Shown one piece after another: positions 1 to 64,000 of a stretch of 64,000 bases of DNA. The position numbers and the translations under genes are program-made. The notes under the pieces were generated by a model. It saw only the letters and a program-made list of their open reading frames with translations. It was not told the origin of the DNA and made no database searches. Numbering within the stretch: the stretch's first letter is position 1; each line of letters opens with the position of its first letter. The DNA is from Scyliorhinus canicula (lineage: Eukaryota), in contig NC_052160.1 of assembly GCF_902713615.1 (NCBI RefSeq), positions 137,744,737-137,808,736 of the forward strand, given 5' to 3'.

Positions 1-1477
1 TGTGGGCGCATGGGACTCCGAGGGTTCGAAGACTGTTCCTGGAACGAGGCAGGGATGGGGGGGGGGCTGGCATTGCCCAACCTCTGTGGGTACTATTGGG
101 CTGCCAACGCAGCGATGGTGCGTAAGTGGGTAATGGACGAGGAGGGGGCAGCATGGAAGAGGATGGAGGCGGCGTCTTCTGTGGGCACGAGCTTGGAGGC
201 GCTAGTAACGGCGCTGTTGCCGCTCCCTCCAACGAGGTATACCACGAGCCTGGTGGTGGCGGCTACCCTCAAAATTTGGGGGCAATGGAGGCGGCACAGG
301 GGAGAAATGGGGGGCTCGATGGAGGCCTCGATACGGGGAACCATCGGTTCGTCCCAGGGAGCATTGATGGCGGATTTCTGGGCTGGCACAGGGCAGGGGT
401 TAGGAGGTTGAGGGACCTGTTTGTGGAGGGAAGGTTCGCGAGTTTGGGGGAGTTAGAGGGGAAGTTTGGGCTCCCCCCGGGGAACATGTTTCAGTACATG
501 CAGGTTAGGGCGTTTGCCAGGCGGCAGATGGAGGGGTTCCCCTTGTTGCCCCCATGTCGGGTACGGGACAGGGTGCTCTCGGGGGTGTGGGTTGGAGGAG
601 GGAGGATTTCAGACATATACCGGGTAATGCAGGAGGTAGACGAGTCCTCGGTGGAGGAACTGAAGGGTAAATGGGAAGAGGAGCTGGGTGAGGAGATTGA
701 GGAGGGGACGTGGGCAGATGCCCTGTAGAGAGTGAATTCCTCCTCTTCCTGTGCGAGGCTTAGCCTCATACAGTTCAAGGTGCTGCATAGGGCCCACATG
801 ACTGGGACGAGGATGAGTAGGTTTTTCGGGGGCGAGGACAGGTTTGCTAGGTGCTCGGGGAGCCCAGCGAACCACGCCCATATGTTTTGGGCGTGCCCAG
901 CGTTGGGGGAGTTTTGGAAGGGGGTAGCAAGGACGGTGTCGAGGGTGGTGGGATCCAGGGTCGAGCCAGGCTGGGGACTCGCAATTTTTGGGGTTGCAGT
1001 GGAGCCGGGAGTGCAGGAGGCGATAGAGGCCGGTGTTCTGGCCTTTGCGTCCCAATAGCCTGGCGGAGGATCTTGCTCCAATGGAAGGATGCGAGGCCCC
1101 CAAGCGTGGAGGCCTGGATCTCTGATATGGCGGGATTCATTAAATTGGAGAGGGTGAAATTTGCCCTGAGGGGATCAGTTCAAGGGTTTTTCAGGCGGTG
1201 GCAGCCTTTTCTGGACTTCCTGGCGGAACGGTAGGGAGATAGGCCGACAGCAGCAGCAACCCGGGAGGGGGGGGGAGGGGGGTAAGGAGTGGGGGGAGGT
1301 AGAACTGTGCACATGGGCTGGTGGAGGGTGCTATCTCTTTTCCTTTCGTTGTCTGGGTGCTCTTTTGTTTTTTTTGTGTTTTTTTTTTGTTTTTGTTCTT
1401 TCCTTTTGTTTGAAGTTGCTCTTGAAGCTGGGGGGGTATTGTTCATGGGGTGTTACCGCGGTTGTTTGTTTCCTTAA
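1..1477 (+). mobile_element. L1-clade LINE, 3' part of ORF2 (frameshifted) plus truncated 3' UTR
   Basis: ORF pieces LALPNLCGYYWAAN, SSSSCARLSLIQFKVLHRAH and HMFWACP (zf-RVT region) and RRWQPFLDFL; homologous to 57650-58804 and 62320-63570. Confidence 0.9.
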
Positions 1478-2402
1478 ATGTTTAAACCTTTGTGTGTAAG
1501 CTCCAGGCATTAGTTCATATGTACCGAAGATGGATTTTTTCACCTCCTCATATGTCCCAGATACCTCCTCCAGTAATGATGCAAACACTCACTTGCTCTC
1601 CCTACCAGCTTTGTTTGAATCAATAATACCCACGTGTCCTGTGGCCATTTCATTTGTTTAGCTACCTTCTCAAATGAAATGAAAAAGGCTTATACCTCCT
1701 TCTCATCAAACCTTGGCAATGCTTGGGCCTATTTAAATAGATTCCCACCAAGCCTTCGACTGTGACGCTTTTTCTCACTATCGTCATCACTATCCTCCAA
1801 CTGTACGTTTTCCTTTACGTCTGCCAATTTTAATTGACTGTTATGTTTCATAGCCATTTTCTGAAGTTCAAACTCTCTCTCTTTTTCCTTTTCCTCTCTA
1901 TCTCTTTCTTTTTGTTCTGCTAGAGCTATTCTTTCTTTGTTTCTTTCTGCTCTCTCCTTTTCCTTTTCCCCGATCTGTATCTCCCTCTCTTTCTTTTTCT
2001 CTCATTGCATATTCAAGCTGCTTTAATTCTTTTTCATGTTCAAGTTGCTTAATCTGAAACTGGATCTTTGCCATTTCTAATGAGTCAGACTGTATCTTGG
2101 ACAACTTTAAATGCTTAGCCACCGCCATAATTACCTCGCCTTTTCGCATTTTGGCAAGTAATGTTAACTGCAATGTTTTTGCCAAATCTAACAGTCTGCT
2201 TTTAGTCTCTGTCCATAAGGTACTGTGTGTGACCATCTCCAGCCCCAAAAACTTCAGAGCCTCTGAAAGAGCCATTGTCCACAACACACTCCCCATTTGA
2301 ACTAAAATACCTGAAAAGCAACCACAATATGCTCACCCCTCACTGTCTTTAAGTTCACTAAGCCAATCCAATAGATAGACTTTTATACCAGACGAGCCCC
2401 CA
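1478..2402 (-). mobile_element. Gypsy (Gmr1-like) 5' internal region with decayed gag, cut by the L1
   Basis: Minus-strand ORFs MALSEALKFLG...LEHEKELKQLE and YEEVKKSIFGTYELMPGAYTQRF (resembles the start of a SCAN-like gag region); lies next to a PBS and an LTR. Confidence 0.75.
2385..2402 (-). promoter_or_regulatory. Primer-binding site, tRNA-Pro type
   Basis: Minus strand reads TGGGGGCTCGTCTGGTAT, 16/18 match to the canonical tRNA-Pro PBS TGGGGGCTCGTCCGGGAT, 3 bp from the LTR end. Confidence 0.85.
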
Positions 2403-2405
2403 ATT

Positions 2406-3392
2406 TGTTATGGGCCAGGGTTTAGAGAATCCCAAAGAATATCACGGAGTTCACCTGACCCACAACTTTTAATAGATTGTGGTATGGGGAGCACACGGCC
2501 CACTCTACAGGTGTGGTACAGCAGAAATGGAAAAGTAATTTTTTAAAAGCAAAACAACATTTATTCTATGAACTCAAGTTAACCTTTTTGAAACATAGAT
2601 GTCATAGAATTTACAGTGCAGAAGGAGGCCATTCGGTCCATCGAGTCTGCACCAGCTCTTGGAGAGAGCACCCTACCCAAGATCAACACCTCCACCCTAT
2701 CCCCATAACCCAGTAACCCCACCCAACACTAAGGGCAATTTTGGACACTAAGGGCAATTTATCATGGCCAATCCACCTAAACTGCACATCTTTGGACTGT
2801 GGGAGGAAACCGGAGCACCCGGAGGAAACCCACGCACACACGAGGAGGATGTGCAGACTCCGCACAGACAGTGACCCAAGCCGGAATCGAACCTGGAACC
2901 CTGGAGCTGTGAAGCATTTGTGCTAACCACAAAGCTATCGTGCTGCCATACACTGAACATCTTAGCAACCATCAATTCAAATACAACCCCCAAAGACTAC
3001 AACACTAAGTAATCCTTAATAACTTCCCAAACAACATCCAGAAGACCCAATAAACACCTTTTAACAGAAGCACATTAGGTTTACATTCACTACTGAGAAC
3101 ATTTATAATTCTGAATTCACCAAATGATCAAGAGATAGTCTTTTCATGGCAGAAGAACAGCAGTACATCTGCTTGGTCTGGCTTCAGCTCCAACACTGAA
3201 ATCGAAACTAAAACACACCCAGCAGCAAACAGCCTAAAACAAAAGTAAAAAGCTGACAGACAGCCCAGCTCCACCCACTCTCTGACATCACTGCAGTAGT
3301 AACACTCATTTCTTAAAGGTACTCTCACTACAGATATTTATATACATACCCATTTATAAACACCCATTTCTTAAAGGTATTCTCACGTGACA
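2406..3392 (-). mobile_element. 5' LTR of the Gmr1-like element (contains a SINE)
   Basis: TGTTA...TGACA termini; closely matches 50068-50702; followed by CCAG (target-site copy). Confidence 0.9.
2598..2946 (-). mobile_element. tRNA-derived V-SINE (HE1-like) inserted in the LTR
   Basis: V-domain core GGGTTTCCTCCGGGTGCTCCGGTTTCCTCCCACA on the minus strand; absent from the LTR at 50068; flanked by CATA. Confidence 0.85.
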
Positions 3393-3589
3393 CCAGCTCT
3401 ACTGCAGCTTTCCAGCAACATGGAACAGCACTGGCTGCAGGAAGGTGGTATGTGTTTGAAGTGGGGAAGTCAGGGGTGGCAGGGGCCTGGGCTCAAGGTT
3501 TGGTGGCATTTCGAGCGGCCCTTGACTCGGCCCGAGAAACCTACATTTCCACAATAGCTGCCAGAAGGTGATTTGAGGGCCGGGGGGAG

Positions 3590-6500
3590 GATTTTTTAAA
3601 AAATGTTTTTTTTGTTTTTTTGTTATGTAGAGCATAATATAAAAACACACAAAATGATAAGGGAGGCACCTGCGTGGTGACCCGAATGTTATTTACATTC
3701 CGGTGTTTTTTTGTTATTTACATGGGTTTAGATCCTTTCTTATTTTCATTCTTTTGTTTTCTTTCCTCCTTGCCATGTTTGCTGTGGCCGTTGTGGTCCC
3801 CTGTGTCACTGTTCCTGCCTGTGTTCCCCTCTATTTTCTCCCTCCTGGTTCCGCCCCATTATTGATGATGACGGAGGCAAAGGCAAGGGTGGTGGCCTTC
3901 CTCCGCATGAAGAGATCTGGCTGATCTGATACCCCGACGACTGCCACTTTCGGGCATGGCTCCACCTTCTTCTCCCTGGGTGGGTGAATCACCATGAGTC
4001 CACCACCCCCATCTGCTCCATAAAGAGACCGAGTTCCTTTGACATGCTGGAGGTCCTTCCCATTTTGGGGTTCAACCTCTCCGTCCGTGGGTCCTGTACA
4101 CAGTTAAAGTCCCCCTTCCCATGATCAGCTGGTGCGTATCTATGTCGGGGATTTCTTCCATGGTCTTTGTTATAAATTCCGTGTCGTCCCAGAGGCCGTT
4201 CAAGATGGCCACGGTCACTGTTTTCCCCATCTGATCATGTCCCTGGGCTCTGGGGTTTCCCTTTGTCCAGGGGGCACCCAACATGGCTGCCAACGATGCG
4301 TCCGCCATGTGGATATGTCCCTACACACTGGGTTTTCCCATCGCCCAGGGGCGTTCTAGGTGGTTGCTTGCAGTGCCATTTTATTCCGGACCCCACTTGT
4401 GGCCTGATGTAGCCATACTGCCTTTATCATTCTGCCCATATCTATTTCTAAGTCCCCGTTCCCCCCTACCATCCCCTTTCCCCACCCTTCCCGTAGCCCG
4501 CTCCCGTCTATCCCCCTTACCCCTGCTTCTCTCCCCCTTCCCCTGCTTCTCTCCCCCTTACCCCCTGTCACCGTTTTTTGTGCCTCTCCCCCCCCCCCCC
4601 CCCCCACTTGCGGGCGCTGTTCCCCTTGCTAGGGGTGCGCCGTTGCCTCTGTCTGCTCCATCAGTCATGGTGCTAATTATGCCGCTAGTGTGATGACTCC
4701 CCTCCCGGAGTTACTGTCCTTCTGTTCCTCGCCCACTCTCTGGAATTCCTACCTGCCCTATCCCCGGATTATCCTGTATTTTTCCTGGGTGCCACTCTGC
4801 CTTCCCTCTGTCGCTACCCTCATTGTCCCGAACGAGGCCACGTTCTCACACGTAAAGCGGTCTCTTTGGTGGGGGTTTGCTGTTGGTCGTACAGGTTGTG
4901 GTGGGGGGGGAGAGGGAGGCACAGGTTCTTCTCTCCTCCTCCCCTCCTCCCCATTGTAGCCATCTCAGATGGCCACCTGCAAAGGACCATGGGAATTATG
5001 GCCAACCCAGGACTCAGACACACTCAGAGCTTGTGTGTGTATTTGCAACTCAGATAGTTAGACACGATCGAAACCTCCGCTCGTTTGCATTCTAATGGCC
5101 CATTTCCCCAGAACAAAAGGACTGTACTCAGGTAACCGATACAGATGCAGACTAACCGACACCACTCCCTTTGCTAAGAAAGCCCAAACAGCAAAGGTCA
5201 ATGAATGCTCAGGACACACCCGGCCTTCAAGGCACCCACCCCTTTATTGGCCAAAGTCGAAGGGAGTGATCGAAGCCTGTCGAATTATTGGGTCCAAAGC
5301 TAAGGACAGCCTCAAAGAGGGCGAAATCCCAGAGGGATAAAAAGAGACACAGTCATGTGTTCAGTCTCTCTTGGCCCTGGCGCTCGGTCTCTCTTGGCCC
5401 CGACCTACGCCTAAAGCCAAGTGCAGCATTACGACCAGAAGACAAGTTCAAGACCAACGATCGCTACCAGACGGATGAGCCCAGCAGAAACGAAGCCACT
5501 TCTTCTACCCAGCCACGCAAGTTCCAAACAAAGGCCTTGTTCATCTGCAAAGAGCCGGTTGCACTGAAGTTAAGTACAGGTTATTGTAGCTGTTAGGTGT
5601 AGTTTAACTTGTAGTGTTTTGTGTTGCATGTTGAAGTAATTCTTGTGTGTAAATAAACTATCCTTGAACTTGAACTAACTAACTGGTTGTTTGTCTTTGA
5701 TCGATATCCGGTAAAGCCTTGTGGTGGTACCATTTGATACCTGCCGACTCTGAAAAGCAATATTATCATTAATAACTGTCAAATCTAATTAATTTGGCAA
5801 CATTATTGGCATCTCTGGTACCGATTGGCAACACCATGTCAGCCCATTGCAGCGTTATAATTTCTTCCCATGGCTCCTCATCGCTTTCCTTGTTGCCACT
5901 TCTCCAGCCCACATTCCGCGGCAAATTTATCAGCCTCCGCCGGGGCTGTAAAGAAATGTTCTTTTCCCTGGTACGTGACCCAGAGTTTGGCTGGGTACAG
6001 CATACCAAACCGTACGCCGCTCTTGTACAGCGCGTCCTTTGACTTGTTGAACACGGCCTGGTTCTTGGCCAGGTCAGCCCAAAGTCTCGGTATATCCGGA
6101 TCTTATGTCCTTCCCAGCGACAGTTCTTGGACTGCCTGGCGCAGCGCAGGATTCTCTCCCGGTCCTGGTATCGATTCAGTTTCGCTATCACCTGCCTTGA
6201 TTGGTCCCCGGCTTTGGGCTTTAGTCGCAGCGACCGGTCTGCTCTGTCTATTTCTGGTTGGTTGGTGAAGGTCTCCCTGCCCACCAGGTTGCCCAGCATT
6301 TGGGCCACGTAGTCTGTGGGGTCCCTATCTTCAATTCCCTCCAGTAGGCCCACGATCTGGACGCTTTGTCGCCTTGACCGGTTTTCTTGATCCTTGACCT
6401 TTCCTTTCAGGCCGTCTTGCGCCGCGATCAGCCTCGCCACCTCTTTTTCCAGGGCGACGATCCGGTCGCTCTGGACCATTGAGGCCCTTTACAGGTCTGT

Positions 6501-6600
6501 GATCGTCGCCTTCTGGGCCTCCAATCTCTTTTCCACTTTGCCCAAGGAAACTTGGGTTTCGCCGCTTTGTGCACCGATCGGCTCGTCCGTTTACTTCTGC
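3590..6600 (-). mobile_element. Decayed L1-clade element (ORF1 plus endonuclease remnant) interrupted by an LTR
   Basis: ORF 5769-6479 (ENRSRRQSVQIVGLLEGIE...IRIYRDF) is an L1 ORF1p; MEEIPDIDTHQLIMG near 4100-4200 resembles the APE endonuclease. Confidence 0.7.
4955..5802. mobile_element. Probable solo LTR
   Basis: TGTAGCC start, probable ...GGCAACA end, AATAAA at about 5651; interrupts the L1; no clean TSD seen. Confidence 0.5.
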
Positions 6601-6620
6601 TCTAGGCTCTTTCCACTCCT

Positions 6621-7277
6621 GGAGCGCGATTCTTTGCTCCCCACGCCGGGTGGGAGAATCGCAGGAGGGCCGGTCGAATCACGAAACGCCGCCCTGGCAC
6701 CCCCTGCGATTCACCCCCCCCCCCCCCCCCCCCCCCCTCGGAGAATCGCCGCTCTGGCCCGGATGGCCAGGATGGGGCGAGCGGCCTGACGTTCCCAACC
6801 TGTTCACGCCGGCGGCAACCATACCTGGTCGCTGCCGTCGTGAAAATGGCGCCAAAGATTCGTTTGTGGCTGGTGGGGGGCGGAGAGGGGAGTGAGCACC
6901 ACGGCTGTGCTCGGGAGGGGACTGGCCCGCGATCGGTGCTCACCAAGGGACGCACTCTTTCCCCTCTGCGCCACGCAAAATCAAGCCGCCATGTCTTGCG
7001 GGGCAGCGGAGGGGAAGACGGCAACTGCGCATGTGCGGGTTGGAGCCGGCCAACCTGCGCATGCGCGGCTGACGTAACTTAGGCGCCGCCTTCGCGTCAT
7101 TCTCGGCGTGCCGCTTTGACGCAAGCGGCAAGGCCCGGCGGCCGAGTTTCTCACAACGCCGCTCCTAGCCCCCAGGGGAGAATAGGGGGCGAGGAGCGGC
7201 CTCCGACACTGTCATGAAACTCGGCCGGGTTCACATCGGCCTTCCCGATGCCGCGCAGGAGCGGAGAATCGCACCCA
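6621..7277. mobile_element. GC-rich MITE
   Basis: Termini GCGCGATTCT...AGAATCGCAC; same family as the elements at 39885, 43098, 44014 and 46305. Confidence 0.65.
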
Positions 7278-7718
7278 ATGGTTCTGACTATGAAAACTGA
7301 AACTCCATTTGACCTACAAGTAACAAACTCACATTGTTTGTATATTTTTAGTGTTTAAGCGATGCTCAGTTTGTGTCCAACAGGCCTGGAGTTGGGTTCA
7401 CTTCATCCACTTTGAAAATTCACCCGAACGTTCTGAGCAATTTCACTGCAGCTACAGAAATAGAAATGGTTCACTAAACGTAGACCCACACACCTCTGAA
7501 ATATTAAATTAAAGGTTTAGAATGAGCAAGAATTGAACGCAGGAGCCTTCAATGATTGCAGTGCATTTTACACTATAATCCAGTCCGTACATTAAAAACA
7601 GAAAATACTTTTGACATTTTTAACATTTGGTTGGTTCATTATGTTTTGAGCAATGAAAAGATGCTCAGTTTTTCAGCATTTTGAACTTTTGTTGATTGTG
7701 TTTCTCATTTATCAACAG

Positions 7719-8045
7719 GTACATGGGAGCCAATTGTATCAGAGATCAGTGGTGTTGTGGGAAATGTCGCCACTGTACCATGTCTGTACACGGAGGAGGA
7801 GAAATACTATCAGAAACTCTTGTGTAAAGTCACCTCTAGAAATAAATGCACCATTATTGCCAGCTCTAATGGGGCTGTAACCAATCTGCAAAATGGGAGT
7901 GTTTCAATCACTATTAATAATTCTCATAATTTTACTGTTACCCTGGGCAACATTAATAAAGCCGATGAAGGAGAGTACTGGTGTGGAGCAACAAGAATAA
8001 CAAACATAAAGATCGTCCAGGTAAAAAATCTGACAACTGTTGAAG
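7719..8045 (+). CDS. Gene A exon: Ig V-set domain D2 (CD300/pIgR/MDIR-like)
   Basis: caacag|GT acceptor, GAAG|gtaagg donor, 327 bp phase 1-1; TVPC...LLCK...KC...DEGEYWCG with the extra C-C' cysteine pair. Confidence 0.92.
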
Positions 8046-8879
8046 GTAAGGTTCAATATAAAATTATTATCATTCAATCAGTGTTGAATAAAACTCCCAA
8101 AACAATAACAATTGGTCAATGCTTAGTTCTTTATTTACACATTGCGGCCACCCTACTTCATCTCAACCTTTCAGCCCATCCTTCTCTTACTTTCCCCCTC
8201 GCTAAGTTTAGCTCAATTTCCCCCGAAGAGCATCTATGAAATTTGTCACAATTACACCTTGTGGTACAGGTAGAACGTCTCAGATCCGCTGACCAAAAAA
8301 ACAAGTGTCCATCCACAAACCAGACATTTTTAGGATGCTCAAGGCACCAATTTTAACTGAGTGAAATTTTTTAAAACGCACTGGACAATTCGGCTAGGTG
8401 CCACGTTGGCACGATGTGGCTCCAGACTAGATACTGGCTTCACCATCCACTCTATCCGCCGCTGCATATGATCCTTACACCAGCTGACCCGGCCTCACAT
8501 GAACCACCCGTGGCCTGGACTGCCCACCCTTCACCCCAGCAAGATCTGAAAGCCATGACTGGATTGGAGGTACTGTCCCTAGTTCCACATTTAACAAGTT
8601 CCAGCTTCCATCAGCTCTCTGGGTAAAGTCTTCAAAAATTTCACGAATACTACAAGAAAATATAAATGTTAAAAATAAATTGAGAGTTTGTGCAATACCT
8701 CACAGATTATTGTCCTCCCAACACTATAAACTCTTTGTGAAGGCCCCTCAGAATCTACCTTTTCCTCAGCTTTAAACACCCAGGTTCACTTTCCATAAGT
8801 ATAGTACGTTGAAGATAATAATTGTGGTGGTTGGCAGTTATTCATCAAATTATTCATACATGTTTATTTCTGACAATAG

Positions 8880-8910
8880 GAAGACCAAATGGTTCCAACG
8901 ATACCTCAAG
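8880..8910 (+). CDS. Gene A stalk exon (GRPNGSNDTS)
   Basis: caatag|G...CAAG|gtaaga, 31 bp phase 1-2; identical exon at 26473. Confidence 0.8.
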
Positions 8911-9830
8911 GTAAGATTTTAATTTGCAACTTCTAAATATCAATCTTGTGCCATCCTCATTGAAGCCACGGTTGTTAGATAATCCTGCTTTCCACACAGG
9001 TCATGATGAGCAATGCGATGTTATTAAATTACTATAATCCACGCAACCACCATATTGATGCCATATATTTCCTCATAATTCTGCCATTGATTGTCTTACC
9101 ATTTAATACACACATATCGAAGCCAGGGGGCGACGTTTTTCAGACCTTGGCAGTAATCATTCGGTGCGATAATATGAGAGAGTTACATTAACACTTTCTG
9201 CTGATACCTTCCCTTACGGAACATCCGACACCCCAGCCCAGCGTTTATTCATTCACGGGATGTTGATGCTGCTGAAAAACCCTCATTCATTGCCCATCCC
9301 TAATTGCCCTTGATAAAATGTTGGTAAGCCACCACCTTGAACCCCTGCTGTCCATGTGATGCCAATACACCTGTGTTGTACGGTGGAGAGGGTTTTGACA
9401 CAGAAAAGGTGATGGAATCATGATCCACTTACAGGTCAAGTTAGTGTGGTAGTTAAGAAGGTGAATTTGAGGTGGTGCTGCTTTACCTGTTGGCCTTGTC
9501 TTTCCAACTGGTGATGGTCACAGGTTTGGAAGGTGTTGCTGAAGAAGCCTTAGAACACTGCTGTAATGCATCCTCAACAGAGAGATGCAGTCTCACCAGA
9601 ACACAGCTCGTCCCTGCGCAATTCCTGTTAGAGATATTTTCCCTGTGTGTACAAAGCCCAAAACTCCTAGGTGTGATTACACTTTGAAAATCACCCCATA
9701 GCTCGTACAAACTGTCAATGTGTTCAATATCATTTTCCAGAATTGTTGGGATGTTACTGATGGTCATTTTGCATAAACTGTGGGTTAATTTATTTTGTAC
9801 TGTATTAATTATAATTCCTTGTTTAATCAG

Positions 9831-9937
9831 AGAGGTTCTGCTGAAGATATGGACTATATTCCGTTGGCTGCTCTTTGCGGCTCTGGCTGTTTGCTCCGCT
9901 TCAGTCACATTCTATGAACATTTTGCAAAAGGGCCAG
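9831..9937 (+). CDS. Gene A transmembrane exon
   Basis: taatcag|A...CCAG|gtataa, 107 bp phase 2-1; REVLLKIWTIFRWLLFAALAVCSASVTFYEHFAKGP. Confidence 0.88.
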
Positions 9938-10604
9938 GTATAAAATATGAAATCTTTTTGCTCTAATATTTACAGATATTTAACTTCAGCCTAAAAACTC
10001 AGGCACTTTGAAAGTTGCCAAGAAAAACAACACATAATCCACAAGAAAATAAGTTCTCTTTGTGAAAATGTAACGAGGGAGCCATTCGAGTGTGATAACA
10101 ATGACCTTTGGGCTGAATTTTATGCTCGTCGACGGAAAGGATAAAAATGTCAGTTCGTCAGGAGATTTTCATTTTTACGCGGGAGTGCAAGATGGGAAAA
10201 GTTGTGTAGACACTCAATGCAAAGCACTGTTTAATTAAATTTTTATTCAAAATGCATACCTGTGTCCAATAGTGGCCTTGAACATGGGTAAGGGAGCATC
10301 AACAGTGCCCCTGGAGCAGGCACAGTATGGTGCATTGTATAACCTGGAGCCCATGATGTGCCCCAGAGCTGTGGGCACCAGATGCAAAATAGAGAGCTTC
10401 CCCGAACCCAGGAAATTGGAGCAATATCGCAGTGCGAGGTTATTGCAAACAAACCTCAGCACTTACATCAGGATGTCTCCATCCACACTCTCACCTATTT
10501 TTTCGCCATGTATCGCTTGAAGTATTTCACTTACAGAAAGAAGGTCAATTCCTCTGTTTTCTTCATTACGATTGATTAAATTTATTTGTTATTCAGTTCT
10601 GCAG

Positions 10605-10738
10605 GCCAGCAAATGATGGGTTCTGTGGAAACATCAGCCAGAGAACATCAATGGGGTCAGAGCTGCATTCGAAGACCGGCCAGAAGGTTGACTAATACCT
10701 ACACGAATGTCCAGAATATTTTCACCTTGCTTTTATAA
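10605..10738 (+). CDS. Gene A cytoplasmic tail exon
   Basis: ttctgcag|GC phase 1; GQQMMGSVETSAREHQWGQSCIRRPARRLTNTYTNVQNIFTLLL*; AATAAA about 90 bp downstream. Confidence 0.72.
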
Positions 10739-10830
10739 GTTACTTTACCGTTTTGCAGTATTTTTATTCTTTATGACAATCTGAAAATCTTTGTAAAGTC
10801 TTGAGAAACTATGTGAACTGCTTTCATTAT

Positions 10831-10836
10831 AATAAA
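10831..10836 (+). terminator. Polyadenylation signal, gene A
   Basis: AATAAA conserved at the homologous position 28637-28642. Confidence 0.6.
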
Positions 10837-11540
10837 AACAACTGGATGATAACATTTCTTGATGTTTTTGATATTAAGGGGCAGTGGATGCCGGAACACG
10901 ATCCAAATTTGAGGAGGAGATAGATAGGTTTTTAATTAGTGGTGGAATGAAGGGTTATGGCAATGGGCAGGATGGTGGAGATGGGGCCTGGACGAGATCA
11001 GCCCAGGTTGTTAGGGGAGGCGATGGCGCAGTGGTATTGTCACAAGACTAGTAATCCAGAGACCCAGAGGTCTGGGATCCTGGGTTCCCACCACGGCAAA
11101 TGGTGAAATTTGAATTAATCTGGAATGAAAAGTATAATGATGACCATGAAGCCAGTGCCGATTGTCATAAAAAACCCATCTGGTTCACTAAGGTCCGTCG
11201 GGGAAGGGAATCAGCCGTCCTTACCTGGTCTGGCCTACATGTGACTCCGGACCCACACAACAATGCTTCGCCCCTCAGTTCAAGGGCAATTAGGGATGGG
11301 TAACAAATGCTGGCCCAGCCCAGCGATGCCCACATCCAAAGAGCGAATAAGAAAAAGTATTGAATGGTGGAGGGGTTGAATTGCCGACCCTTGCTCTTGG
11401 TTCCTATAGTCTTATGTTTGTGTCCTAATAAGTCAAATGTGACTTGCACAGGGGAAAAAATAGAATTTGGACTTATTTTTTAACATTGCTTTCCTTGTAA
11501 AGCAAGAGAAATGGGAGCTTACATTTGGTGCACTTATTCT

Positions 11541-13053
11541 ATCATCCTCACATTAATTTTATATTGCAATTATCAGTAAACAGCCTTCCTTCTTTAAGCT
11601 TGGGGGAGTGATTCGGGATGGCACGGTCACACAGTGGTTAGCACTGCTGCCTCACACCTCCAGGGGCCCGGCTTCAATTCCGGCCTCGGGTGGCTGTCTG
11701 TGTGGAGTCTGCATGTCCTCCCCGTGTCTGCGTGGGTTTCCTCCGGGTGCTCCGGTTTCCTCCCACAGTCCAAAGATGTGCAGGTTAGGTGGATTGGCCG
11801 TGCTAAATTGCCCCTTAGTGTCCAAACGGTTAGGTGAGGTTACTGGGTTATGGGGATAGGGTGGAGGCATGGCCTTAAGCGTTTCCAAGAACCGGTGCAG
11901 ACTCAATGGGCCGAATGGCCTCCTTCTGTACTGTAGGGATTCTGTGATTCAACGATCTCGTTGAATCCTGTGAGAGGCCTCTCGTGAGATTTGCGACGCT
12001 TGTAATGCCTCACGAGAACCAACGGAATCTCACAAGACGTCGCGATCTGGATCTTGCTCTCACTGCGCGTGACCCAGATCGGTATATTTAAATGAGCCAT
12101 TCGGTGTTCGCTGGATTCTCCCGGCACTCGGGATGTAACGGCCGCTCCTTGGAGATCTTCGTCAGGATGCCATTTGGAGCTGGTTTCCACAAACGTGGAT
12201 CAGGGATCACAGACTCAGGGTGGGGTGGGGGGCGGGGGGGGTTGCTCCCAGCCGTTAGAGACCCCTGGGTGGTCGGGCACAGGGCAAGGTGATACCGTGG
12301 GACTCCCGATGGCAGCCTGCCACCTTGGCCCTCCCACCCTGGCACCTTAGCCCTGCCACCCTGGCACCTTGGCAATGCCATCTTGCTGCTGTCTGGGTGC
12401 CAGGCTGGCAGTACCATCGTGTCCAGGTAGCAGGTTGACACTGATGGCGATCAGGCCCAGTGGAGCCTTTACAGGTGGAGGAGGGGTGACAGGGTGTTCC
12501 CAATGACCTCCTCAAAGTTGGGGTCAGAGGGGTCAAAAACAGGGTGGGAGGACTGAAAGTGTGCGGGGTGGGGGGGCACAAAGATCGGGTCAGTATTTCA
12601 AAATGCGAGGTGCATTTCCTGCCGGTGAGCAGAAGCAGGAAATCGCTCAAAGTGCGGCCTCAGGGGGGAGTCACTCCCCTCGGCCAAAAGAACAGCAAAG
12701 TGCCGTTCAATATTGGGGTGTTTTTCAGCTCTGCAGCCACCCAGAAACACCCTGCTAAACGCGTGCCAACCAGACATAAACATTGTCTGCTTGAATTGCC
12801 CTGAGGTTTCTCATCAACCCTCTTGGGATGAAGCTCAAATCTAGTTGGATTTGTAGCTTCGGATGAGCTGTGGGGTTAGTGAAGTGCCCAATTTAACTCT
12901 GCAATCCTCGGAAGAATTGGACTTCACAGGCTGTTGGGGGACAGGGCTTACACTCTGCAAATTTATATCACTGCATGTGTGTCCTGATTGTACATGCTTC
13001 ACCTGAACCAATTGACTGTTGTTTCTACAACCCTTTGGTTAGATAGTTCTGTT
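11541..13053 (+). repeat. Left arm of a long inverted duplication (unique DNA + V-SINE + MITE + unique DNA)
   Basis: Reverse complement of 18835-20516; ORFs 12544-12804(+) and 19311-19568(-) translate almost identically. Confidence 0.92.
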
Positions 13054-13159
13054 TTTGGTACATTTAGAATCCTTGGCTTAAATATTCCACCCATTCCTGA
13101 CGATGGGATATTCCGGTCCTGCCAATGGTGACCACCCGTGGTGCAATCCCGAGTGGCAG

Positions 13160-13850
13160 GAGATGCCAGGAAGGCAAAACACCACATTGAAATTGGCCAG
13201 CACAATGTTGTAGGCGTCACAGAGATGTAGCTGCAAGGAGATCAAGGCTGGGATCTACATATACAATGTTAAGGTTGCATTGTGAGTATGGAATGAAGTT
13301 AAATCGATGCCAGGGAGCGATATAGCCTCAGAAGGTGTAGAATCTCTGTGGGTAGAGTTGAGGAATCACAAAGGTAAAAAAGACCCTGATGGGAGTTATG
13401 TACAGGCCCCCAAGCAGTAGTCAGGGTGTGGGGCAGAATACAAATCAGGAGACAGAAAAGACATGTAAAAAAGGCAATATCACAATAATCTTGGGGGACT
13501 TCAATATACAGGTGGACTGGGAAAATCAGGTTGTGTAGTGGATCCCAAGAAAAGGAATTTGTGGAATGTCTAAGAGATGGTTATTTGAAGCAGCTTGTGA
13601 CAAAGCCAACTAGGGAACAGACAACTCTGGATTTGGTGATGTGTAATGAGGCAAATTTGATGAGGGAACTTAAGGTGAAGGAACCCTTAAAGAGCAGTGA
13701 CCACAATATGATAGAATTTACCCTGCAGTTTGAGAGGGAGTAGCTGCAATCAGAGGTAACGGTATTACAATTAAATAAGGGTATCTACAAGGACATGAGG
13801 GAGGAGCTGGCCAGAGTTGATTGGAGAAGGATCTAGCAGGGAAGACAGTC
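13160..13850 (+). mobile_element. CR1 LINE ORF2 endonuclease fragment
   Basis: EFVECLRDGYLKQLVTKPTREQTTLDLVMCN...SSDHNMIEF. Confidence 0.8.
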
Positions 13851-14299
13851 TTCACGGTGGAAGACACCAGTGGGATTCCAGAGCTCAAATTGAATTGTTA
13901 TTCATGACCCAAGTAGGAGGCATTTGGATTAATTTCCTGCATAAAGCACCAAGAGGATAATTTATTATATTGATACACATTACAGCAAGAAGCAAAACAA
14001 CCAGAAATTGAAATTGAAAAGATATTTTCACATAGAGACAGCAGGATGCTCCATCCCGCTGAACCGCATTTCTGCCCCATCACGCCGGCGGGATGTTCCA
14101 TTACGCTGGCCAGTCAATCGGGTTTCCCATTGTGGGGCAGCCCACGCTGTCAGGAAACCCCCAGGCTGCCAGCAAAACGGAGCATCCCAACGGCGGAGCA
14201 TCCCGCCCAATATCTTTACTTAATGTCGGAATTTGGCAATGGTCAGCCAACAAGAGATCATTTCCTCAAATTGCAACAAGTGGCATCGACACAAATAAT

Positions 14300-14442
14300 G
14301 TTGTGAAGCAGTATGATTGGTCAGCTTCTCTTATCCTGTATGTGTTGGGCAGATATTGCTGGATCAAGGAGGAAGTAAATGATTCATCGCAGATCTTCTG
14401 ACCGATACAGAGACACTGAAAACTGTGGAAACCATTGGGAGC
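14300..14442 (+). promoter_or_regulatory. Putative proximal promoter/5' UTR of gene B
   Basis: Non-repeat block conserved with 36770-36919; inverted CCAAT 14316-14320, GATA (CTTATC) 14330-14335, GAGGAAGT Ets/PU.1-type site 14369-14376. Confidence 0.5.
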
Positions 14443-14482
14443 ATGATTATTACTGCAATGCTGTTCCTCACTTTGATATCAA
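14443..14482 (+). CDS. Gene B leader (signal peptide) exon
   Basis: ATG...TCAA|gtaaga, MIITAMLFLTLIS, phase 1; paralog at 36920. Confidence 0.85.
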
Positions 14483-14574
14483 GTAAGATTTTCCAATTCT
14501 ATATTTGGAGTAACAGCTCATGTTTATGTCTGAGAAAAATGGCACGACGTTTCTATTTTTTAAATTCAGTTCGG

Positions 14575-14788
14575 GGATGTGGGTGTCGCTGGTTATGCCA
14601 GCATTTATGGCCCATCCCTAGCTGCCCTTCAGAAAGTGGTGGTGAGCTGCCTTCTTGAACCGCTGCAGTCTGGGTGTAGGTACACCCACTGTGCTGTTCG
14701 GGAGGGAGTTCCAACGACAGTGAAGGAACAGCGATCTATTTCCTAGTCAGGATGGTGAGTGACTTGGAGGGGAACCTCCAGGTGGGGT

Positions 14789-14821
<33 letters not shown>

Positions 14822-15370
14822 CCCAGGTATCTGCTGCTCTTGTCCTTCTGGGTGGTAGTGGTCGTGGATTTGGAAGGTGCGATCTAAGGAACCTTGGTGA
14901 GTTACTGAGGTGCATCTTGTAGATGGTACACACGGCTGCCACTGTTCGCAGTGGTCGAGGGTTTGAATGTTTGTGGAAGGGGGAGCAATCAAGTGGGGCT
15001 GCTTTGTCCTGGATGGTGTTGAGCTTATTGAGTGTTGTTGGAGCTGCGCTCAACCAGACAAGTGGCGAATAAGCCATGGGGACGTCACGGGGTCCAGAGT
15101 CGATGTTGAGGACTCCCAGGGCAACTCCCTCCCGACTGTATACCACTGTACCACCACCTCTGCTGGGTCTGTCCTGCCGAATAGACAGGACATTTCCAGA
15201 AATGGTAATTGTGCAGTCTGTGACATGGGCTATAAGATATGATTCTGTGAGTATGACTATATTAGGCTGTTGTTTAGCTAGGCTGTGAAATAGCTCTCCC
15301 AACATTAGCACAAGCCCCCAGATGTTAGTAAGGAGGAACTTGCAGGGTCGGCAGAGCTGGGTTTGCTGTT
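14575..15370 (-). mobile_element. L2/CR1-group LINE remnant (internally deleted)
   Basis: ORF 14736-15311: KQQPNIVILTESYL and LDTIQDKAA-type motifs; same insertion at 37050-38160. Confidence 0.75.
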
Positions 15371-15423
15371 GTTATTTCCGGAGCCTGGTTCGGTGTCGGG
15401 CAGCTGTCGGGCAGTCCGCCCGT

Positions 15424-16470
15424 TTTTAGCAGTATATATATATATATATATTTAGCAGTATATATATATATATATTTAGCAGTATATATATATATTTAGC
15501 AGTATATATATATATTTAGCAGTATATATATATATATTTAGCAGTATATATATATATATTTAGCAGTATATATATATATTTAGCAGTATATATATATATA
15601 TTTAGCAGTATATATATATATTTAGCAGTATATATATATATATTTAGCAGTATATATATATATTTAGCAGTATATATATATATTTAGCAGTATATATATA
15701 TTTAGCAGTATATATATATTTAGCAGTATATATATATATTTAGCAGTATATATATATTTAGCAGTATCTATATATTTAGCAGTATATATATATATATATA
15801 TATTTAGCAGTATATATATATATTTAGCAGTATATATATATATATTTAGCAGTATATATATATATATTTAGCAGTATATATATATATTTAGCAGTATATA
15901 TATATATATTTAGCAGTATATATATATATTTAGCAGTATATATATATATTTAGCAGTATATATATATTTAGCAGTATATATATATTTAGCAGTATATATA
16001 TATATTTAGCAGTATATATATATTNNNNNNNNNNNNNNNNNNNNNNNNNNNNNNNNNNNNNNNNNNNNNNNNNNNNNNNNNNNNNNNNNNNNNNNNNNNN
16101 NNNNNNNNNNNNNNNNNNNNNNNNNNNNNNNNNNNNNNNNNNNNNNNNNNNNNNNNNNTTTAGCAGTATATATATATATTTAGCAGTATATATATATATT
16201 TAGCAGTATATATATATTTAGCAGTATATATATTTAGCAGTATATATATATTTAGCAGTATATATATATATATTTAGCAGTATATATATATATATTTAGC
16301 AGTATATATATATATTTAGCAGTATATATATATTTAGCAGTATATATATATATATTTAGCAGTATATATATATATATTTAGCAGTATATATATATATATA
16401 TTTAGCAGTATATATATATATATTTAGCAGTATATATATATATTTAGCAGTATATATATATATTTAGCAG
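15424..16470. repeat. Compound tandem array TTTAGCAG(TA)n with an assembly gap at 16025-16158
   Basis: Directly visible; constant 8-mer separated by TA runs of variable length. Confidence 0.97.
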
Positions 16471-17356
16471 CGTGTCGCGTCTTTTCGTCCGACGTCACTT
16501 CGTCCAACGACACTTCGTCCACGTCTTTTGGTCCAACGTCTTTTTGTCCGCCCGTCTTTTGGTCCAACGTCACTTCGTCCAATTATCCAATTACAAATTA
16601 GCTCCGTATAAAACCATTTAATTGATAAAATGCAAGTACAATACAGCAAGTGAATTTAATTGCTAAAATGCAAGTAATTGATAAAATGCAAGTAAAATGT
16701 AAGTTGAAAAATGCAGTTAAAAAGTTAAAAAATCTAAAAATGCAGTTAAAAAATCTAAAAGTTTACTAATTACTTAAAATTCCCGAAATTACTTAAAATT
16801 GATGTAAATTGTAAATTCCCGAAATTCCCTAAAAGTTAGATTTCCAGAACTGTACCCGAGAGAGAATAATGGGGAGAGGACAAGATGATTTGATATTCTA
16901 CAATTCCGACACACAGAGATATAAGTGGGAGTCTAATTGGATTTAGACAATGAGTGCAGTTCTGAAAGAAGCAGATTTAAACTCGATTTTCGTCGAGTGA
17001 TTAAAACCTCTGGTTGGCAGTGGGTTCTGACATTACAGGTCTGAAATGATCAAATATTCCATCAGATACAATGGCTCTCATCACGCTGGAGCATACATGG
17101 GTGAATATCCTGCAGCTTATCTTAATAATGTCTGGAGATCAAGCAGCACAAATGCAGAACTCAACCTCAAGAGGCGAAATAGGTGGAGAGGATCCTTGAG
17201 CAGTAACATTGAAAAACTAAATTAAACTATTTGTAATTGGATAATTGGACGAAGTGACGTTGGACCAAAAGACGGGCGGACAAAAAGACGTTGGACCAAA
17301 AGACGTGGACGAAGTGTCGTTGGACGAAATGACGTCGGACGAAAAGACATAGCACC
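16471..17356. mobile_element. Non-autonomous DNA transposon with long modular TIRs (Mutator/foldback-like)
   Basis: 16479-16598 and 17229-17348 are inverted, 119/120 identical; ATTTAGCAG (9 bp) on both flanks. Confidence 0.8.
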
Positions 17357-17379
17357 ATTTAGCAGTATATATATATATA

Positions 17380-18834
17380 TTTTAAGGGCCTAACGGGTGT
17401 TTAATCTTTTTTTTCCTTTTAAAGCTCTTTGGGAATTCAAATCAGAGGGGATGGAAGCTAGGGCAGTTACCAGCTCCTCCTGTAGGATGTGGATGGTGAT
17501 TACACCAGCCGGATGTGCACCCAACTCCAGCTCCTCGGAGACCGCGTTAGGGAACTGGAGCTAGAGCTGGATGAACTTCGGATCATCCAGGAGGCAGAGG
17601 GGGTGATAGAGAAGAGTAACAGGGAGGTAGCCACACCCAAGGTGCAGGACAAGAGTAGCTGGGTTACACTCAGGGGAAGGAAAAGGAACAGGCAGACAGT
17701 GCAGGGATCCTTCGTGGCCGTTCCCCTTCAAAACAAGTGTACCGTTTTGGATGCTGTTGGGGACCTACCGGGGGAAGGTCCTAGCAGCCAGGTCTCCGGC
17801 ACTGAGCCTGGGTCTGTGGCCCAGAAGGGAAGGGGAAGAATACAAAAGCAATAGTGATAGGAGCCTCAATGGTTAGGGAAACGGGTAGGAGATTTTGTGG
17901 TTGCGAACGAGACTCCCGGAAGGTATGTTGCCTCCCGGGTGCCAGGGTCAGGGATGTCTCGGATTGAGTCTGCAGGATTCTGAAGGGGGAGGGGGAGCAA
18001 CCAGAAGTCGTGGTGCACATAGGCACCAACAACACAGGTAAGAAAAGGGATGAGGATCTAAAAAGGGAGTTAGGTTGGAAGCTAAAGAGCAGGACAAGCA
18101 GAGTACTGATCTCAGGATTGCTACCGGTGCCACGTGCAAGTGAGGCAAGGAAGAGAGAACGAGTGCAGCTGAACACATGGCTACAGGGCTGGTGCAGGAG
18201 GGAAGGCTTCAGATATGTGGATCATTGGGATATCTTCTGGCGAAGGTGGGACCAGTACATGAAGGACGGATTGCACCTAAACTGGAGGGGGCACCAATAT
18301 CCTGGGTGGGAGGTTTGCTCGAGCTCTTCGGGAGGGTTTAAACTAGTTTGGCAGGGGGATGGGAACCAGAGCTATGGATCAGAGGATAGGGTAGCTGTTG
18401 AATGGGCTGAAATAGTATGCAGCAAGTCTGTGAGGAAGGATAGACAGTTGATAGGGCAAAGTTGCACTCAGTGGAATGGGTTAAAGTGTGTCTGTTTCAA
18501 TGTAAGAAGTGTCAGGAATAAGGGAGATGAACTCAGAGCATGGATCAGTACTTGGAACTATGATGTGGCCATTACGGGGACATGGATTTCACAGCGGCAA
18601 GAATAGTTGTTCGATGTTTTGTGGTTTAGATGTTTTAAGAAGAATAGAGAGGGAGGTAAAAGAGGAGGGGGAGTGGCACTGTGAATTAGGGAGTGCACCA
18701 CACTGCAGAAAATGTGGTAGTGGAGGAAGGTTTGTCTTCTGAGTCAGTATGGGTGGAAGTCAGAAACAAGAGAGGAGCAGTCACTTTATTGGGAGTTTTC
18801 TATAGACCCCCCAATAGCAGCAGTGAGATGGAGG
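17380..18834 (+). mobile_element. CR1 LINE 5' portion: ORF1 (SGNH esterase-type) and start of ORF2
   Basis: VHIGTNNTG...DGLHLNWRG and LKCVCFNVRSVRNKGDELRAW; truncated at the junction with the inverted arm. Confidence 0.85.
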
Positions 18835-20516
18835 AACAGAACTATCTGACCAAAGGATTGTAGAAACAGCAGTCAATTGGTTAAGATGAGGCAGCTACAA
18901 TCAGGACACACATGCAGTAACATAAATTTGCAGAGTGTAAGTCCTGTCGCCCAACAGACTGGGAAGTCCAATTCTGTCCAGGATTGCAGAGTTAAACTTC
19001 CTTTTTCATTTTTTTCCAATTAAGGGGCAATTTAGCGAGGCCAATCCACCTAGCCTGCACATCTTTGAGTTGTGGGGGCGAAACCCACGCAAACACGGGG
19101 AGAATGTGTAAACTCCACATGGACAGTGACCCAGAGCCGGGATCAAACCTGGGACCTCGGCGCCCTGAGGCCACAGGGCTAACCCACTGCGCCACCGTGC
19201 TGCCCCTTGATTGCAGAGTTAAAATGGACACTCCACTAACCCCACAGCTCATCCGAAGCTACAAATCCAACTAGATTTGAGCTTCATCCCAAGATGGTTG
19301 ATGAGAAACCTCAGGGCAATTCAAGCAGACAATGTTTATGTCTGGTTGGCACGCGTTTAGCAGGGTGTTTCTGGGTGGCTGCAGTGCTGAAAAACACCCC
19401 AATATTGAACGGCACTTTGCTGTTCTTTTGGCCGAGGGGAGTGACTCCCCCCTGAGGCCGCACTTTGAGCGATTTCCTGCTTCTACTCACCGGCAGGAAA
19501 TGCACCTCGCATTTTGAAAATACTGACTCAATCCTTCTCTCCCCCCCCCCCCCCCCCCCCCTGCACACTTTCCGCCCTCCCCCCCCCCCCTCCTTTTCAC
19601 CCTTCTGACCCCAACCTTGGGGAGGTCATTAGGAACACCCTGTCACCCCTCCTCCACCTGGTAAGGCTCCACTGGGCCTGATCGCCATCAGTGTCAATCT
19701 GCTACCTGGACACACTGGTACTGCCAGCCTGGCAGCCAGGCAGTGGCAAGATGGCACTGCCAAGGTGCCAGGGTGGGAGGGTCACGGTGATAGGCTGGCA
19801 TAGGGAGTTCCCACCACCCCCCCCCCCCCCACCCCCCCGCCCCCACCACCCCACCACCCCGGGTCTGTTTTGCCTGATCCAGCTCTAAATCCTGACGAAG
19901 ATCTCCCAGGAGTGACCGTTACATCCCAAGTGCTGGGAGACTCCGGCGATCGCCTAATGGCTCATTTAAATATACCGATCTGGGTCACGCGCAGCGAGAG
20001 CGAAATCCAGATCGCGACGTCTCGTGAGATTCCGTTGTTTCCAGCGTCGCAAATCTCACGAGGGGCCTCTCGCAGGATTCAACGGCCTTTTTGGGCCCAA
20101 CGAGGCCGTTGAATCACAGAAGCCCTACAGTGCAGAGGGAGGCCATTCGGCCCATTGACTCTGCACCGGTTCTTGGAAACAGCACCCTACTTAAAGCCAC
20201 GCCTCCACCCTATTCCCACAACCCAGTATCTCACCTAACCTTTTGGACACTAAGGGGCAATGTAGCACGGCCAATCCACCTAATCTGTACATTTTTGGAC
20301 TGTGGGAGGGAACCGGGGCACCCGGAGGAAACCCACGCAGACACGGGGAGAATGTGGCAAACTCCACAGAGACAGTCACCCGAGGCCGGAATTGAACCCG
20401 AGCCCCTGGAGATGTGAGGCAGCAGTGCTAACCACTGTGCGGCTGTGCCACCCCGAATCACTCCCCCAACCTTAAAGAAGCTGATAATTGCAATATAATG
20501 TTAATGTGAGGATGAT
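18835..20516 (-). repeat. Right arm of the inverted duplication (in gene B intron 1)
   Basis: Reverse complement of 11541-13053 plus one extra SINE; absent at the homologous point of gene C intron 1 (about 41970). Confidence 0.92.
18997..19208 (-). mobile_element. Short V-SINE inserted after the duplication
   Basis: 15-bp TSD GATTGCAGAGTTAAA (18982-18996 and 19209-19223); empty site in the left arm. Confidence 0.9.
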
Positions 20517-21223
20517 TTTTGAATTTTAAATAAGAGTAATAAATGCAAAGTGAGGAGTTATGTTAACCCTTCACTACTCACTGGTTAGGTACTGTGTTCA
20601 ACTCTGGGCAACACACTTGAGGGAGGAGGTCAAGCCCCTGGCGAGGGCACAGGGCAGATTTACCAGGATGATACCAGGAATGTGGCAGTTTGGATTTGTG
20701 GGCAGATTGGAGAAATTGGGATTATTGTCCTTAGAGTAGAAAAGATTAAAGGGAAAAAAGTATTGAAATTGAGGAAGGGTCTCATGCAGCAGGTGGAGAG
20801 TAATTATTTCCTCTGCTGGTGGATTGGTAACAAGAGATCATAGAGTTAAAATAGTTGGGAGAAAAAACAGTGGGTAAATGAGGAGACGTTATTTCACACA
20901 TTAGGCTGTTATCATCTGGAAAACACCACCTGGAATAATCATGGAATGAGATTCCAGAGGAACTTTCCAAAGGCAGATGGACATACATTTGAAGGGGACC
21001 AATGTGCAGGGTTTCGGAGGGGGGCTGGGGTGTGGGATTAAATTGGACAATAAATGTTCTAAGAGCTGGCACAGACATGACGGGCCGAATGGCCTCCTTC
21101 TCTGCTTTAAGGTTCTTGACACCAGTCCCACTCAGGATTTGTGTGTGTCCCCTTGTGAAAGGATTGTCTAAAATTGATTGATGGGATATTTCCAGCTTTC
21201 TTAAAACATGTTTCACCCAACAG

Positions 21224-21553
21224 CTTCACAGACACAGACGGCTCCGATAGTGATGAGAGCTGCAGTGGGAGAAACCATCACAGTGGGATGTCTACAGGGA
21301 GAAAGGTACAAAGGAAACTCTGCAATCTGGTGGTGCAGGACAACTTCGGGAACTCGGTGCGATCATATATCGAGCATTGATGGGCAGAAAGTCAGAAATG
21401 ATTATCGAGGAACATCAATTGCTAATACAAATGGCAAGATTTCAGTAACCATACGACACCTTCAAGAGATAGAAACAGGAGCATACTGCTGTGGACTAGA
21501 AGATAACGGCTCATTCAATATTTCAGATGTTATATTGCTGAAGGTTTTCACAG
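21224..21553 (+). CDS. Gene B exon: Ig V-set domain D1
   Basis: ccaacag|CT...ACAG|gtaaga, 330 bp phase 1-1; TVGC...IWWC...RC...ETGAYCCG. Confidence 0.9.
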
Positions 21554-21715
21554 GTAAGAATATTGCAGAAGATTGATTCTAGCGTTGATAATGTGGTTGG
21601 GCTGCAGTAACACTGCTGCTGTGTGAGCTCAGACTATGAAAGGATTATCACAGTTCCTTATGTACAAGTAAAGACCTCCCATCCTCCCATTTCTATCCAT
21701 TTCCATTAACCTCTC

Positions 21716-22850
21716 TAAATATAGGATAAAAGCAAATTACTGCGGATGCTGGAATCTGAAACGAAAGAGAAAATGCTGGAAAATCTCAGCAGGTCTGGCA
21801 GCATCTGTAGGGAGAGAAAAGAGCGAACGTTTCGAGTCCGATGACTCTTTGTCAAAGCTAAAAGACAGAAAAAGTGAGAAATATTTATACTGTTGAGTAA
21901 GAATGAAAGATGAGCCACAGCTACAGAAACCGAGGGAAACAGGGTGCTAATAGCCACAGAAAGCAAGGGGGAAGATGGCAGTCCCCAGAGAGAACAAAAG
22001 GTGTAAAAGGCCAAACAGCAGAAAAACTAACATCAGAGGCTAAACTGTGACAGATGGAGATGTGGGGGGGATGGGAAGGGGTAAGCAAAGGGGAGAAGGG
22101 ATAAGGAAAGGTTGATAAGATGGGGCGGGTAGTTAAATATATATTAGGAAAGACAAGAAAGAAAGAAATGGTAAGAGATAGTTGAAATGAAATGGGATGA
22201 AAAGCACAATCCTCCGCCATTTTTGCCATCTCCAGCATGATGCCACCACCAAGCACGTCTTCCCTTCACTCCCTCTGTCAGCATTCCGCAGAGACCGTTC
22301 CCTCCGAGATAATCTGGCCCACTCCTCCACCCAACACCTCTCCCATCACCCATGGCACCTTCCCATGCAATCGCAGAAGGTGTAACACCTGACCCTTTAC
22401 CTCTTCCATGCTTAACATCCCAGGCCCAAAACATTCATTCCAGGTTAAGCAGCGTTTCACTTGCATCTCTTCCAATTTGGTCTATTGCATTCGCTGCTCC
22501 CAATGTGGTCTCCTCTATATCAGAGAGACCAAATACAGACTGGGTGATCGCTTTGCTGAGCATCTTCAGTCTGTGCGTATTCAGGACCCTGATCTTCCCG
22601 TTGCTTGCCATTTTAACACAAGACCCTGCTCCCATGCCCACATGTCTGTCCTTGGCCTGCTGCAGTGTTGCTGTGAAGCTCAATGCAAACTGGAGGAACA
22701 GCATCTCATCTTCCGGTTAGGCACGCTACAGCCTTCCGGTCTCAACATCGAATTCAACAACTTCAGATGATTAGCTCTACCCCACCTCGACCCATTTTGT
22801 TTTAATCCCATTTCATTTCAACTGTCTCGTAACATTTCTGTCTCACACCA
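21716..22850 (+). mobile_element. Penelope-like element: GIY-YIG endonuclease end with an inverted upstream pseudo-LTR
   Basis: ORF 22408-22770 NLVYCIRCSQCGLLYIRET...EHL...LGTLQPSGLN; about 22150-22200 is the reverse complement of the post-ORF sequence at about 22805-22850. Confidence 0.85.
21821..21860 (-). ncRNA. Degenerate hammerhead ribozyme in the Penelope pseudo-LTR
   Basis: Minus strand TTGACAA-A-GAGTC-ATCG-GACTC-GAAA-CGTT; stem II and GAAA intact, CUGANGA core has two changes. Confidence 0.5.
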
Positions 22851-24194
22851 TTTCTTGTTAGGTGAATTGGAAAATTCCGAATTCTCCCTCTGTGTACCCG
22901 AACAGGCACCAGAATGTGGTGACTAGGGGATTTTCACAGTAACTTGATTGCAGTGTTAATGTAAGCCGACTTGTGACAATAAGGATTAATTTATTAATAA
23001 ATTAATCAATATTAAAGATGCGTGCCAGTGGTGTGGGAACCTTGTCAGCAATGGGGTGGGGGTGAGGGGCCTTGCCAGTGGCCCTGGGTGGGGGGAGGTG
23101 GGGGTCTTGCCAGCGATTCGTGAGGGAGCTGCATCAATATTGTGAAATGGGGGGGGGGGGGCCGAATACCTGTCAGAGAGATTAGGCCCCACCCCTCTCA
23201 AGCCCAAAGTATGGGAGGCACGTTGGCACAGTGGTGGCTCAGCTCCAGGGATCTGGGTCCATTTCCGGCCTCAGGAGACAGACTGTGCGGAGTTTGCACG
23301 TTGTTCCCGATGGGCTGAATGGCTTCCTCCTGCACTGTAATTTCTATGGTACTATGTAAAGCCCAATCCTGTGAATAAAACATTCTAAATCCCATTCAAT
23401 GGTTTTCCCGCTGGAAAGATTCTGGAGTTTTCAAACAGGAGAATTATGGCCCATATTTCTGAATTTCTATTCCTTCAATCAGCCGAAATCTGAGCAAACT
23501 TTAGAAGAAGCAGCTTCTATATTAACATATCTTTTTGAGCTAGTTTTTTATGTTTTTCCTCATAACCTACAACTAATACAGTACATCCCCTCGCCCCCCC
23601 CCCCCCCCTGCCACCTCACCCCCGCTATCCCAGATTGCAGCATTTGTCTTCCCCATCTGCCCCTCTGGAGTCATTTTCTGCCAACTGTCCCCCCCCCCCC
23701 CTCCCCCCCTCCCGCCCACACTCCTGGATTACATCAGGTTTCTTCCTTCATATCCCCCCCTCCCCTTCTCCTCCTGCCTCCCTCTCCTCCACCCCCCCTC
23801 TTTGACTCTCCATCCCCCATTATCCGCCAATCTTTCCACCTTTTTTCCCTACTCATTCCCTCCCTGCCTTCTCTGTTGCTCCGTCTCTTCCCACCACCCT
23901 CCCAGCCCTGAGCACGCAGGTCGCAGGGAAGGCCGGAACTAGAAATGACCCAGGTGTCCAGCTCTACTGCACGTAGTGTACTGGACGTCAATGGGTCGGG
24001 GACAGGGGGGACGGGGGACGGGGGGGGGGGGGGGGGGGACCATCAGAGATGCAGAGACGAGATTGGGTAGATGGGGGTGGGGGAACAACCAGGCCACCGA
24101 GACTCACTCCTATTGTCCTGAGTCCTCATAATTTCTTCCCAGGTCGACAATTAATAGATTACTAAAATGGATTAAGTGCTGATGGGATATAATA

Positions 24195-24495
24195 ATAATA
24201 ATCTTTATTATTGTCACAAGTAGGCTTATGCTAACACTGCAATGAAGTTACAGTGAAAATTCCCCTAGTCGCCAAATTCCGGCGCCTGGTCGGGTACATG
24301 GAGGGAGAATTCAGAATGTCCAAATTCCCTAACAGCCCCTCTTTCGGGACTTGTGGGAGGAAAGCGGAGCACCCGGAGCACGCAGACACGGGGAGAACGT
24401 GCAGACTCTGCACAGACAGTGACCCAAGCCGGGAATCGAACCTGGGACCCTGGCGTCATGAAGCCACTGTGCTAACCACTGTGCTACCGTGCTGC
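24195..24495 (-). mobile_element. tRNA-derived SINE with (ATT)n tail
   Basis: tRNA-like head and V-type core; fragments of the same family at 22860-22985 and 49090-49270. Confidence 0.75.
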
Positions 24496-25152
24496 TGACT
24501 TCCCACTTATTAATTAATAATAATAGTAACGCCTGATGTCTTTCATCACATCTGATATCAAAGTTGGCAAAATACTGCTGACGCCATGAAAAACCCTTCC
24601 CAAATTAGAACACGATGGCATTGAATCATAGAATTTACAGCGCAGAAGGAACATCTGACCATTTTCTTTAGTATAAAAGCAGTTCAGCAGCTAATCTCAG
24701 ACCCAATGGTTCTGGCGATGAAAACTGAAACTCCATTTGACCTACAAGTAACAAACTCACATTGTTTGTATATTTTTAGTGTTTATCCAAAGCGATGCTC
24801 AGTTTGTGTCCAACAGGCCTGGAGTTGGGGGTCCCTTCATCGACTTTGAAAATTCACCCGAACGTTCTGAGCAATTTCACTGCAGCTACAGAAATAGAAA
24901 TGGTTCACTAAACGTAGACCCACACACCTCTGAAATATTAAATTAAAGGTTTAGAACGAGCAGGAATTGAACGCAGGAGCCTTCAATGATCGCAGTGCAT
25001 TTTACACTACAATCCAGTCCGTACATTAAAAACAGAAAATATTTCTGACATTTTCAACATTTGGCTGGTTTATTATATTTTCAGCAATGAAAAGATGCTC
25101 AGTTTTTCAGCATTTTGAACTTTTATTGATTGTGTTTCTCATTTATCAACAG

Positions 25153-25479
25153 GTACATGGGAGCCAATTGTATCAGAGATCAGTGGCGTTGTGGGAAATG
25201 TCGCCACTGTACCATGTCTGTACACGGAGGAGGAGAAATTCTATAAGAAATTCCTGTGTAAAGTAACCTCTATAAATAAATGCACCATTATTGCCAGCTC
25301 AGATGGGGCTGTAACCAATCTGCAAAATGGGAGTGTTTCAATCACTATTAATAATTCTCATAATTTTGCTGTTACCCTGGGCAACATTAATAAAGCCGAT
25401 GAAGGAGAGTACTGGTGTGGAGCAGTGACAGTAAAGAACATAAAGATCATCCAGGTAAAACATCTGACAACTGTTGAAG
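25153..25479 (+). CDS. Gene B exon: Ig V-set domain D2
   Basis: Canonical AG/GT, 327 bp phase 1-1, 12 aa differences from gene A D2. Confidence 0.92.
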
Positions 25480-26472
25480 GTAAGGTTCAATATAAAATTA
25501 TTATCATTCAATCAGTGATGAATAAAACTCACAAAACAATAACAATTGGTCAATGCTGAGTTCTTTATTTACACATTGCGGCCACCCTACTTCATCTCAA
25601 CCTTTCAGCCCATCCTTCTCTTACTTTCCCCCTCGCTAAGTTTAGCTCAATTTCCCCCGAAGGGCATCTATGAAATTTGTCACAATTACACCTTGTGGTA
25701 CAGGTAGAACGTCTCAGATCCGCTGACCAAAAAAACAACAGTGTCCGTCCGCAAACCAGACATTTTTAGGATGCTCAAGGCACCAATTTTAACTGATTGA
25801 AATTTTTAAAAACGCACTGGACAACTCGGCTAGGAGCCACGTTGGCACGATGTGGCTCCAGACTAGATACCGGCTTCACCATCCACTCTATCCGCCGCTC
25901 CATATGATCCTTACACCAGCTGACCCGGCCTCACATGAACCTCCCGTGGCCTGGACTGCGCATCCTGCACCCCAGCAAGATCTGAAAGCCATGACTGGAT
26001 TGGAGGTACTGTCCCTAGTTCCACATTTAACAAGTTCCAGCTTCTATCAGCTCTCTGGGTAAAGAGTCCAAAACTTTCACTAATACTAATAGAAAATGTT
26101 GATATTAAAAATATATTGAAAGTTTGTGCAATACCTCACAGATTATTGTCCTTCCAACACTATAAGCTCATTGTGAAGGCCCCTCAGAATCTACCTTTTC
26201 CTCAGCTTTCGTGTCAGTCAAGGACAAAGACGTCCTCTCAAAAATCATTGTTCATTCATCCTGTGTTTGACTAACTGGCTTAAGAAAACGTAATCAGCAA
26301 GTGTTCAGGAAAAATGTAACATTTTCCCACCCTTCTGGCCACCCACTCCCACCATTTCGCTGCTCACAATACCCAGGTTCACTTTCCATAAATACAGTAC
26401 GTTGAAGATAATAATTGTGGTGGTTGGCAGTTATTCATCAAATTATTCATTCATGTTTATTTCTGACAATAG

Positions 26473-26503
26473 GAAGACCAAATGGTTCCAACGATACCTC
26501 AAG
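26473..26503 (+). CDS. Gene B stalk exon
   Basis: Identical to 8880-8910 with the same splice sites. Confidence 0.8.
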
Positions 26504-27427
26504 GTAAGATTTTAATTTGCAACTTCTAAATATCAGTTTTGTGCCACCCTCATTGAAGCCACGGTTGTTAGATAATCCTGCTTTCCTCACAGGTCATGAT
26601 GAGCAACGTGATGTTATTAAATTACTATAATCCACGCAACCGCCATCTTGGTGCCATATATTTCCTCATAATTCTGCCATTGATTGTCTTCCCATTTAAT
26701 ACACACATATCGAAGCCAGGGGGCGACGTTTTTCAGACCTTGGCAGTAATCATTCGGTGCGATAATATGAGAGAGTGACATTAACACTTTCTGCTGATTC
26801 CTTCCCTTACGGAACATCCGACACCCCAGCCCAGCGTTTATTCATTCACGGGATGTTGATGCTGCTGACAAACCCTCATTCATTGCCCATCCCTAGTTGC
26901 CCTTGATAAAATGTTGGTAAGCCACCACCTTGAACCCCTGCTGTCTATGTGATTTCGATACACCCACCGGTGTTGTACGGTGCAGAGGGTTTTGACGCAG
27001 AAAAGGTGAAGGAATCATGATCCACTTACAGGTCAAGTTAGTGTGGTAGTTAAGAAGGTGAAGTTGAGGTGGTGCTGCTTTACCTGTTGGCCTTGTCTTT
27101 CCAACTGGTGATGGTCACAGGTTTGGAAGGTGTTACTGAAGAAACCTTAGAACACTGCTGTAATGCATCCTCAACAGAGAGATGCAGTCTCACCAGAACA
27201 CAGCTCGTCTCTGCGCAATTCCTGTTAGAGATATTTTCCCTGTGTGTACAAAGCCCAAAACTCCGAGGCGTGACTACACTTTGAAAATCACCCCATAGCT
27301 CGGACAAACTGTCACTCCGTTCATTATAATTTTGCAGAATTGTTTTGACATTATTGATGGTCATGTTGCATAAACTGTGAGTTAATTTATTTTGTACTGT
27401 ATTAATTATAATTCCTTGTTTAATCAG

Positions 27428-27534
27428 AGAGGTTCTGCTGAAGATATGGACTATATTCCGTTGGCTGCTCTTTGCGGCTATGGCTGTTTGCTCCGCTTCA
27501 GTCACATGCTACGCACATTTTGCAAAAGGGCCAG
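27428..27534 (+). CDS. Gene B transmembrane exon
   Basis: REVLLKIWTIFRWLLFAAMAVCSASVTCYAHFAKGP, 107 bp phase 2-1. Confidence 0.88.
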
Positions 27535-27911
27535 GTATAAAATATGAAATCTATTTGCTCTAATATTTACAGATATTTTACTTCAGCCTAAAAGCTCAGG
27601 CACTTTGAAAGTTGCCAAGAAAAGCAACGCATAATCCACAAGAAAATAAGTTCTCCCTGTGAAATTTTAACAAGGGAGCCATTCGAGTGTGATAACAATG
27701 ACCTTTGGGGTGAATTTTAAACTCGTTAACAGAAAGGATAAAAATGTTAGTTCATCAGGAGATTTCATTTTTACGCGGGAGCGCAAGGTGGGGAAAATTT
27801 AAGTCGGCAGTCAAGGCAAAGCACTGTTTAATTAAATTATTTATTTATAATGCATGCCTGTGTACAAAGGCGGCCTTGAACATGGGTAAAGGAGGATCAA
27901 CAGTGCCCCTG

Positions 27912-28111
27912 AGGGCAGCACGGTGGTGCATTGAGTCCCAGGTTCGATCCCGGCTCTGGGTCACTGTCTGTGTGGAGTTTGCACATTCTCCCCGTGTTTG
28001 CGTGGGTTTCGCCCCCACAACCCAAAGATGTGCAGGGTAGGTGAATTGGGCACACTAAATTGCCCCTTAATTGGAAAAAATGAATTGGGTACTCTAAATT
28101 TATTTTTTAAA
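27912..28111 (+). mobile_element. Short V-SINE specific to gene B intron 5
   Basis: 13-bp TSD AACAGTGCCCCTG; empty site at about 10300 in gene A. Confidence 0.9.
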
Positions 28112-28411
28112 AACAGTGCCCCTGGACCAGGCACAGCATTGCATTGTATAATCTGGAACCCATGATGTGCCCCAGAGCTGTGGGCACCAGATGTAAAATA
28201 GAGAGCTTCCCCGAACCCAGGAAATTGGAGCAAGATCGCAGTGCGAGGTTATGGCAAACAAACCTCAGCACTTACATCAGAATATCTCCATCCACACTCT
28301 CACCTATTTTATCACCAGTATCGCTTGAAGTATTTGACTTACAGAAAAAAGTGAATCCATCCGTTTTCCTCATTCCGATTGTTTAAATTCATTTGTTATA
28401 CAGTTCTGCAG

Positions 28412-28590
28412 GCCAGCAAATGATCGTTTCTGTGGAAACATCAGCCAGAGAACATCAATGGGATCAGAGCTACACTCGAAGACCGGCCAGAAGGTTGACT
28501 AATACCTACACGAATGACCAGAATATTTTCACCTTGCTTTTAGAAGTTACTTTCCCATATTGCAGTGTTTTATACTTTATGACAATCTGA
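28412..28590 (+). CDS. Gene B cytoplasmic tail exon (extended relative to A)
   Basis: ttctgcag|GC; ...NTYTNDQNIFTLLLEVTFPYCSVLYFMTI*; GAA where gene A has TAA. Confidence 0.7.
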
Positions 28591-28636
28591 AAAGCTTTGT
28601 AAAGTCTTCACAAATTGTGCGAGCTGCTTTGATTAT

Positions 28637-28642
28637 AATAAA
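28637..28642 (+). terminator. Polyadenylation signal, gene B
   Basis: AATAAA homologous to 10831. Confidence 0.6.
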
Positions 28643-29599
28643 AACAACTAGATGATAAACTTTGTTGATTTTTTTTGACATTAAGGAGCAGTGGATGCCG
28701 GAACACTAAAGAAATTTGAGGAGGAGATAACCAGGTTTTTAATTAGTGGTGGGATGAAGTATTATGGGAATGGGCAGGATGGTGGGAGATCAGGCCTGGA
28801 CGAGATCAGCCAAGATTGTTAGGGAGGCGATGGTACAGTAGTGTTGTCATTAGACCAGTAATCCAGAGGTGCGGGATCCTAGTTCAAATCCCACCTTGGC
28901 AGATGGTGAAATTTCAATTCAATAAAAAAATCTGGAATGAAAAGTAGAATGATGACCATGAAACCATTGCCGATTGTCGTAAAAACCCATCTAGTTCACT
29001 AAGGTCTTTCAGGAAAGGGAATCAGCCGTCCTTACCGGTCTGGCCGAAATGTGACTCCAGATACACACAACAATCCTTCGCCCCTCAGTTCAAGGGCAAT
29101 TAGGGATGGGTAACAAATGCTGGCCCAGCCCAGCGACGCCCACATCCAAAGAGTGAATTTTAAAAAGTATTGAATGGCGGAGCAGGGCCGAGGGGTTGAA
29201 ATGCTGACTCCTGCTCCTGGTTCCTATGGTCTTACGTTTGTGTCCTTATGAGTAAAATGCGATTTCAGAAATTTTTATCTGAACCCAGAATTCATATTTA
29301 ATGATATTACTAGGGAATTACTAAACCCAAGGTCACTCTGAGTTGGAAGGTTGTGAATGAGTTTTGTTGTCCAGCAGCTACAATAGCTGATCCTCTCGCT
29401 TCGGAATCTCTTTGTCCAGCCACATGACTTTTAAAGTTCTGCAAGAGGGAATTATTTTGTGCTCACCCAACAGGATTACTTCTCTTAATCCCTCATTCAT
29501 GTGGCCAATTGTGAGTGTTCACACCCACCAGTCAAATGCTAGCTGTTTAATTCTTTCTAATTCAAGGAAGGTTAAGTGGGCTTTTTGCAAGAATTCCTA

Positions 29600-29935
29600 A
29601 ATCCCATAGATACATAGATGATAGGAGCAGGAGGAGGCCTTTTCGCCCTGCGAGCCTGCTCCGCCATTCATCACAATCATGGCTGATCATCCAACTCAAT
29701 AGCCTAATCCTGCTTTCTCCCCATGGCCTTTGATCCCATTCTCCCCAAGTGCTTATCCAGCCACCTCTTGAATATATTCAATGTTTCAGCATCAACTACT
29801 TCCTGTGGTAATGAATTCCACAGGCTCACCACTCTTTGGGTGAAGAAGTGTCTCCTCATCTCTGTCCGAAATGGTTTACCCAGAATCCTCAGGCTATGAC
29901 GCCTGTTTCTGGACACACCCATCATTGGTAACATC
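29600..29935 (-). mobile_element. CR1 LINE 3' end
   Basis: LRILGKPFRTEMRRHFFTQRVVSLWNSLPQEVV; CATAG-type tail. Confidence 0.8.
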
Positions 29936-30109
29936 TGAGGGTGGGGGGGTGGGGTGTGTGCAGAGTGCGCCCCCCCCCGCAACAGCCTCCTGCCTTCCTG
30001 AGTACGAGGGGCTGAGGCCATGACTGCAGAACAAGTTAATGGAACCCTTCCCGCCACCTCCGTCAGCTTCCCACACAACTCCTGGGAGACATCAGGGGGT
30101 TTATAACGC

Positions 30110-30382
30110 TGTGGTAGTATGAGTAGAGGTACTACGGTACCTAGCAATGCCGAGACACCATTAGTGCAGACGGCTCGCTGCTCATTGGCCCGATGGTATG
30201 TAACACTAGTCACCCATTGGTTAGAGCTATAACGTAGCTCCGTCCTGTAAGGCGGGGTATAAGAGCCCGTGTATTCCCCACAGCTTCCTTTCTGTACCTG
30301 AGCTGCTGGGGAAACACCTTGTCTATTAAAGCCTTCAGTTCGGACTACAACTTCGCTTCTGTGGTCAATTGATAGTGCATCA
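30110..30382 (+). mobile_element. 5' LTR (273 bp) of a Gypsy element
   Basis: TGTGG...CATCA termini, TATAAGA at about 30258, ATTAAA at 30325. Confidence 0.8.
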
Positions 30383-33300
30383 ATTTAATAGACAAGATTT
30401 TAACGGATGGAGGTCCGCATCAAGCCGGAGTGTCGACAACTCAGCCCCCACGCGACTAATGCAGCAGCAACCTTTAAGCACTGGTTAGCATGTTTTAACG
30501 GCTACCTCGGCATGGCAGAAAGCACACCTACGAGGGAGCAGAAACTGCAGATCTTGCACTCGAGAGTGGGCCTGGACATCTATAGGCTCATCAAGGACGC
30601 TACTGACCGGGCGTTAATTTATTGCTTCTCTTTTGTATTTACGGCAGTGGGGGGGGGGGGGGGGGGAGTTCTGGTTTTTTTTGTTCTTAGAATTTTCGGT
30701 TATTGTTTTCAATTTTGTGAAAATGTGCAAATTTGAATAAAAATTAATTTTTTTAAAAAGGACGCAACTGACTACGATTCCGCAATGGAACTACACAAAG
30801 GACATTATATCCACCCAGTAAACCAAGCCTACGCCCGGCACCTGCAGGCAACGAGGCGGCAGAGCCTTGGTGAGTCACTAGACAAGTTCTATCGTGCGTT
30901 CCTCGTGCTACGGAGAAACTGCAGCTGCCCACAGGTTTGGGCTAACGAACATACTGAACTATTGATCCGGGACATTTTGTTGCGGGTATGCAGTCCCTAC
31001 AAATCCACCAGAGACTGCTCGTGAAAGAAACTCTGGGCCTCAAGGAGGCACAGGCCTCGCCGACTCGCTGGGTGTGACCTCCCGAAACGCCCGTGCCTAC
31101 GCCCCCGACCGCGCGCCGGCCCCCTGTGCAGTGTGGAATTCCCCCTCAGTGGACTCTGAATCGCCTGAGGCCTGCGCTGCGAGACGCCCCAGCAACCCCG
31201 CTGGGCCCCGTTGTTGTTTCTGCGGGCAAGCGAAACACCCCCGACAGCGCTGCCCAGCCCGTTCGGCAACGTGTAAGGGGTGCGGCAAAAAGGGCCATTT
31301 CATGGCGGTCTGCCCGGCCCGGGCGGTCGCTGCGGTCCCGGGCGGCGAGTGCGGATCGCGGCTCCAACCCTCTCCACGGGTACCATGCCGCCCATGAATA
31401 TCGCCATCTTCCTCCCTCAGCGCCACGTGGGACCTCCGGGCGCCGCCATCTTGCTCCGCCGACGCCACGTGCGGGGGGATGGGTGCCGCCATTTTGTCCC
31501 TCCTCAGCCATGTGTGACCAATAGGCGCCGCCATCTTGGACCGGCTCCAAGGACCTCAGAGCGGGTGACCACACACCGCCCGATGATGACTCTGAACTCC
31601 TGCCACAGCTGGCACCGGTGACCCTGGACCAGTCTCGACCCTGCACTCTTTCCACAGCAACGACAATGGTATTGATCAACGGGCACGAGACGTCCTGTCT
31701 GCTCGACTCTGGGAGCACGGAGAGCTTTATACATCCTGAGACAGTAAGGCGCTGTTCTCTTCCTGTCCACCCCGTCAATCAAAAAATCTCTCCGGCCTCT
31801 GGCTCCCATTCAGTTGAAATAAAAGGGTATTGTGTAGCGAACCTCACGGTCCAGGGAAGCGAGTTCAAGAATTACAGGCTCTACGTCCTCCCCTACCTCT
31901 CGTGGCCATACTCCTAGGGTTGGATTTTCAGTGTAATCTTCAGAGTCTAACGTTTAAATTCGGCGGCCCTACACCCCCTCTCACTGTCTGCAGCCTCGCG
32001 ACCCTCAAGGTCGACCCCCCCCTCCCTATTAGCAAACCTCACCCCGGATTGCCACCCCGTCACTCCAGCAGTAGACGGTACAGTGCCCAGGACCTGACGT
32101 TCATCAGGACCGAGGTCCAGCGGCTTCTGAGGGAAGGGGTCATCGAAGCCAGCAACAGCCCCTGGAGAGCTCAAGTTGTGGTGGTAAAGACCGGGGACAA
32201 GAACAGGATGGTCATCGATTACAGCCAGACCATCAACAGGTTTACGCAACTGAATGCGTACCCCCTACCCCGTATATCCGACCTGGTCAACAGGATCGCG
32301 CAGTACAAGGTCTTCTCCACGGTAGACCTAAAGTCCGCCTACCACCAGCTCCCCATCCGCGCGAGTGATCGCAGGTATACTGCGTTCGAGGCGGATGGGC
32401 GATTCTACCACTTCTTAAGGGTTCCCTTCGGTGTCACAAACGGGGTCTCAGTCTTTCAGCGAGAGATGGACCGAATGGTCGACCAATACGGTTTATGGGC
32501 AACATTCCCGTATCTCAATAATGTCACCATCTTCGGCCACGACCAGCAGGACCACGACACCAACCTCCGCAAATTCCTCCAGACTGCAAAACTCCTGAAC
32601 CTAACGTATAACAAGGATAAATACGTGTTTGGCACCGACCGTCTAGCCATCCTCGGCTACGTAGTGCGAAATGGAGTGATAGGCCCCGACCCGGAACGCA
32701 TGCGCCCCCTTATGGAGTTCCCCCTCCCTCACTGCTCCAAGGCCCTGAAGCGCTGCCTCGGGTTCTTCTCTTACTACGCCCAGTGGGTCCCCAACTACGC
32801 CGACAAAGCCCGTCCTCTTATCCAAACAACTACTTTCCCCCTGTCGACGGAAGCCCGCCAGGCCTTCAGCCGCATCAAAGCGGATATCGCAAAGGCCACG
32901 ATGCGTGCCATCGACGAGTCCCTCCCCTTCCAAGTCGAGAGCGACGCATCTGACGTGGCTCTGGCGGCCACCCTCAACCAAGCGGGCAGACCCGTGGCCT
33001 TCTTCTCGCGTACCCTCCATGCTTCCAAAATCCGCCACTCCTTGGTCGAGAAGGAAGCACAGGCCATAGTAGATGCTGTGCGACATTGGAGGCATTACCT
33101 GGCTGGCAGAAGGTTTACCCTCCTCACGCACCAACGGTCGGTAGCTTTCATGTTCGACAATGCACAGCCGGGCAAGATAAAGAACGATACGGTGGACGAT
33201 CGAATTATCCACCTATAACTACGAGATCCTGTATTGTCCCTGGAAGCTAAACGAGCCTGCTGATGCCCTGTCCCATGGCACATGTGACAAGGCACAAGTG

Positions 33301-34415
33301 GACCGCCTCCGAGCCCTTCACGAGGACCTCTGCCACCCCGGGGTCACTCGTTTCTTCCATTTCGTAAAGACCCGCAACCTGCCCTACTCCATCGAGGAGG
33401 TCAGAACAGTCACTAGGAACTTCCACATCTGCACGGAGTGCAAGCTGCACTTCTACCGTCCAGAGAAAGCGCATCTGATAAAGGCTTCCCGTCCCTTTGA
33501 AAGCCTCAGCAAGGACTTCAAAGGTCCCCTCCCCTCTACCAACCGCAACACGTACTTCCTCAACGTGATTGACGAGTACTCCTGCTTCCCATTCGCCATC
33601 CCCTGCCCCGACATGACCACAACCACAATCATCAAAGCAGTCCACAGCATTTTTTCCCTGTTCGGACTCCCCGCCTACATACACAGTGATAGGGGGTCCT
33701 CCTTTATGAGTGACGAACTGCGTCAATTCCTGCTTAGCAAGGGAATTGCCTCGAGCAGGACGACCAATTACAATCCCCGGGGTAACGGACAGGTTGAGAG
33801 GGAGAACGGAGCAGTCGGGAAGACCATCCTACTGGCCCTATGGTCCAGGAATCTCCCAGTCCCCCGCTGGCAGGAGCTCCTCCCAGACGCCCTCCACTCC
33901 ATCCGGTCTCTGCTCTGCACTGCAACTAACCAAACACCTTACGAACGTCTCCTTGTCTTCCCTAGGAAGTCCTCCTCAGGGACCTCGCTCCCGACCTGGT
34001 TGGCAGCCCCCGGGCCCATCCTGCTCCGGAAACACGCGCGGGCACACAAGTCGGACCCGTTTTTCGAAAGGGTCCTCTACTCCATGCTAACCCCCAGTAC
34101 GTGTACGTGGAGTACCCCGACGGCCGACAAGACACGGTCTCCCTATGGGACCTGGCGCCCGCTGGATCCCCTCCCTCGCCCTCGACGCCAGCCCCACCTT
34201 CCCCCCCACCGGCGCACCTCACTGTCGCCCCCTGCCTTGGACAACCGGTTTTCCCACTGGCCCTGCCTGGAACCCCCCCCCCCCCCCCCCCCGCCCACGA
34301 CTGCACTCTACAGACGCTCCCTTCCCTGGTCAGTCAACCTCCCCACCAGTGCCATCTAGAGGTCTGGATGCCGCTATGGGGACTGGATCCACGCTCCCGG
34401 AGTCACAAACGCCTG
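30383..34415 (+). mobile_element. Gypsy internal region (gag-PR-RT-RH-IN), decayed and 3'-truncated
   Basis: Two CCHC knuckles (CCFCGQAKH...C, CKGCGKKGH...C), LLDSGS protease, RT (DLKSAY, PFGV, YLNN), RNase H ESDASD, integrase DFKGP...IHSDRG...GQVER; no 3' LTR seen. Confidence 0.92.
30608..30757 (+). mobile_element. Heavily 5'-truncated L1 3'-UTR insertion in gag
   Basis: 15-bp TSD AAGGACGC(T/A)ACTGAC at 30593-30607 and 30758-30772; AATAAA and an A/T tail. Confidence 0.75.
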
Positions 34416-35061
34416 CACCTACTTTACACTGGTTTAGGTACAACAGTTATACAATTTTCCAAAATTCAGTACCCACCCCAGTTGGACTATATCCAATCCC
34501 TGTATCTGTCAATTTTATCTTCACCAATGAAGTTTATTTTAGGCAGCATGGTGACTGCGTGATCAGCTCATGATTTAGCCCCATCCTGTTCCCTGGCCTC
34601 TGTCATTTTCATATCCGTGCTCCTTTGCTCCCCCCTGTCCCATGTCGCTTATCTCAATCAGTCCCTGCCCAGCTGATTCTTCGTTCTGGGTGCAGGGTGT
34701 TGAAGCTGGTTCCTCTTTGTGCCATGGCCTGTCTGAGCGCAGGATGTTGGGCCACTGATAAGAAGTATTCACTGAGCTGACTGTGTTACTGCTGGCCACA
34801 CTATTCCTGTCTAATTCTGCCTATCTTGAGAACTCGGTCACGTTAGCTTAAATCCCATCATACATCCCGCCCACTACTTATCAGCCAGAGTTTAAATGCC
34901 TGTCGCTGCTATGTTCTACAGGTTTAATGGTTAATAATGATTACTGGGGATACTTTCAATGATTAATCTCAATTCTTAACAAGTTAACTTATGTAGAATT
35001 ATTCTAGTGTTATCCTAGCAATCCGGTTTTAAGGGGTCATACCTCAGGACACCCCCCTTCA

Positions 35062-35640
35062 CTGCTGCTGCTGCTGGTGGAGCTGCTGGTGCTGCTGGTG
35101 GAGCAGCTGGTTCTGCTGCTGCTGCTGCTGGTTCTGCTGCTGCTGCTGCTGGTGGAGCTGCTGGTGCTGCTGGTGGAGCTGCTGTTTCTGCTGCTGGTGG
35201 AGCTGCTGCTTCTGCTGCTGCTGCTGCTGGTGGAGCTGCTGGTTCTGCTGCTGCTGCTGCTGGTGGAGCTGCTGGTTCTGCTGCTGCTGCTGGTGGAGCT
35301 GCTGGTTCTGCTGCTGCTGCTGGTGGAGCTGCTGTTTCTGCTGCTGGTGTTGGCAGAGCTGCTGCTTGTGTTCTGGTGCTGCTGCTGGAGCTGCTGGTGG
35401 AGCTGCTGGAGCTGCTGGTGGAGCTGCTGTTTCTGCTGCTGGTGTTGGCAGAGCTGCTGCTTGTGTTCTGGTGCTGCTGCTGGTGCTCCTGCTGGTGCTG
35501 CTGGTGGAGCTGCTGTTTCTGCTGCTGCTGTTGGCAGAGCTGCTGCTTCTGTTCTGGTTCTGCTGCTGGAGCTGCTGGTGGAGCTGGTGGAGCTGCTGGT
35601 TCTGCTGCTGGAGCTGCTGGTGCTGGCAGTGCTGCTGTTT
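35062..35640. repeat. Degenerate CTG/CAG trinucleotide array with higher-order units
   Basis: CTG/GTG/GAG/GTT mosaic; the block GGTGTTGGCAGAGCTGCTGCTTGTGTTCTGG recurs. Confidence 0.92.
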
Positions 35641-35749
35641 GTGTTTTCAAATGGATTTTGTCAGTTCAGGTAAAATGACAGAGAATAGCACAAGGACTGC
35701 AAGATACCCAACCCTCATTGAGCAGGGATGAAACCTAAATATCCAATGA

Positions 35750-36096
35750 GGGCAGCACGGTAGCATTGTAGATAGCACAATCGCTTCACAGCTCCAGGGT
35801 CCCAGGTTCGATTCCTGCTTGGGTCACTGTCTGTGAGGAGTCTGCGCATCCTCCCAGTGTGTGCGTCGGTTTCCTCCGGGTGCTCCGGTTTCCTCCCACA
35901 GTCCAAAGATGTGCAGGTTAGGTGGATTGGCCATGATAAATTGCCCTTAGTGTCCAAAATTGCCCTTTGTGTTGGGTGGGGTTACTGGGTTATGGGGATA
36001 GGATGGAGTTGTTGACCTTGGGTAGGGTGCTCTTTCCAAGAGCCGGTGCAGACTCGATGGGCTGAATGGCCTCCTTCTGCACTGTAAATTCTATGA
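35750..36096 (+). mobile_element. Full-length V-SINE (HE1-like)
   Basis: tRNA-like head, V core and CR1-type tail ending TTCTATGA; further copies at about 11608, 20113, 48975 and 59885. Confidence 0.88.
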
Positions 36097-36769
36097 ATGA
36101 TGGAAAAATGTTACATGTCATAAAACGACATTCGCAAAATGGCAAAGGAAGTTTGTGAAAAAGTTTTAAATGCTTCCATGAGAAGGGAGACATGAGATGG
36201 TTTGGGGCAGAGTCAGAGAGAGAAACAGATTTATGTTGTAGAAACAAAGCTCAGGGGAGTCAGCGAAATGTTTATTTCAAAGTCAAAATTTAACTTCAAA
36301 TTGAGTATAATCAGCTCCAATCAGGATTGTCTCTAACAGTGTGTTTTATATTACACAGTTACCAATGGATTTCCACAACCCATGTCTTACAAGTAGCAAA
36401 CAAATCTGTAAAGTATCAATTTCTGACAACTATCATCGACTGTAAACTTAATAATAACAATAATCTTTATTTGGTTAGGTTCGCATACCCTCAGTCTAGT
36501 TCCTCTTTACACACCCTGGATACCAATTCACAGATTCCCATCCCTCGAATTTTAAAGGATGTGTTTAAATGAATTTCCTGTGTAAAGCACCAAGAGGGTT
36601 ATTTATTTTATTAATACAAATTACAGCAAAAAGCAAAACAACCAGATGTCCAAATTGAAAATATATTTTCAAAGAGAATATCTTTACTAAATATCGTAAT
36701 GTGAGAATGGTCGGCGAACAAGAGATCATTTCCTCAAGTTGCAACCATTGGCATTTACACAAACTATGT

Positions 36770-36919
36770 TGTGAAGCAGTGTGATTGGTCAACTTCTCTT
36801 ATCCTGTACGTGTTAGGCAGATATTTCTAGTTCGAGGAGGAAGGAAATGCTTCATCACAGATCTTTTGAACGATACAGAGACTCTTGTACTGAAACCTGT
36901 GGAAACCGTCACTGGGAGC
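36770..36919 (+). promoter_or_regulatory. Putative proximal promoter/5' UTR of gene C
   Basis: Homologous to 14300-14442; ATTGG at 36784 and CTTATC at 36798 retained; the Ets site reads GAGGAAGG. Confidence 0.45.
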
Positions 36920-36959
36920 ATGGTTTTTACTGCATTGCTGTTCCTCACTTTGATATCAA
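36920..36959 (+). CDS. Gene C leader exon
   Basis: MVFTALLFLTLIS, TCAA|gtaaga, phase 1. Confidence 0.85.
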
Positions 36960-37049
36960 GTAAGATTTTAAAATACTATATTTGGAATAACAGCTCACGT
37001 TTATGTCTGAGAACAATGGCACGACAATCCTATTTAAAAAATTCAGTTC

Positions 37050-38160
37050 GGGGATGTGGCGTCTCTGGTTTTGCCAGCATTTATGGCCCATCCCTCGTTG
37101 CCCTTCAGAAGGTGGCGGTGAGTTGCCTTCTTGAACCACAGCGAGACTTTGAGGTGTAGGTACACCCACTGTGCTGTTAGGGAGAGAGTTCCAGGGTGTT
37201 GCCCCAGCGACAGTGAAGGAACGGCGATCTATTTCCTAGTCAGGGTGGTGAGTGACTTGGAGGGGAACCTCCAGGTGGTGGGGTTCCCAGGTATCTGCTG
37301 CTTTTGTCCTTCTAGATGGTAGTGGTTGTGGGTTTGGAAGGTGCTGTGGAAGGAACCTTGGTGAGTTACTATGGTGCATCTTGTAGATGGGACACACGGC
37401 TGCCACTGTTCGGTGGTCGAGGGTTTGAATGTTTGTGGAAAGGCGAGTAATCAAGCGGGCTGCTTTGTCCTGAATGGGTGTCCAGCTTCTTGAGTATTGT
37501 TGGAGCTGCACTCATCCAGGCAAGTGGAGAATATTCCATTGCACTCCTGACTTGTGTCTAGTAGATGGTGGACAGGTTTTGGGGGTAGGAGGTGTGTTCT
37601 TCGCCTGAGGATTCCTGTATTGTAGCTTCACCAGGTTGACACCTCATTGTTCAGTATTCCTGATGTTGCTCCTGGCATGCTCTCCTGCACTCTTCATTAA
37701 ACCAGGGTTGATCCCCTGGCTGAGTGGTAATGGTAGAGTGGAGGATATGCCGGGCCATGAGGTTGCAGATTGTGGTTGAGTACAATACTGCTGCTGATGA
37801 TGACCCACAGCGCCATATGGATGCCCAGTGTTGAGTTGCTGGATCTGTTCAAAGTCTACCCCAGTTTCCTTGGCCATGTTTAGTCTGAAGCCATACGGAC
37901 TTCATGGGGTCCAGAGTCGATGTTGAGGACTCCCAGGGCAAGTCCCTCCCGACTGTTACCCACTGTGCCTCCACCTTGCTGGTGAGACAGGACATAGCCA
38001 GGAATGGTGATGTCTGGGACGTTATCTGTAAGGTATGATTCTGTGAGTATGTCAGGCTGTTGCATAACTAGTCTGTGAGATAGCTCTCCCAACTTTGGCA
38101 CAAGCCCCCAGATGTTAGTAAGGAGGACTTTGCAGGGTTGGCAGGGCTGGGTTTGCCATT
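37050..38160 (-). mobile_element. L2/CR1-group LINE remnant shared with gene B intron 1
   Basis: IQDKAARLI... and KVLLTNIWGLVPKLGELSHRL; same position as 14575-15370. Confidence 0.75.
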
Positions 38161-38163
38161 GTT

Positions 38164-38299
38164 GTGTCCGGGGCATTGTCGTGTCCGGGGCATTGCCGTG
38201 TCCGGGGCATTGCCGTGTCCGGGGCATTGTCGTGTCCGGGGCATTGCCGTGTCCGGGGCATTGCCGTGTCCGGGGCATTGTCGTTTCCGGGGCATTGTC
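38164..38299. repeat. 17-bp tandem array GTGTCCGGGGCATTG(C/T)C x8
   Basis: Counted directly; variants run T,C,C,T,C,C,T,T. Confidence 0.97.
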
Positions 38300-39884
38300 G
38301 TGTTTTTCTAGCGGTTGGATATCACTGAGTGGGGATGGGCCATTTCAGAGGGCGTTTAAACGTCAACCATATTGGGTCTAGAGACACATGTGGGCCAGAC
38401 CAGGTCAGGATGGTAGATGCAGATTTCCTTCCCTAAAGGGCATTAGTGAACCAGGTGGGTTTTTAACAACAATTGACAACGGTTTCATGGTCATCATTAG
38501 ATTTTTAATTCCAGAAATTTAACTGAATTTAAATCCCACCACCTGCCGTTGTGGGATTCGAACCCAGCTCCCCAGATCATTGTCCTGGGTCTCTGGATTA
38601 CACATCCAGCGACAATACCACTACACCACTGCCTCCGCACAGGGGTAAAGAAACACAGACTCTGGGCCAAAGGAGGGAAGGTTGGAGGGGTTGACCAAAA
38701 GCTCCGTCAAAGGGGTGGGTTTTAAAGAGGATCCTAAATGGGGAGAGGGAGTTGGCGAGGAGGAGGGGTTTAGCGATGGAGATTCAAAACTTTCGATCTG
38801 ATTGAAAACTCAGCCATTAACAGAGGGCAAAGGGAGGAACCGATGCACTTGTTTTGGAGGATTGGAGAGTTCCCTCAGGGAGGGGGATAATGGAATATTG
38901 GAGGATATTACAGGAATGAGAACAGATGACAACAATTTGCAAGATCTAGAGGTCCACATGGTACTGAAGCCTGCCACCCAGGGACAGCAGCAGGAATAGA
39001 ATCCATCATATGTTCCATATCTGAAGTAAAGAAAAGGGAGGAGGGTGGGGACTAGGACAGTGGGGATAGTACTTTCTGAGGGCAGATCAGTTACAATGAT
39101 GGGCTGTGTAGTTTCCTTCTGTCTTGTGAAATCCTGTGGTTCCCTCATGGAAATTGAATATCATCTCAGGATACTGATTAAACCCATTACTTCCCAACAT
39201 GTTGAGACATTTTCATGTTGCAGAAATCCTTGCCTGCACCCTCAGCTATCTTTCCCTGCCATACTATCTACTGAATAAGGTAACACCCTCATTTCTGACC
39301 AATTATCATCATTTCGGAATATACTTTACCTCTTTGATTGAGGAAATGTGGCTGTGTTTCACAAAGGATAAAAGATGTGGTGACAAACTTCTGGAGCCTA
39401 AAGAAATTTCTTGATTCGTCCAGAATTTTGCTTCACATGAGCCAAGTCTTGATCTTTAAACAATGTTTATCAGGTTGGGAAGGGTAAAGAGGTCGCAGTC
39501 CGTTGTTGAGATTCTATAATAGAGGCCATTCCTTCTGCTTGTGATAACACAACGGAAGAAAGGATAATAATCAAAAAGCAGAACACATTATTATTTTAAG
39601 AGAATGCAGGTTTAACGTGGATAGGCCTGGGCCCATTGCTCAGTGCCTGGGAGAGATGTACCTGCAGAATGTGCTTCTCTCTCTGTGCCACATCCTGCAG
39701 CAATGGCAGCTGCCCCACAACACATCCAGTCACCAAATGTATCACAATGCCAAGGTGGCAGCTTCCTGGGTGGTAGCAGCTGTCAGGATTGGCTCATTCC
39801 TGAAGGAGCAGGCCCAATTCTTCACACGCACACATACAAGCACACTCACACATACTCTCCCTCTCACTCCCGAACAGACACACT

Positions 39885-40518
39885 GGCCGGGATTCCCCGG
39901 CCCTGCGCCGGGTCGGAGAATCCCCGGGGGGAGGCGCGAATCCCGACCCACCGCCCCGACGCTGGCTGCCCTATTCTCCGGCGCCGTTTTTCAGGGGCCG
40001 GCGGGATTCCCGCCACGCCGGTCAGGGGGCCATTGACAGGGCCCCTCCCCCAGTGATTCTCTGGGCCCCGATGGGCCAGGTGGCCATAAAGTTTTGCCCA
40101 GTCCTGCCGGCGTGAATTACTCACCTCACGCATAGCGGGACCTGGCAGGTAAGTGTGCGGGGGCGGTTCTGGGGGCAGGGTGGTTCCGACCCCAGGGGAG
40201 GGCCCCCACGATGGCCTGGCCCGCGATCGGGGCCTACCGATCTGCGGGCAGGCTGGTTCCGTGGGGGTCTTCTTTCCTCCGGGCCCCTGTCAGGCTCCGC
40301 CATATTGCCCGGGGGCCGGCACGGAGAAGGGAATCCCCGCGCATGCGCGGAAATACGCCAGCCATTCTGCGCATGCACAAACTCCGGCTGGAGCTGTGGG
40401 GCGACTCCGGTGGCAGCCTAGCCCCCCAGAAAGGTGAGGATTTCTCACTTTCGGAGTTGTTGGTGCCAGTTTTCCCGCCGGTGTGGGGACATAGCCCCAT
40501 TTTCAGAGAATCCCGCCC
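39885..40518. mobile_element. GC-rich MITE
   Basis: Termini GGCCGGGATTC...GAATCCCGCCC; inserted in CA-rich DNA. Confidence 0.7.
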
Positions 40519-41550
40519 ACTGACTCTCTCACTCCCATTAACACACACACACAATCTCACTGCCTCACACACACACACATCTCTCATGTGCACACACTTT
40601 CTTTCTCACACACACCACACACACTCACTGGCTCACTTCCACACAAACACAAAGGGTAGGATTCTACGTCCGTGGGATCCTCCGCTTCGCCGGCAGCTCC
40701 CTCACGCCCCCGTGATGTTCCCATAGCGTGGGGGGTGTCCACAACGGGAAACCCCATTGGCCGGCTGCCGGGACGGAGAATCCCGCACAANNNNNNNNNN
40801 NNNNNNNNNNNNNNNNNNNNNNNNNNNNNNNNNNNNNNNNNNNNNNNNNNNNNNNNNNNNNNNNNNNNNNNNNNNNNNNNNNNNNNNNNNNNNNNNNNNN
40901 NNNNNNNNNNNNNNNNNNNNNNNNNNNNNNNNNNNNNNNNNNNNNNNNNNNNNNACACACTCTCATTTCCTGACACACACACTCTCACACACGCACCCTC
41001 CCACTTCCTCACACACACACACACTCTCACTTCCTGACACACACGCACACNNNNNNNNNNNNNNNNNNNNNNNNNNNNNNNNNNNNNNNNNNNNNNNNNN
41101 NNNNNNNNNNNNNNNNNNNNNNNNNNNNNNNNNNNNNNNNNNNNNNNNNNNNNNNNNNNNNNNNNNNNNNNNNNNNNNNNNNNNNNNNNNNNNNNNNNNN
41201 NNNNNNNNNNNNNNNNNNNNNNNNNNNNNNNNNNNNNCTGACACACACATACACNNNNNNNNNNNNNNNNNNNNNNNNNNNNNNNNNNNNNNNNNNNNNN
41301 NNNNNNNNNNNNNNNNNNNNNNNNNNNNNNNNNNNNNNNNNNNNNNNNNNNNNNNNNNNNNNNNNNNNNNNNNNNNNNNNNNNNNNNNNNNNNNNNNNNN
41401 NNNNNNACNNNNNNNNNNNNNNNNNNNNNNNNNNNNNNNNNNNNNNNNNNNNNNNNNNNNNNNNNNNNNNNNNNNNNNNNNNNNNNNNNNNNNNNNNNNN
41501 NNNNNNNNNNNNNNNNNNNNNNNNNNNNNNNNNNNNNNNNNNNNNNNNNN
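40519..41550. repeat. CA/CT-rich simple sequence with assembly gaps (N at 40791-40954, 41051-41237, 41255-41550)
   Basis: Directly visible. Confidence 0.9.
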
Positions 41551-41569
41551 CTCCAACCTCCATTCCGAG

Positions 41570-41796
41570 TGATGCACGATCAATTGTACAAAGACTCAGA
41601 TTGGGTACAACTGTGGCTTTATTGCAGTCAGATGCGTGGCCTCCTACAGCAGCTGGCGAAATGGCAGCTGCATAGAGGACACACATATTTATACTCCTCT
41701 TCCTGGGCGGAGCCAGCAGGCAGGGGCTACCGGCAAACCTGTAATACAGGTCCTACCTTACATCCCCTAATACAGGTGTAACTGTGGTTCACCACA
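41570..41796 (-). mobile_element. Solo LTR, 227 bp
   Basis: TGATG...CCACA termini and a perfect 5-bp TSD CCGAG. Confidence 0.88.
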
Positions 41797-42703
41797 CCGA
41801 GGCCTTGCAATGAGCCTCTCCTCCCCTGCATCTCACAATCTGTGTCTCCTCCCCGGGGCCTCCTCACTCTGCTCCCCATTCCCGTTTGGAGGTGCCGGAG
41901 TGGTATTCCGGTGTGCTCCAGCATTATCACACCATTAACAGAAGAGGAAGATGATAAGGCAGTTGTGGGATTCTTGAATTTTAAATAGGAGTATTAAATA
42001 CAAAGTGTGAGGAGTTATGTTAACCCTTCACTACTCACTGGTTAGGTCACTGGTTAGGTACTGTGTTCAACTCTGGGCAACACACTTGAGGGAGGAGGTC
42101 AAGCCCCTGGCGAGGGCACAGGGCAGATTTACCAGGATGATACCAGGGATGTGGCAGTTTGGTTATGTGGGCAGATTGGAGAAATTGGGATTATTGTCCT
42201 TAGAGCAGAAAAGATTAAAGGGAAATTTAATAAATGTATTGAAATTGAGGAAGGGTCTTAAGCAGCAGGTGGAGAGTAATTATTTCCTCTGGCTGGTGGA
42301 TTGGTAACAAGAGATCATAGAGTTAAAATAGTTGGGAGAAAAACCAGTGGATAAATGAGAAGTTATTTCACACATTAGGCTGTTATTATCTGGAATACAC
42401 CAACTGGAATAGTCATGGAATAAGATTCATAATTCATAAGATATAAGAACAGAATTAGGCTATTTGGCCCATCGAGTCTGCTCCACCATTCTATCATGGC
42501 TGTCATGTCCCTCATCTGCTACCTACAATGTTACAGACCAAGAGCGAGATTGCAGAATCAGCCGGAGCATCTCCTCCCTGGAACACACGACCTCAGGGCC
42601 GGAGTGGGGAATTTACCCTCCCGAGCCCAACACCCTCAATGTGATCGTGGCTGATCCCATCCTGGCCTCAATTCCACCGTCCTGCCTGTTCTCCATAACC
42701 CTT

Positions 42704-42976
42704 TGATGTGACCATCAATTCACACAAAACCAGGAGTAGAGGTAAACTGTGGTTTTAATCAACTAGAACAGTGCCTGCCTGCAACTGGTCTGCTACTGAG
42801 AGCCGCTTACAGAGCTACTGCTCTTTATACCTCCACTCAGGGGGTGGAGCCCCACAGGCCCCAACATGCTACATTATAGGTAATACCTTACAATGGTCCA
42901 TAGGTGGAGCCCAAATGGGCAACAGCATAATACAGATAAGCACATGGTGAATTGTTCCTGCAATACATTCACCACA
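42704..42976 (-). mobile_element. Solo LTR, 273 bp
   Basis: TGATG...CCACA termini and a perfect 5-bp TSD CCCTT. Confidence 0.88.
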
Positions 42977-43097
42977 CCCTTCAAACCCTTACCAATTAAA
43001 AATCTGTCTAACTCCTCCTTAAATTTACTCCAGTCTCTGCATCCACCGCACTCTGGGGTAGCGAATTCCACAGATTCACAACCCTTTGGGAGAAGTA

Positions 43098-43724
43098 GGG
43101 TGGAATTCTCCCCCCCCCCCCCCTCCCGCCATGTCGCCACGGCACCCGCACGCGATTCTCCCACCCCCCCCAAACCGGCATGGCGAGATTCACGGCTGGC
43201 CGCTGGGAGAATCGGCGCTCACCGTTTGTAGCGGGCGAGCGGCGATTCTCCGGCCCGGATGGGCCGAGCGGCTGCCCCAACATGACAGGTTCCCGCCGCC
43301 GCCGTCCTCACATGGTCGCTGCCGGCGGGAACAGCGCGGGAACACTGGGGGGGGCAGCCTGTGGGAGGGGGGGGAGCCTCGAAAGGGGTCTGGCCCGCGA
43401 TCGGTACCCACCAATCGGCGCGCCAGCCTCTCTGAAGGAGGACATCCTTTCCTCTGCCGCCCCGCAAGATCCATCCGACATCTTCTTGCGGGGTAGACGC
43501 GGGGAGGCTGGCACTCCCACATGCGCGGGTGACGTAATTTGCACGGCGCAGCCGCGTCATTTATGCGTGCAGGGCCTTGGCGTCACGTAAATGACGCGGT
43601 GCTGCTCCTCGCCCCCCGGGAGCGGGAGAATAGGGGGCTGGGAGCGGCCTCCAACGCCGGAGTGAAACACTCTCCTTTTCACTCCGACGTCAGGATTTAG
43701 TCTCCCGATGGGAGAATTGCATCC
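43098..43724. mobile_element. GC-rich MITE
   Basis: Termini GGGTGGAATTCTC...GAGAATTGCATCC; splits the CR1. Confidence 0.7.
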
Positions 43725-44013
43725 TTCGTTTTTCCTCAAATCTGTTTTAAATTTGTTACCTCTTATTCTAAGATTATGACCTCTCGATTTTAAATGCCCC
43801 ACAAGAGGAAGCATCAGCTCCACGTCTACTTTATCCAGACCGTTTATCATCTTGTCTACCTCAATTAGATCTCCCCTCATTCTTCTAAACTCTGGAGAGT
43901 ATCGGCCTAAACTGTTCAATCTCTCCCCATACGACAAATCCCTCATCTCTGGAATCAATCGAGTGAACCTCCTCTCAACTGCCTCCAATCCCACTACATT
44001 TCTCCTCAAATAT

Positions 44014-45908
44014 GGGGCGAAATTCTCTGCAGACCATCGTAACGCCGATTTCCGGCGAGCAAAATTGGAGTAGATGACTCCGGCGTCCGGGCCTTCTTTT
44101 AGGCGGCTATTCTCCGTTCCCGGAGGGGCCAGCATCGGACTGACGCGATACGCGTCAGTTTCACCAGCTGCGGAAGTGGTGAGACCCGGCGTTTTTTTGG
44201 GGGGGGGGGAGGAGGAGAGAGACAGACCCGGCATTTGGGGGGGGGGGAGGAGAGAGACAGACCCGGCATTTGGGGGGGGGGGTTCCGGCATTTGAGGGGG
44301 GGGGTTGCGGCATCGGGGGGGGTTGTGGCATCGGGGGGGGGGTTGCGGCATCGGGGGGGGGTTGCGGCATCGGGGGGGGGTTGCGGCATCGGGGGGGGGG
44401 GTGGGGCATCGGGGGGGGTTGGGGCATCGGGGGGGGGTTGCGGCATCGGGGGGGGTTGCGGCATCGGGGGGTGTTGCAGCATCGGGGGGGGGTTGCGGCA
44501 TCGGGGGGGGTTGCGGCATGGGGGGGGGTTTGGGTGCAGCGGCGTGCAGAGAGGGGGGGCGACGGATGCCCGGGGCCAACGCACCATCGCCCCCCCCTCT
44601 GTACGCCGCTGCCCCCTACCCCAACCACCCCCCCCTCACCACCCCTACCTCCCTCCAACGCCCCTACCCCCCACCCCCCACCCCCCAGTAACGCCGCACC
44701 CCCCCCCCCACTAACGGAGGAAGGAAGGGGGGGAGGAGGAAGGAAGGGGGAGGAGGAAGGGGGGGGAGGAAGGAAGGGGGGAGGAGGAAGGAAGGGGGGG
44801 AGGAGGAAGGAAGGTGGGAGGAGGAAGGAAGGGGGGAGGAGGAAGGAAGGGGGGGAGGAAGGAAGGGGGAGGAGGGGGGGGAGGAGGAGGAGAGGGGGGG
44901 GTTGGGTACTGGCCTTCAGAGGGAGGGGGGGTGTGGGTACCGGCCTTCAGAGGAGGGGGACGGGGTCGTGGGTACCGGCGTTGGGGGGGGGATGGGGACA
45001 CGGCGTTGAGAAGGGGGGGGACCCGGCGTTGAGGGTGGGGGGTTGCGGCGTTGCGAGAGATGGGGGTGCGGCGTTGGAGGGGGTAGGGGTGGTGGGGAGG
45101 GGGGTTGGGGAGGGGGGTAGGGGTGGTGGGGAGGGGGGTAGGGGTGGTGGGGAGGGGGGTAGGGGGGGGGGAGGGGGGTTGGGGAGGGGGGTAGGGGTGG
45201 TGGGAGGGGGTAAGGGTGGTGGGGAGGGGGGGGGTAGAGGTGGTGGGGAGGGGGTACGGGTGGTGGGGAGGGGGGTAGGGGCGTTGGAGGGAGGTAGGGG
45301 TGGTGAGGGGGGGTGGTTGGGGTAGGGGGCAGCGGCGTACAGAGGAGGGGGCAGCGGCATACAGAGGGGGGGGGGACGGTGCGTTGGCCCCGGGCATCCG
45401 TCGCCCCCCCTCTCTGCACGCCGCTGCCCCCAAACCCCCCCCCATTGCCGCACCCCCCCCCCGATGCCGCAACCCCCCCCCGATGCCGCAACCCCCCCCG
45501 ATGCCGCAACCCCCCCCGATGCCGCAACCCCCCCCCGATGCCGCAACCCCCCCCGATGCCGCAACCCCCCCCCGATGCCGCAACCCCCCCCCGATGCCGC
45601 AACCCCCCCCCGATGCCGCAACCCCCCCCCCCCATCATCAATGGTTGACGCCGTTTTAAAGGTACTGTGATTTACGCCGACGTGACCCGTGGCCACGTCG
45701 GCGGGACTTCGGCCCATCCGGGGCGGAGATTTGTGGAAACAAAAATATAATGACATCCCACCGGCGCCAGCTGTTTTCAGAGGCTGCCGGCGGGATTTGC
45801 ACAGCGCCGGTTTTTGGCCGGTCAGAGAATTAAAAACCCTGCGGGAGCGGGATTAACGCCGCTGCCGGCCGATTCTCCGACCCTGCGTGGGGTCGGAGAA
45901 TTTCGCCC
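44014..45908. mobile_element. Foldback MITE copy 1 with internal G-rich and C-rich inverted arrays
   Basis: GGGGCGAAATTCTC...GAGAATTTCGCCC termini; (GTTGCGGCATCGGGGG)n on the left is complementary to (CCCCCGATGCCGCAAC)n on the right. Confidence 0.75.
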
Positions 45909-45918
45909 AAGGGGACCA

Positions 45919-46094
45919 AATACTCCAATACTCCAAGCAGCACAATACTCCAAGCAGCACAATACTCCAAGCAGCACAATACTCCAAGCAGCACAATACT
46001 CCAAGCAGCACAATACTCCAATACTCCAAGCAGCACAATACTCCAATACTCCAAGCAGCACAATACTCCAATACTCCAAGCAGCACAATAGTCC
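45919..46094. repeat. Tandem array of AATACTCCAAGCAGCAC (17 bp) with 8-bp sub-duplications
   Basis: Directly visible; derived from CR1 sequence next to the MITE. Confidence 0.95.
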
Positions 46095-46304
46095 AGGTGC
46101 AGTCTTACTAATGCTTCCAAAAGGCAGATGGACAAAAATTTGAAGGGGACCAATGTGCAGGGTTTCGGGGGGGGGGGGGGGGGGGGTGGTGTGCTGGGGG
46201 GTGGGATTAAATTGGACAATAAATTTTCCAGGAGCTGGCACAGACATGACGGGCCGAATGGCCTCCTTCTCTGCTTTAAGGTTCTTGATTCCAGTCCCAC
46301 TCAG

Positions 46305-47998
46305 GGGGCGAAATGCTCCGCGGACCGACGTGACGCCCATTTCCCGCGGGAAAAAGCGGTGCGCATGACTCCGGCGTCCGGGCCTTCTTTTCAGCTGGCA
46401 ATCTCCGTTCCCGGAAGGGCCAGCAGCGGACTGACGGGGGGTTCCGGCAATGGGGGGGGGGGGGGGGTTTCCGGCATGGGGGGGGGGGTTCCGGCATTGG
46501 GGGGGGGGTTCCGGCATTGGGGGGGTGTTCCGGCATTGGGGGGGGGTCCGGCACTGGGGGGGGGGGGTTTCGGCATTGTGGGGGGGGGGGGTTCCGGCAT
46601 TGGGGGGGGGGGTTCCGGCATTGGGGGGGGGGGGGTTCCGGCATTGGGGGGGGGGTTCCGGCATGGGGGGGGGGTTGCGGGCAGCGGCGTGCAGAGAGGG
46701 GGGGCGACGGATGCCCGGGGCCAACGCACCGTCGCCCCCCCCCCTCTGTACGCCGCTGCCCCCTACCCCAACACCCCCTCACCACCCCTACCTCCCTCCC
46801 CACCCCTACCTCCCTCCCCACCCCTACCTCCCTCCCCACCACTACCCCCCTCCCCACCACTCCTACCCCCCTCCAACGCCGCCCCCCCATCTCTCGCAAC
46901 GCCGCAACCCCCCCCCCCCTCAACGCCGGGTCCCCCCCCCCCTCAACGCCGGGTCCCCCCCCCCTCAACTGCCTGGTACCCCCCCCCCTCAATGCCGGTA
47001 CCCCCCCCCCTCAGCGCCTGGTACCCCCCCCCTCAACGCCGGTACCCCCCCCCCCAACGCCGGTACCCACACCCCCCCCCCTCTGAAGGCCGGTACCCAC
47101 ACCACCCCCCTCTCTCTCCTCCTCCCCCCCTTCCTTCCTCCCCCCCTTCCTTCCTCCCCCCCCCTTCCTCCTCCCCCCCCCCTTCCTTCCTCCGTTAGTG
47201 GGGGGGGGTGCGGCGTTGGAGGGGGGTAGGGGTGGTGGGGAGGGGGGTAGGGGTGGTGGGGAGGGGGGTAGGGGCGTTGGAGGGAGGTAGGGGTGGTGAG
47301 GGGGGGTGGTTGGGGTAGGGGGCAGCGGCGTACAGAGGGGGGGGCGACGGTGCGTTGGCCCAGGGCATCCGTAGCCCCCCCTCTCTGCACGCCGCTGCCC
47401 CCAAACCCCCCCCCGATGCCGCAACCCACCCCCCGATGCCGCAACCCACCCCCCCCATGCCCCCCCGATGCCGCAACCCACCCCCCGATGCCACAACCCC
47501 CCCATGCCCCCCCGATGCCGCAACCCACCCCCCGATGCCGCAACCCACCCCCCCATGCCCCCCCCGATGCCGCAACCCACCCCCCGATGCCGCAACCCAC
47601 CCCCCCATGCCCCCCCCCGATGCCACAACCCACCCCCGATGCCGCAACCCCCCCCCCGATGCCGCAACCCCCCCCCCCCCGATGCCGCAACCCCCCCCCC
47701 GTACACTGAACGGCGTCAACCATCATCAATGGATGACGCCGTTTTAAAGCAACTGTGATTTTCGCCGACGTGACCCGTGGCCACGTCGGCGGGACTTCGG
47801 CCCATCCGGGCCGGAGATTTGTGGACACTAAAAAAAAAATGAAATCCCGCCGGCGCCAGCTGTTTTCAGAGGCTGCCGGCGGGATTTGCACAACGCCGGT
47901 TTTTGGCCGGTCAGAGATTTAAAAACCCTGCGGGAGCGGGATTAACGCCGCTGCCCGCCGATTCTCCGACCCTGCGTGGGGTCGGAGAATCCCGCCCC
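46305..47998. mobile_element. Foldback MITE copy 2, ending about 90 bp upstream of the gene C D1 exon
   Basis: Same termini and arms as copy 1; empty site CTCAG^GATTTG at about 21135 in gene B. Confidence 0.78.
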
Positions 47999-48090
47999 GG
48001 ATTTGTGTGTCTCCCCTTGTGAAAGGATTGTCTAAAATTGATTGTTGGGATATTTCCAGCTTTCCTAAAACTTAATGTTTCCCCCAACAG

Positions 48091-48417
48091 CTTCACAGAC
48101 ACAGACGGCTTCGATAGTGATGAAAGCTGCAGTGGGAGAAACCATCACAGTGGGATGTCCACAGGCAGAAAGGTACAAAAGAAACTATGTTATCTGGTGG
48201 TGCAAGGCAACTTCGGGAACTCGGTGCGATCATATATCGAGCATTGGACAGAAAGTCAGAAACGATTATCGAGGAACATCGATTGCTGATACCAATGGCA
48301 GGATTTCAGTAACCATACGACACCTTGAAGAGAAAGATACAGGAACATACTGGTGTGGGGCACTTGATAATGGTGTAATCCATACTTTAGATGTTATATT
48401 GCTGAAGGTTTTCACAG
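48091..48417 (+). CDS. Gene C exon: Ig V-set domain D1
   Basis: ccaacag|CT...ACAG|gtaaga, 327 bp phase 1-1, canonical DTGTYWCG. Confidence 0.92.
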
Positions 48418-48689
48418 GTAAGAATATTTCAGAAGATTAATTCTAGCGTTGATAATGTGGTTGGGCTGCAGTAACACTGCTGCTGTGTGAGCTCAGACTA
48501 TGAAAGGATTATCACAGCTCCTTATGTGCAAGTAAAGACCCCCCCCCCCATCCTCCTATTTCTCTCCATTTCCATTAACCTCTCTAAACATATTTCCCCC
48601 TTACACATCGACAAACCTAACATCATATTCCACCCAAACCTGTTTTTTAAAATTATTTTACGGTATGTTGGCGTCGCTGACTAGACCAG

Positions 48690-48925
48690 CATTTCTATCC
48701 CTAGAAAATGAGCACGATAAAGGTGCTGGAAAAAGCATCGACCGACCAGAGTGACCAAATGGTCGCCCTGGAGGCTGAACTGAAGAGGTCGCTGGCGACC
48801 CAGGGGAGCCGGATGGGGAAGGTCGAGGACCAAGAAAATCAGTCGAGGTGACAGAACATTCGAATAGTGGACCTGCCGGAGGGAATCGAGGGCAGGGACC
48901 CGACCGACTACATGTCCCAAATTCT
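48690..48925 (+). mobile_element. L1 ORF1 fragment
   Basis: KVEDQENQSR*QNIRIVDLPEGIEGRDPTDY, similar to the ORF1 at 5769-6479. Confidence 0.6.
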
Positions 48926-50067
48926 GATTAAAGCCACGGTTTACTTCTACTCAGGTCTCGAGTGAATTGATGGTCGCATCACCAGGTTCGATTCCCCGTT
49001 GGGTCACTGTCTGCGTGGAGCCTGCACGTTCTCCCCGTGCCTGCGTGGGTTTCCTCCGGGTGCTCCGGTTTCCTCCCACAGTCCAAAGGTGAAAATGAAA
49101 TGAAAATCGCTTATTGTCACGAGTAGGCTTCAATGAAGTTACTGTGAAAAGCCCCTACTCGCCACATTCCGGTGCCTGTCCGGGGAGACTGGTACGGGAA
49201 TCGAACCGTGCTGCTGGCCTGCTTGGTCTGCTTGGTAAGCCAGCAATTTAGCCCAGAGAGCTAAACCAGCCCCTTGTGCAGGTTAGGTGGATTGGCCATG
49301 CTAAATTGCCCCTTAACGTCGAAAAGATTCGGTGAGGTTACTGGGTTACGGGATGGGGTGGAGGTGTGAGCTTAAGTAGTTTGCTCTTTCCAAGGGCCGG
49401 TGCAGACTCGATGGGCTGAATGGCCTCCTTCTGCACTGTAAATTCTATGATACTATGTAAAGCCCAATACTGTGAATAGAACATTCTAAATCCCATTCAA
49501 TGGTTTTCCTACTGGAAAATCTGGAGTCTTCCATATTTCTGAATATCTATTTCTTCCATTATCCAAAATCCGCGCTAACTTTAGAAGAAGCAGCTTCGAT
49601 ATTAATATCTGTTTTTGAGCTGGTTTTTTACATGTTTCTTCATAACCTACAACTAATACAGTACATCCCCTCGCCCCCCCCCCCCCCCCCCATGCCCCCT
49701 CACCCCCGCTACCCCGGATTGCAGCATTTGTCTTCCCCATTTGCCATCTGGAGTCATTTTCTGCCAACTGTCCCCATAATTCCCCCCCCCCCCCCCCCTC
49801 CCCATAGCCCGCACTCCTGGATTACATCAGGTTTCTGCCTTCATATCCACCCTCCCCTTCTCCTCCTGCCTCCCTCTCCTCCACCCCCCCCCCTTTGACT
49901 CTCCATCCCCCATTATCCACCCACCTTTCCACCCTTTGTCCACACTCATTCCCTCCCTGCCTTCTCTGTTGCTCCATCTCTTCCCACCACCCTCCCAGCC
50001 CTGAGCACGCAGGTCGCAGGGAAGGCCGGAACCAGAAATAACCGAGAAATAGCCAGAAATAGTCCAG

Positions 50068-50702
50068 TGTTACTGGCCAGGGTTGAGAGAACCCCAAAAT
50101 GTAGCACGGAGTTCACCTGACCCACAACTTTTAATAGATTGTGGTATGGGGAGCACACGGCCCACTCTACAGGTGTGGTACAGCAGAAATGGAAAAGTAT
50201 TTTTTTAAAGCAAAACAATGTTTATTCTATGAACTCAAGTTAACCTTTTTAAAACATACAGTGAACATCTTAGCAACCATCAATTCAAATCTAACCCCCA
50301 AAGAATACAGCACGAAGTAATCCTTAATAACTTCCCAACCAACATCCAGAAGACCCAAAAAACACCTTTTAACAGAAGTACATTAGGTTTACATTCACTA
50401 CTGAGAACATTTATAATTCTGAATTCACCAAATGATCAAGAGATAGTCTTTTCATGGCAGAGAGATCAACAGTACACCTGCTCTGTCTAGCTTCAGTTCC
50501 AACACAGAAAACAAAACTAAAACACACGCTGCAGCAAACAGCCTAAAACAAAAGTAAAAAGCTGACAGGCAGCTCAGATCCACCCACACTCTGACATCAC
50601 TGCAATAGTAAACACCCATTTCTTAAAGATACTCTCACTACAGATATTTATATGCATACCCATTTATAAACACCCATTTCTTAAAGGTCCTCTCACATGA
50701 CA
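50068..50702 (-). mobile_element. 3' LTR of the Gmr1-like element
   Basis: Matches 2406-3392 without the SINE; preceded by CCAG. Confidence 0.9.
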
Positions 50703-53700
50703 CTATCCTTTAAGAAATGCACACAGTAAATATACTTTAACATTCAAAAAACAACACACGCAACCAGGCATAATAATAGAGTCCATTTTTTTTTCTTCTT
50801 CCTCCAACTGAAATCCTTCTCGATTGACAGTCGCTTTTAACAAGAAGGTCTCTGCACGATCCGTCCATTTCTCTACGCCATGGCATTTCCTTTTAAAGTC
50901 AGATACTTTAGATCAGTTTGATCACAGAGTCCCTTGTAATTCTCCAACACAGGAGCATTGGTTATCACAGCTTTCAGGCCGTCAAATGCCTGTTGAAACT
51001 CAGCTGTCCACTGAAATTTTTGACGTTTCTTCAGCAAGTCCATCAGTGGAGCAACCACGCTACAAAACTTTTCCACAAATGTTCGATGAAATCCACTCAT
51101 GCCAAGAAATCGCCTTATTTCCCTTCATCTTGAGGGTATTGAAAACTCCTCAATAACTGTTGGTTTTGCATCCCGTGGGACCATTCGACCCTGTCCGATT
51201 GTATGGCCAAGGAAAGTGACTTGGGCTTTTCCAAATTCACTTTTGGCTAGGTTTATCACCAGACTCACCTCCTGAAGTCAATCGAATAACTCCATCAGAT
51301 GTTTTAAATTTTCTTTCCATGTCTGGCTGAAAATGACCAGATCTTCGATGTATACCGCACAATTGGGTAATCCTGAAACAACTTTATTAGTTAACCATTG
51401 AAATGTGGCTGGGGCGTTTTTCATGCCAAATGGCATAACTATGAATTGGTATATACCACCTGGAGTCACAAAAACTGAAATCTCCTTCGCCCTTTCGGAT
51501 AAAGGTACCTGTCAGTAACCTTTAAGCAAATCCAGTTTGGAAATAGAAGCTGATTGTCCCATTTTCTCAATGCAATCCTCCAAACGTGGGATAGGATAAG
51601 AGTCCGTTCTGGTAACTGATTAACCTTTCTATAGTCCACACACAACCGTTAGTTACCATCTGGTTTTGGTATCATCACTATGGGTGAGCTCCATTGGCTA
51701 CAACCCACTTCAATTATGCCATTTTTAAGTATACTCTCAATCTCTTTGTTAACCTGTGCCAATTTTAAAGGGTTAAGTCTGTATGGATGTTGTTTGATTG
51801 GAACAGCATTTGCCACATCTACATCATGTATAGCCATTTTAGTACTTCCCAATTTATCTCCACAAACTTGCCCATGTGATATCAATAACTCTTTCAGGTC
51901 AGTTCGTTTTTCCTCTGGAAGGTAACATAACAATTTATCCCAATTTTTAAGAACATCCTCATTTTCCAATTTAATTTGAGGTCTGTCAAATTCACAGCCA
52001 TCTGGAATTAGTTCATCACTTTGAGTTAGAATCATTAAAACTTCCCTTTTTCTCTCCTTCCCTTTCAAAGTACCTTTTAAGCATATTCACATGACACACT
52101 CGGTGAGTTTTCCTTCTATCTGGTGTTTTTAACACATAATTCACCTCACTTAATTTCCATTCAATCTGATAAGGTCCACAAAACCTAGCTTTTAAAGGTT
52201 CACCTGCCACTGGTAACAATACTAAAACTTTATCTCCACTGGTAAAACTACGAACTTTGGATTTCTTGTCCGTTCCCTGTTTCATCACATTTTGTGCAAC
52301 TTTTAAATGTTGTCCAGCCAATTCACCTGCTCTATTTAATCGTTCCCTAAAATTTGACACGCAATCCAATAATATAATTTCCAATTTCTCACTCACCAAT
52401 TTTTCCTTAATCAATTTAAGTGGTCCTCTTACCTCATGACCAAAAATTAGTTCAAAAAGACGAAATTTAGTTGGCTCATTATGTGTATCCCTAATTGCAA
52501 ACACTATGAATGGAATTCCTTTATCTCAATCCTCTGGATAATCTTGACAATAATGCCTCAACATTGTCTTTAACATCTGATGCCACCTTTCTAACGCTCC
52601 CTGCGATTCTGGATGGTAAGCAGTTGATTGAAATTGTTTTATTCCTAAGCTATCCATAACCTCTTTGAATAACCTTGAGGTAAAATTTGATCCTAGATCC
52701 GATTGATTTCTGTGGGTCCATATCTAGTAAAGAATTTAAGTAACCCCTCCACAATCATTTTAGCTGTAATATTATGTACTGGAATGGCCTCTGGGAACCT
52801 AGTAGACACAGCCATTATCGTCAAAAGTTATTGATTCCCATTTTTTGGTTTTGGAAGCAGTCCTACGCAATCAATTAGGACCCTTGCAAAAGGTTCCTCA
52901 AATGCTGGAATGGGTATTAAGGGTGCTGGTTTTATCACTGCTTGAGGTTTCCCTATCACTTGACATGTGTGACGTGATTGACAAAATTTAACTACATCCT
53001 TATGTAGTCCAGGCCAATAAAAATGTTTCTGGATTTTAGCTTGAGTTATTCCTTATTCCCAAATGTCCTCCCACTGGTACCTCATGTGCAACTCGCAACA
53101 CCTCTTTTCTATACCCTACCGGCTATACTACTTCATCCACCTGCATATGTAAAGGTCTCCATTTTCTCATCAATACACTACTTTTACGGTAATAACACTC
53201 TGGTATACACGCAGATTCCTCTTCCATGTATGATTTCTGATACATACGTTTTATTTCTGCATCTTTTCATTGCAACTCCGCCAGTTTTCCTGAACTAAAA
53301 ATATCCGCCTCATCCTCCACCTGTTCTTGTTTTTTTTCAACCACCTGATCAAAAACCATTTCTGATAATTGCACTTCAACTTCATCTTCACTCTTTGATT
53401 TCTCTTCTTGTCTTAACCTGTGATTTTGCAACCTTCCTACTACACAATCCGGAAAAATACCAGGATATTCGTCCTTCAACACTTCAGTTGTCTGATTTTC
53501 CACTGGCTTATCCACCACAGTAGGCATCACTCCCACCTGCTATCCAACTATATCATTTCCCAAGATAAACTGTATTCCTGGACAAGATAGTTTCTCTATT
53601 ATTCCTACTACCACTTCACCACTCTTCACTGGACTTTCCAACATTACCTTATATAATGGAACACTACTCCTCTCACCCTGAATTCCACATATTGCCACCT

Positions 53701-53712
53701 TTTCTGGCAACA
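50703..53712 (-). mobile_element. Gmr1-like Gypsy pol remnant, order PR-IN-RT, no RNase H seen
   Basis: Right to left: protease-region ILGND, integrase (FYWPGLH...C, GHEVRGPL), RT (PIKQHPYR, WSSPIV, MPFGMKNAPATFQ, YIEDL), then ...APVL* and the LTR. Confidence 0.85.
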
Positions 53713-56700
53713 TTGAGTTGCTGGACTCCCTGAATGCAACTACAAACAAGCTGCTTGGAGCTCAGGCGGCCCAGGAGGTGTCTATCCGGGAGTTGCAGCA
53801 GCAGGCCGCTGAGCGGGAGGAGGAGGCCGTGGTCCTCGTGGGGAAAGTGGAGTTGCACGAGGCACTTCACAAAAAGTGGCAAGACCGCTTGGAGGAGCTG
53901 GACGTTCGCACGAGGCGAAAGAATTTGAGGATCCTGGGCCTGGCGGAGGGGCTGGAGGGGTCGGATCTCCCATCGTACGTGACCACGATGTTGAGCTCGT
54001 TGATGGGAGCGGGGTCCTTCCATCTGCCCCTGGAGCTGGAGGGGGCCAACAGAGTGCTGGCCAGGAGGCCTAAGGCAAATGAACCCCCGTGGGCGGTGCT
54101 GGTGCGGTTCCATCGATTTAGCGACCGGGAGTGTGTGCTGCGCTGGGCCAAGAAAGAGAGGAGCAGCAAGTGGGAGAATTCAGTAGTGCGAATCTACCAG
54201 GACTGGAGTGCGGAGGTGGCTAAGCGGCGGGCCGGGTTCAACCGGACGAAGGCGGTGCTGCATGCCAAGCAGGTCAGATTTGGAATGCTGCAGCCTGCGC
54301 GTCTGTGGGTGACATATAAGGACCAGCACCATTACTTCGAGTCCCCAGAGGAGGCGTGGGCCTTTGTACAGGCGGAGAAGTTGGACTCGAACTAGTGTCT
54401 GGGGACACACTATGGCCGTTTCTGTTTTCGCTGTTGCTGTTATTTAATTTTGACATGTGTTATTTTTATGCTGGTTTTCTTTTTGCTCTGTTTCCGGGTG
54501 GGTTTGTCTGTTGGGTATGGGTGTGGGGTATGTGGGGAACATTGGGGGTATGTGCTTTATATGTTCTCTTCTGTACGGGGCTGGGGGTTGGGGTGAAACT
54601 GGATTTTGAGGAGCTGTGTCAGAAGGGTGGGGTGTGGCAGTGTGAAAGCGCGGTCTTTCCTCTGGATGTCTGCGCTGCGGGGCAGGGGGGGGCGGAGCTG
54701 GAGGTGGGGGCATGGCCTTCACTGGTTTTCTTTCCCCCACTGAAGCGGTGCCAAGGAGGTGTGGCAAGAAGGGGATGACCCCATGCCGGGAGGAGATGGG
54801 TTTTGGCGGGAGCTGCCGGGTCAGCAGAAGTCAGCTGACTCACGGAAGTACCATGGAGGGTGTGTCGCGGCTAGGAGGGGTCCTAGCCTGGGGGATGGGG
54901 TGGGGGGGGGGGTGGGGTGGGGGGGGGATACCGGGTTGCTGCTGGAATGGCCAGGATGGAGCTGGTGTGGGCCGGGGGGATAGAGGAGAGGCGTTATCGC
55001 CATGGGGAACGGGTCAGGTGGGGCGAGCTGGCCTGGGGCGAGCAGTCGATAAGCTATGGCTAGCCAGCGGGGGAGAGGGGCAGGTTGCTCTCTGATCCGG
55101 CTGATTACCTGGAACGTGAGGGGGCTGAATGGGCCGGTTAAGAGAACCAGGGTATTTTCTCATCTGAGGGGGCTGAAGGCGGACGTGGCTATGCTCCAGG
55201 AGACCCACTTGAAGGTGGCGGACCCGGTCCGTCTGAGGAAAGGGGTGGGCGGGGCAGGTTTTTCACTCAGGATTGGACGCGAAGAACCGGGGGGGTGGCG
55301 ATTCTGGTGGGGAAGAGGGTGGCGTTCGAGGCGGCTGAGGTGGTGTCGGACAAGGAGGGCAGATATATTATGGTGAAGGGTAGGCTGCAGGGAGAGAAGG
55401 TGGTGCTGGTTAATGTATATGCCCCGAATTGGGATGATGCCGGCTTCATGAGGCGCTTGTTGGGCCGCATTCCGGACCTGGAGGCGGGGGGCCTGATCAT
55501 GGGGGGAGACTTTAACACAGTGCTGGATCCCCCACTGGACCGGTCCAGTTCAAGGACGGGTAGGAGACCGGCGGCGCCAAAGTGCTGAGGGGGTTTATGA
55601 ATCAGATGGGAGGGGTGGATCCCTGGAGGTTTGGGAGGCCGAGAGCGCGGGAGTATTCCTTTTTCTCTCATGTCCATAGGGTCTATTCCTGAATAGATTT
55701 TTTCGTCCTGAGCAGGGGATTGATCCCGAAGGTGCAGGATGCCGAGTATTCGGCCATAGCAATTTCAGACCATGCTCCGCACTGGGTTGATCTGGAGATG
55801 GGGGAGGCGCGGGACCAGCGCCCACTCTGGCACCTGGATGTGGGGATGCTGGCTGATGAGGAGGTGTGTAGGAGGGTCCGGGGAAGTATTGAGGGATATC
55901 TGGATACCAATGATACAGGGGAGGTCCGGGTGGGGATGGTCTGGGAGGCTCTGAAAGCAGTGATCCGGGGGGAGCTGATCTCCATCCGGGCCCATAGGGA
56001 ATGGAGGGAGAGGAAGGAGAGGGAGAGACTGGTGAGGGAGCTCCTGGATGTGGACAGGAGATACGCGGAGGCACCGGAGGAGGGGTTGCTGGGGGAACGG
56101 CGCAGGTTGCAGGCCAATTTTGACTTGTTGACCACCAGAAAGGCGGAGACACAGTGGAGGAGGGCGCAGGGCGCGGTATATGAGTATGGGGAGAAGGCGA
56201 GCAGGATGTTGGCGCATCAGCTCCGCAGGCGAGATGCGGCTAGGGAAATTGGTGGAGTGACGGATAGGGGTGGGAATGTAGTGCAGAAGGGGACAGAAGT
56301 AAATGGGGTCTTTAGGGACTTCTACGAGGAACTGTACTGGTCAGAACCTCCGATGGGGAGAGGGGGGATGGAGAGCTTCATGAACAGGCTACGGTTCCCA
56401 AGGGTTCAAGAGGGGCTGGTAGAGGGGCTGGGGGCGCCGATAGAGCTGGAGGAGCTAGTCAGGGGGATTGGACAAATGCAGTCAGGTAAGGCGCCGGGGC
56501 CGGACGGGTTCCCGGTGGAATTTTATAAAAAGTATGCGGATCTGGTGGGCCCCCTGTTGGGGCGAGCCTTCAATGAGGCATGGGAGGGGGGGCTTTGCCC
56601 CCGACGATGTCACGGGCACTGATTTTTCTGATACTGAAGCGGGGTAAGGACCCCTTGCAGTGTGGATCATACAGGCCTATCTCGCTCCTCAATGTTGACG

Positions 56701-59086
56701 CTAAGTTGCTGGCGAAGGTCCTGGCCACCAGGATAGAGGATTGTGTGCCAGGGGTGATACACGAGGATCAGACAGGATTTGTCAAGGGACGGCAGCTCAA
56801 TACGAATGTGCGGAGACTGCTAAATGTTATTATGAAGCCGGCAGTGGAGGGGGAGGCGGAGATAGTGGTGGCGCTGGATGCGGAGAAAGCGTTTGATAGA
56901 GTTGAGTGGGGGTACCTGTGGGAGGTGCTGGAGTGGTTCGGATTCAGGGAGGGATTCATCAAATGGGTGAGGCTGCTCTACGCGGCTCCGATGGCAAGTG
57001 TAGTTACAAATGGAAGGAGATCGGAGTACTTTAGGCTCTATCGTGGGACCAGGCAGGGGTGCCCCCTGTCCCCCTTGCTCTTTGCACTGGCGATTGAACC
57101 TTTGGCTATGGCGTTGAGGGAGTCAGGGAGATGGAGGGGTCTGGTGCGGGGTGGGGAGGAAAATCGTGTATCGCTGTATGCGGACGACCTGCTGTTGTAT
57201 GTGGCGGATCCAGAAGGGGGAATGCCGGGGGTGATGGAGCTGTTAGCGGAATTTGGGGGCTTCTCGGTCTATAAGTTAAATTTAGGCAAGAGTGAGGTAT
57301 TTGTAGTACACCCGGGTGATCAGGAGATGGGAGTTGGGAGACTCCCATTTAAGAGGGCAGTGAAGAGTTTCAGATACCTGGGGGTGCAGGTGGCCAGGAG
57401 TTGGGGGACTCTCCATAAGCTTAATTTTACCAGGCTGGTGGAGCAGATGGAGGAGGAATTTAGAAGGTGGGACATGGTGCCGCTATCGTTGGCAGGTAGA
57501 GTGCAGTCCGTCAAAATGGCGGTTCTTCCGAGGTTCTTGTTCCTTTTTCAGTGTTTGCCCATCTTTATCCCTAGGGCCTTTTTTAGAAGGGTGACTAGCA
57601 GCATGATGAGCTTTGTTTGGGCGCATGGGACCCCGAGGGTGAAGAGGGTCTTCTTGGAGCGGGGTAGAGATTGGGGGGGCTGGCGTTGCCCAATCTCTCG
57701 GGGTATTATTGGGCGGCCAATATGTCGATGGTGCGCAAGTGGGTAATGGAGGGAGAGGGGGCAGCATGGAAACGGATGGAGAGGGCGTCCTGTGGAGATA
57801 CAAGCCTGGGGGCCCTGGTAAAGGCGCCGTGGCCGCTCCCTCCTACGAGGTATACCACGAGTCCGGTGGTGGCGGCTACCCTCAAGATTTGGGGGCAGTG
57901 GAGGCAACATAGGGGAGAAGTGGGGGGGCTCGATGGAGGCTCCGTTAAGGGGGAACCATAGGTTCGTCCCGGGGAACATTGATGGGGGATTTCAGGGATG
58001 GCACAGAGTGGGCATCAGACAGCTGAGGGACCTGTTTATTGATGGGAGGTTTGCGAGCCTGGGGGAGTTGGAGGAGAAATTTGGGCTCCCCCGGGGAACA
58101 TGTTCAGGTATCTGCAGGTAAAGGCATTTGCTAGGCGGCAGGTGAGGGATTCCCTTCGCTTCCCACGAGGGGGGTGAGCGACAGGGTGCTTTCGGGGGTC
58201 TGGGTCGGAGAGGGGAAGATATCTGATATCTACAAGGTTATGCAGGAGGCGGAGGAGGCGTCAGTAGAGGAGCTGAAAGCTAAGTGGGAGGGGGAACTGG
58301 GGGAACAGATCGAAGACGGGACATGGGCTGATGCTCTGGAGAGGGTTAATTCTTCCTCCTCGTGTGCACTGGGCCCACATATCTGGGACGAGGATGAGTA
58401 GGTTCTTTGGGGGTGTCAGGTGCTCGGGGAGTCCAGCGAACCATGCCTATATGTTCTGGGCATGCCCGGCACTGGAGGAGTTCTGGAAGGGGGTGGCGAG
58501 GACAGTGTCAAGGGTGGTGGGATCCAGGGTCAAGCCAGGATGGGGACTCGCGATTTTTGGGGTTGGGGTGGAGCCGGGAGTGCAGGAGGCGAAAGAGGCC
58601 GGTATGCTGGCCTTTGCGTCCTTAGTAGCCCGGCGAAGGATCTTGCTACAATGGAAGGATGCGAGGCCCCCAAGCGTGGAGACCTGGATCAATGACATGG
58701 CGGGTTTCATTAAGCTAGAAAAGGTCAAATTTGCCCTGAGAGGGTCGGTACAAGGGTTCTTTAGGCGGTGGCAACCTTTTCTCGACTTTCTGGCTCAACG
58801 GTAGGGTACGGGGACAGTAGCAGCAGCAACCCGGGGGGGAGGGGGGGAAGGGGGAGGGAAAGGGGGGGGGGGCGGACAATGACTATGTTTGTTTATTTAA
58901 TTTTAATTTATTTTTAAGTTCTTTTGTTGTTCATTGGGGTTGGGGGGTGGGGGGATGTGACACATGCGTTGATACGGTCTGGGGGTGTTACAGTTATTAT
59001 GGGTTATTTTGTTGCATTTCATTGTTTGTCGTTATGTTTTATATTTTCTGTAAAAAATTCCAATAAAAATTATATTAAAAAAAAAA
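53713..59086 (+). mobile_element. L1-clade LINE, 5'-truncated in ORF1, ORF2 with frameshifts and stops, poly(A) tail
   Basis: ORF1 53718-54395 (RRKNLRILGLAEG); ORF2 WNVRGLN, GGDFN, SDH, PGPDGF, RQGCPLSP, YADD, HMFWAC; AATAAA 59062 and A-tail 59077-59086. Confidence 0.93.
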
Positions 59087-59196
59087 CAGAAAGTAATTTT
59101 GACATTTTTAACATTTGCTTGGTTCATTATGTTTTGAGCAATGAAAAGATGCTGAGTTTTGAACTTTTATTGATTGTGTTTCTCATCTATCAACAG

Positions 59197-59523
59197 GTAC
59201 ATGGGAGCCAATTGTATCAGAGATCAGTGGTGTTGTGGGAAATGTCGCCACTGTACCATGTCTGTACACGGAGGAGGAGAAATCATATCAGAAATTCTTG
59301 TGTAAAGTCACCTCTAGAAATAAATGCACCATTATTGCCAGCTCTAATGGGGCTGTAACCAATCTGCAAAATGGGAGTGTTTCAATCACTATTAACAATT
59401 CTCATAATTTTACTGTTACCCTGGGCAACATTAATAAAGCTGATGAAGGAGAGTACTGGTGTGGAGCAGAAACAGTAAAGAACATAAACATCGTCCAGGT
59501 AAAAAATCTGACAACTGCTGAAG
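59197..59523 (+). CDS. Gene C exon: Ig V-set domain D2
   Basis: caacag|GT...GAAG|gtaagg, 327 bp, open frame, 8 aa differences from gene A D2. Confidence 0.9.
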
Positions 59524-59884
59524 GTAAGGGTCAAGATAAAATTATTATCATTCAATCAGTGTTGTATCGAACTCCGAACAGAAACAATTGGTCAATGCCG
59601 GTGCGTGAGCTTCACACGAGGCACCTCCTACTCACCCTTTATCTCACACTTTCAGCATATCCTTCGGTCCATTTCCATCTCAATGTCTTTATCTAGCTTC
59701 CCATTAAAAACAGCTGTGACTGTTGCCACATCCACTCCTCTGGCAGCAAGTTCCACATTGAGCAAGTTCCATATTCTAACAACTACGAGTGAAGAATTTT
59801 ATTCCTGAAACCCTAATTGGATATCTTAAAAATATCTTAGATTTTTAAACCCTTAGGTTCTGTCATAAGTGGAAAGATCTCTAT

Positions 59885-60227
59885 TAGAATCATAGAATTT
59901 ACAGCGCAGAAAGAGGCCATTCAGCATATCGAGTTTGCACTGGCCCTTGGAAAGAGCACCCTATTTAAGCCCACGCCTCTACCATTTACCCGTAACCCAG
60001 TAACCCCACCTAACCTTTTGGATACTAAGAGCAATTTATCATGGCCAATCCACCTAACCTGCACAACTTTGGACTGTGGGAGGAAACCGGAGCACCCGGA
60101 GGAAACCCACGCAGACACAGGAAGAAAGTGCAAACTCCGCACAGACAGTAACCCGAGGCCGGAATTGAACCCAGGTCCCTGGAGCTGTAAGGCAGCAGTG
60201 CTAACCACTGTGCCACCATGCCTCCCC
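59885..60227 (-). mobile_element. V-SINE
   Basis: Same family as 35750. Confidence 0.85.
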
Positions 60228-60419
60228 TTGTCTTAATTTTTTGTTCTTCATTCTTAAGATGTTGGCGCCATTGGCAAGGCCAGCCATAACTAAACTTGAA
60301 AGTTTGGTGACGAGTCGCTGTTTTTAGCTGCTGCATCCATGTGGTGTCGGAACACCCATGGTGTTGTTTGAGAGGGAATTCCTGGATCCGGACCCAGTGA
60401 CAGGGAGATCACGATAATG

Positions 60420-62010
60420 TATTCCTAAGCTTGGATGGAAAATTCCCTGAGGAACGCAGTTTCTTCCAGACTTGCTGTGTTGAGCGCAGATAGGCCTCCG
60501 CTGAATCTGTGGATTGGACGTTCTTCTATGATGTGTTGCATAGTTTGCTCTCTCCCACAGGCACATAGGGGGCTGGCACTAATGCCCCAACTGTGGAGGT
60601 TGGCCAAGCAGGGGCCCTGGCCGGTCCTGAACCTGTTACGGGTGGACCACTCTTTCATTGGAAGGTTGGAACCAGGCAGCCGTTGGGTTGGGTTTGAGAC
60701 CAGCTCATTGCTTTGTCATGTCCAATCATTCCCGTAAATTTTTCCAGTTGGAATTTGCACTGAATTCCTGTGGGAGAGGTTTTTTTCCAGATTGGCCTTT
60801 GATCGGAGTCATGCATTGGGTGGGCTGAACAGGTCAGCATGAAGTGGCAGGTTTGGGGGGCGCATTGTGAACTTTAACCATCATTTTGTGGGGTTTCTGC
60901 AAGTCAGTGGATATGTGGAGGGGTGAGGTTTACCAGGACAGGGAGCCAAGGGAGTGATGTTGAGTGTAGTGTTCCAGTAAAGATACGCATTGTAGCATTC
61001 AGCTATGTTTCAATTGCGTGTGCGTGTGTGTTGATATTGACCAAACAAGGCCACAGTATTCTGCTACGATGAGAGTGGCAAGTGCTGAGGTTAGGAGGGT
61101 GGTGGTAGCAGCACCCCCCCCCCCCCCCCCACTACCCCACAAACCACCCCACCTCATTGAACCGACTACTTTGTTAATCAAGTTGTTTCTGGACTTGACC
61201 TTGGCTGCAGTTGTTTTTAGATGTTCCCAGAGGGTCAGTGTCCTATCAAAGGTCACTCCGAGGTATGGTGGAGCTGGTTGGTGCTGTAACTCACAGCCAT
61301 TCATTTGGATGTTGAGCTCCTTATCGGCTTTTGCATTGTAAAGATGGCATAAGCTGGATGCAGTTTCTGCAGGGCTTGGCTTGAGTCACCATGTGTTGCA
61401 GTATTGTTCAAAATTTTGGCATGTCTTCATTTAGTTTCAGGTCCAGGGTGTTAAGCCAGGGATTTGAATTCATGACAGGTGCCATCGGCCTATGTGAATT
61501 TTCAGGATCTAGTTTTTGGAAGATCGTTTGTGCACAAGTTGAACAGAATTGAAGCCAGTACTGAGCCTAGGGGGGAGTCCATTGCTTTGCCTTTTCAATG
61601 TACTCTTTTCCTGTCCAAGAGAACTCTAAACCTTCGATTGTTCAACAGTGTCCCCTTGCTTTAGTCGCCTGGGTTGGGGAAGCGCCGGGACAGCTTCAGG
61701 AGAAGGTGGTCAGTGTGCCAAATGGTGTTGTAGGCAGCTGTGAGATCGAGGAGCATACTGCCCATCTCCAGGTTTTCCTGAAAGTTGTTTTCAAAGTCAG
61801 TGATAAGGGCTGGAAGCCCCCAGTATTACGGTCCTTGCGGAAACCAACCTGGTCGCACTAAGGACTTCTCCTATGATTGGGGATATGAGCTGAAGGATGA
61901 GGTGCTCAAGTATTTTCTGGAACCAACAAGAGGGAGATTGGACAATAGCTAGCTGCACATGTGGGGTCTTTTCCGGGTTTCGGTAGTGCAATGACTTTTG
62001 CTGTCCGCCA
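60420..62010 (-). mobile_element. Decayed non-LTR retrotransposon of the Ingi/Vingi (I group) type
   Basis: YLGVTFDRTL...KVKSRNNLI...WG...TSALA...AEYC..VW and RFRTGQGPCLANLHSWG...CACGREQTMQHI. Confidence 0.6.
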
Positions 62011-62035
62011 TTTCTTTGGAGCAGTGTTGGAATTT

Positions 62036-63610
62036 TTTATTTTTTTTTAATAATTTTTATTGGAAAATGTTGTATTTATGCAACAACATCGAACCATAAT
62101 AGCAATCATAAACAGTCGCCCCTCCTCAATGAGCAGCACAACATATAAACAACAACTTAAATTAACACAATGTTAAGTTACATAACCATAGAAAAAAATA
62201 GAAACAATAAGGAACACACCCCCCTTACCCCCCTCTCTCCCCCCCCTCTCTCCCCCCCCCCTCTCCCCCCTCTCCCCCATCTTCCCACCCCCCCGGGTTG
62301 CTGCTGCTATTGACCAAGTTACCTATCTTTGAGCCAGGAAGTCCAGGAAAGGCTGCCATCGTTTATAGAACCCTTGTATTGATCCTCTCAGGGCAAATTT
62401 GACCCTCTCCAATTTTATAAATCCCGCCATGTCACTGATCCAGGTCTCCACACTTGGGGGCCTCGCATCCTTCCACTGTAGTAAGATCCTCAGCCAGGCT
62501 ACTAGGGACGCAAAGGCCAGGACACCGGCCTCTTTCGCCTCCTGCACTCCCGGCTCCACCGCAACTCCAAAAATCGCGAGTCCCCACCCTGGTTTGACCC
62601 TGGATCCAACCACCCTCGACACCGTCCCCGCCACCCACTTCCAGAATTCTTCCAGTGCCGGGCATGCCCAGAACATATGGGCATGATTCGCTGGACTCCC
62701 CGAACACCTGGTGCACCTGTCCTCACCCCCAAAGAACAGACTCAGCCTAGTCCCGGACATGTGGGCCCGGTGCAGCACCTTAAATTGGATGAGACTAAGC
62801 CTCGCACATGAAGAGGAAGAGTTGACTCTCTCCAAGGCATCCGCCCAAGTCCCGTCCTCTATCTGCTCCCCAAGTTCCCCCTCCCATTTAACCTTCATCT
62901 CCTCCACTGACGACTCCTCCACCTCCTGCATTACCTTATAAATGTCAGACACCTTCCCCTCTCCGACCCACACCCCCGAAAGTACTCTGTCCATTGCCCC
63001 CCACGAGGGCAGCAAAGGGAACTCCTATCTGTCGCCTAGCAAACGCCTTTACCTGTAAGTATCTGAACATGTTCCCTTGGGGGAGCCCAAATTTATCTTC
63101 CAGTTCCCCCAGGCTCGCAAACCTCCCGCCAATAAACAGGTCCCTCAATTTACTGATGCCCACCCTTTGCCACCCCCTAAATCCCCCATCAGTATTCCCC
63201 GGGATGAACCGATGATTTCCATCTAATGGAGCCTCCATCGAGCCCCCTGTTTCCCCCCTATGCCGTCTCCACTGGCCCCAGATTCTTAGGGTCGCCGCCA
63301 CCACGGGGCTCATGGTATACCTCTTAGGAGAGAGCGGCAACGGCGCCGTTGCCAAGGAACCCAGGCTCGTACCTCTACATGACACCATCTCCATTCTTTT
63401 CCACGCTGCCCCCCCTCCATCACCCATTTACGCACCATTGACACATTGGCCGCCCAATAGTACCCCAAAAGGTTGGGCAGCGCCGGCCCGCCTCTATCCC
63501 TCCCTCGCTCCAGGAAAACCCTCTTCACTCTCGGAGTCCCATGTGCCCACACAAAGCTCAAAATACTGCTAGTCACCCTCCTAAAGTAGGCCCTGGGGAT
63601 GAAGATGGGG
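62036..63610 (-). mobile_element. 5'-truncated L1
   Basis: Poly(T) and TTTATT at 62036-62062; ORFs 62323-63015 and 62945-63427 match the ORF2 C-terminus. Confidence 0.9.
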
Positions 63611-64000
63611 AATTTAGCCTCCCGAGCCCAACACCCTCAATGTGATCGTGGCTGATCCCATCCTGGCCTCAATTCCACTGTCCTGCCCATTCTCCATAAC
63701 CCTTCAACCTAATTAAAAATCTGTCTAACACCTCCTTGGACTCGCACACTGGGGTAGCGAATTCCATAGATACACAGCCCTTTGGGAGAAGTCGTTTTTT
63801 TCCTCAAATCTGTTTTCAATTTGCTACCTCTTATTCTGAGACTATGACCTCTCATTTCAGAATGCCCCACAAGACTAAGCATCCGCTCCACGTCTACTTT
63901 ATCCAGACCGTTTAGCACCTTGTATACCTCAATTAGATCTCCCCTCATTCTTCTAAACTCTGGAGAGTGTAGACCTAAACTGTTCAATCTGTCCTCATAC
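63611..64000 (-). mobile_element. CR1 3' fragment sharing a composite junction with 42610-42700
   Basis: GGGGAATTTA(G/C)CCTCCCGAGCCCAACACCCTCAATGTGATCGTGGCTGATCCCATCCTGGCCTC at both sites; RRMRGDLIEVYK. Confidence 0.7.

Follow-up and report, generated by a model that had tools for sequence, protein, structure and literature searches.

A segment of a pIgR-like gene cluster in the catshark Scyliorhinus canicula with one complete two-V-domain receptor gene

The Cx7C motif has been described for CD300, PIGR, and NKp44 (bioRxiv 10.1101/2022.04.21.489081). In fishes, the zebrafish PIGRL genes are presented in citing papers as a tandem family that is related to pIgR and specific to its lineage (Kortum et al. 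2014, cited in PMC4664633 and bioRxiv 10.1101/2022.04.21.489081), and the skate MDIRs are introduced, likewise in a citing paper, as modular domain immune-type receptors (Cannon et al. 2006, cited in PMC3031540).

We analyzed a 64,000-nucleotide stretch of the Scyliorhinus canicula genome, here called the window, and read it as a piece of a pIgR-like gene cluster encoding CD300/pIgR-superfamily proteins with type I membrane topology, in which one gene (gene B) is complete and the genes are probably activating members of a paired family; we put the probability of this reading at about 0.88. The catshark genes share with the mammalian CD300/CMRF35-like receptors the V-set domain with the Cx7C motif, and these receptors gave the top single-domain scores among solved structures (CLM-6, CD300A, and CLM-1; 56–65 bits with family profiles). 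Like the shark family, mammalian CD300 is a tandem cluster of activating members with a charged transmembrane (TM) segment and inhibitory members with an ITIM. CD300 has one V domain, however, while gene B has two and some of its relatives three or more, and the sequence identity is only ∼30%. Zebrafish PIGRL may be the closest functional analogue of the shark genes, although it is a separate expansion and the best teleost matches are only 26–28% identical. The MDIRs are said to vary in domain number, which would match the forms of 284, 390, 432, 482, and 792 amino acids (aa) in the shark family; their domains are reportedly I- or C2-like, in contrast to the V-set score of the catshark domains. 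Family searches seeded with Pristis and Amblyraja homologs returned skate "pIgR-like" proteins, none of them named MDIR.

The coding exons of gene B, the parts of the neighboring units A and C, and the repeat and gap regions are located as follows (window positions).

7719–8045, plus strand: gene A V domain D2 exon, phase 1-1; 94.8% DNA identity to D2 of gene B, AG/GT ends, D2 profile E = 1.9e-51
8880–8910, plus strand: gene A stalk exon, 31 nt; paralogy to gene B and RefSeq match
9831–9937, plus strand: gene A TM exon (LLKIWTIFRWLLFAALAV...); paralogy to gene B and RefSeq match
10597–10616, plus strand: gene A last coding piece (..VLQASK, stop at 10614–10616); same TTCTGCAGGCCAGCAAATGA as gene B
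14443–14482, plus strand: gene B leader exon (MIITAMLFLTLIS); exon-end check and RefSeq match
15439–16470, no strand: 20- to 22-bp AT-rich TATATATATATATTTAGCAG minisatellite in gene B intron 1, enclosing an assembly gap
21224–21553, plus strand: gene B V domain D1 exon, Cx7C at residues 51–59 (CRTTSGTRC); Pfam V-set (PF07686) E = 1.9e-10, PDB matches pIgR and CLM-6
25153–25479, plus strand: gene B V domain D2 exon, Cx7C at residues 159–167 (CKVTSINKC); Pfam V-set (PF07686) E = 2.6e-11, PDB matches pIgR (3e-30) and CLM-6 (7e-12)
26473–26503, plus strand: gene B stalk exon; exon-end check and RefSeq match
27428–27534, plus strand: gene B TM exon, whose predicted helix contains Lys248 and Arg254; RefSeq match and AlphaFold model
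28404–28423, plus strand: gene B last coding piece (VLQASK, stop TGA at 28421–28423); 284/284 identity to XP_038675793.1
28424–28590, plus strand: remainder of the previously proposed tail exon, most likely 3′ UTR; would be coding only if a soluble isoform skips the TM exon, as modeled for a paralog
36920–36959, plus strand: gene C leader exon (MVFTALLFLTLIS); the RefSeq gene with a 792-aa product starts exactly here
40791–41550, no strand: four assembly gaps in gene C intron 1, separated by short islands of read sequence; sequence inspection
48091–48417, plus strand: gene C V domain D1 exon, lacking one codon relative to gene B; profile E = 8e-45
59197–59523, plus strand: gene C V domain D2 exon; paralogy to gene B and family profile

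The initial annotation had joined six exons into gene B, and its GT/AG ends, matching phases, and open frame of 1,014 nt were all reproduced: AG precedes and GT follows all six exons (with ATG at the start and a stop at the end), the phases are compatible, and the join contains no internal stops. Five of the six exons were exactly right, since only the sixth differs from the RefSeq model XP_038675793.1; its acceptor had been placed at 28412, 8 nt away from 28404. A second AG at 28402–28403 lies 8 nt upstream of that of the 28412 acceptor, and splicing there gives a 284-aa product ending in ...FAKGPVLQASK. Gene B spliced at 28404 is identical at 284 of 284 residues to XP_038675793.1 (S. canicula, "polymeric immunoglobulin receptor-like"). 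The record of this protein in assembly GCA_902713615.2 gives its gene a length of 13,981 bp, equal to 14443–28423 of the window. Which of two AGs 8 nt apart is used determines whether the ending has 6 or 59 residues, and the reading based only on the sequence chose the wrong one. We consider 28404 the most likely last acceptor, based on RefSeq models, themselves predictions, and on cross-species conservation. The tail could also have come from read-through of the TM-exon donor; this yields the ending ...GPGIKYEIYLL and was rejected because the exact RefSeq match requires the 28404 acceptor.

The domains had been described as V-set domains with an extra C–C′ cysteine pair, of the CD300/pIgR/NKp44/TREM group, and on this point Pfam, the Cx7C motif, the profile ranking, and the predicted fold agree. 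Across 19 chondrichthyan members, the Cx7C cysteines vary little or not at all, and both gene B domains probably form an extra C–C′ disulfide besides the B–F pair; in D1 of gene B, an unusual Cys-Cys takes the place of the Trp-Cys seen in relatives. For the family placement, solved structures were ranked with single sequences and family profiles; the nearest solved relatives were, in order, pIgR, teleost two-domain pIgR (5f1s), CD300/CLM, FcmuR, NKp44, and TREM2. An AlphaFold model of the gene B product (pLDDT 78, the domains mostly 80–94) consists of two Ig sandwiches and a TM helix, and its top Foldseek matches were human and teleost pIgR. In sequence, profile, and predicted fold alike, D1 and D2 are closest to pIgR and CD300/CMRF35, and for this reason the family assignment holds. 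The gene B product is predicted to comprise a leader, two V-set domains, a short, putatively N-glycosylated stalk, a TM helix, and a tail of ∼13–15 residues ending in VLQASK.

The suggestion that this domain pairing may be unannotated fails because the identical gene B product and a family-wide annotation stand in RefSeq: at least 15 chondrichthyan species, among them sharks, rays, and chimaeras, have two-V homologs named "CMRF35-like molecule" or "polymeric immunoglobulin receptor-like". Gene B and its family are already known by annotation, and little about them is new. A literature search on pIgR-like or CD300 genes of sharks, catsharks included, yielded nothing specific, and the shark pIgR-like family appears unstudied in the searchable literature. 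Its value for comparative immunology lies in the two-V, Cx7C architecture and the TM arginine being kept from chimaeras to sharks; with charged-TM and ITIM forms paired in one family, it is a reasonable starting point for asking about the ancestral ligand and signaling mode of CD300/pIgR.

The predicted TM helix of the gene B product contains K248 and R254. Members from Mustelus, Hypanus, and Callorhinchus share the TM arginine, R254 being kept from chimaera to catshark, and the ending ...Q(A/V)SK is common to all seven retrieved 284-aa catshark models and Mustelus. The short tail of gene B (...CYAHFAKGPVLQASK) contains no ITIM or ITAM. Two ITIM-like motifs (xIxYSTV and SVEYSxL) are found in relatives from S. 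torazame, Carcharodon, Cetorhinus, Pristiophorus, and Pristis, as well as from Hypanus, Amblyraja, Mobula, and Hemiscyllium; the retrieved family includes four charged-TM and nine ITIM forms. ITIM-tailed members were found neither in the window nor among the S. canicula matches retrieved. The conserved TM arginine (plus the lysine) and the short tail, together with the ITIM-tailed relatives elsewhere, suggest paired receptors of which the window copies are the activating side.

Under the most likely model, the window genes would be the activating members of a family of paired activating and inhibitory receptors. They would signal through an ITAM adaptor (DAP12 or FcR-gamma type) recruited by the basic TM residue, with the opposing signal coming from the ITIM-tailed relatives. 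CD300 and zebrafish PIGRL suggest by analogy that the two V domains would more likely bind a lipid, or a surface pattern of pathogen or self, than polymeric Ig. The cluster expanded by recent tandem duplication, and A (D2 to stop) and C (leader, D1, and D2) represent parts of neighboring units.

The genes could instead be cartilaginous-fish orthologs of pIgR proper, carrying polymeric IgM across epithelia. They bear the RefSeq name pIgR-like, their two-V architecture with tandem Cx7C domains resembles teleost two-domain pIgR in particular (PDB 5f1s), and pIgR provides the best overall sequence and fold matches, including the best solved ones, with D2 aligning best to human D5. In contrast to pIgR proper, a single-copy gene whose product has an uncharged TM segment and a long tail carrying sorting, endocytosis, and transcytosis signals, the catshark genes form a multicopy tandem family (at least 10 consecutive RefSeq accessions), have basic TM residues, and end in a very short tail, too short for sorting or transcytosis signals. 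CDR1 of D1 appears to lack a recognizable mammalian pIg-binding sequence, phmmer pairing "PTSVNRHTRKYWC" of human D1 with "QGERYKGNSAIWWC"; as single domains, the CD300 V domains outscore the isolated pIgR D1 constructs (56–65 versus 40–46 bits), and the ITIM-tailed paralogs fit a paired leukocyte receptor better. Judged by their sequences, the catshark genes look like signaling and not transcytosis receptors, and we give orthology to pIgR proper hardly any credence. Very improbable, too, is that gene B uses the 28412 acceptor after the TM exon and that the resulting 337-aa product with its 59-residue cytoplasmic tail is real. The AG at 28410–28411 is canonical, the frame is open for 59 codons, and the same frame of the last exon occurs in S. 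torazame RefSeq models and in a TM-skipped S. canicula isoform; yet the upstream acceptor (the equivalent of 28404) explains every retrieved RefSeq model, and 28412 is needed by none. Between the A and B copies, 28424–28590 is 92% identical, no better than the introns, and in the 28412 frame the stops differ, that of gene A coming 16 codons before that of gene B. The long tail contains no ITIM, ITAM, or sorting motif and its hydrophobic end looks noncoding, while the short QASK/QVSK ending is conserved between Scyliorhinus and Mustelus. At the sequence level, the C-terminal 59 residues of the 337-aa protein are unsupported; they most likely represent 3′ UTR or the frame of a TM-skipped soluble isoform, and the frame matches the model XP_038675787.1 once the TM exon is skipped.

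A similar weighing applies to the units flanking gene B. The paralogous exons reported for A and C in the initial annotation do recur there, but neither unit is a complete two-V gene within the window. A six-frame hmmsearch of the whole window with the family D1 and D2 profiles found exactly five V-set exons (D1 of B and C; D2 of A, B, and C), with no diverged D1 for gene A and no further V exons for gene C. The D2-to-stop part of gene A exactly matches the last 160 aa of XP_038675790.1 and forms the 3′ cassette of a 49,290-bp RefSeq gene; by coordinate arithmetic, this gene ends at the gene A stop, and its three isoforms (X1–X3) differ only in the D2/TM cassettes. Gene C opens a RefSeq gene that extends past the right window end and has a multi-V product of 792 residues, as known from coordinates and product length. 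Gene A, and possibly gene C, may be nonfunctional partial duplicates, the RefSeq links to distant exons being read-mapping artifacts among near-identical paralogs. The 7.7 kb upstream of D2 in gene A contain no D1 or leader, and RefSeq ties its cassette to a leader and D1 ∼38.7 kb beyond the left window edge; no stalk, TM, or tail exon was found in the 4.5 kb after D2 of gene C, which is modeled as a 792-aa product. Against this, every exon of A and C has an open frame, the cysteines are conserved and the splice sites canonical, and dN/dS of D2 is below one; we regard loss of function as possible but doubtful. Less probable still, and in our view unlikely, is that the cross-unit RefSeq models are real, one leader–D1 being spliced to alternative D2–stalk–TM cassettes tens of kilobases downstream and gene C running into later units to give the 792-residue multi-V receptor, a modular combinatorial repertoire from one locus. 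If true, tandem duplication and cassette choice would create combinatorial receptors, the original MDIR idea.

Returning to the tandem cluster, we found its units to be 87–95% identical at the DNA level, introns included, which fits recent duplication and bears out the earlier view of an expanding innate-receptor cluster. At least three units lie in the window, and at least 10 consecutive RefSeq proteins (XP_038675784 to XP_038675793) map to one chromosome. The dN/dS ratio was 0.4–0.65 for D2 and ∼0.95 for D1, the latter from a single pair. Positive selection on D1 was considered and not retained, as this value indicates fast evolution and does not demonstrate diversifying selection.

Every assembly gap is intronic as judged from the window, and none is crossed by an exon or reading frame; the gap in gene B intron 1 (16025–16158) lies inside the minisatellite, with the repeat on both sides (15439–16023 and 16159–16470). 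Transcription of the D1 exon is indicated indirectly, with 31–77% of its sampled words found in RNA contig runs compared with 7–31% for a 3.8-kb stretch that is ∼20% exon.

The receptor cluster in the window is real and its family had been rightly recognised, but it is already annotated. The initial annotation had suggested that the pairing of two V-set domains (D1 and D2) might be unannotated; the product of gene B, the central of the three CD300/pIgR-like receptor units A, B and C, is in fact XP_038675793.1, and two-V relatives are annotated across cartilaginous fishes. When D2 was searched exhaustively with HMMER, two-V proteins named "polymeric immunoglobulin receptor-like" or "CMRF35-like molecule" in their sources turned up in many cartilaginous fishes, among them Mustelus, Scyliorhinus torazame, S. 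canicula, Carcharodon, Cetorhinus, Heterodontus, Pristiophorus, Hemiscyllium, Pristis, Hypanus, Hemitrygon, Mobula, Narcine, Amblyraja, Leucoraja and Callorhinchus.

The exons of gene B, including a transmembrane (TM) exon, are as follows.

14443-14482, leader exon
21224-21553, D1 exon
25153-25479, D2 exon
26473-26503, stalk exon
27428-27534, TM exon
from 28404 (initially from 28412), last exon

All six exons initially proposed were present as described: each is preceded by AG and followed by GT (the first begins at ATG and the last closes with a stop codon), the phases are compatible, and the 1014 nt joined encode 337 residues with no internal stop. The claim that the gene could be assembled in full held for the exons and the open frame and failed at one splice site. 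The acceptor first chosen is preceded, 8 nt upstream, by a second AG at 28402-28403. Splicing the TM exon to 28404 gives G/TT CTG CAG GCC AGC AAA TGA and an ending ...FAKGPVLQASK, the C terminus of the 284-aa S. canicula RefSeq models, and the product so assembled is identical to XP_038675793.1 at 284/284 residues. In the record of that protein in assembly GCA_902713615.2, the gene covers 13,981 bp, equal to window positions 14443-28423. The frame used initially (GQQM...) is that of the last exon once the TM exon is skipped; a paralogue isoform, XP_038675787.1, is modelled as TM-skipped, likewise from the upstream acceptor. The 59-residue tail given by the downstream acceptor is poorly supported, because in that frame the stop of gene A comes 16 codons before that of gene B, the 92% identity between A and B is not above that of the introns (~95%), a signalling motif is absent, and the short ending ...Q(A/V)SK-stop is instead common to catshark and Mustelus.

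The assignment to the CD300/pIgR family proved correct. Both V exons of gene B passed the Pfam V-set model. Among all solved structures, pIgR ranked top for both D1 and D2, with a score that sums over its five domains, followed by a teleost two-domain pIgR and then single-domain CD300/CMRF35-like molecules. Searches with D1 and D2 profiles made from 15 chondrichthyan homologues gave one and the same ranking: pIgR, teleost pIgR 5f1s, CLM/CD300 (56-65 bits), FcmuR and NKp44 (~46-48 bits), isolated pIgR D1 (40-46 bits) and TREM2. Besides the canonical B-F cysteines, both domains carry a Cx7C pair (residues 51-59 and 159-167), the motif described for CD300, PIGR and NKp44 (bioRxiv 10.1101/2022.04.21.489081). 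The AlphaFold model of the gene B product (mean pLDDT 78) consists of two Ig sandwiches and a long TM helix, and Foldseek ranked human and teleost pIgR top. D1 of gene B differs from most family members at residues 102-103, reading Cys-Cys (AYCCG) in place of Trp-Cys (YWCG) and so having an extra, possibly unpaired cysteine beside the canonical F-strand Cys; several catshark paralogues and S. torazame models share the change.

The catshark genes are unlikely to be the shark's true pIgR, since the family is multi-copy, the TM is charged, the tail is very short and alignment with pIgR shows the D1 CDR1 binding sequence to be missing. Lys248 and Arg254 fall within the predicted TM helix of the gene B product, and the TM Arg, in a W-x-I-x-R-W context, is kept in Mustelus, Hypanus and the chimaera Callorhinchus. 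Other family members combine an uncharged TM with a long tail bearing two ITIM-like motifs (I/V-x-Y-S-T-V and S-V-E-Y-S-x-L). A set of charged-TM and ITIM-tailed forms is classically the mark of leukocyte receptors that come in activating and inhibitory pairs, which suggests that the genes in the window are the activating members of a paired family, whose signal would pass through an ITAM adaptor. Family products of 284, 390, 432, 482 and 792 residues reflect variable domain numbers, which would fit the picture of the skate modular domain immune-type receptors (MDIR). The pIgR-related genes of zebrafish are analogous to the shark family; phospholipid binding, reported for them in a passage of PMC4664633 citing Kortum et al. 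2014, is a zebrafish result.

Paralogous exons had been claimed for genes A and C, and tblastn and blastn of the gene B exons against the window recovered them, all with canonical splice sites and open frames.

7719-8045, D2 exon of gene A
8880-8910, stalk exon of gene A
9831-9937, TM exon of gene A
near 10597, last exon of gene A
36920-36959, leader exon of gene C
48091-48417, D1 exon of gene C
59197-59523, D2 exon of gene C

A six-frame search with the D1 and D2 profiles found exactly five V exons in the window, so that, together with the exon searches, gene A is without leader or D1 and gene C without stalk, TM or tail within these limits. The description as a tandem family of two-V-domain receptors therefore stands for gene B and not for genes A and C, whose RefSeq models extend outside the window. 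From D2 to the stop, the translation of gene A is identical to the C-terminal 160 residues of XP_038675790.1 (isoform X3). Isoforms X1-X3 of this 49-kb gene have a common leader and D1 and differ in their D2, stalk and TM cassettes, X3 taking those of gene A; the differences could reflect a choice among cassettes of tandem units, or they could be an artefact of modelling. This gene is 49,290 bp long, and between its end and the start of the next gene lie 3,827 bp, precisely the separation of 10616 and 14443; its own start is thereby placed ~38.7 kb left of the window. A RefSeq gene starts at the ATG of gene C (36920); its 792-residue product has several V-set matches and extends past the window. 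It is possible that A and C are genes in their own right or duplicates of only part of a unit; they may also belong to longer or alternative transcripts.

The units of the cluster are 87-95% identical, introns included, and are young duplicates. Judged by dN/dS (~0.95 for D1 vs 0.39-0.65 for D2), D1 evolves faster than D2.

Indirect evidence points to transcription: RNA contig runs contained 31-77% of the sampled words of the D1 exon but 7-31% of those of a 3.8-kb genomic stretch with an exon share of ~20%. Run X7, at 0.77 for the exon and 0.15 for the stretch, matches what exon-only contigs should produce.

Intron 1 of gene B holds one assembly gap (16025-16158), inside a 20-22-bp AT-rich minisatellite flanking it on both sides, and intron 1 of gene C holds four (40791-41550). 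All exons and reading frames of the window are clear of gaps; the continuity of the sequence across the gaps is beyond proof from the window alone.

Several mobile elements and repeats accompany the cluster. In the B-C spacer, two adjoining ORFs at 31830-34356 (+) encode reverse transcriptase, RNase H and integrase domains and belong to an LTR retroelement of Ty3/gypsy type. The D1-D2 intron of gene C holds a 388-aa ORF (56580-57743, +) with a strong RVT_1 match (3e-39); from within its 3' end begins a ~1.3-kb repeat (57555-58871) with copies of ~80% identity at 1-1298 and 62252-63612 (inverted), and the two probably represent a non-LTR retroelement family. Intron 1 of gene B contains an ORF of 198 aa (18010-18603, +) that matches GDSL-like lipase/esterase (1.7e-9) and is probably a LINE remnant, because ORF1 proteins of CR1/L2-type LINEs carry an esterase domain of this sort. 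On either side of the gene B leader exon lies a ~1.3-kb inverted duplication of 82% identity (11541-12906 and 19209-20516). A ~340-bp SINE-like interspersed repeat (80-94% identity) occurs in both orientations in the introns and spacers of the cluster.

2602-2947, SINE-like repeat
11615-11950, SINE-like repeat
20111-20454, SINE-like repeat
35755-36096, SINE-like repeat
49275-49455, SINE-like repeat
59887-60226, SINE-like repeat

Just upstream of the D1 exon, gene C intron 1 contains ~3.5 kb of 69% G+C (44270-47700), composed of G-run and C-run minisatellites with 18-22-bp units in direct and inverted blocks. Just upstream of the gene C promoter region, 35062-35637 is a 21/30-bp CTG/GTG-rich tandem array of ~27 copies with 73% matches.

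What the first reader, a model, noticed from the sequence alone, without database searches (positions are those of the whole stretch)
11541..20516. Gene B promoter and leader exon sit inside a 1.5-kb inverted duplication: a potentially invertible cassette
Seen: 11541-13053 and 18835-20516 are reverse complements, including non-repeat DNA and the same SINE-MITE nesting. The 5.8-kb loop holds the conserved promoter block and ATG exon of gene B. Gene C has neither arm at its homologous positions. The right junction has AACAG microhomology with a truncated CR1. Inference: crossover between the arms would flip the promoter and leader away from D1 and silence gene B, as a germline polymorphism or a somatic event.
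Basis: partly seen in the sequence, partly recalled or inferred. Interest (0 to 1): 0.72.

Follow-up and report, generated by a model that had tools for sequence, protein, structure and literature searches.

The report
Old inverted duplication around a leader exon
A catshark immune-receptor gene has its start (promoter region and signal-peptide exon) bracketed by two old, 90%-alike, oppositely oriented 1.5-kb copies of the same DNA; this is real and could in principle flip the gene's start, but nothing shows that it ever does, and it looks like a scar of a past copy-and-paste repair event.

Summary
Both arms carry the same SINE at the same site, with the same GTGATTC target duplication.

The loop does hold gene B's first coding exon. 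The ATG is at 14443 and the splice donor at 14483. The RefSeq model XP_038675793.1 (small-spotted catshark, "polymeric immunoglobulin receptor-like") matches leader 13/13, D1 110/110 and D2 97/98. Gene C has no arm in its readable sequence.

The "invertible cassette" reading is only a geometric possibility.
- The arms are old (K2P 0.106). They are 90% alike, and their longest perfect match is 99 bp.
- The loop is collinear with gene C.
- The public gene model needs the present orientation.
- No RAG signal sequences and no recombinase are present.

One ~290-bp tract is 99% identical (0 of 20000 permutations), so the arms exchanged sequence at least once.

The right arm cuts a CR1 LINE inside its endonuclease domain and joins gene-C-homologous DNA with a 3-nt overlap. 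This fits a microhomology-mediated inverted copy-paste.

An earlier scan note (s1-278635) reports the same architecture at a paralog downstream.

The parts
11541..13053 (.). Left arm of the inverted duplication. It lies in the intergenic DNA between gene A (CDS end about 10616) and gene B, and is the probable source copy. It contains a SINE at 11615-11950.
   Evidence: The intergenic position follows from the gene ranges.
18835..20516 (.). Right arm, the reverse complement of the left arm. It lies in intron 1 of gene B and is the probable derived copy.
   Evidence: The inner end abuts a 3'-truncated CR1. The outer end overlaps gene-C-homologous DNA by 3 nt, GAT at 20514-20516.
12592..12881 (.). 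Near-identical tract, paired with 19524-19234 in the right arm. It has 3 mismatches in 290 columns and is a probable gene-conversion tract.
   Evidence: The 315-column core has 6 mismatches against 107/1090 elsewhere; binomial P = 2e-8; 0 of 20000 permutations reach it.
18992..19208 (-). SINE present only in the right arm, with a perfect 15-bp target-site duplication TTTAACTCTGCAATC. It inserted after the duplication, and the near-identical tract ends about 25 bp from it.
13054..18834 (.). Loop (spacer) between the arms. Its nominal length of 5781 bp includes the assembly gap of estimated length.
13928..14442 (+). Promoter-proximal block homologous to gene C 36569-36919, in the same orientation. 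It has a B-specific 170-bp insertion at 14039-14208. It is called a promoter by position only.
14443..14482 (+). Gene B exon 1. ATG plus signal peptide MIITAMLFLTLIS, phase 1, with donor GT at 14483-14484.
   Evidence: It matches XP_038675793.1 (P0165) 13/13. The gene-range arithmetic places the CDS start here: 36920 - 14443 = 22477.
15425..16470 (+). (TATATATATATATTTAGCAG)n tandem array that contains the assembly gap 16025-16158. The unit orientation is the same on both sides of the gap.
16479..17348 (.). MITE-like insertion with 120-bp terminal inverted repeats that are 99% identical.
17385..18834 (+). 5' part of a CR1-like LINE: ORF1 with a GDSL-esterase domain and the start of the ORF2 endonuclease. 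It is cut off inside the endonuclease domain exactly at the right inner junction.
20517..20954 (+). DNA shared with gene C (41969-42428), including a 5'-truncated LINE 3' fragment. It is the ancestral sequence just outside the right arm.
21224..21553 (+). Gene B exon 2, the D1 V-set domain. Phase 1 at both ends.
25153..25479 (+). Gene B exon 3, the D2 V-set domain. The stalk exon (26472-26504) and the TM exon (27426-27533) follow.

Best explanation
This is a fossil inverted segmental duplication in the small-spotted catshark cluster of pIgR-like (two V-set domain, Arg-in-TM) receptor genes.

Origin (inferred). A 1.5-kb piece of the intergenic DNA upstream of gene B, already carrying a SINE, was copied in reverse orientation into intron 1 of gene B. 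The copy landed at a break inside a CR1 LINE and was joined by short microhomology. The CR1's 3' part was lost. This is a FoSTeS/MMBIR- or MMEJ-type templated insertion.

Layout (shown). The two copies now bracket the promoter-proximal DNA and the signal-peptide exon (14443-14482). In the assembled orientation that exon splices to D1, as in RefSeq XP_038675793.1.

Later history. The arms have diverged to about 10%. One ~290-bp patch was homogenised later, which I read as gene conversion (inferred).

Current behaviour (inferred). The pair is formally a substrate for non-allelic homologous recombination that would invert the leader and disable gene B. Given the divergence and the ≤99-bp perfect tracts, I expect this to be rare at most. 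I read the structure as a passively carried scar, fixed in the functional orientation, not as a switch.
For: - Arms, shared nested SINE and sharp ends.
- Age: arm K2P is 0.106, against 0.04-0.11 for the A/B and B/C unit comparisons.
- The right arm is the derived copy. The CR1 is 3'-truncated inside its endonuclease domain at 18834/18835, which retrotransposition does not produce. B/C homology starts at 20514 and arm homology ends at 20516, a 3-nt GAT overlap. FoSTeS gives nearby inverted insertions with 2-5 nt microhomology (PMC2583991).
- Leader exon and orientation. The loop block 13928-15400 is collinear with gene C 36569-38189.
- Conversion tract: 6/315 mismatches against 107/1090, with 0 of 20000 permutations. 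Its edge lies next to a post-duplication SINE.
- Low recombination potential: the longest perfect tracts are 99, 89 and 61 bp, against the MEPS values.
- No RSS. The only Pfam hit among the loop ORFs is a CR1 ORF1 esterase. No Rfam family in 10000-22000 reaches significance.
- Four RefSeq genes with the MIITA(L/M)LFLTLIS leader are all modelled leader-to-D1 in sense.
Against:
- Human polymorphic inversions are known with almost the same geometry, for example HsInv0347 with 1.6-kb IRs and a 7.1-kb inversion (PMC3961182).
- NAHR between closely spaced repeats can use matches shorter than 50 bp (PMC2583991).
- The conversion tract proves the arms can still pair.
- Which arm is the source rests on one truncated CR1. 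The AACAG microhomology is unverified.
- Genome-wide copy number of the arm sequence was not measurable.
Confidence: 0.7

Rival explanations
1. Germline inversion polymorphism. Rare or recurrent NAHR between the arms, most likely in the 99%-identical tract, flips the promoter and leader cassette in some catshark haplotypes. Gene B, and similarly built paralogs, would then be on or off depending on haplotype.
For: - The inverted geometry and size match validated human IR-mediated inversions (1.6-kb IRs / 7.1 kb and 2.8-kb IRs / 5.1 kb).
- In those cases the breakpoints fall in the most identical part of the IRs.
- The conversion tract shows arm-to-arm exchange.
- An inversion that moves promoter, exon 1 and intron 1 is known at human CTRB1-CTRB2 (PMC6145291).
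Against: - Overall identity is 90% and the perfect tracts are ≤99 bp.
- Only one orientation has been seen: the reference assembly and the RefSeq model.
- All four modelled B-type paralogs have leader and D1 in sense.
- No read data are available.
Confidence: 0.12
2. Scar of a real past inversion. The arms arose as the inverted duplications that staggered breaks leave at the two ends of an inverted segment, so the loop has flipped at least once.
For: The arms sit exactly at the two ends of one segment and have sharp boundaries.
Against: - The loop's promoter and leader block is collinear with gene C, and the leader faces D1. A single formative inversion would have left it reversed, so this model needs two events.
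- The truncated CR1 and the 3-nt overlap fit an insertion-with-deletion better.
Confidence: 0.07
3. Two independent insertions, in opposite orientation, of a 1.5-kb composite mobile element or high-copy repeat. This would not be a local duplication.
For: - Both copies have sharp ends.
- Both are absent from gene C.
- Genome-wide copy number could not be measured.
Against: - No target-site duplication, no terminal inverted repeat and no Helitron-type ends at the arm termini (sequence read directly).
- There is no other copy of the non-SINE 1.1 kb in the 64-kb window, whereas true repeats such as the SINE occur eight or more times.
- One copy interrupts a CR1 with loss of its 3' part, which a simple insertion would not cause.
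Confidence: 0.07
4. Programmed or somatic DNA inversion switch that gives variegated expression of the receptor in immune cells.
For: Only the geometry, and the fact that paired receptor families are often variegated.
Against: - No RSS pairs.
- No recombinase in or near the loop.
- The arms are diverged and TE-laden rather than short conserved sites.
- No vertebrate precedent is known to me for promoter flipping by a dedicated recombinase outside V(D)J (my own knowledge).
Confidence: 0.02
5. Assembly artefact: a false duplication or a mis-oriented contig at the gap.
For: An N gap lies inside the loop.
Against: - The arms differ by about 10%, by several indels and by a private SINE with its own TSD, so they are not one sequence assembled twice.
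- Each arm is contiguous with its own flank and exons.
- Flipping the right-hand contig would break the gene B and gene C models.
- The tandem-repeat unit has the same orientation on both sides of the gap.
Confidence: 0.02

Closest known systems
Inverted-repeat-mediated (NAHR) inversion polymorphisms in humans, e.g. HsInv0347 and HsInv0278 (PMC3961182)
   Same: Two inverted low-copy repeats of 1.5-3 kb flank a 5-7 kb unique segment. The repeats are made of TE fragments plus unique DNA. A crossover in the most identical part inverts the segment.
   Different: Both orientations were demonstrated in those cases; none is shown here. The arms here are only about 90% alike, with ≤99-bp perfect tracts.
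CTRB1-CTRB2 16.6-kb inversion (PMC6145291)
   Same: A germline inversion whose segment carries the promoter region, exon 1 (signal peptide) and intron 1.
   Different: There the inversion swaps first exons between two head-to-head genes, so both stay functional. Here the leader would face away from any coding exon and gene B would be disabled. No polymorphism is shown here.
Palindromes with unique spacers kept alike by arm-to-arm gene conversion (primate X/Y palindromes; my own knowledge)
   Same: Inverted arms around a spacer, with evidence of arm-to-arm sequence exchange.
   Different: Those arms are longer than 8 kb and more than 99% identical throughout. Here only one ~290-bp patch is homogenised and the rest has decayed.
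FoSTeS/MMBIR templated inverted insertions (PMC2583991)
   Same: A nearby segment is copied in inverted orientation, with junctions of 2-5 nt microhomology and loss of DNA at the insertion site.
   Different: Here the mechanism is inferred from an old, fixed event. Only one junction's microhomology (GAT) could be checked, against a paralog.
Bacterial invertible promoters (fimS, hin)
   Same: The idea of a promoter between inverted repeats.
   Different: Those use short specific sites and a dedicated recombinase. Neither is present here.

Membership tests
NAHR-competent inverted low-copy repeat pair (inversion substrate) | Two homologous copies in inverted orientation on one chromosome, flanking unique DNA | tested here: met
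NAHR-competent inverted low-copy repeat pair (inversion substrate) | A stretch of uninterrupted identity of MEPS size (about 134-232 bp in cultured mammalian cells; 300-500 bp in human meiosis; PMC2583991) | tested here: not met
   The longest perfect tracts are 99, 89 and 61 bp. The thresholds come from mammals and are relaxed for closely spaced repeats.
NAHR-competent inverted low-copy repeat pair (inversion substrate) | Both orientations observed among individuals or species | not testable with these tools
Site-specific invertible promoter switch | A dedicated recombinase gene and short conserved recombination sites | tested here: not met
   The loop ORFs are LINE fragments only. The arms are 1.5 kb of diverged TE-bearing DNA.
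RAG-mediated inversional joining | A 12/23 pair of heptamer-nonamer recombination signal sequences | tested here: not met
   No site with heptamer ≤1 mismatch and nonamer ≤2 mismatches in 11000-21300.
Microhomology-mediated templated inverted insertion (FoSTeS/MMBIR/MMEJ) | 2-5 nt microhomology at the novel junctions | tested here: inconclusive
   The outer junction has a 3-nt GAT overlap between arm homology and gene-C homology. For the inner junction, AACAG cannot be checked without the CR1 consensus.
Microhomology-mediated templated inverted insertion (FoSTeS/MMBIR/MMEJ) | Template close to the insertion site, with disruption or deletion at the target | tested here: met
   The source is 5.8 kb away. 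The CR1 is cut inside its endonuclease domain and its 3' part is missing.
Transposable element (arms as two insertions) | Target-site duplications, terminal repeats or other element termini, and further copies | tested here: not met
   No TSD or TIR at the arm ends. No further copy in the window. Genome-wide copy number was not tested.
pIgR-like / CD300-like V-set receptor gene (gene B) | Signal peptide, V-set domains and a transmembrane segment, as in the named RefSeq proteins | tested here: met
   Pfam V-set for D1 and D2. Exact or near-exact match to XP_038675793.1 over all exons.

The most novel reading that the evidence does not exclude
Crossovers in the homogenised ~290-bp tract would flip the promoter and leader, so different catshark haplotypes would carry different sets of switched-off activating receptors. 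Repertoire variation would then arise by inversion rather than by gene loss.
Probability: 0.07. Interest if true: 0.65.

Novelty: new member of a known kind. Interest (0 to 1): 0.3.

Why it matters
If flipping occurred, it would be a simple structural way to vary which members of a shark innate-receptor array are usable. It would also be a vertebrate example of a promoter and first-exon inversion in an immune gene family.

As it stands, the value is mostly descriptive:
- a cleanly dated inverted copy-paste event with readable junctions;
- one gene-conversion patch between 10%-diverged repeats;
- a confirmed first exon for RefSeq gene XP_038675793.1.

It also flags a place where assemblies and gene models of this cluster could differ between individuals.

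Tried and rejected
There is no read-level evidence on orientation, copy number or leader usage. I sent those places to no search tool afterwards and worked beside them.
- **The look-up of sequencing runs** (two searches were busy). Two sample sets of the species (DNA by the tool's guess) hold the left stretch. Likely RNA runs are among the 10 studies whose runs hold D1-exon words. Their kind is only guessed, and near-identical paralogs could supply the words, so this is not evidence for gene B itself.
- **The search for homologous proteins** with D1 alone found nothing, because of the length window. The representative search and then P0002 as query solved this.
- **The look-up of encoding contigs** for shark proteins returned gene ranges but no DNA. 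P0003 and a left-arm ORF were not on record. Paralog and sister-species cassettes could therefore not be read.
- **The search of earlier findings** by sequence with the core was blank, which means nothing.
- **Rfam** on 10000-22000 gave only a chance-level mir-378 hit inside the CR1.
- **RSS scan** was negative.
- **CR1 consensus for the AACAG claim**: no second copy in the window.
- **Staggered-break inversion origin**, TE-insertion origin and assembly artefact were considered and ranked low. Reasons are given under the rival explanations.


Full report

Yes. The repeat finder reports inverted pairs 12596-12906/19209-19519 (98%), 12334-12551/19581-19798, 12892-13053/18835-18996 and 12016-12168/19889-20041.

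Outside one tract the arms differ at 107 of 1090 aligned sites (K2P 0.106) and by about ten indels. Both ends are sharp in both copies.

About 1.1 kb of each arm is not SINE and has no other copy in the 64-kb window. The SINE inside the arms has the same boundaries and the same GTGATTC flanks in both. The two arm SINEs are 91% alike, against about 83% to other SINE copies. The segment was therefore duplicated with its SINE already in place.

**2. The assembly gap (16025-16158)**

The gap lies in a (TATATATATATATTTAGCAG)n array. The unit has the same orientation on both sides. The left contig carries gene A's last exons, the left arm and the gene B leader, all on the + strand. The right contig carries the right arm, gene B D1-D2-TM and the gene C leader, all on the + strand.

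Reversing either contig would break two public gene models, so the join is coherent. The loop length is only nominal.

**3. What the genes are**

D1 (21224-21553) and D2 (25153-25479) are V-set domains. A full-library HMMER search with D1 found shark proteins named "polymeric immunoglobulin receptor-like".

Among the Scyliorhinus canicula entries, XP_038675793.1 (P0165) matches the window's leader 13/13, D1 110/110 and D2 97/98. Its stalk and TM exons map at 26472-26504 and 27426-27533.

The collection's gene ranges put the next gene's CDS start 22,477 bp after gene B's. That equals 36920 - 14443, the distance between the two leader ATGs I had found by aligning genes B and C. The leader exon is therefore 14443-14482, phase 1, with donor GT at 14483, and it lies inside the loop. 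The left arm lies in the A-B intergenic DNA, and the right arm lies in B's intron 1.

The TM carries an Arg and the tail is short.

Three more RefSeq genes (XP_038675788-90, XP_038675791 and XP_038675792) have a one-residue-different leader and 96-98% identical D1.

**4. Comparison with the paralogs in the window**

Blocks of unit B align with unit C in the same order and orientation:
- 7667-11439 with 25101-29259;
- 13928-15400 with 36569-38189;
- 20514-20954 with 41969-42428;
- D1 with D1.

Neither arm has a counterpart in C even at low stringency. N gaps at 40791-41550 leave a blind spot. The loop's promoter and leader block therefore has the ancestral orientation.

The block upstream of the ATG is homologous between B and C at K2P 0.11, no better than neutral DNA here. 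"Promoter" is therefore positional.

**5. How the duplication arose (inferred)**

At the right inner junction a CR1-like LINE on the + strand stops inside its endonuclease domain at 18834. This LINE has an ORF1 esterase and the start of ORF2. Retrotransposition truncates LINEs at the 5' end, not the 3' end, so this is a rearrangement breakpoint.

At the right outer junction, homology to gene C begins at 20514 and arm homology ends at 20516. That is a 3-nt GAT overlap.

The simplest history is that the left copy is the source. A reverse-oriented copy was then pasted into intron 1 at a break in the CR1, with loss of the CR1's 3' part. FoSTeS/MMBIR-type template switching yields such nearby inverted insertions with 2-5 nt microhomology (PMC2583991).

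A staggered-break inversion origin would have left the loop reversed relative to gene C, which it is not.

**6. Later events**

A short SINE with a perfect 15-bp TSD entered the right arm only, at 18992-19208.

Next to it, 12592-12881 is 99% identical between the arms (3 of 290 mismatches). The wider 315-column core has 6 mismatches, against an expected 31. The binomial P is 2e-8, and none of 20000 permutations reaches it.

A few-hundred-bp tract is the usual size of a gene-conversion event (PMC3961182). No Rfam family and no ORF of note lie there. I read it as one conversion event that occurred when the arms were already about 9% diverged.

Selection on a shared element is not excluded.

**7. 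Does it work as an invertible cassette?**

Geometrically it could. Human polymorphic inversions exist with 1.6-kb IRs around 7.1 kb and with 2.8-kb IRs around 5.1 kb, and their breakpoints fall in the most identical part of the IRs. An inversion carrying promoter, exon 1 and intron 1 is known at CTRB1-CTRB2.

Here, however:
- the longest perfect matches are 99, 89 and 61 bp. In mouse cells, reducing uninterrupted homology from 232 to 134 bp cut recombination 20-fold, and human meiotic NAHR uses 300-500 bp, although closely spaced repeats can use less;
- only one conversion event is visible over the whole life of the repeat, and crossovers accompany only a minority of conversions (my own knowledge);
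- the reference orientation is the functional one, and all four modelled B-type genes have the leader in sense;
- there are no RSS pairs and no recombinase, so a programmed or somatic mechanism has nothing to rest on.

**8. What could not be done**

I sent those places to no search tool afterwards.

The available DNA runs are short-contig sets. They could not have phased a crossover inside the near-identical tract anyway.

An earlier first-stage note (s1-278635) says that a second ~1.5-kb inverted pair with a near-identical core brackets the leader of another gene 25.6 kb beyond this window. I could not read that DNA. In the paralog P0164, the distance from the preceding gene's end to the ATG is 3,889 bp, against 3,827 bp here. 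This fits a shared architecture but does not prove one.

**9. Verdict**

The inverted duplication is real, old and cleanly interpretable, and the leader-in-loop anatomy is right. The invertible-switch reading is an untested possibility of low prior.

My odds:
- passive scar in fixed orientation: about 0.7;
- segregating or recurrent germline inversion: about 0.12;
- past-inversion scar: 0.07;
- TE pair: 0.07;
- somatic switch: 0.02;
- artefact: 0.02.

Noticed in passing
window 16479-17348: MITE-like element with 120-bp terminal inverted repeats 99% identical and subterminal 15-mer arrays. It is inserted into the TA-rich tandem array that also holds the assembly gap, and it looks like a young insertion.
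   Followed up: partly
window 18992-19208: Short SINE present only in the right arm, with a perfect 15-bp target-site duplication TTTAACTCTGCAATC. It post-dates the inverted duplication and sits at the edge of the near-identical tract.
   Followed up: yes
window 36920 onward (gene C) and 7715-8050 (gene A D2): Public gene models cross unit boundaries. The product that starts at gene C's leader ATG is 792 aa with many V-set hits. The upstream gene has three 284-aa isoforms that differ in which D2 exon they use, and X3 uses the D2 at 7715-8050 (97/98). This is either real inter-unit splicing or model merging.
   Followed up: partly
window 14039-14208: A 170-bp insertion specific to gene B interrupts the block just upstream of the leader exon that is otherwise homologous to gene C.
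   Followed up: no
window 27426-27533: The gene B transmembrane exon encodes an Arg within the membrane span (IFRWLLF), followed by a short tail.
   Followed up: partly
window 30300-34400 and 43500-47900: The stretch upstream of gene C's leader (about 30300-34400) holds a Gypsy-type LTR retrotransposon with RT/integrase ORFs. Gene C's long intron 1 holds about 4 kb of very GC-rich, proline-codon-rich low-complexity repeats (43500-47900). Together with the N gaps at 40791-41550, these explain why unit C is twice as long as unit B.
   Followed up: no
Nothing was laid, and I did not send them to any search tool afterwards.
   Followed up: no
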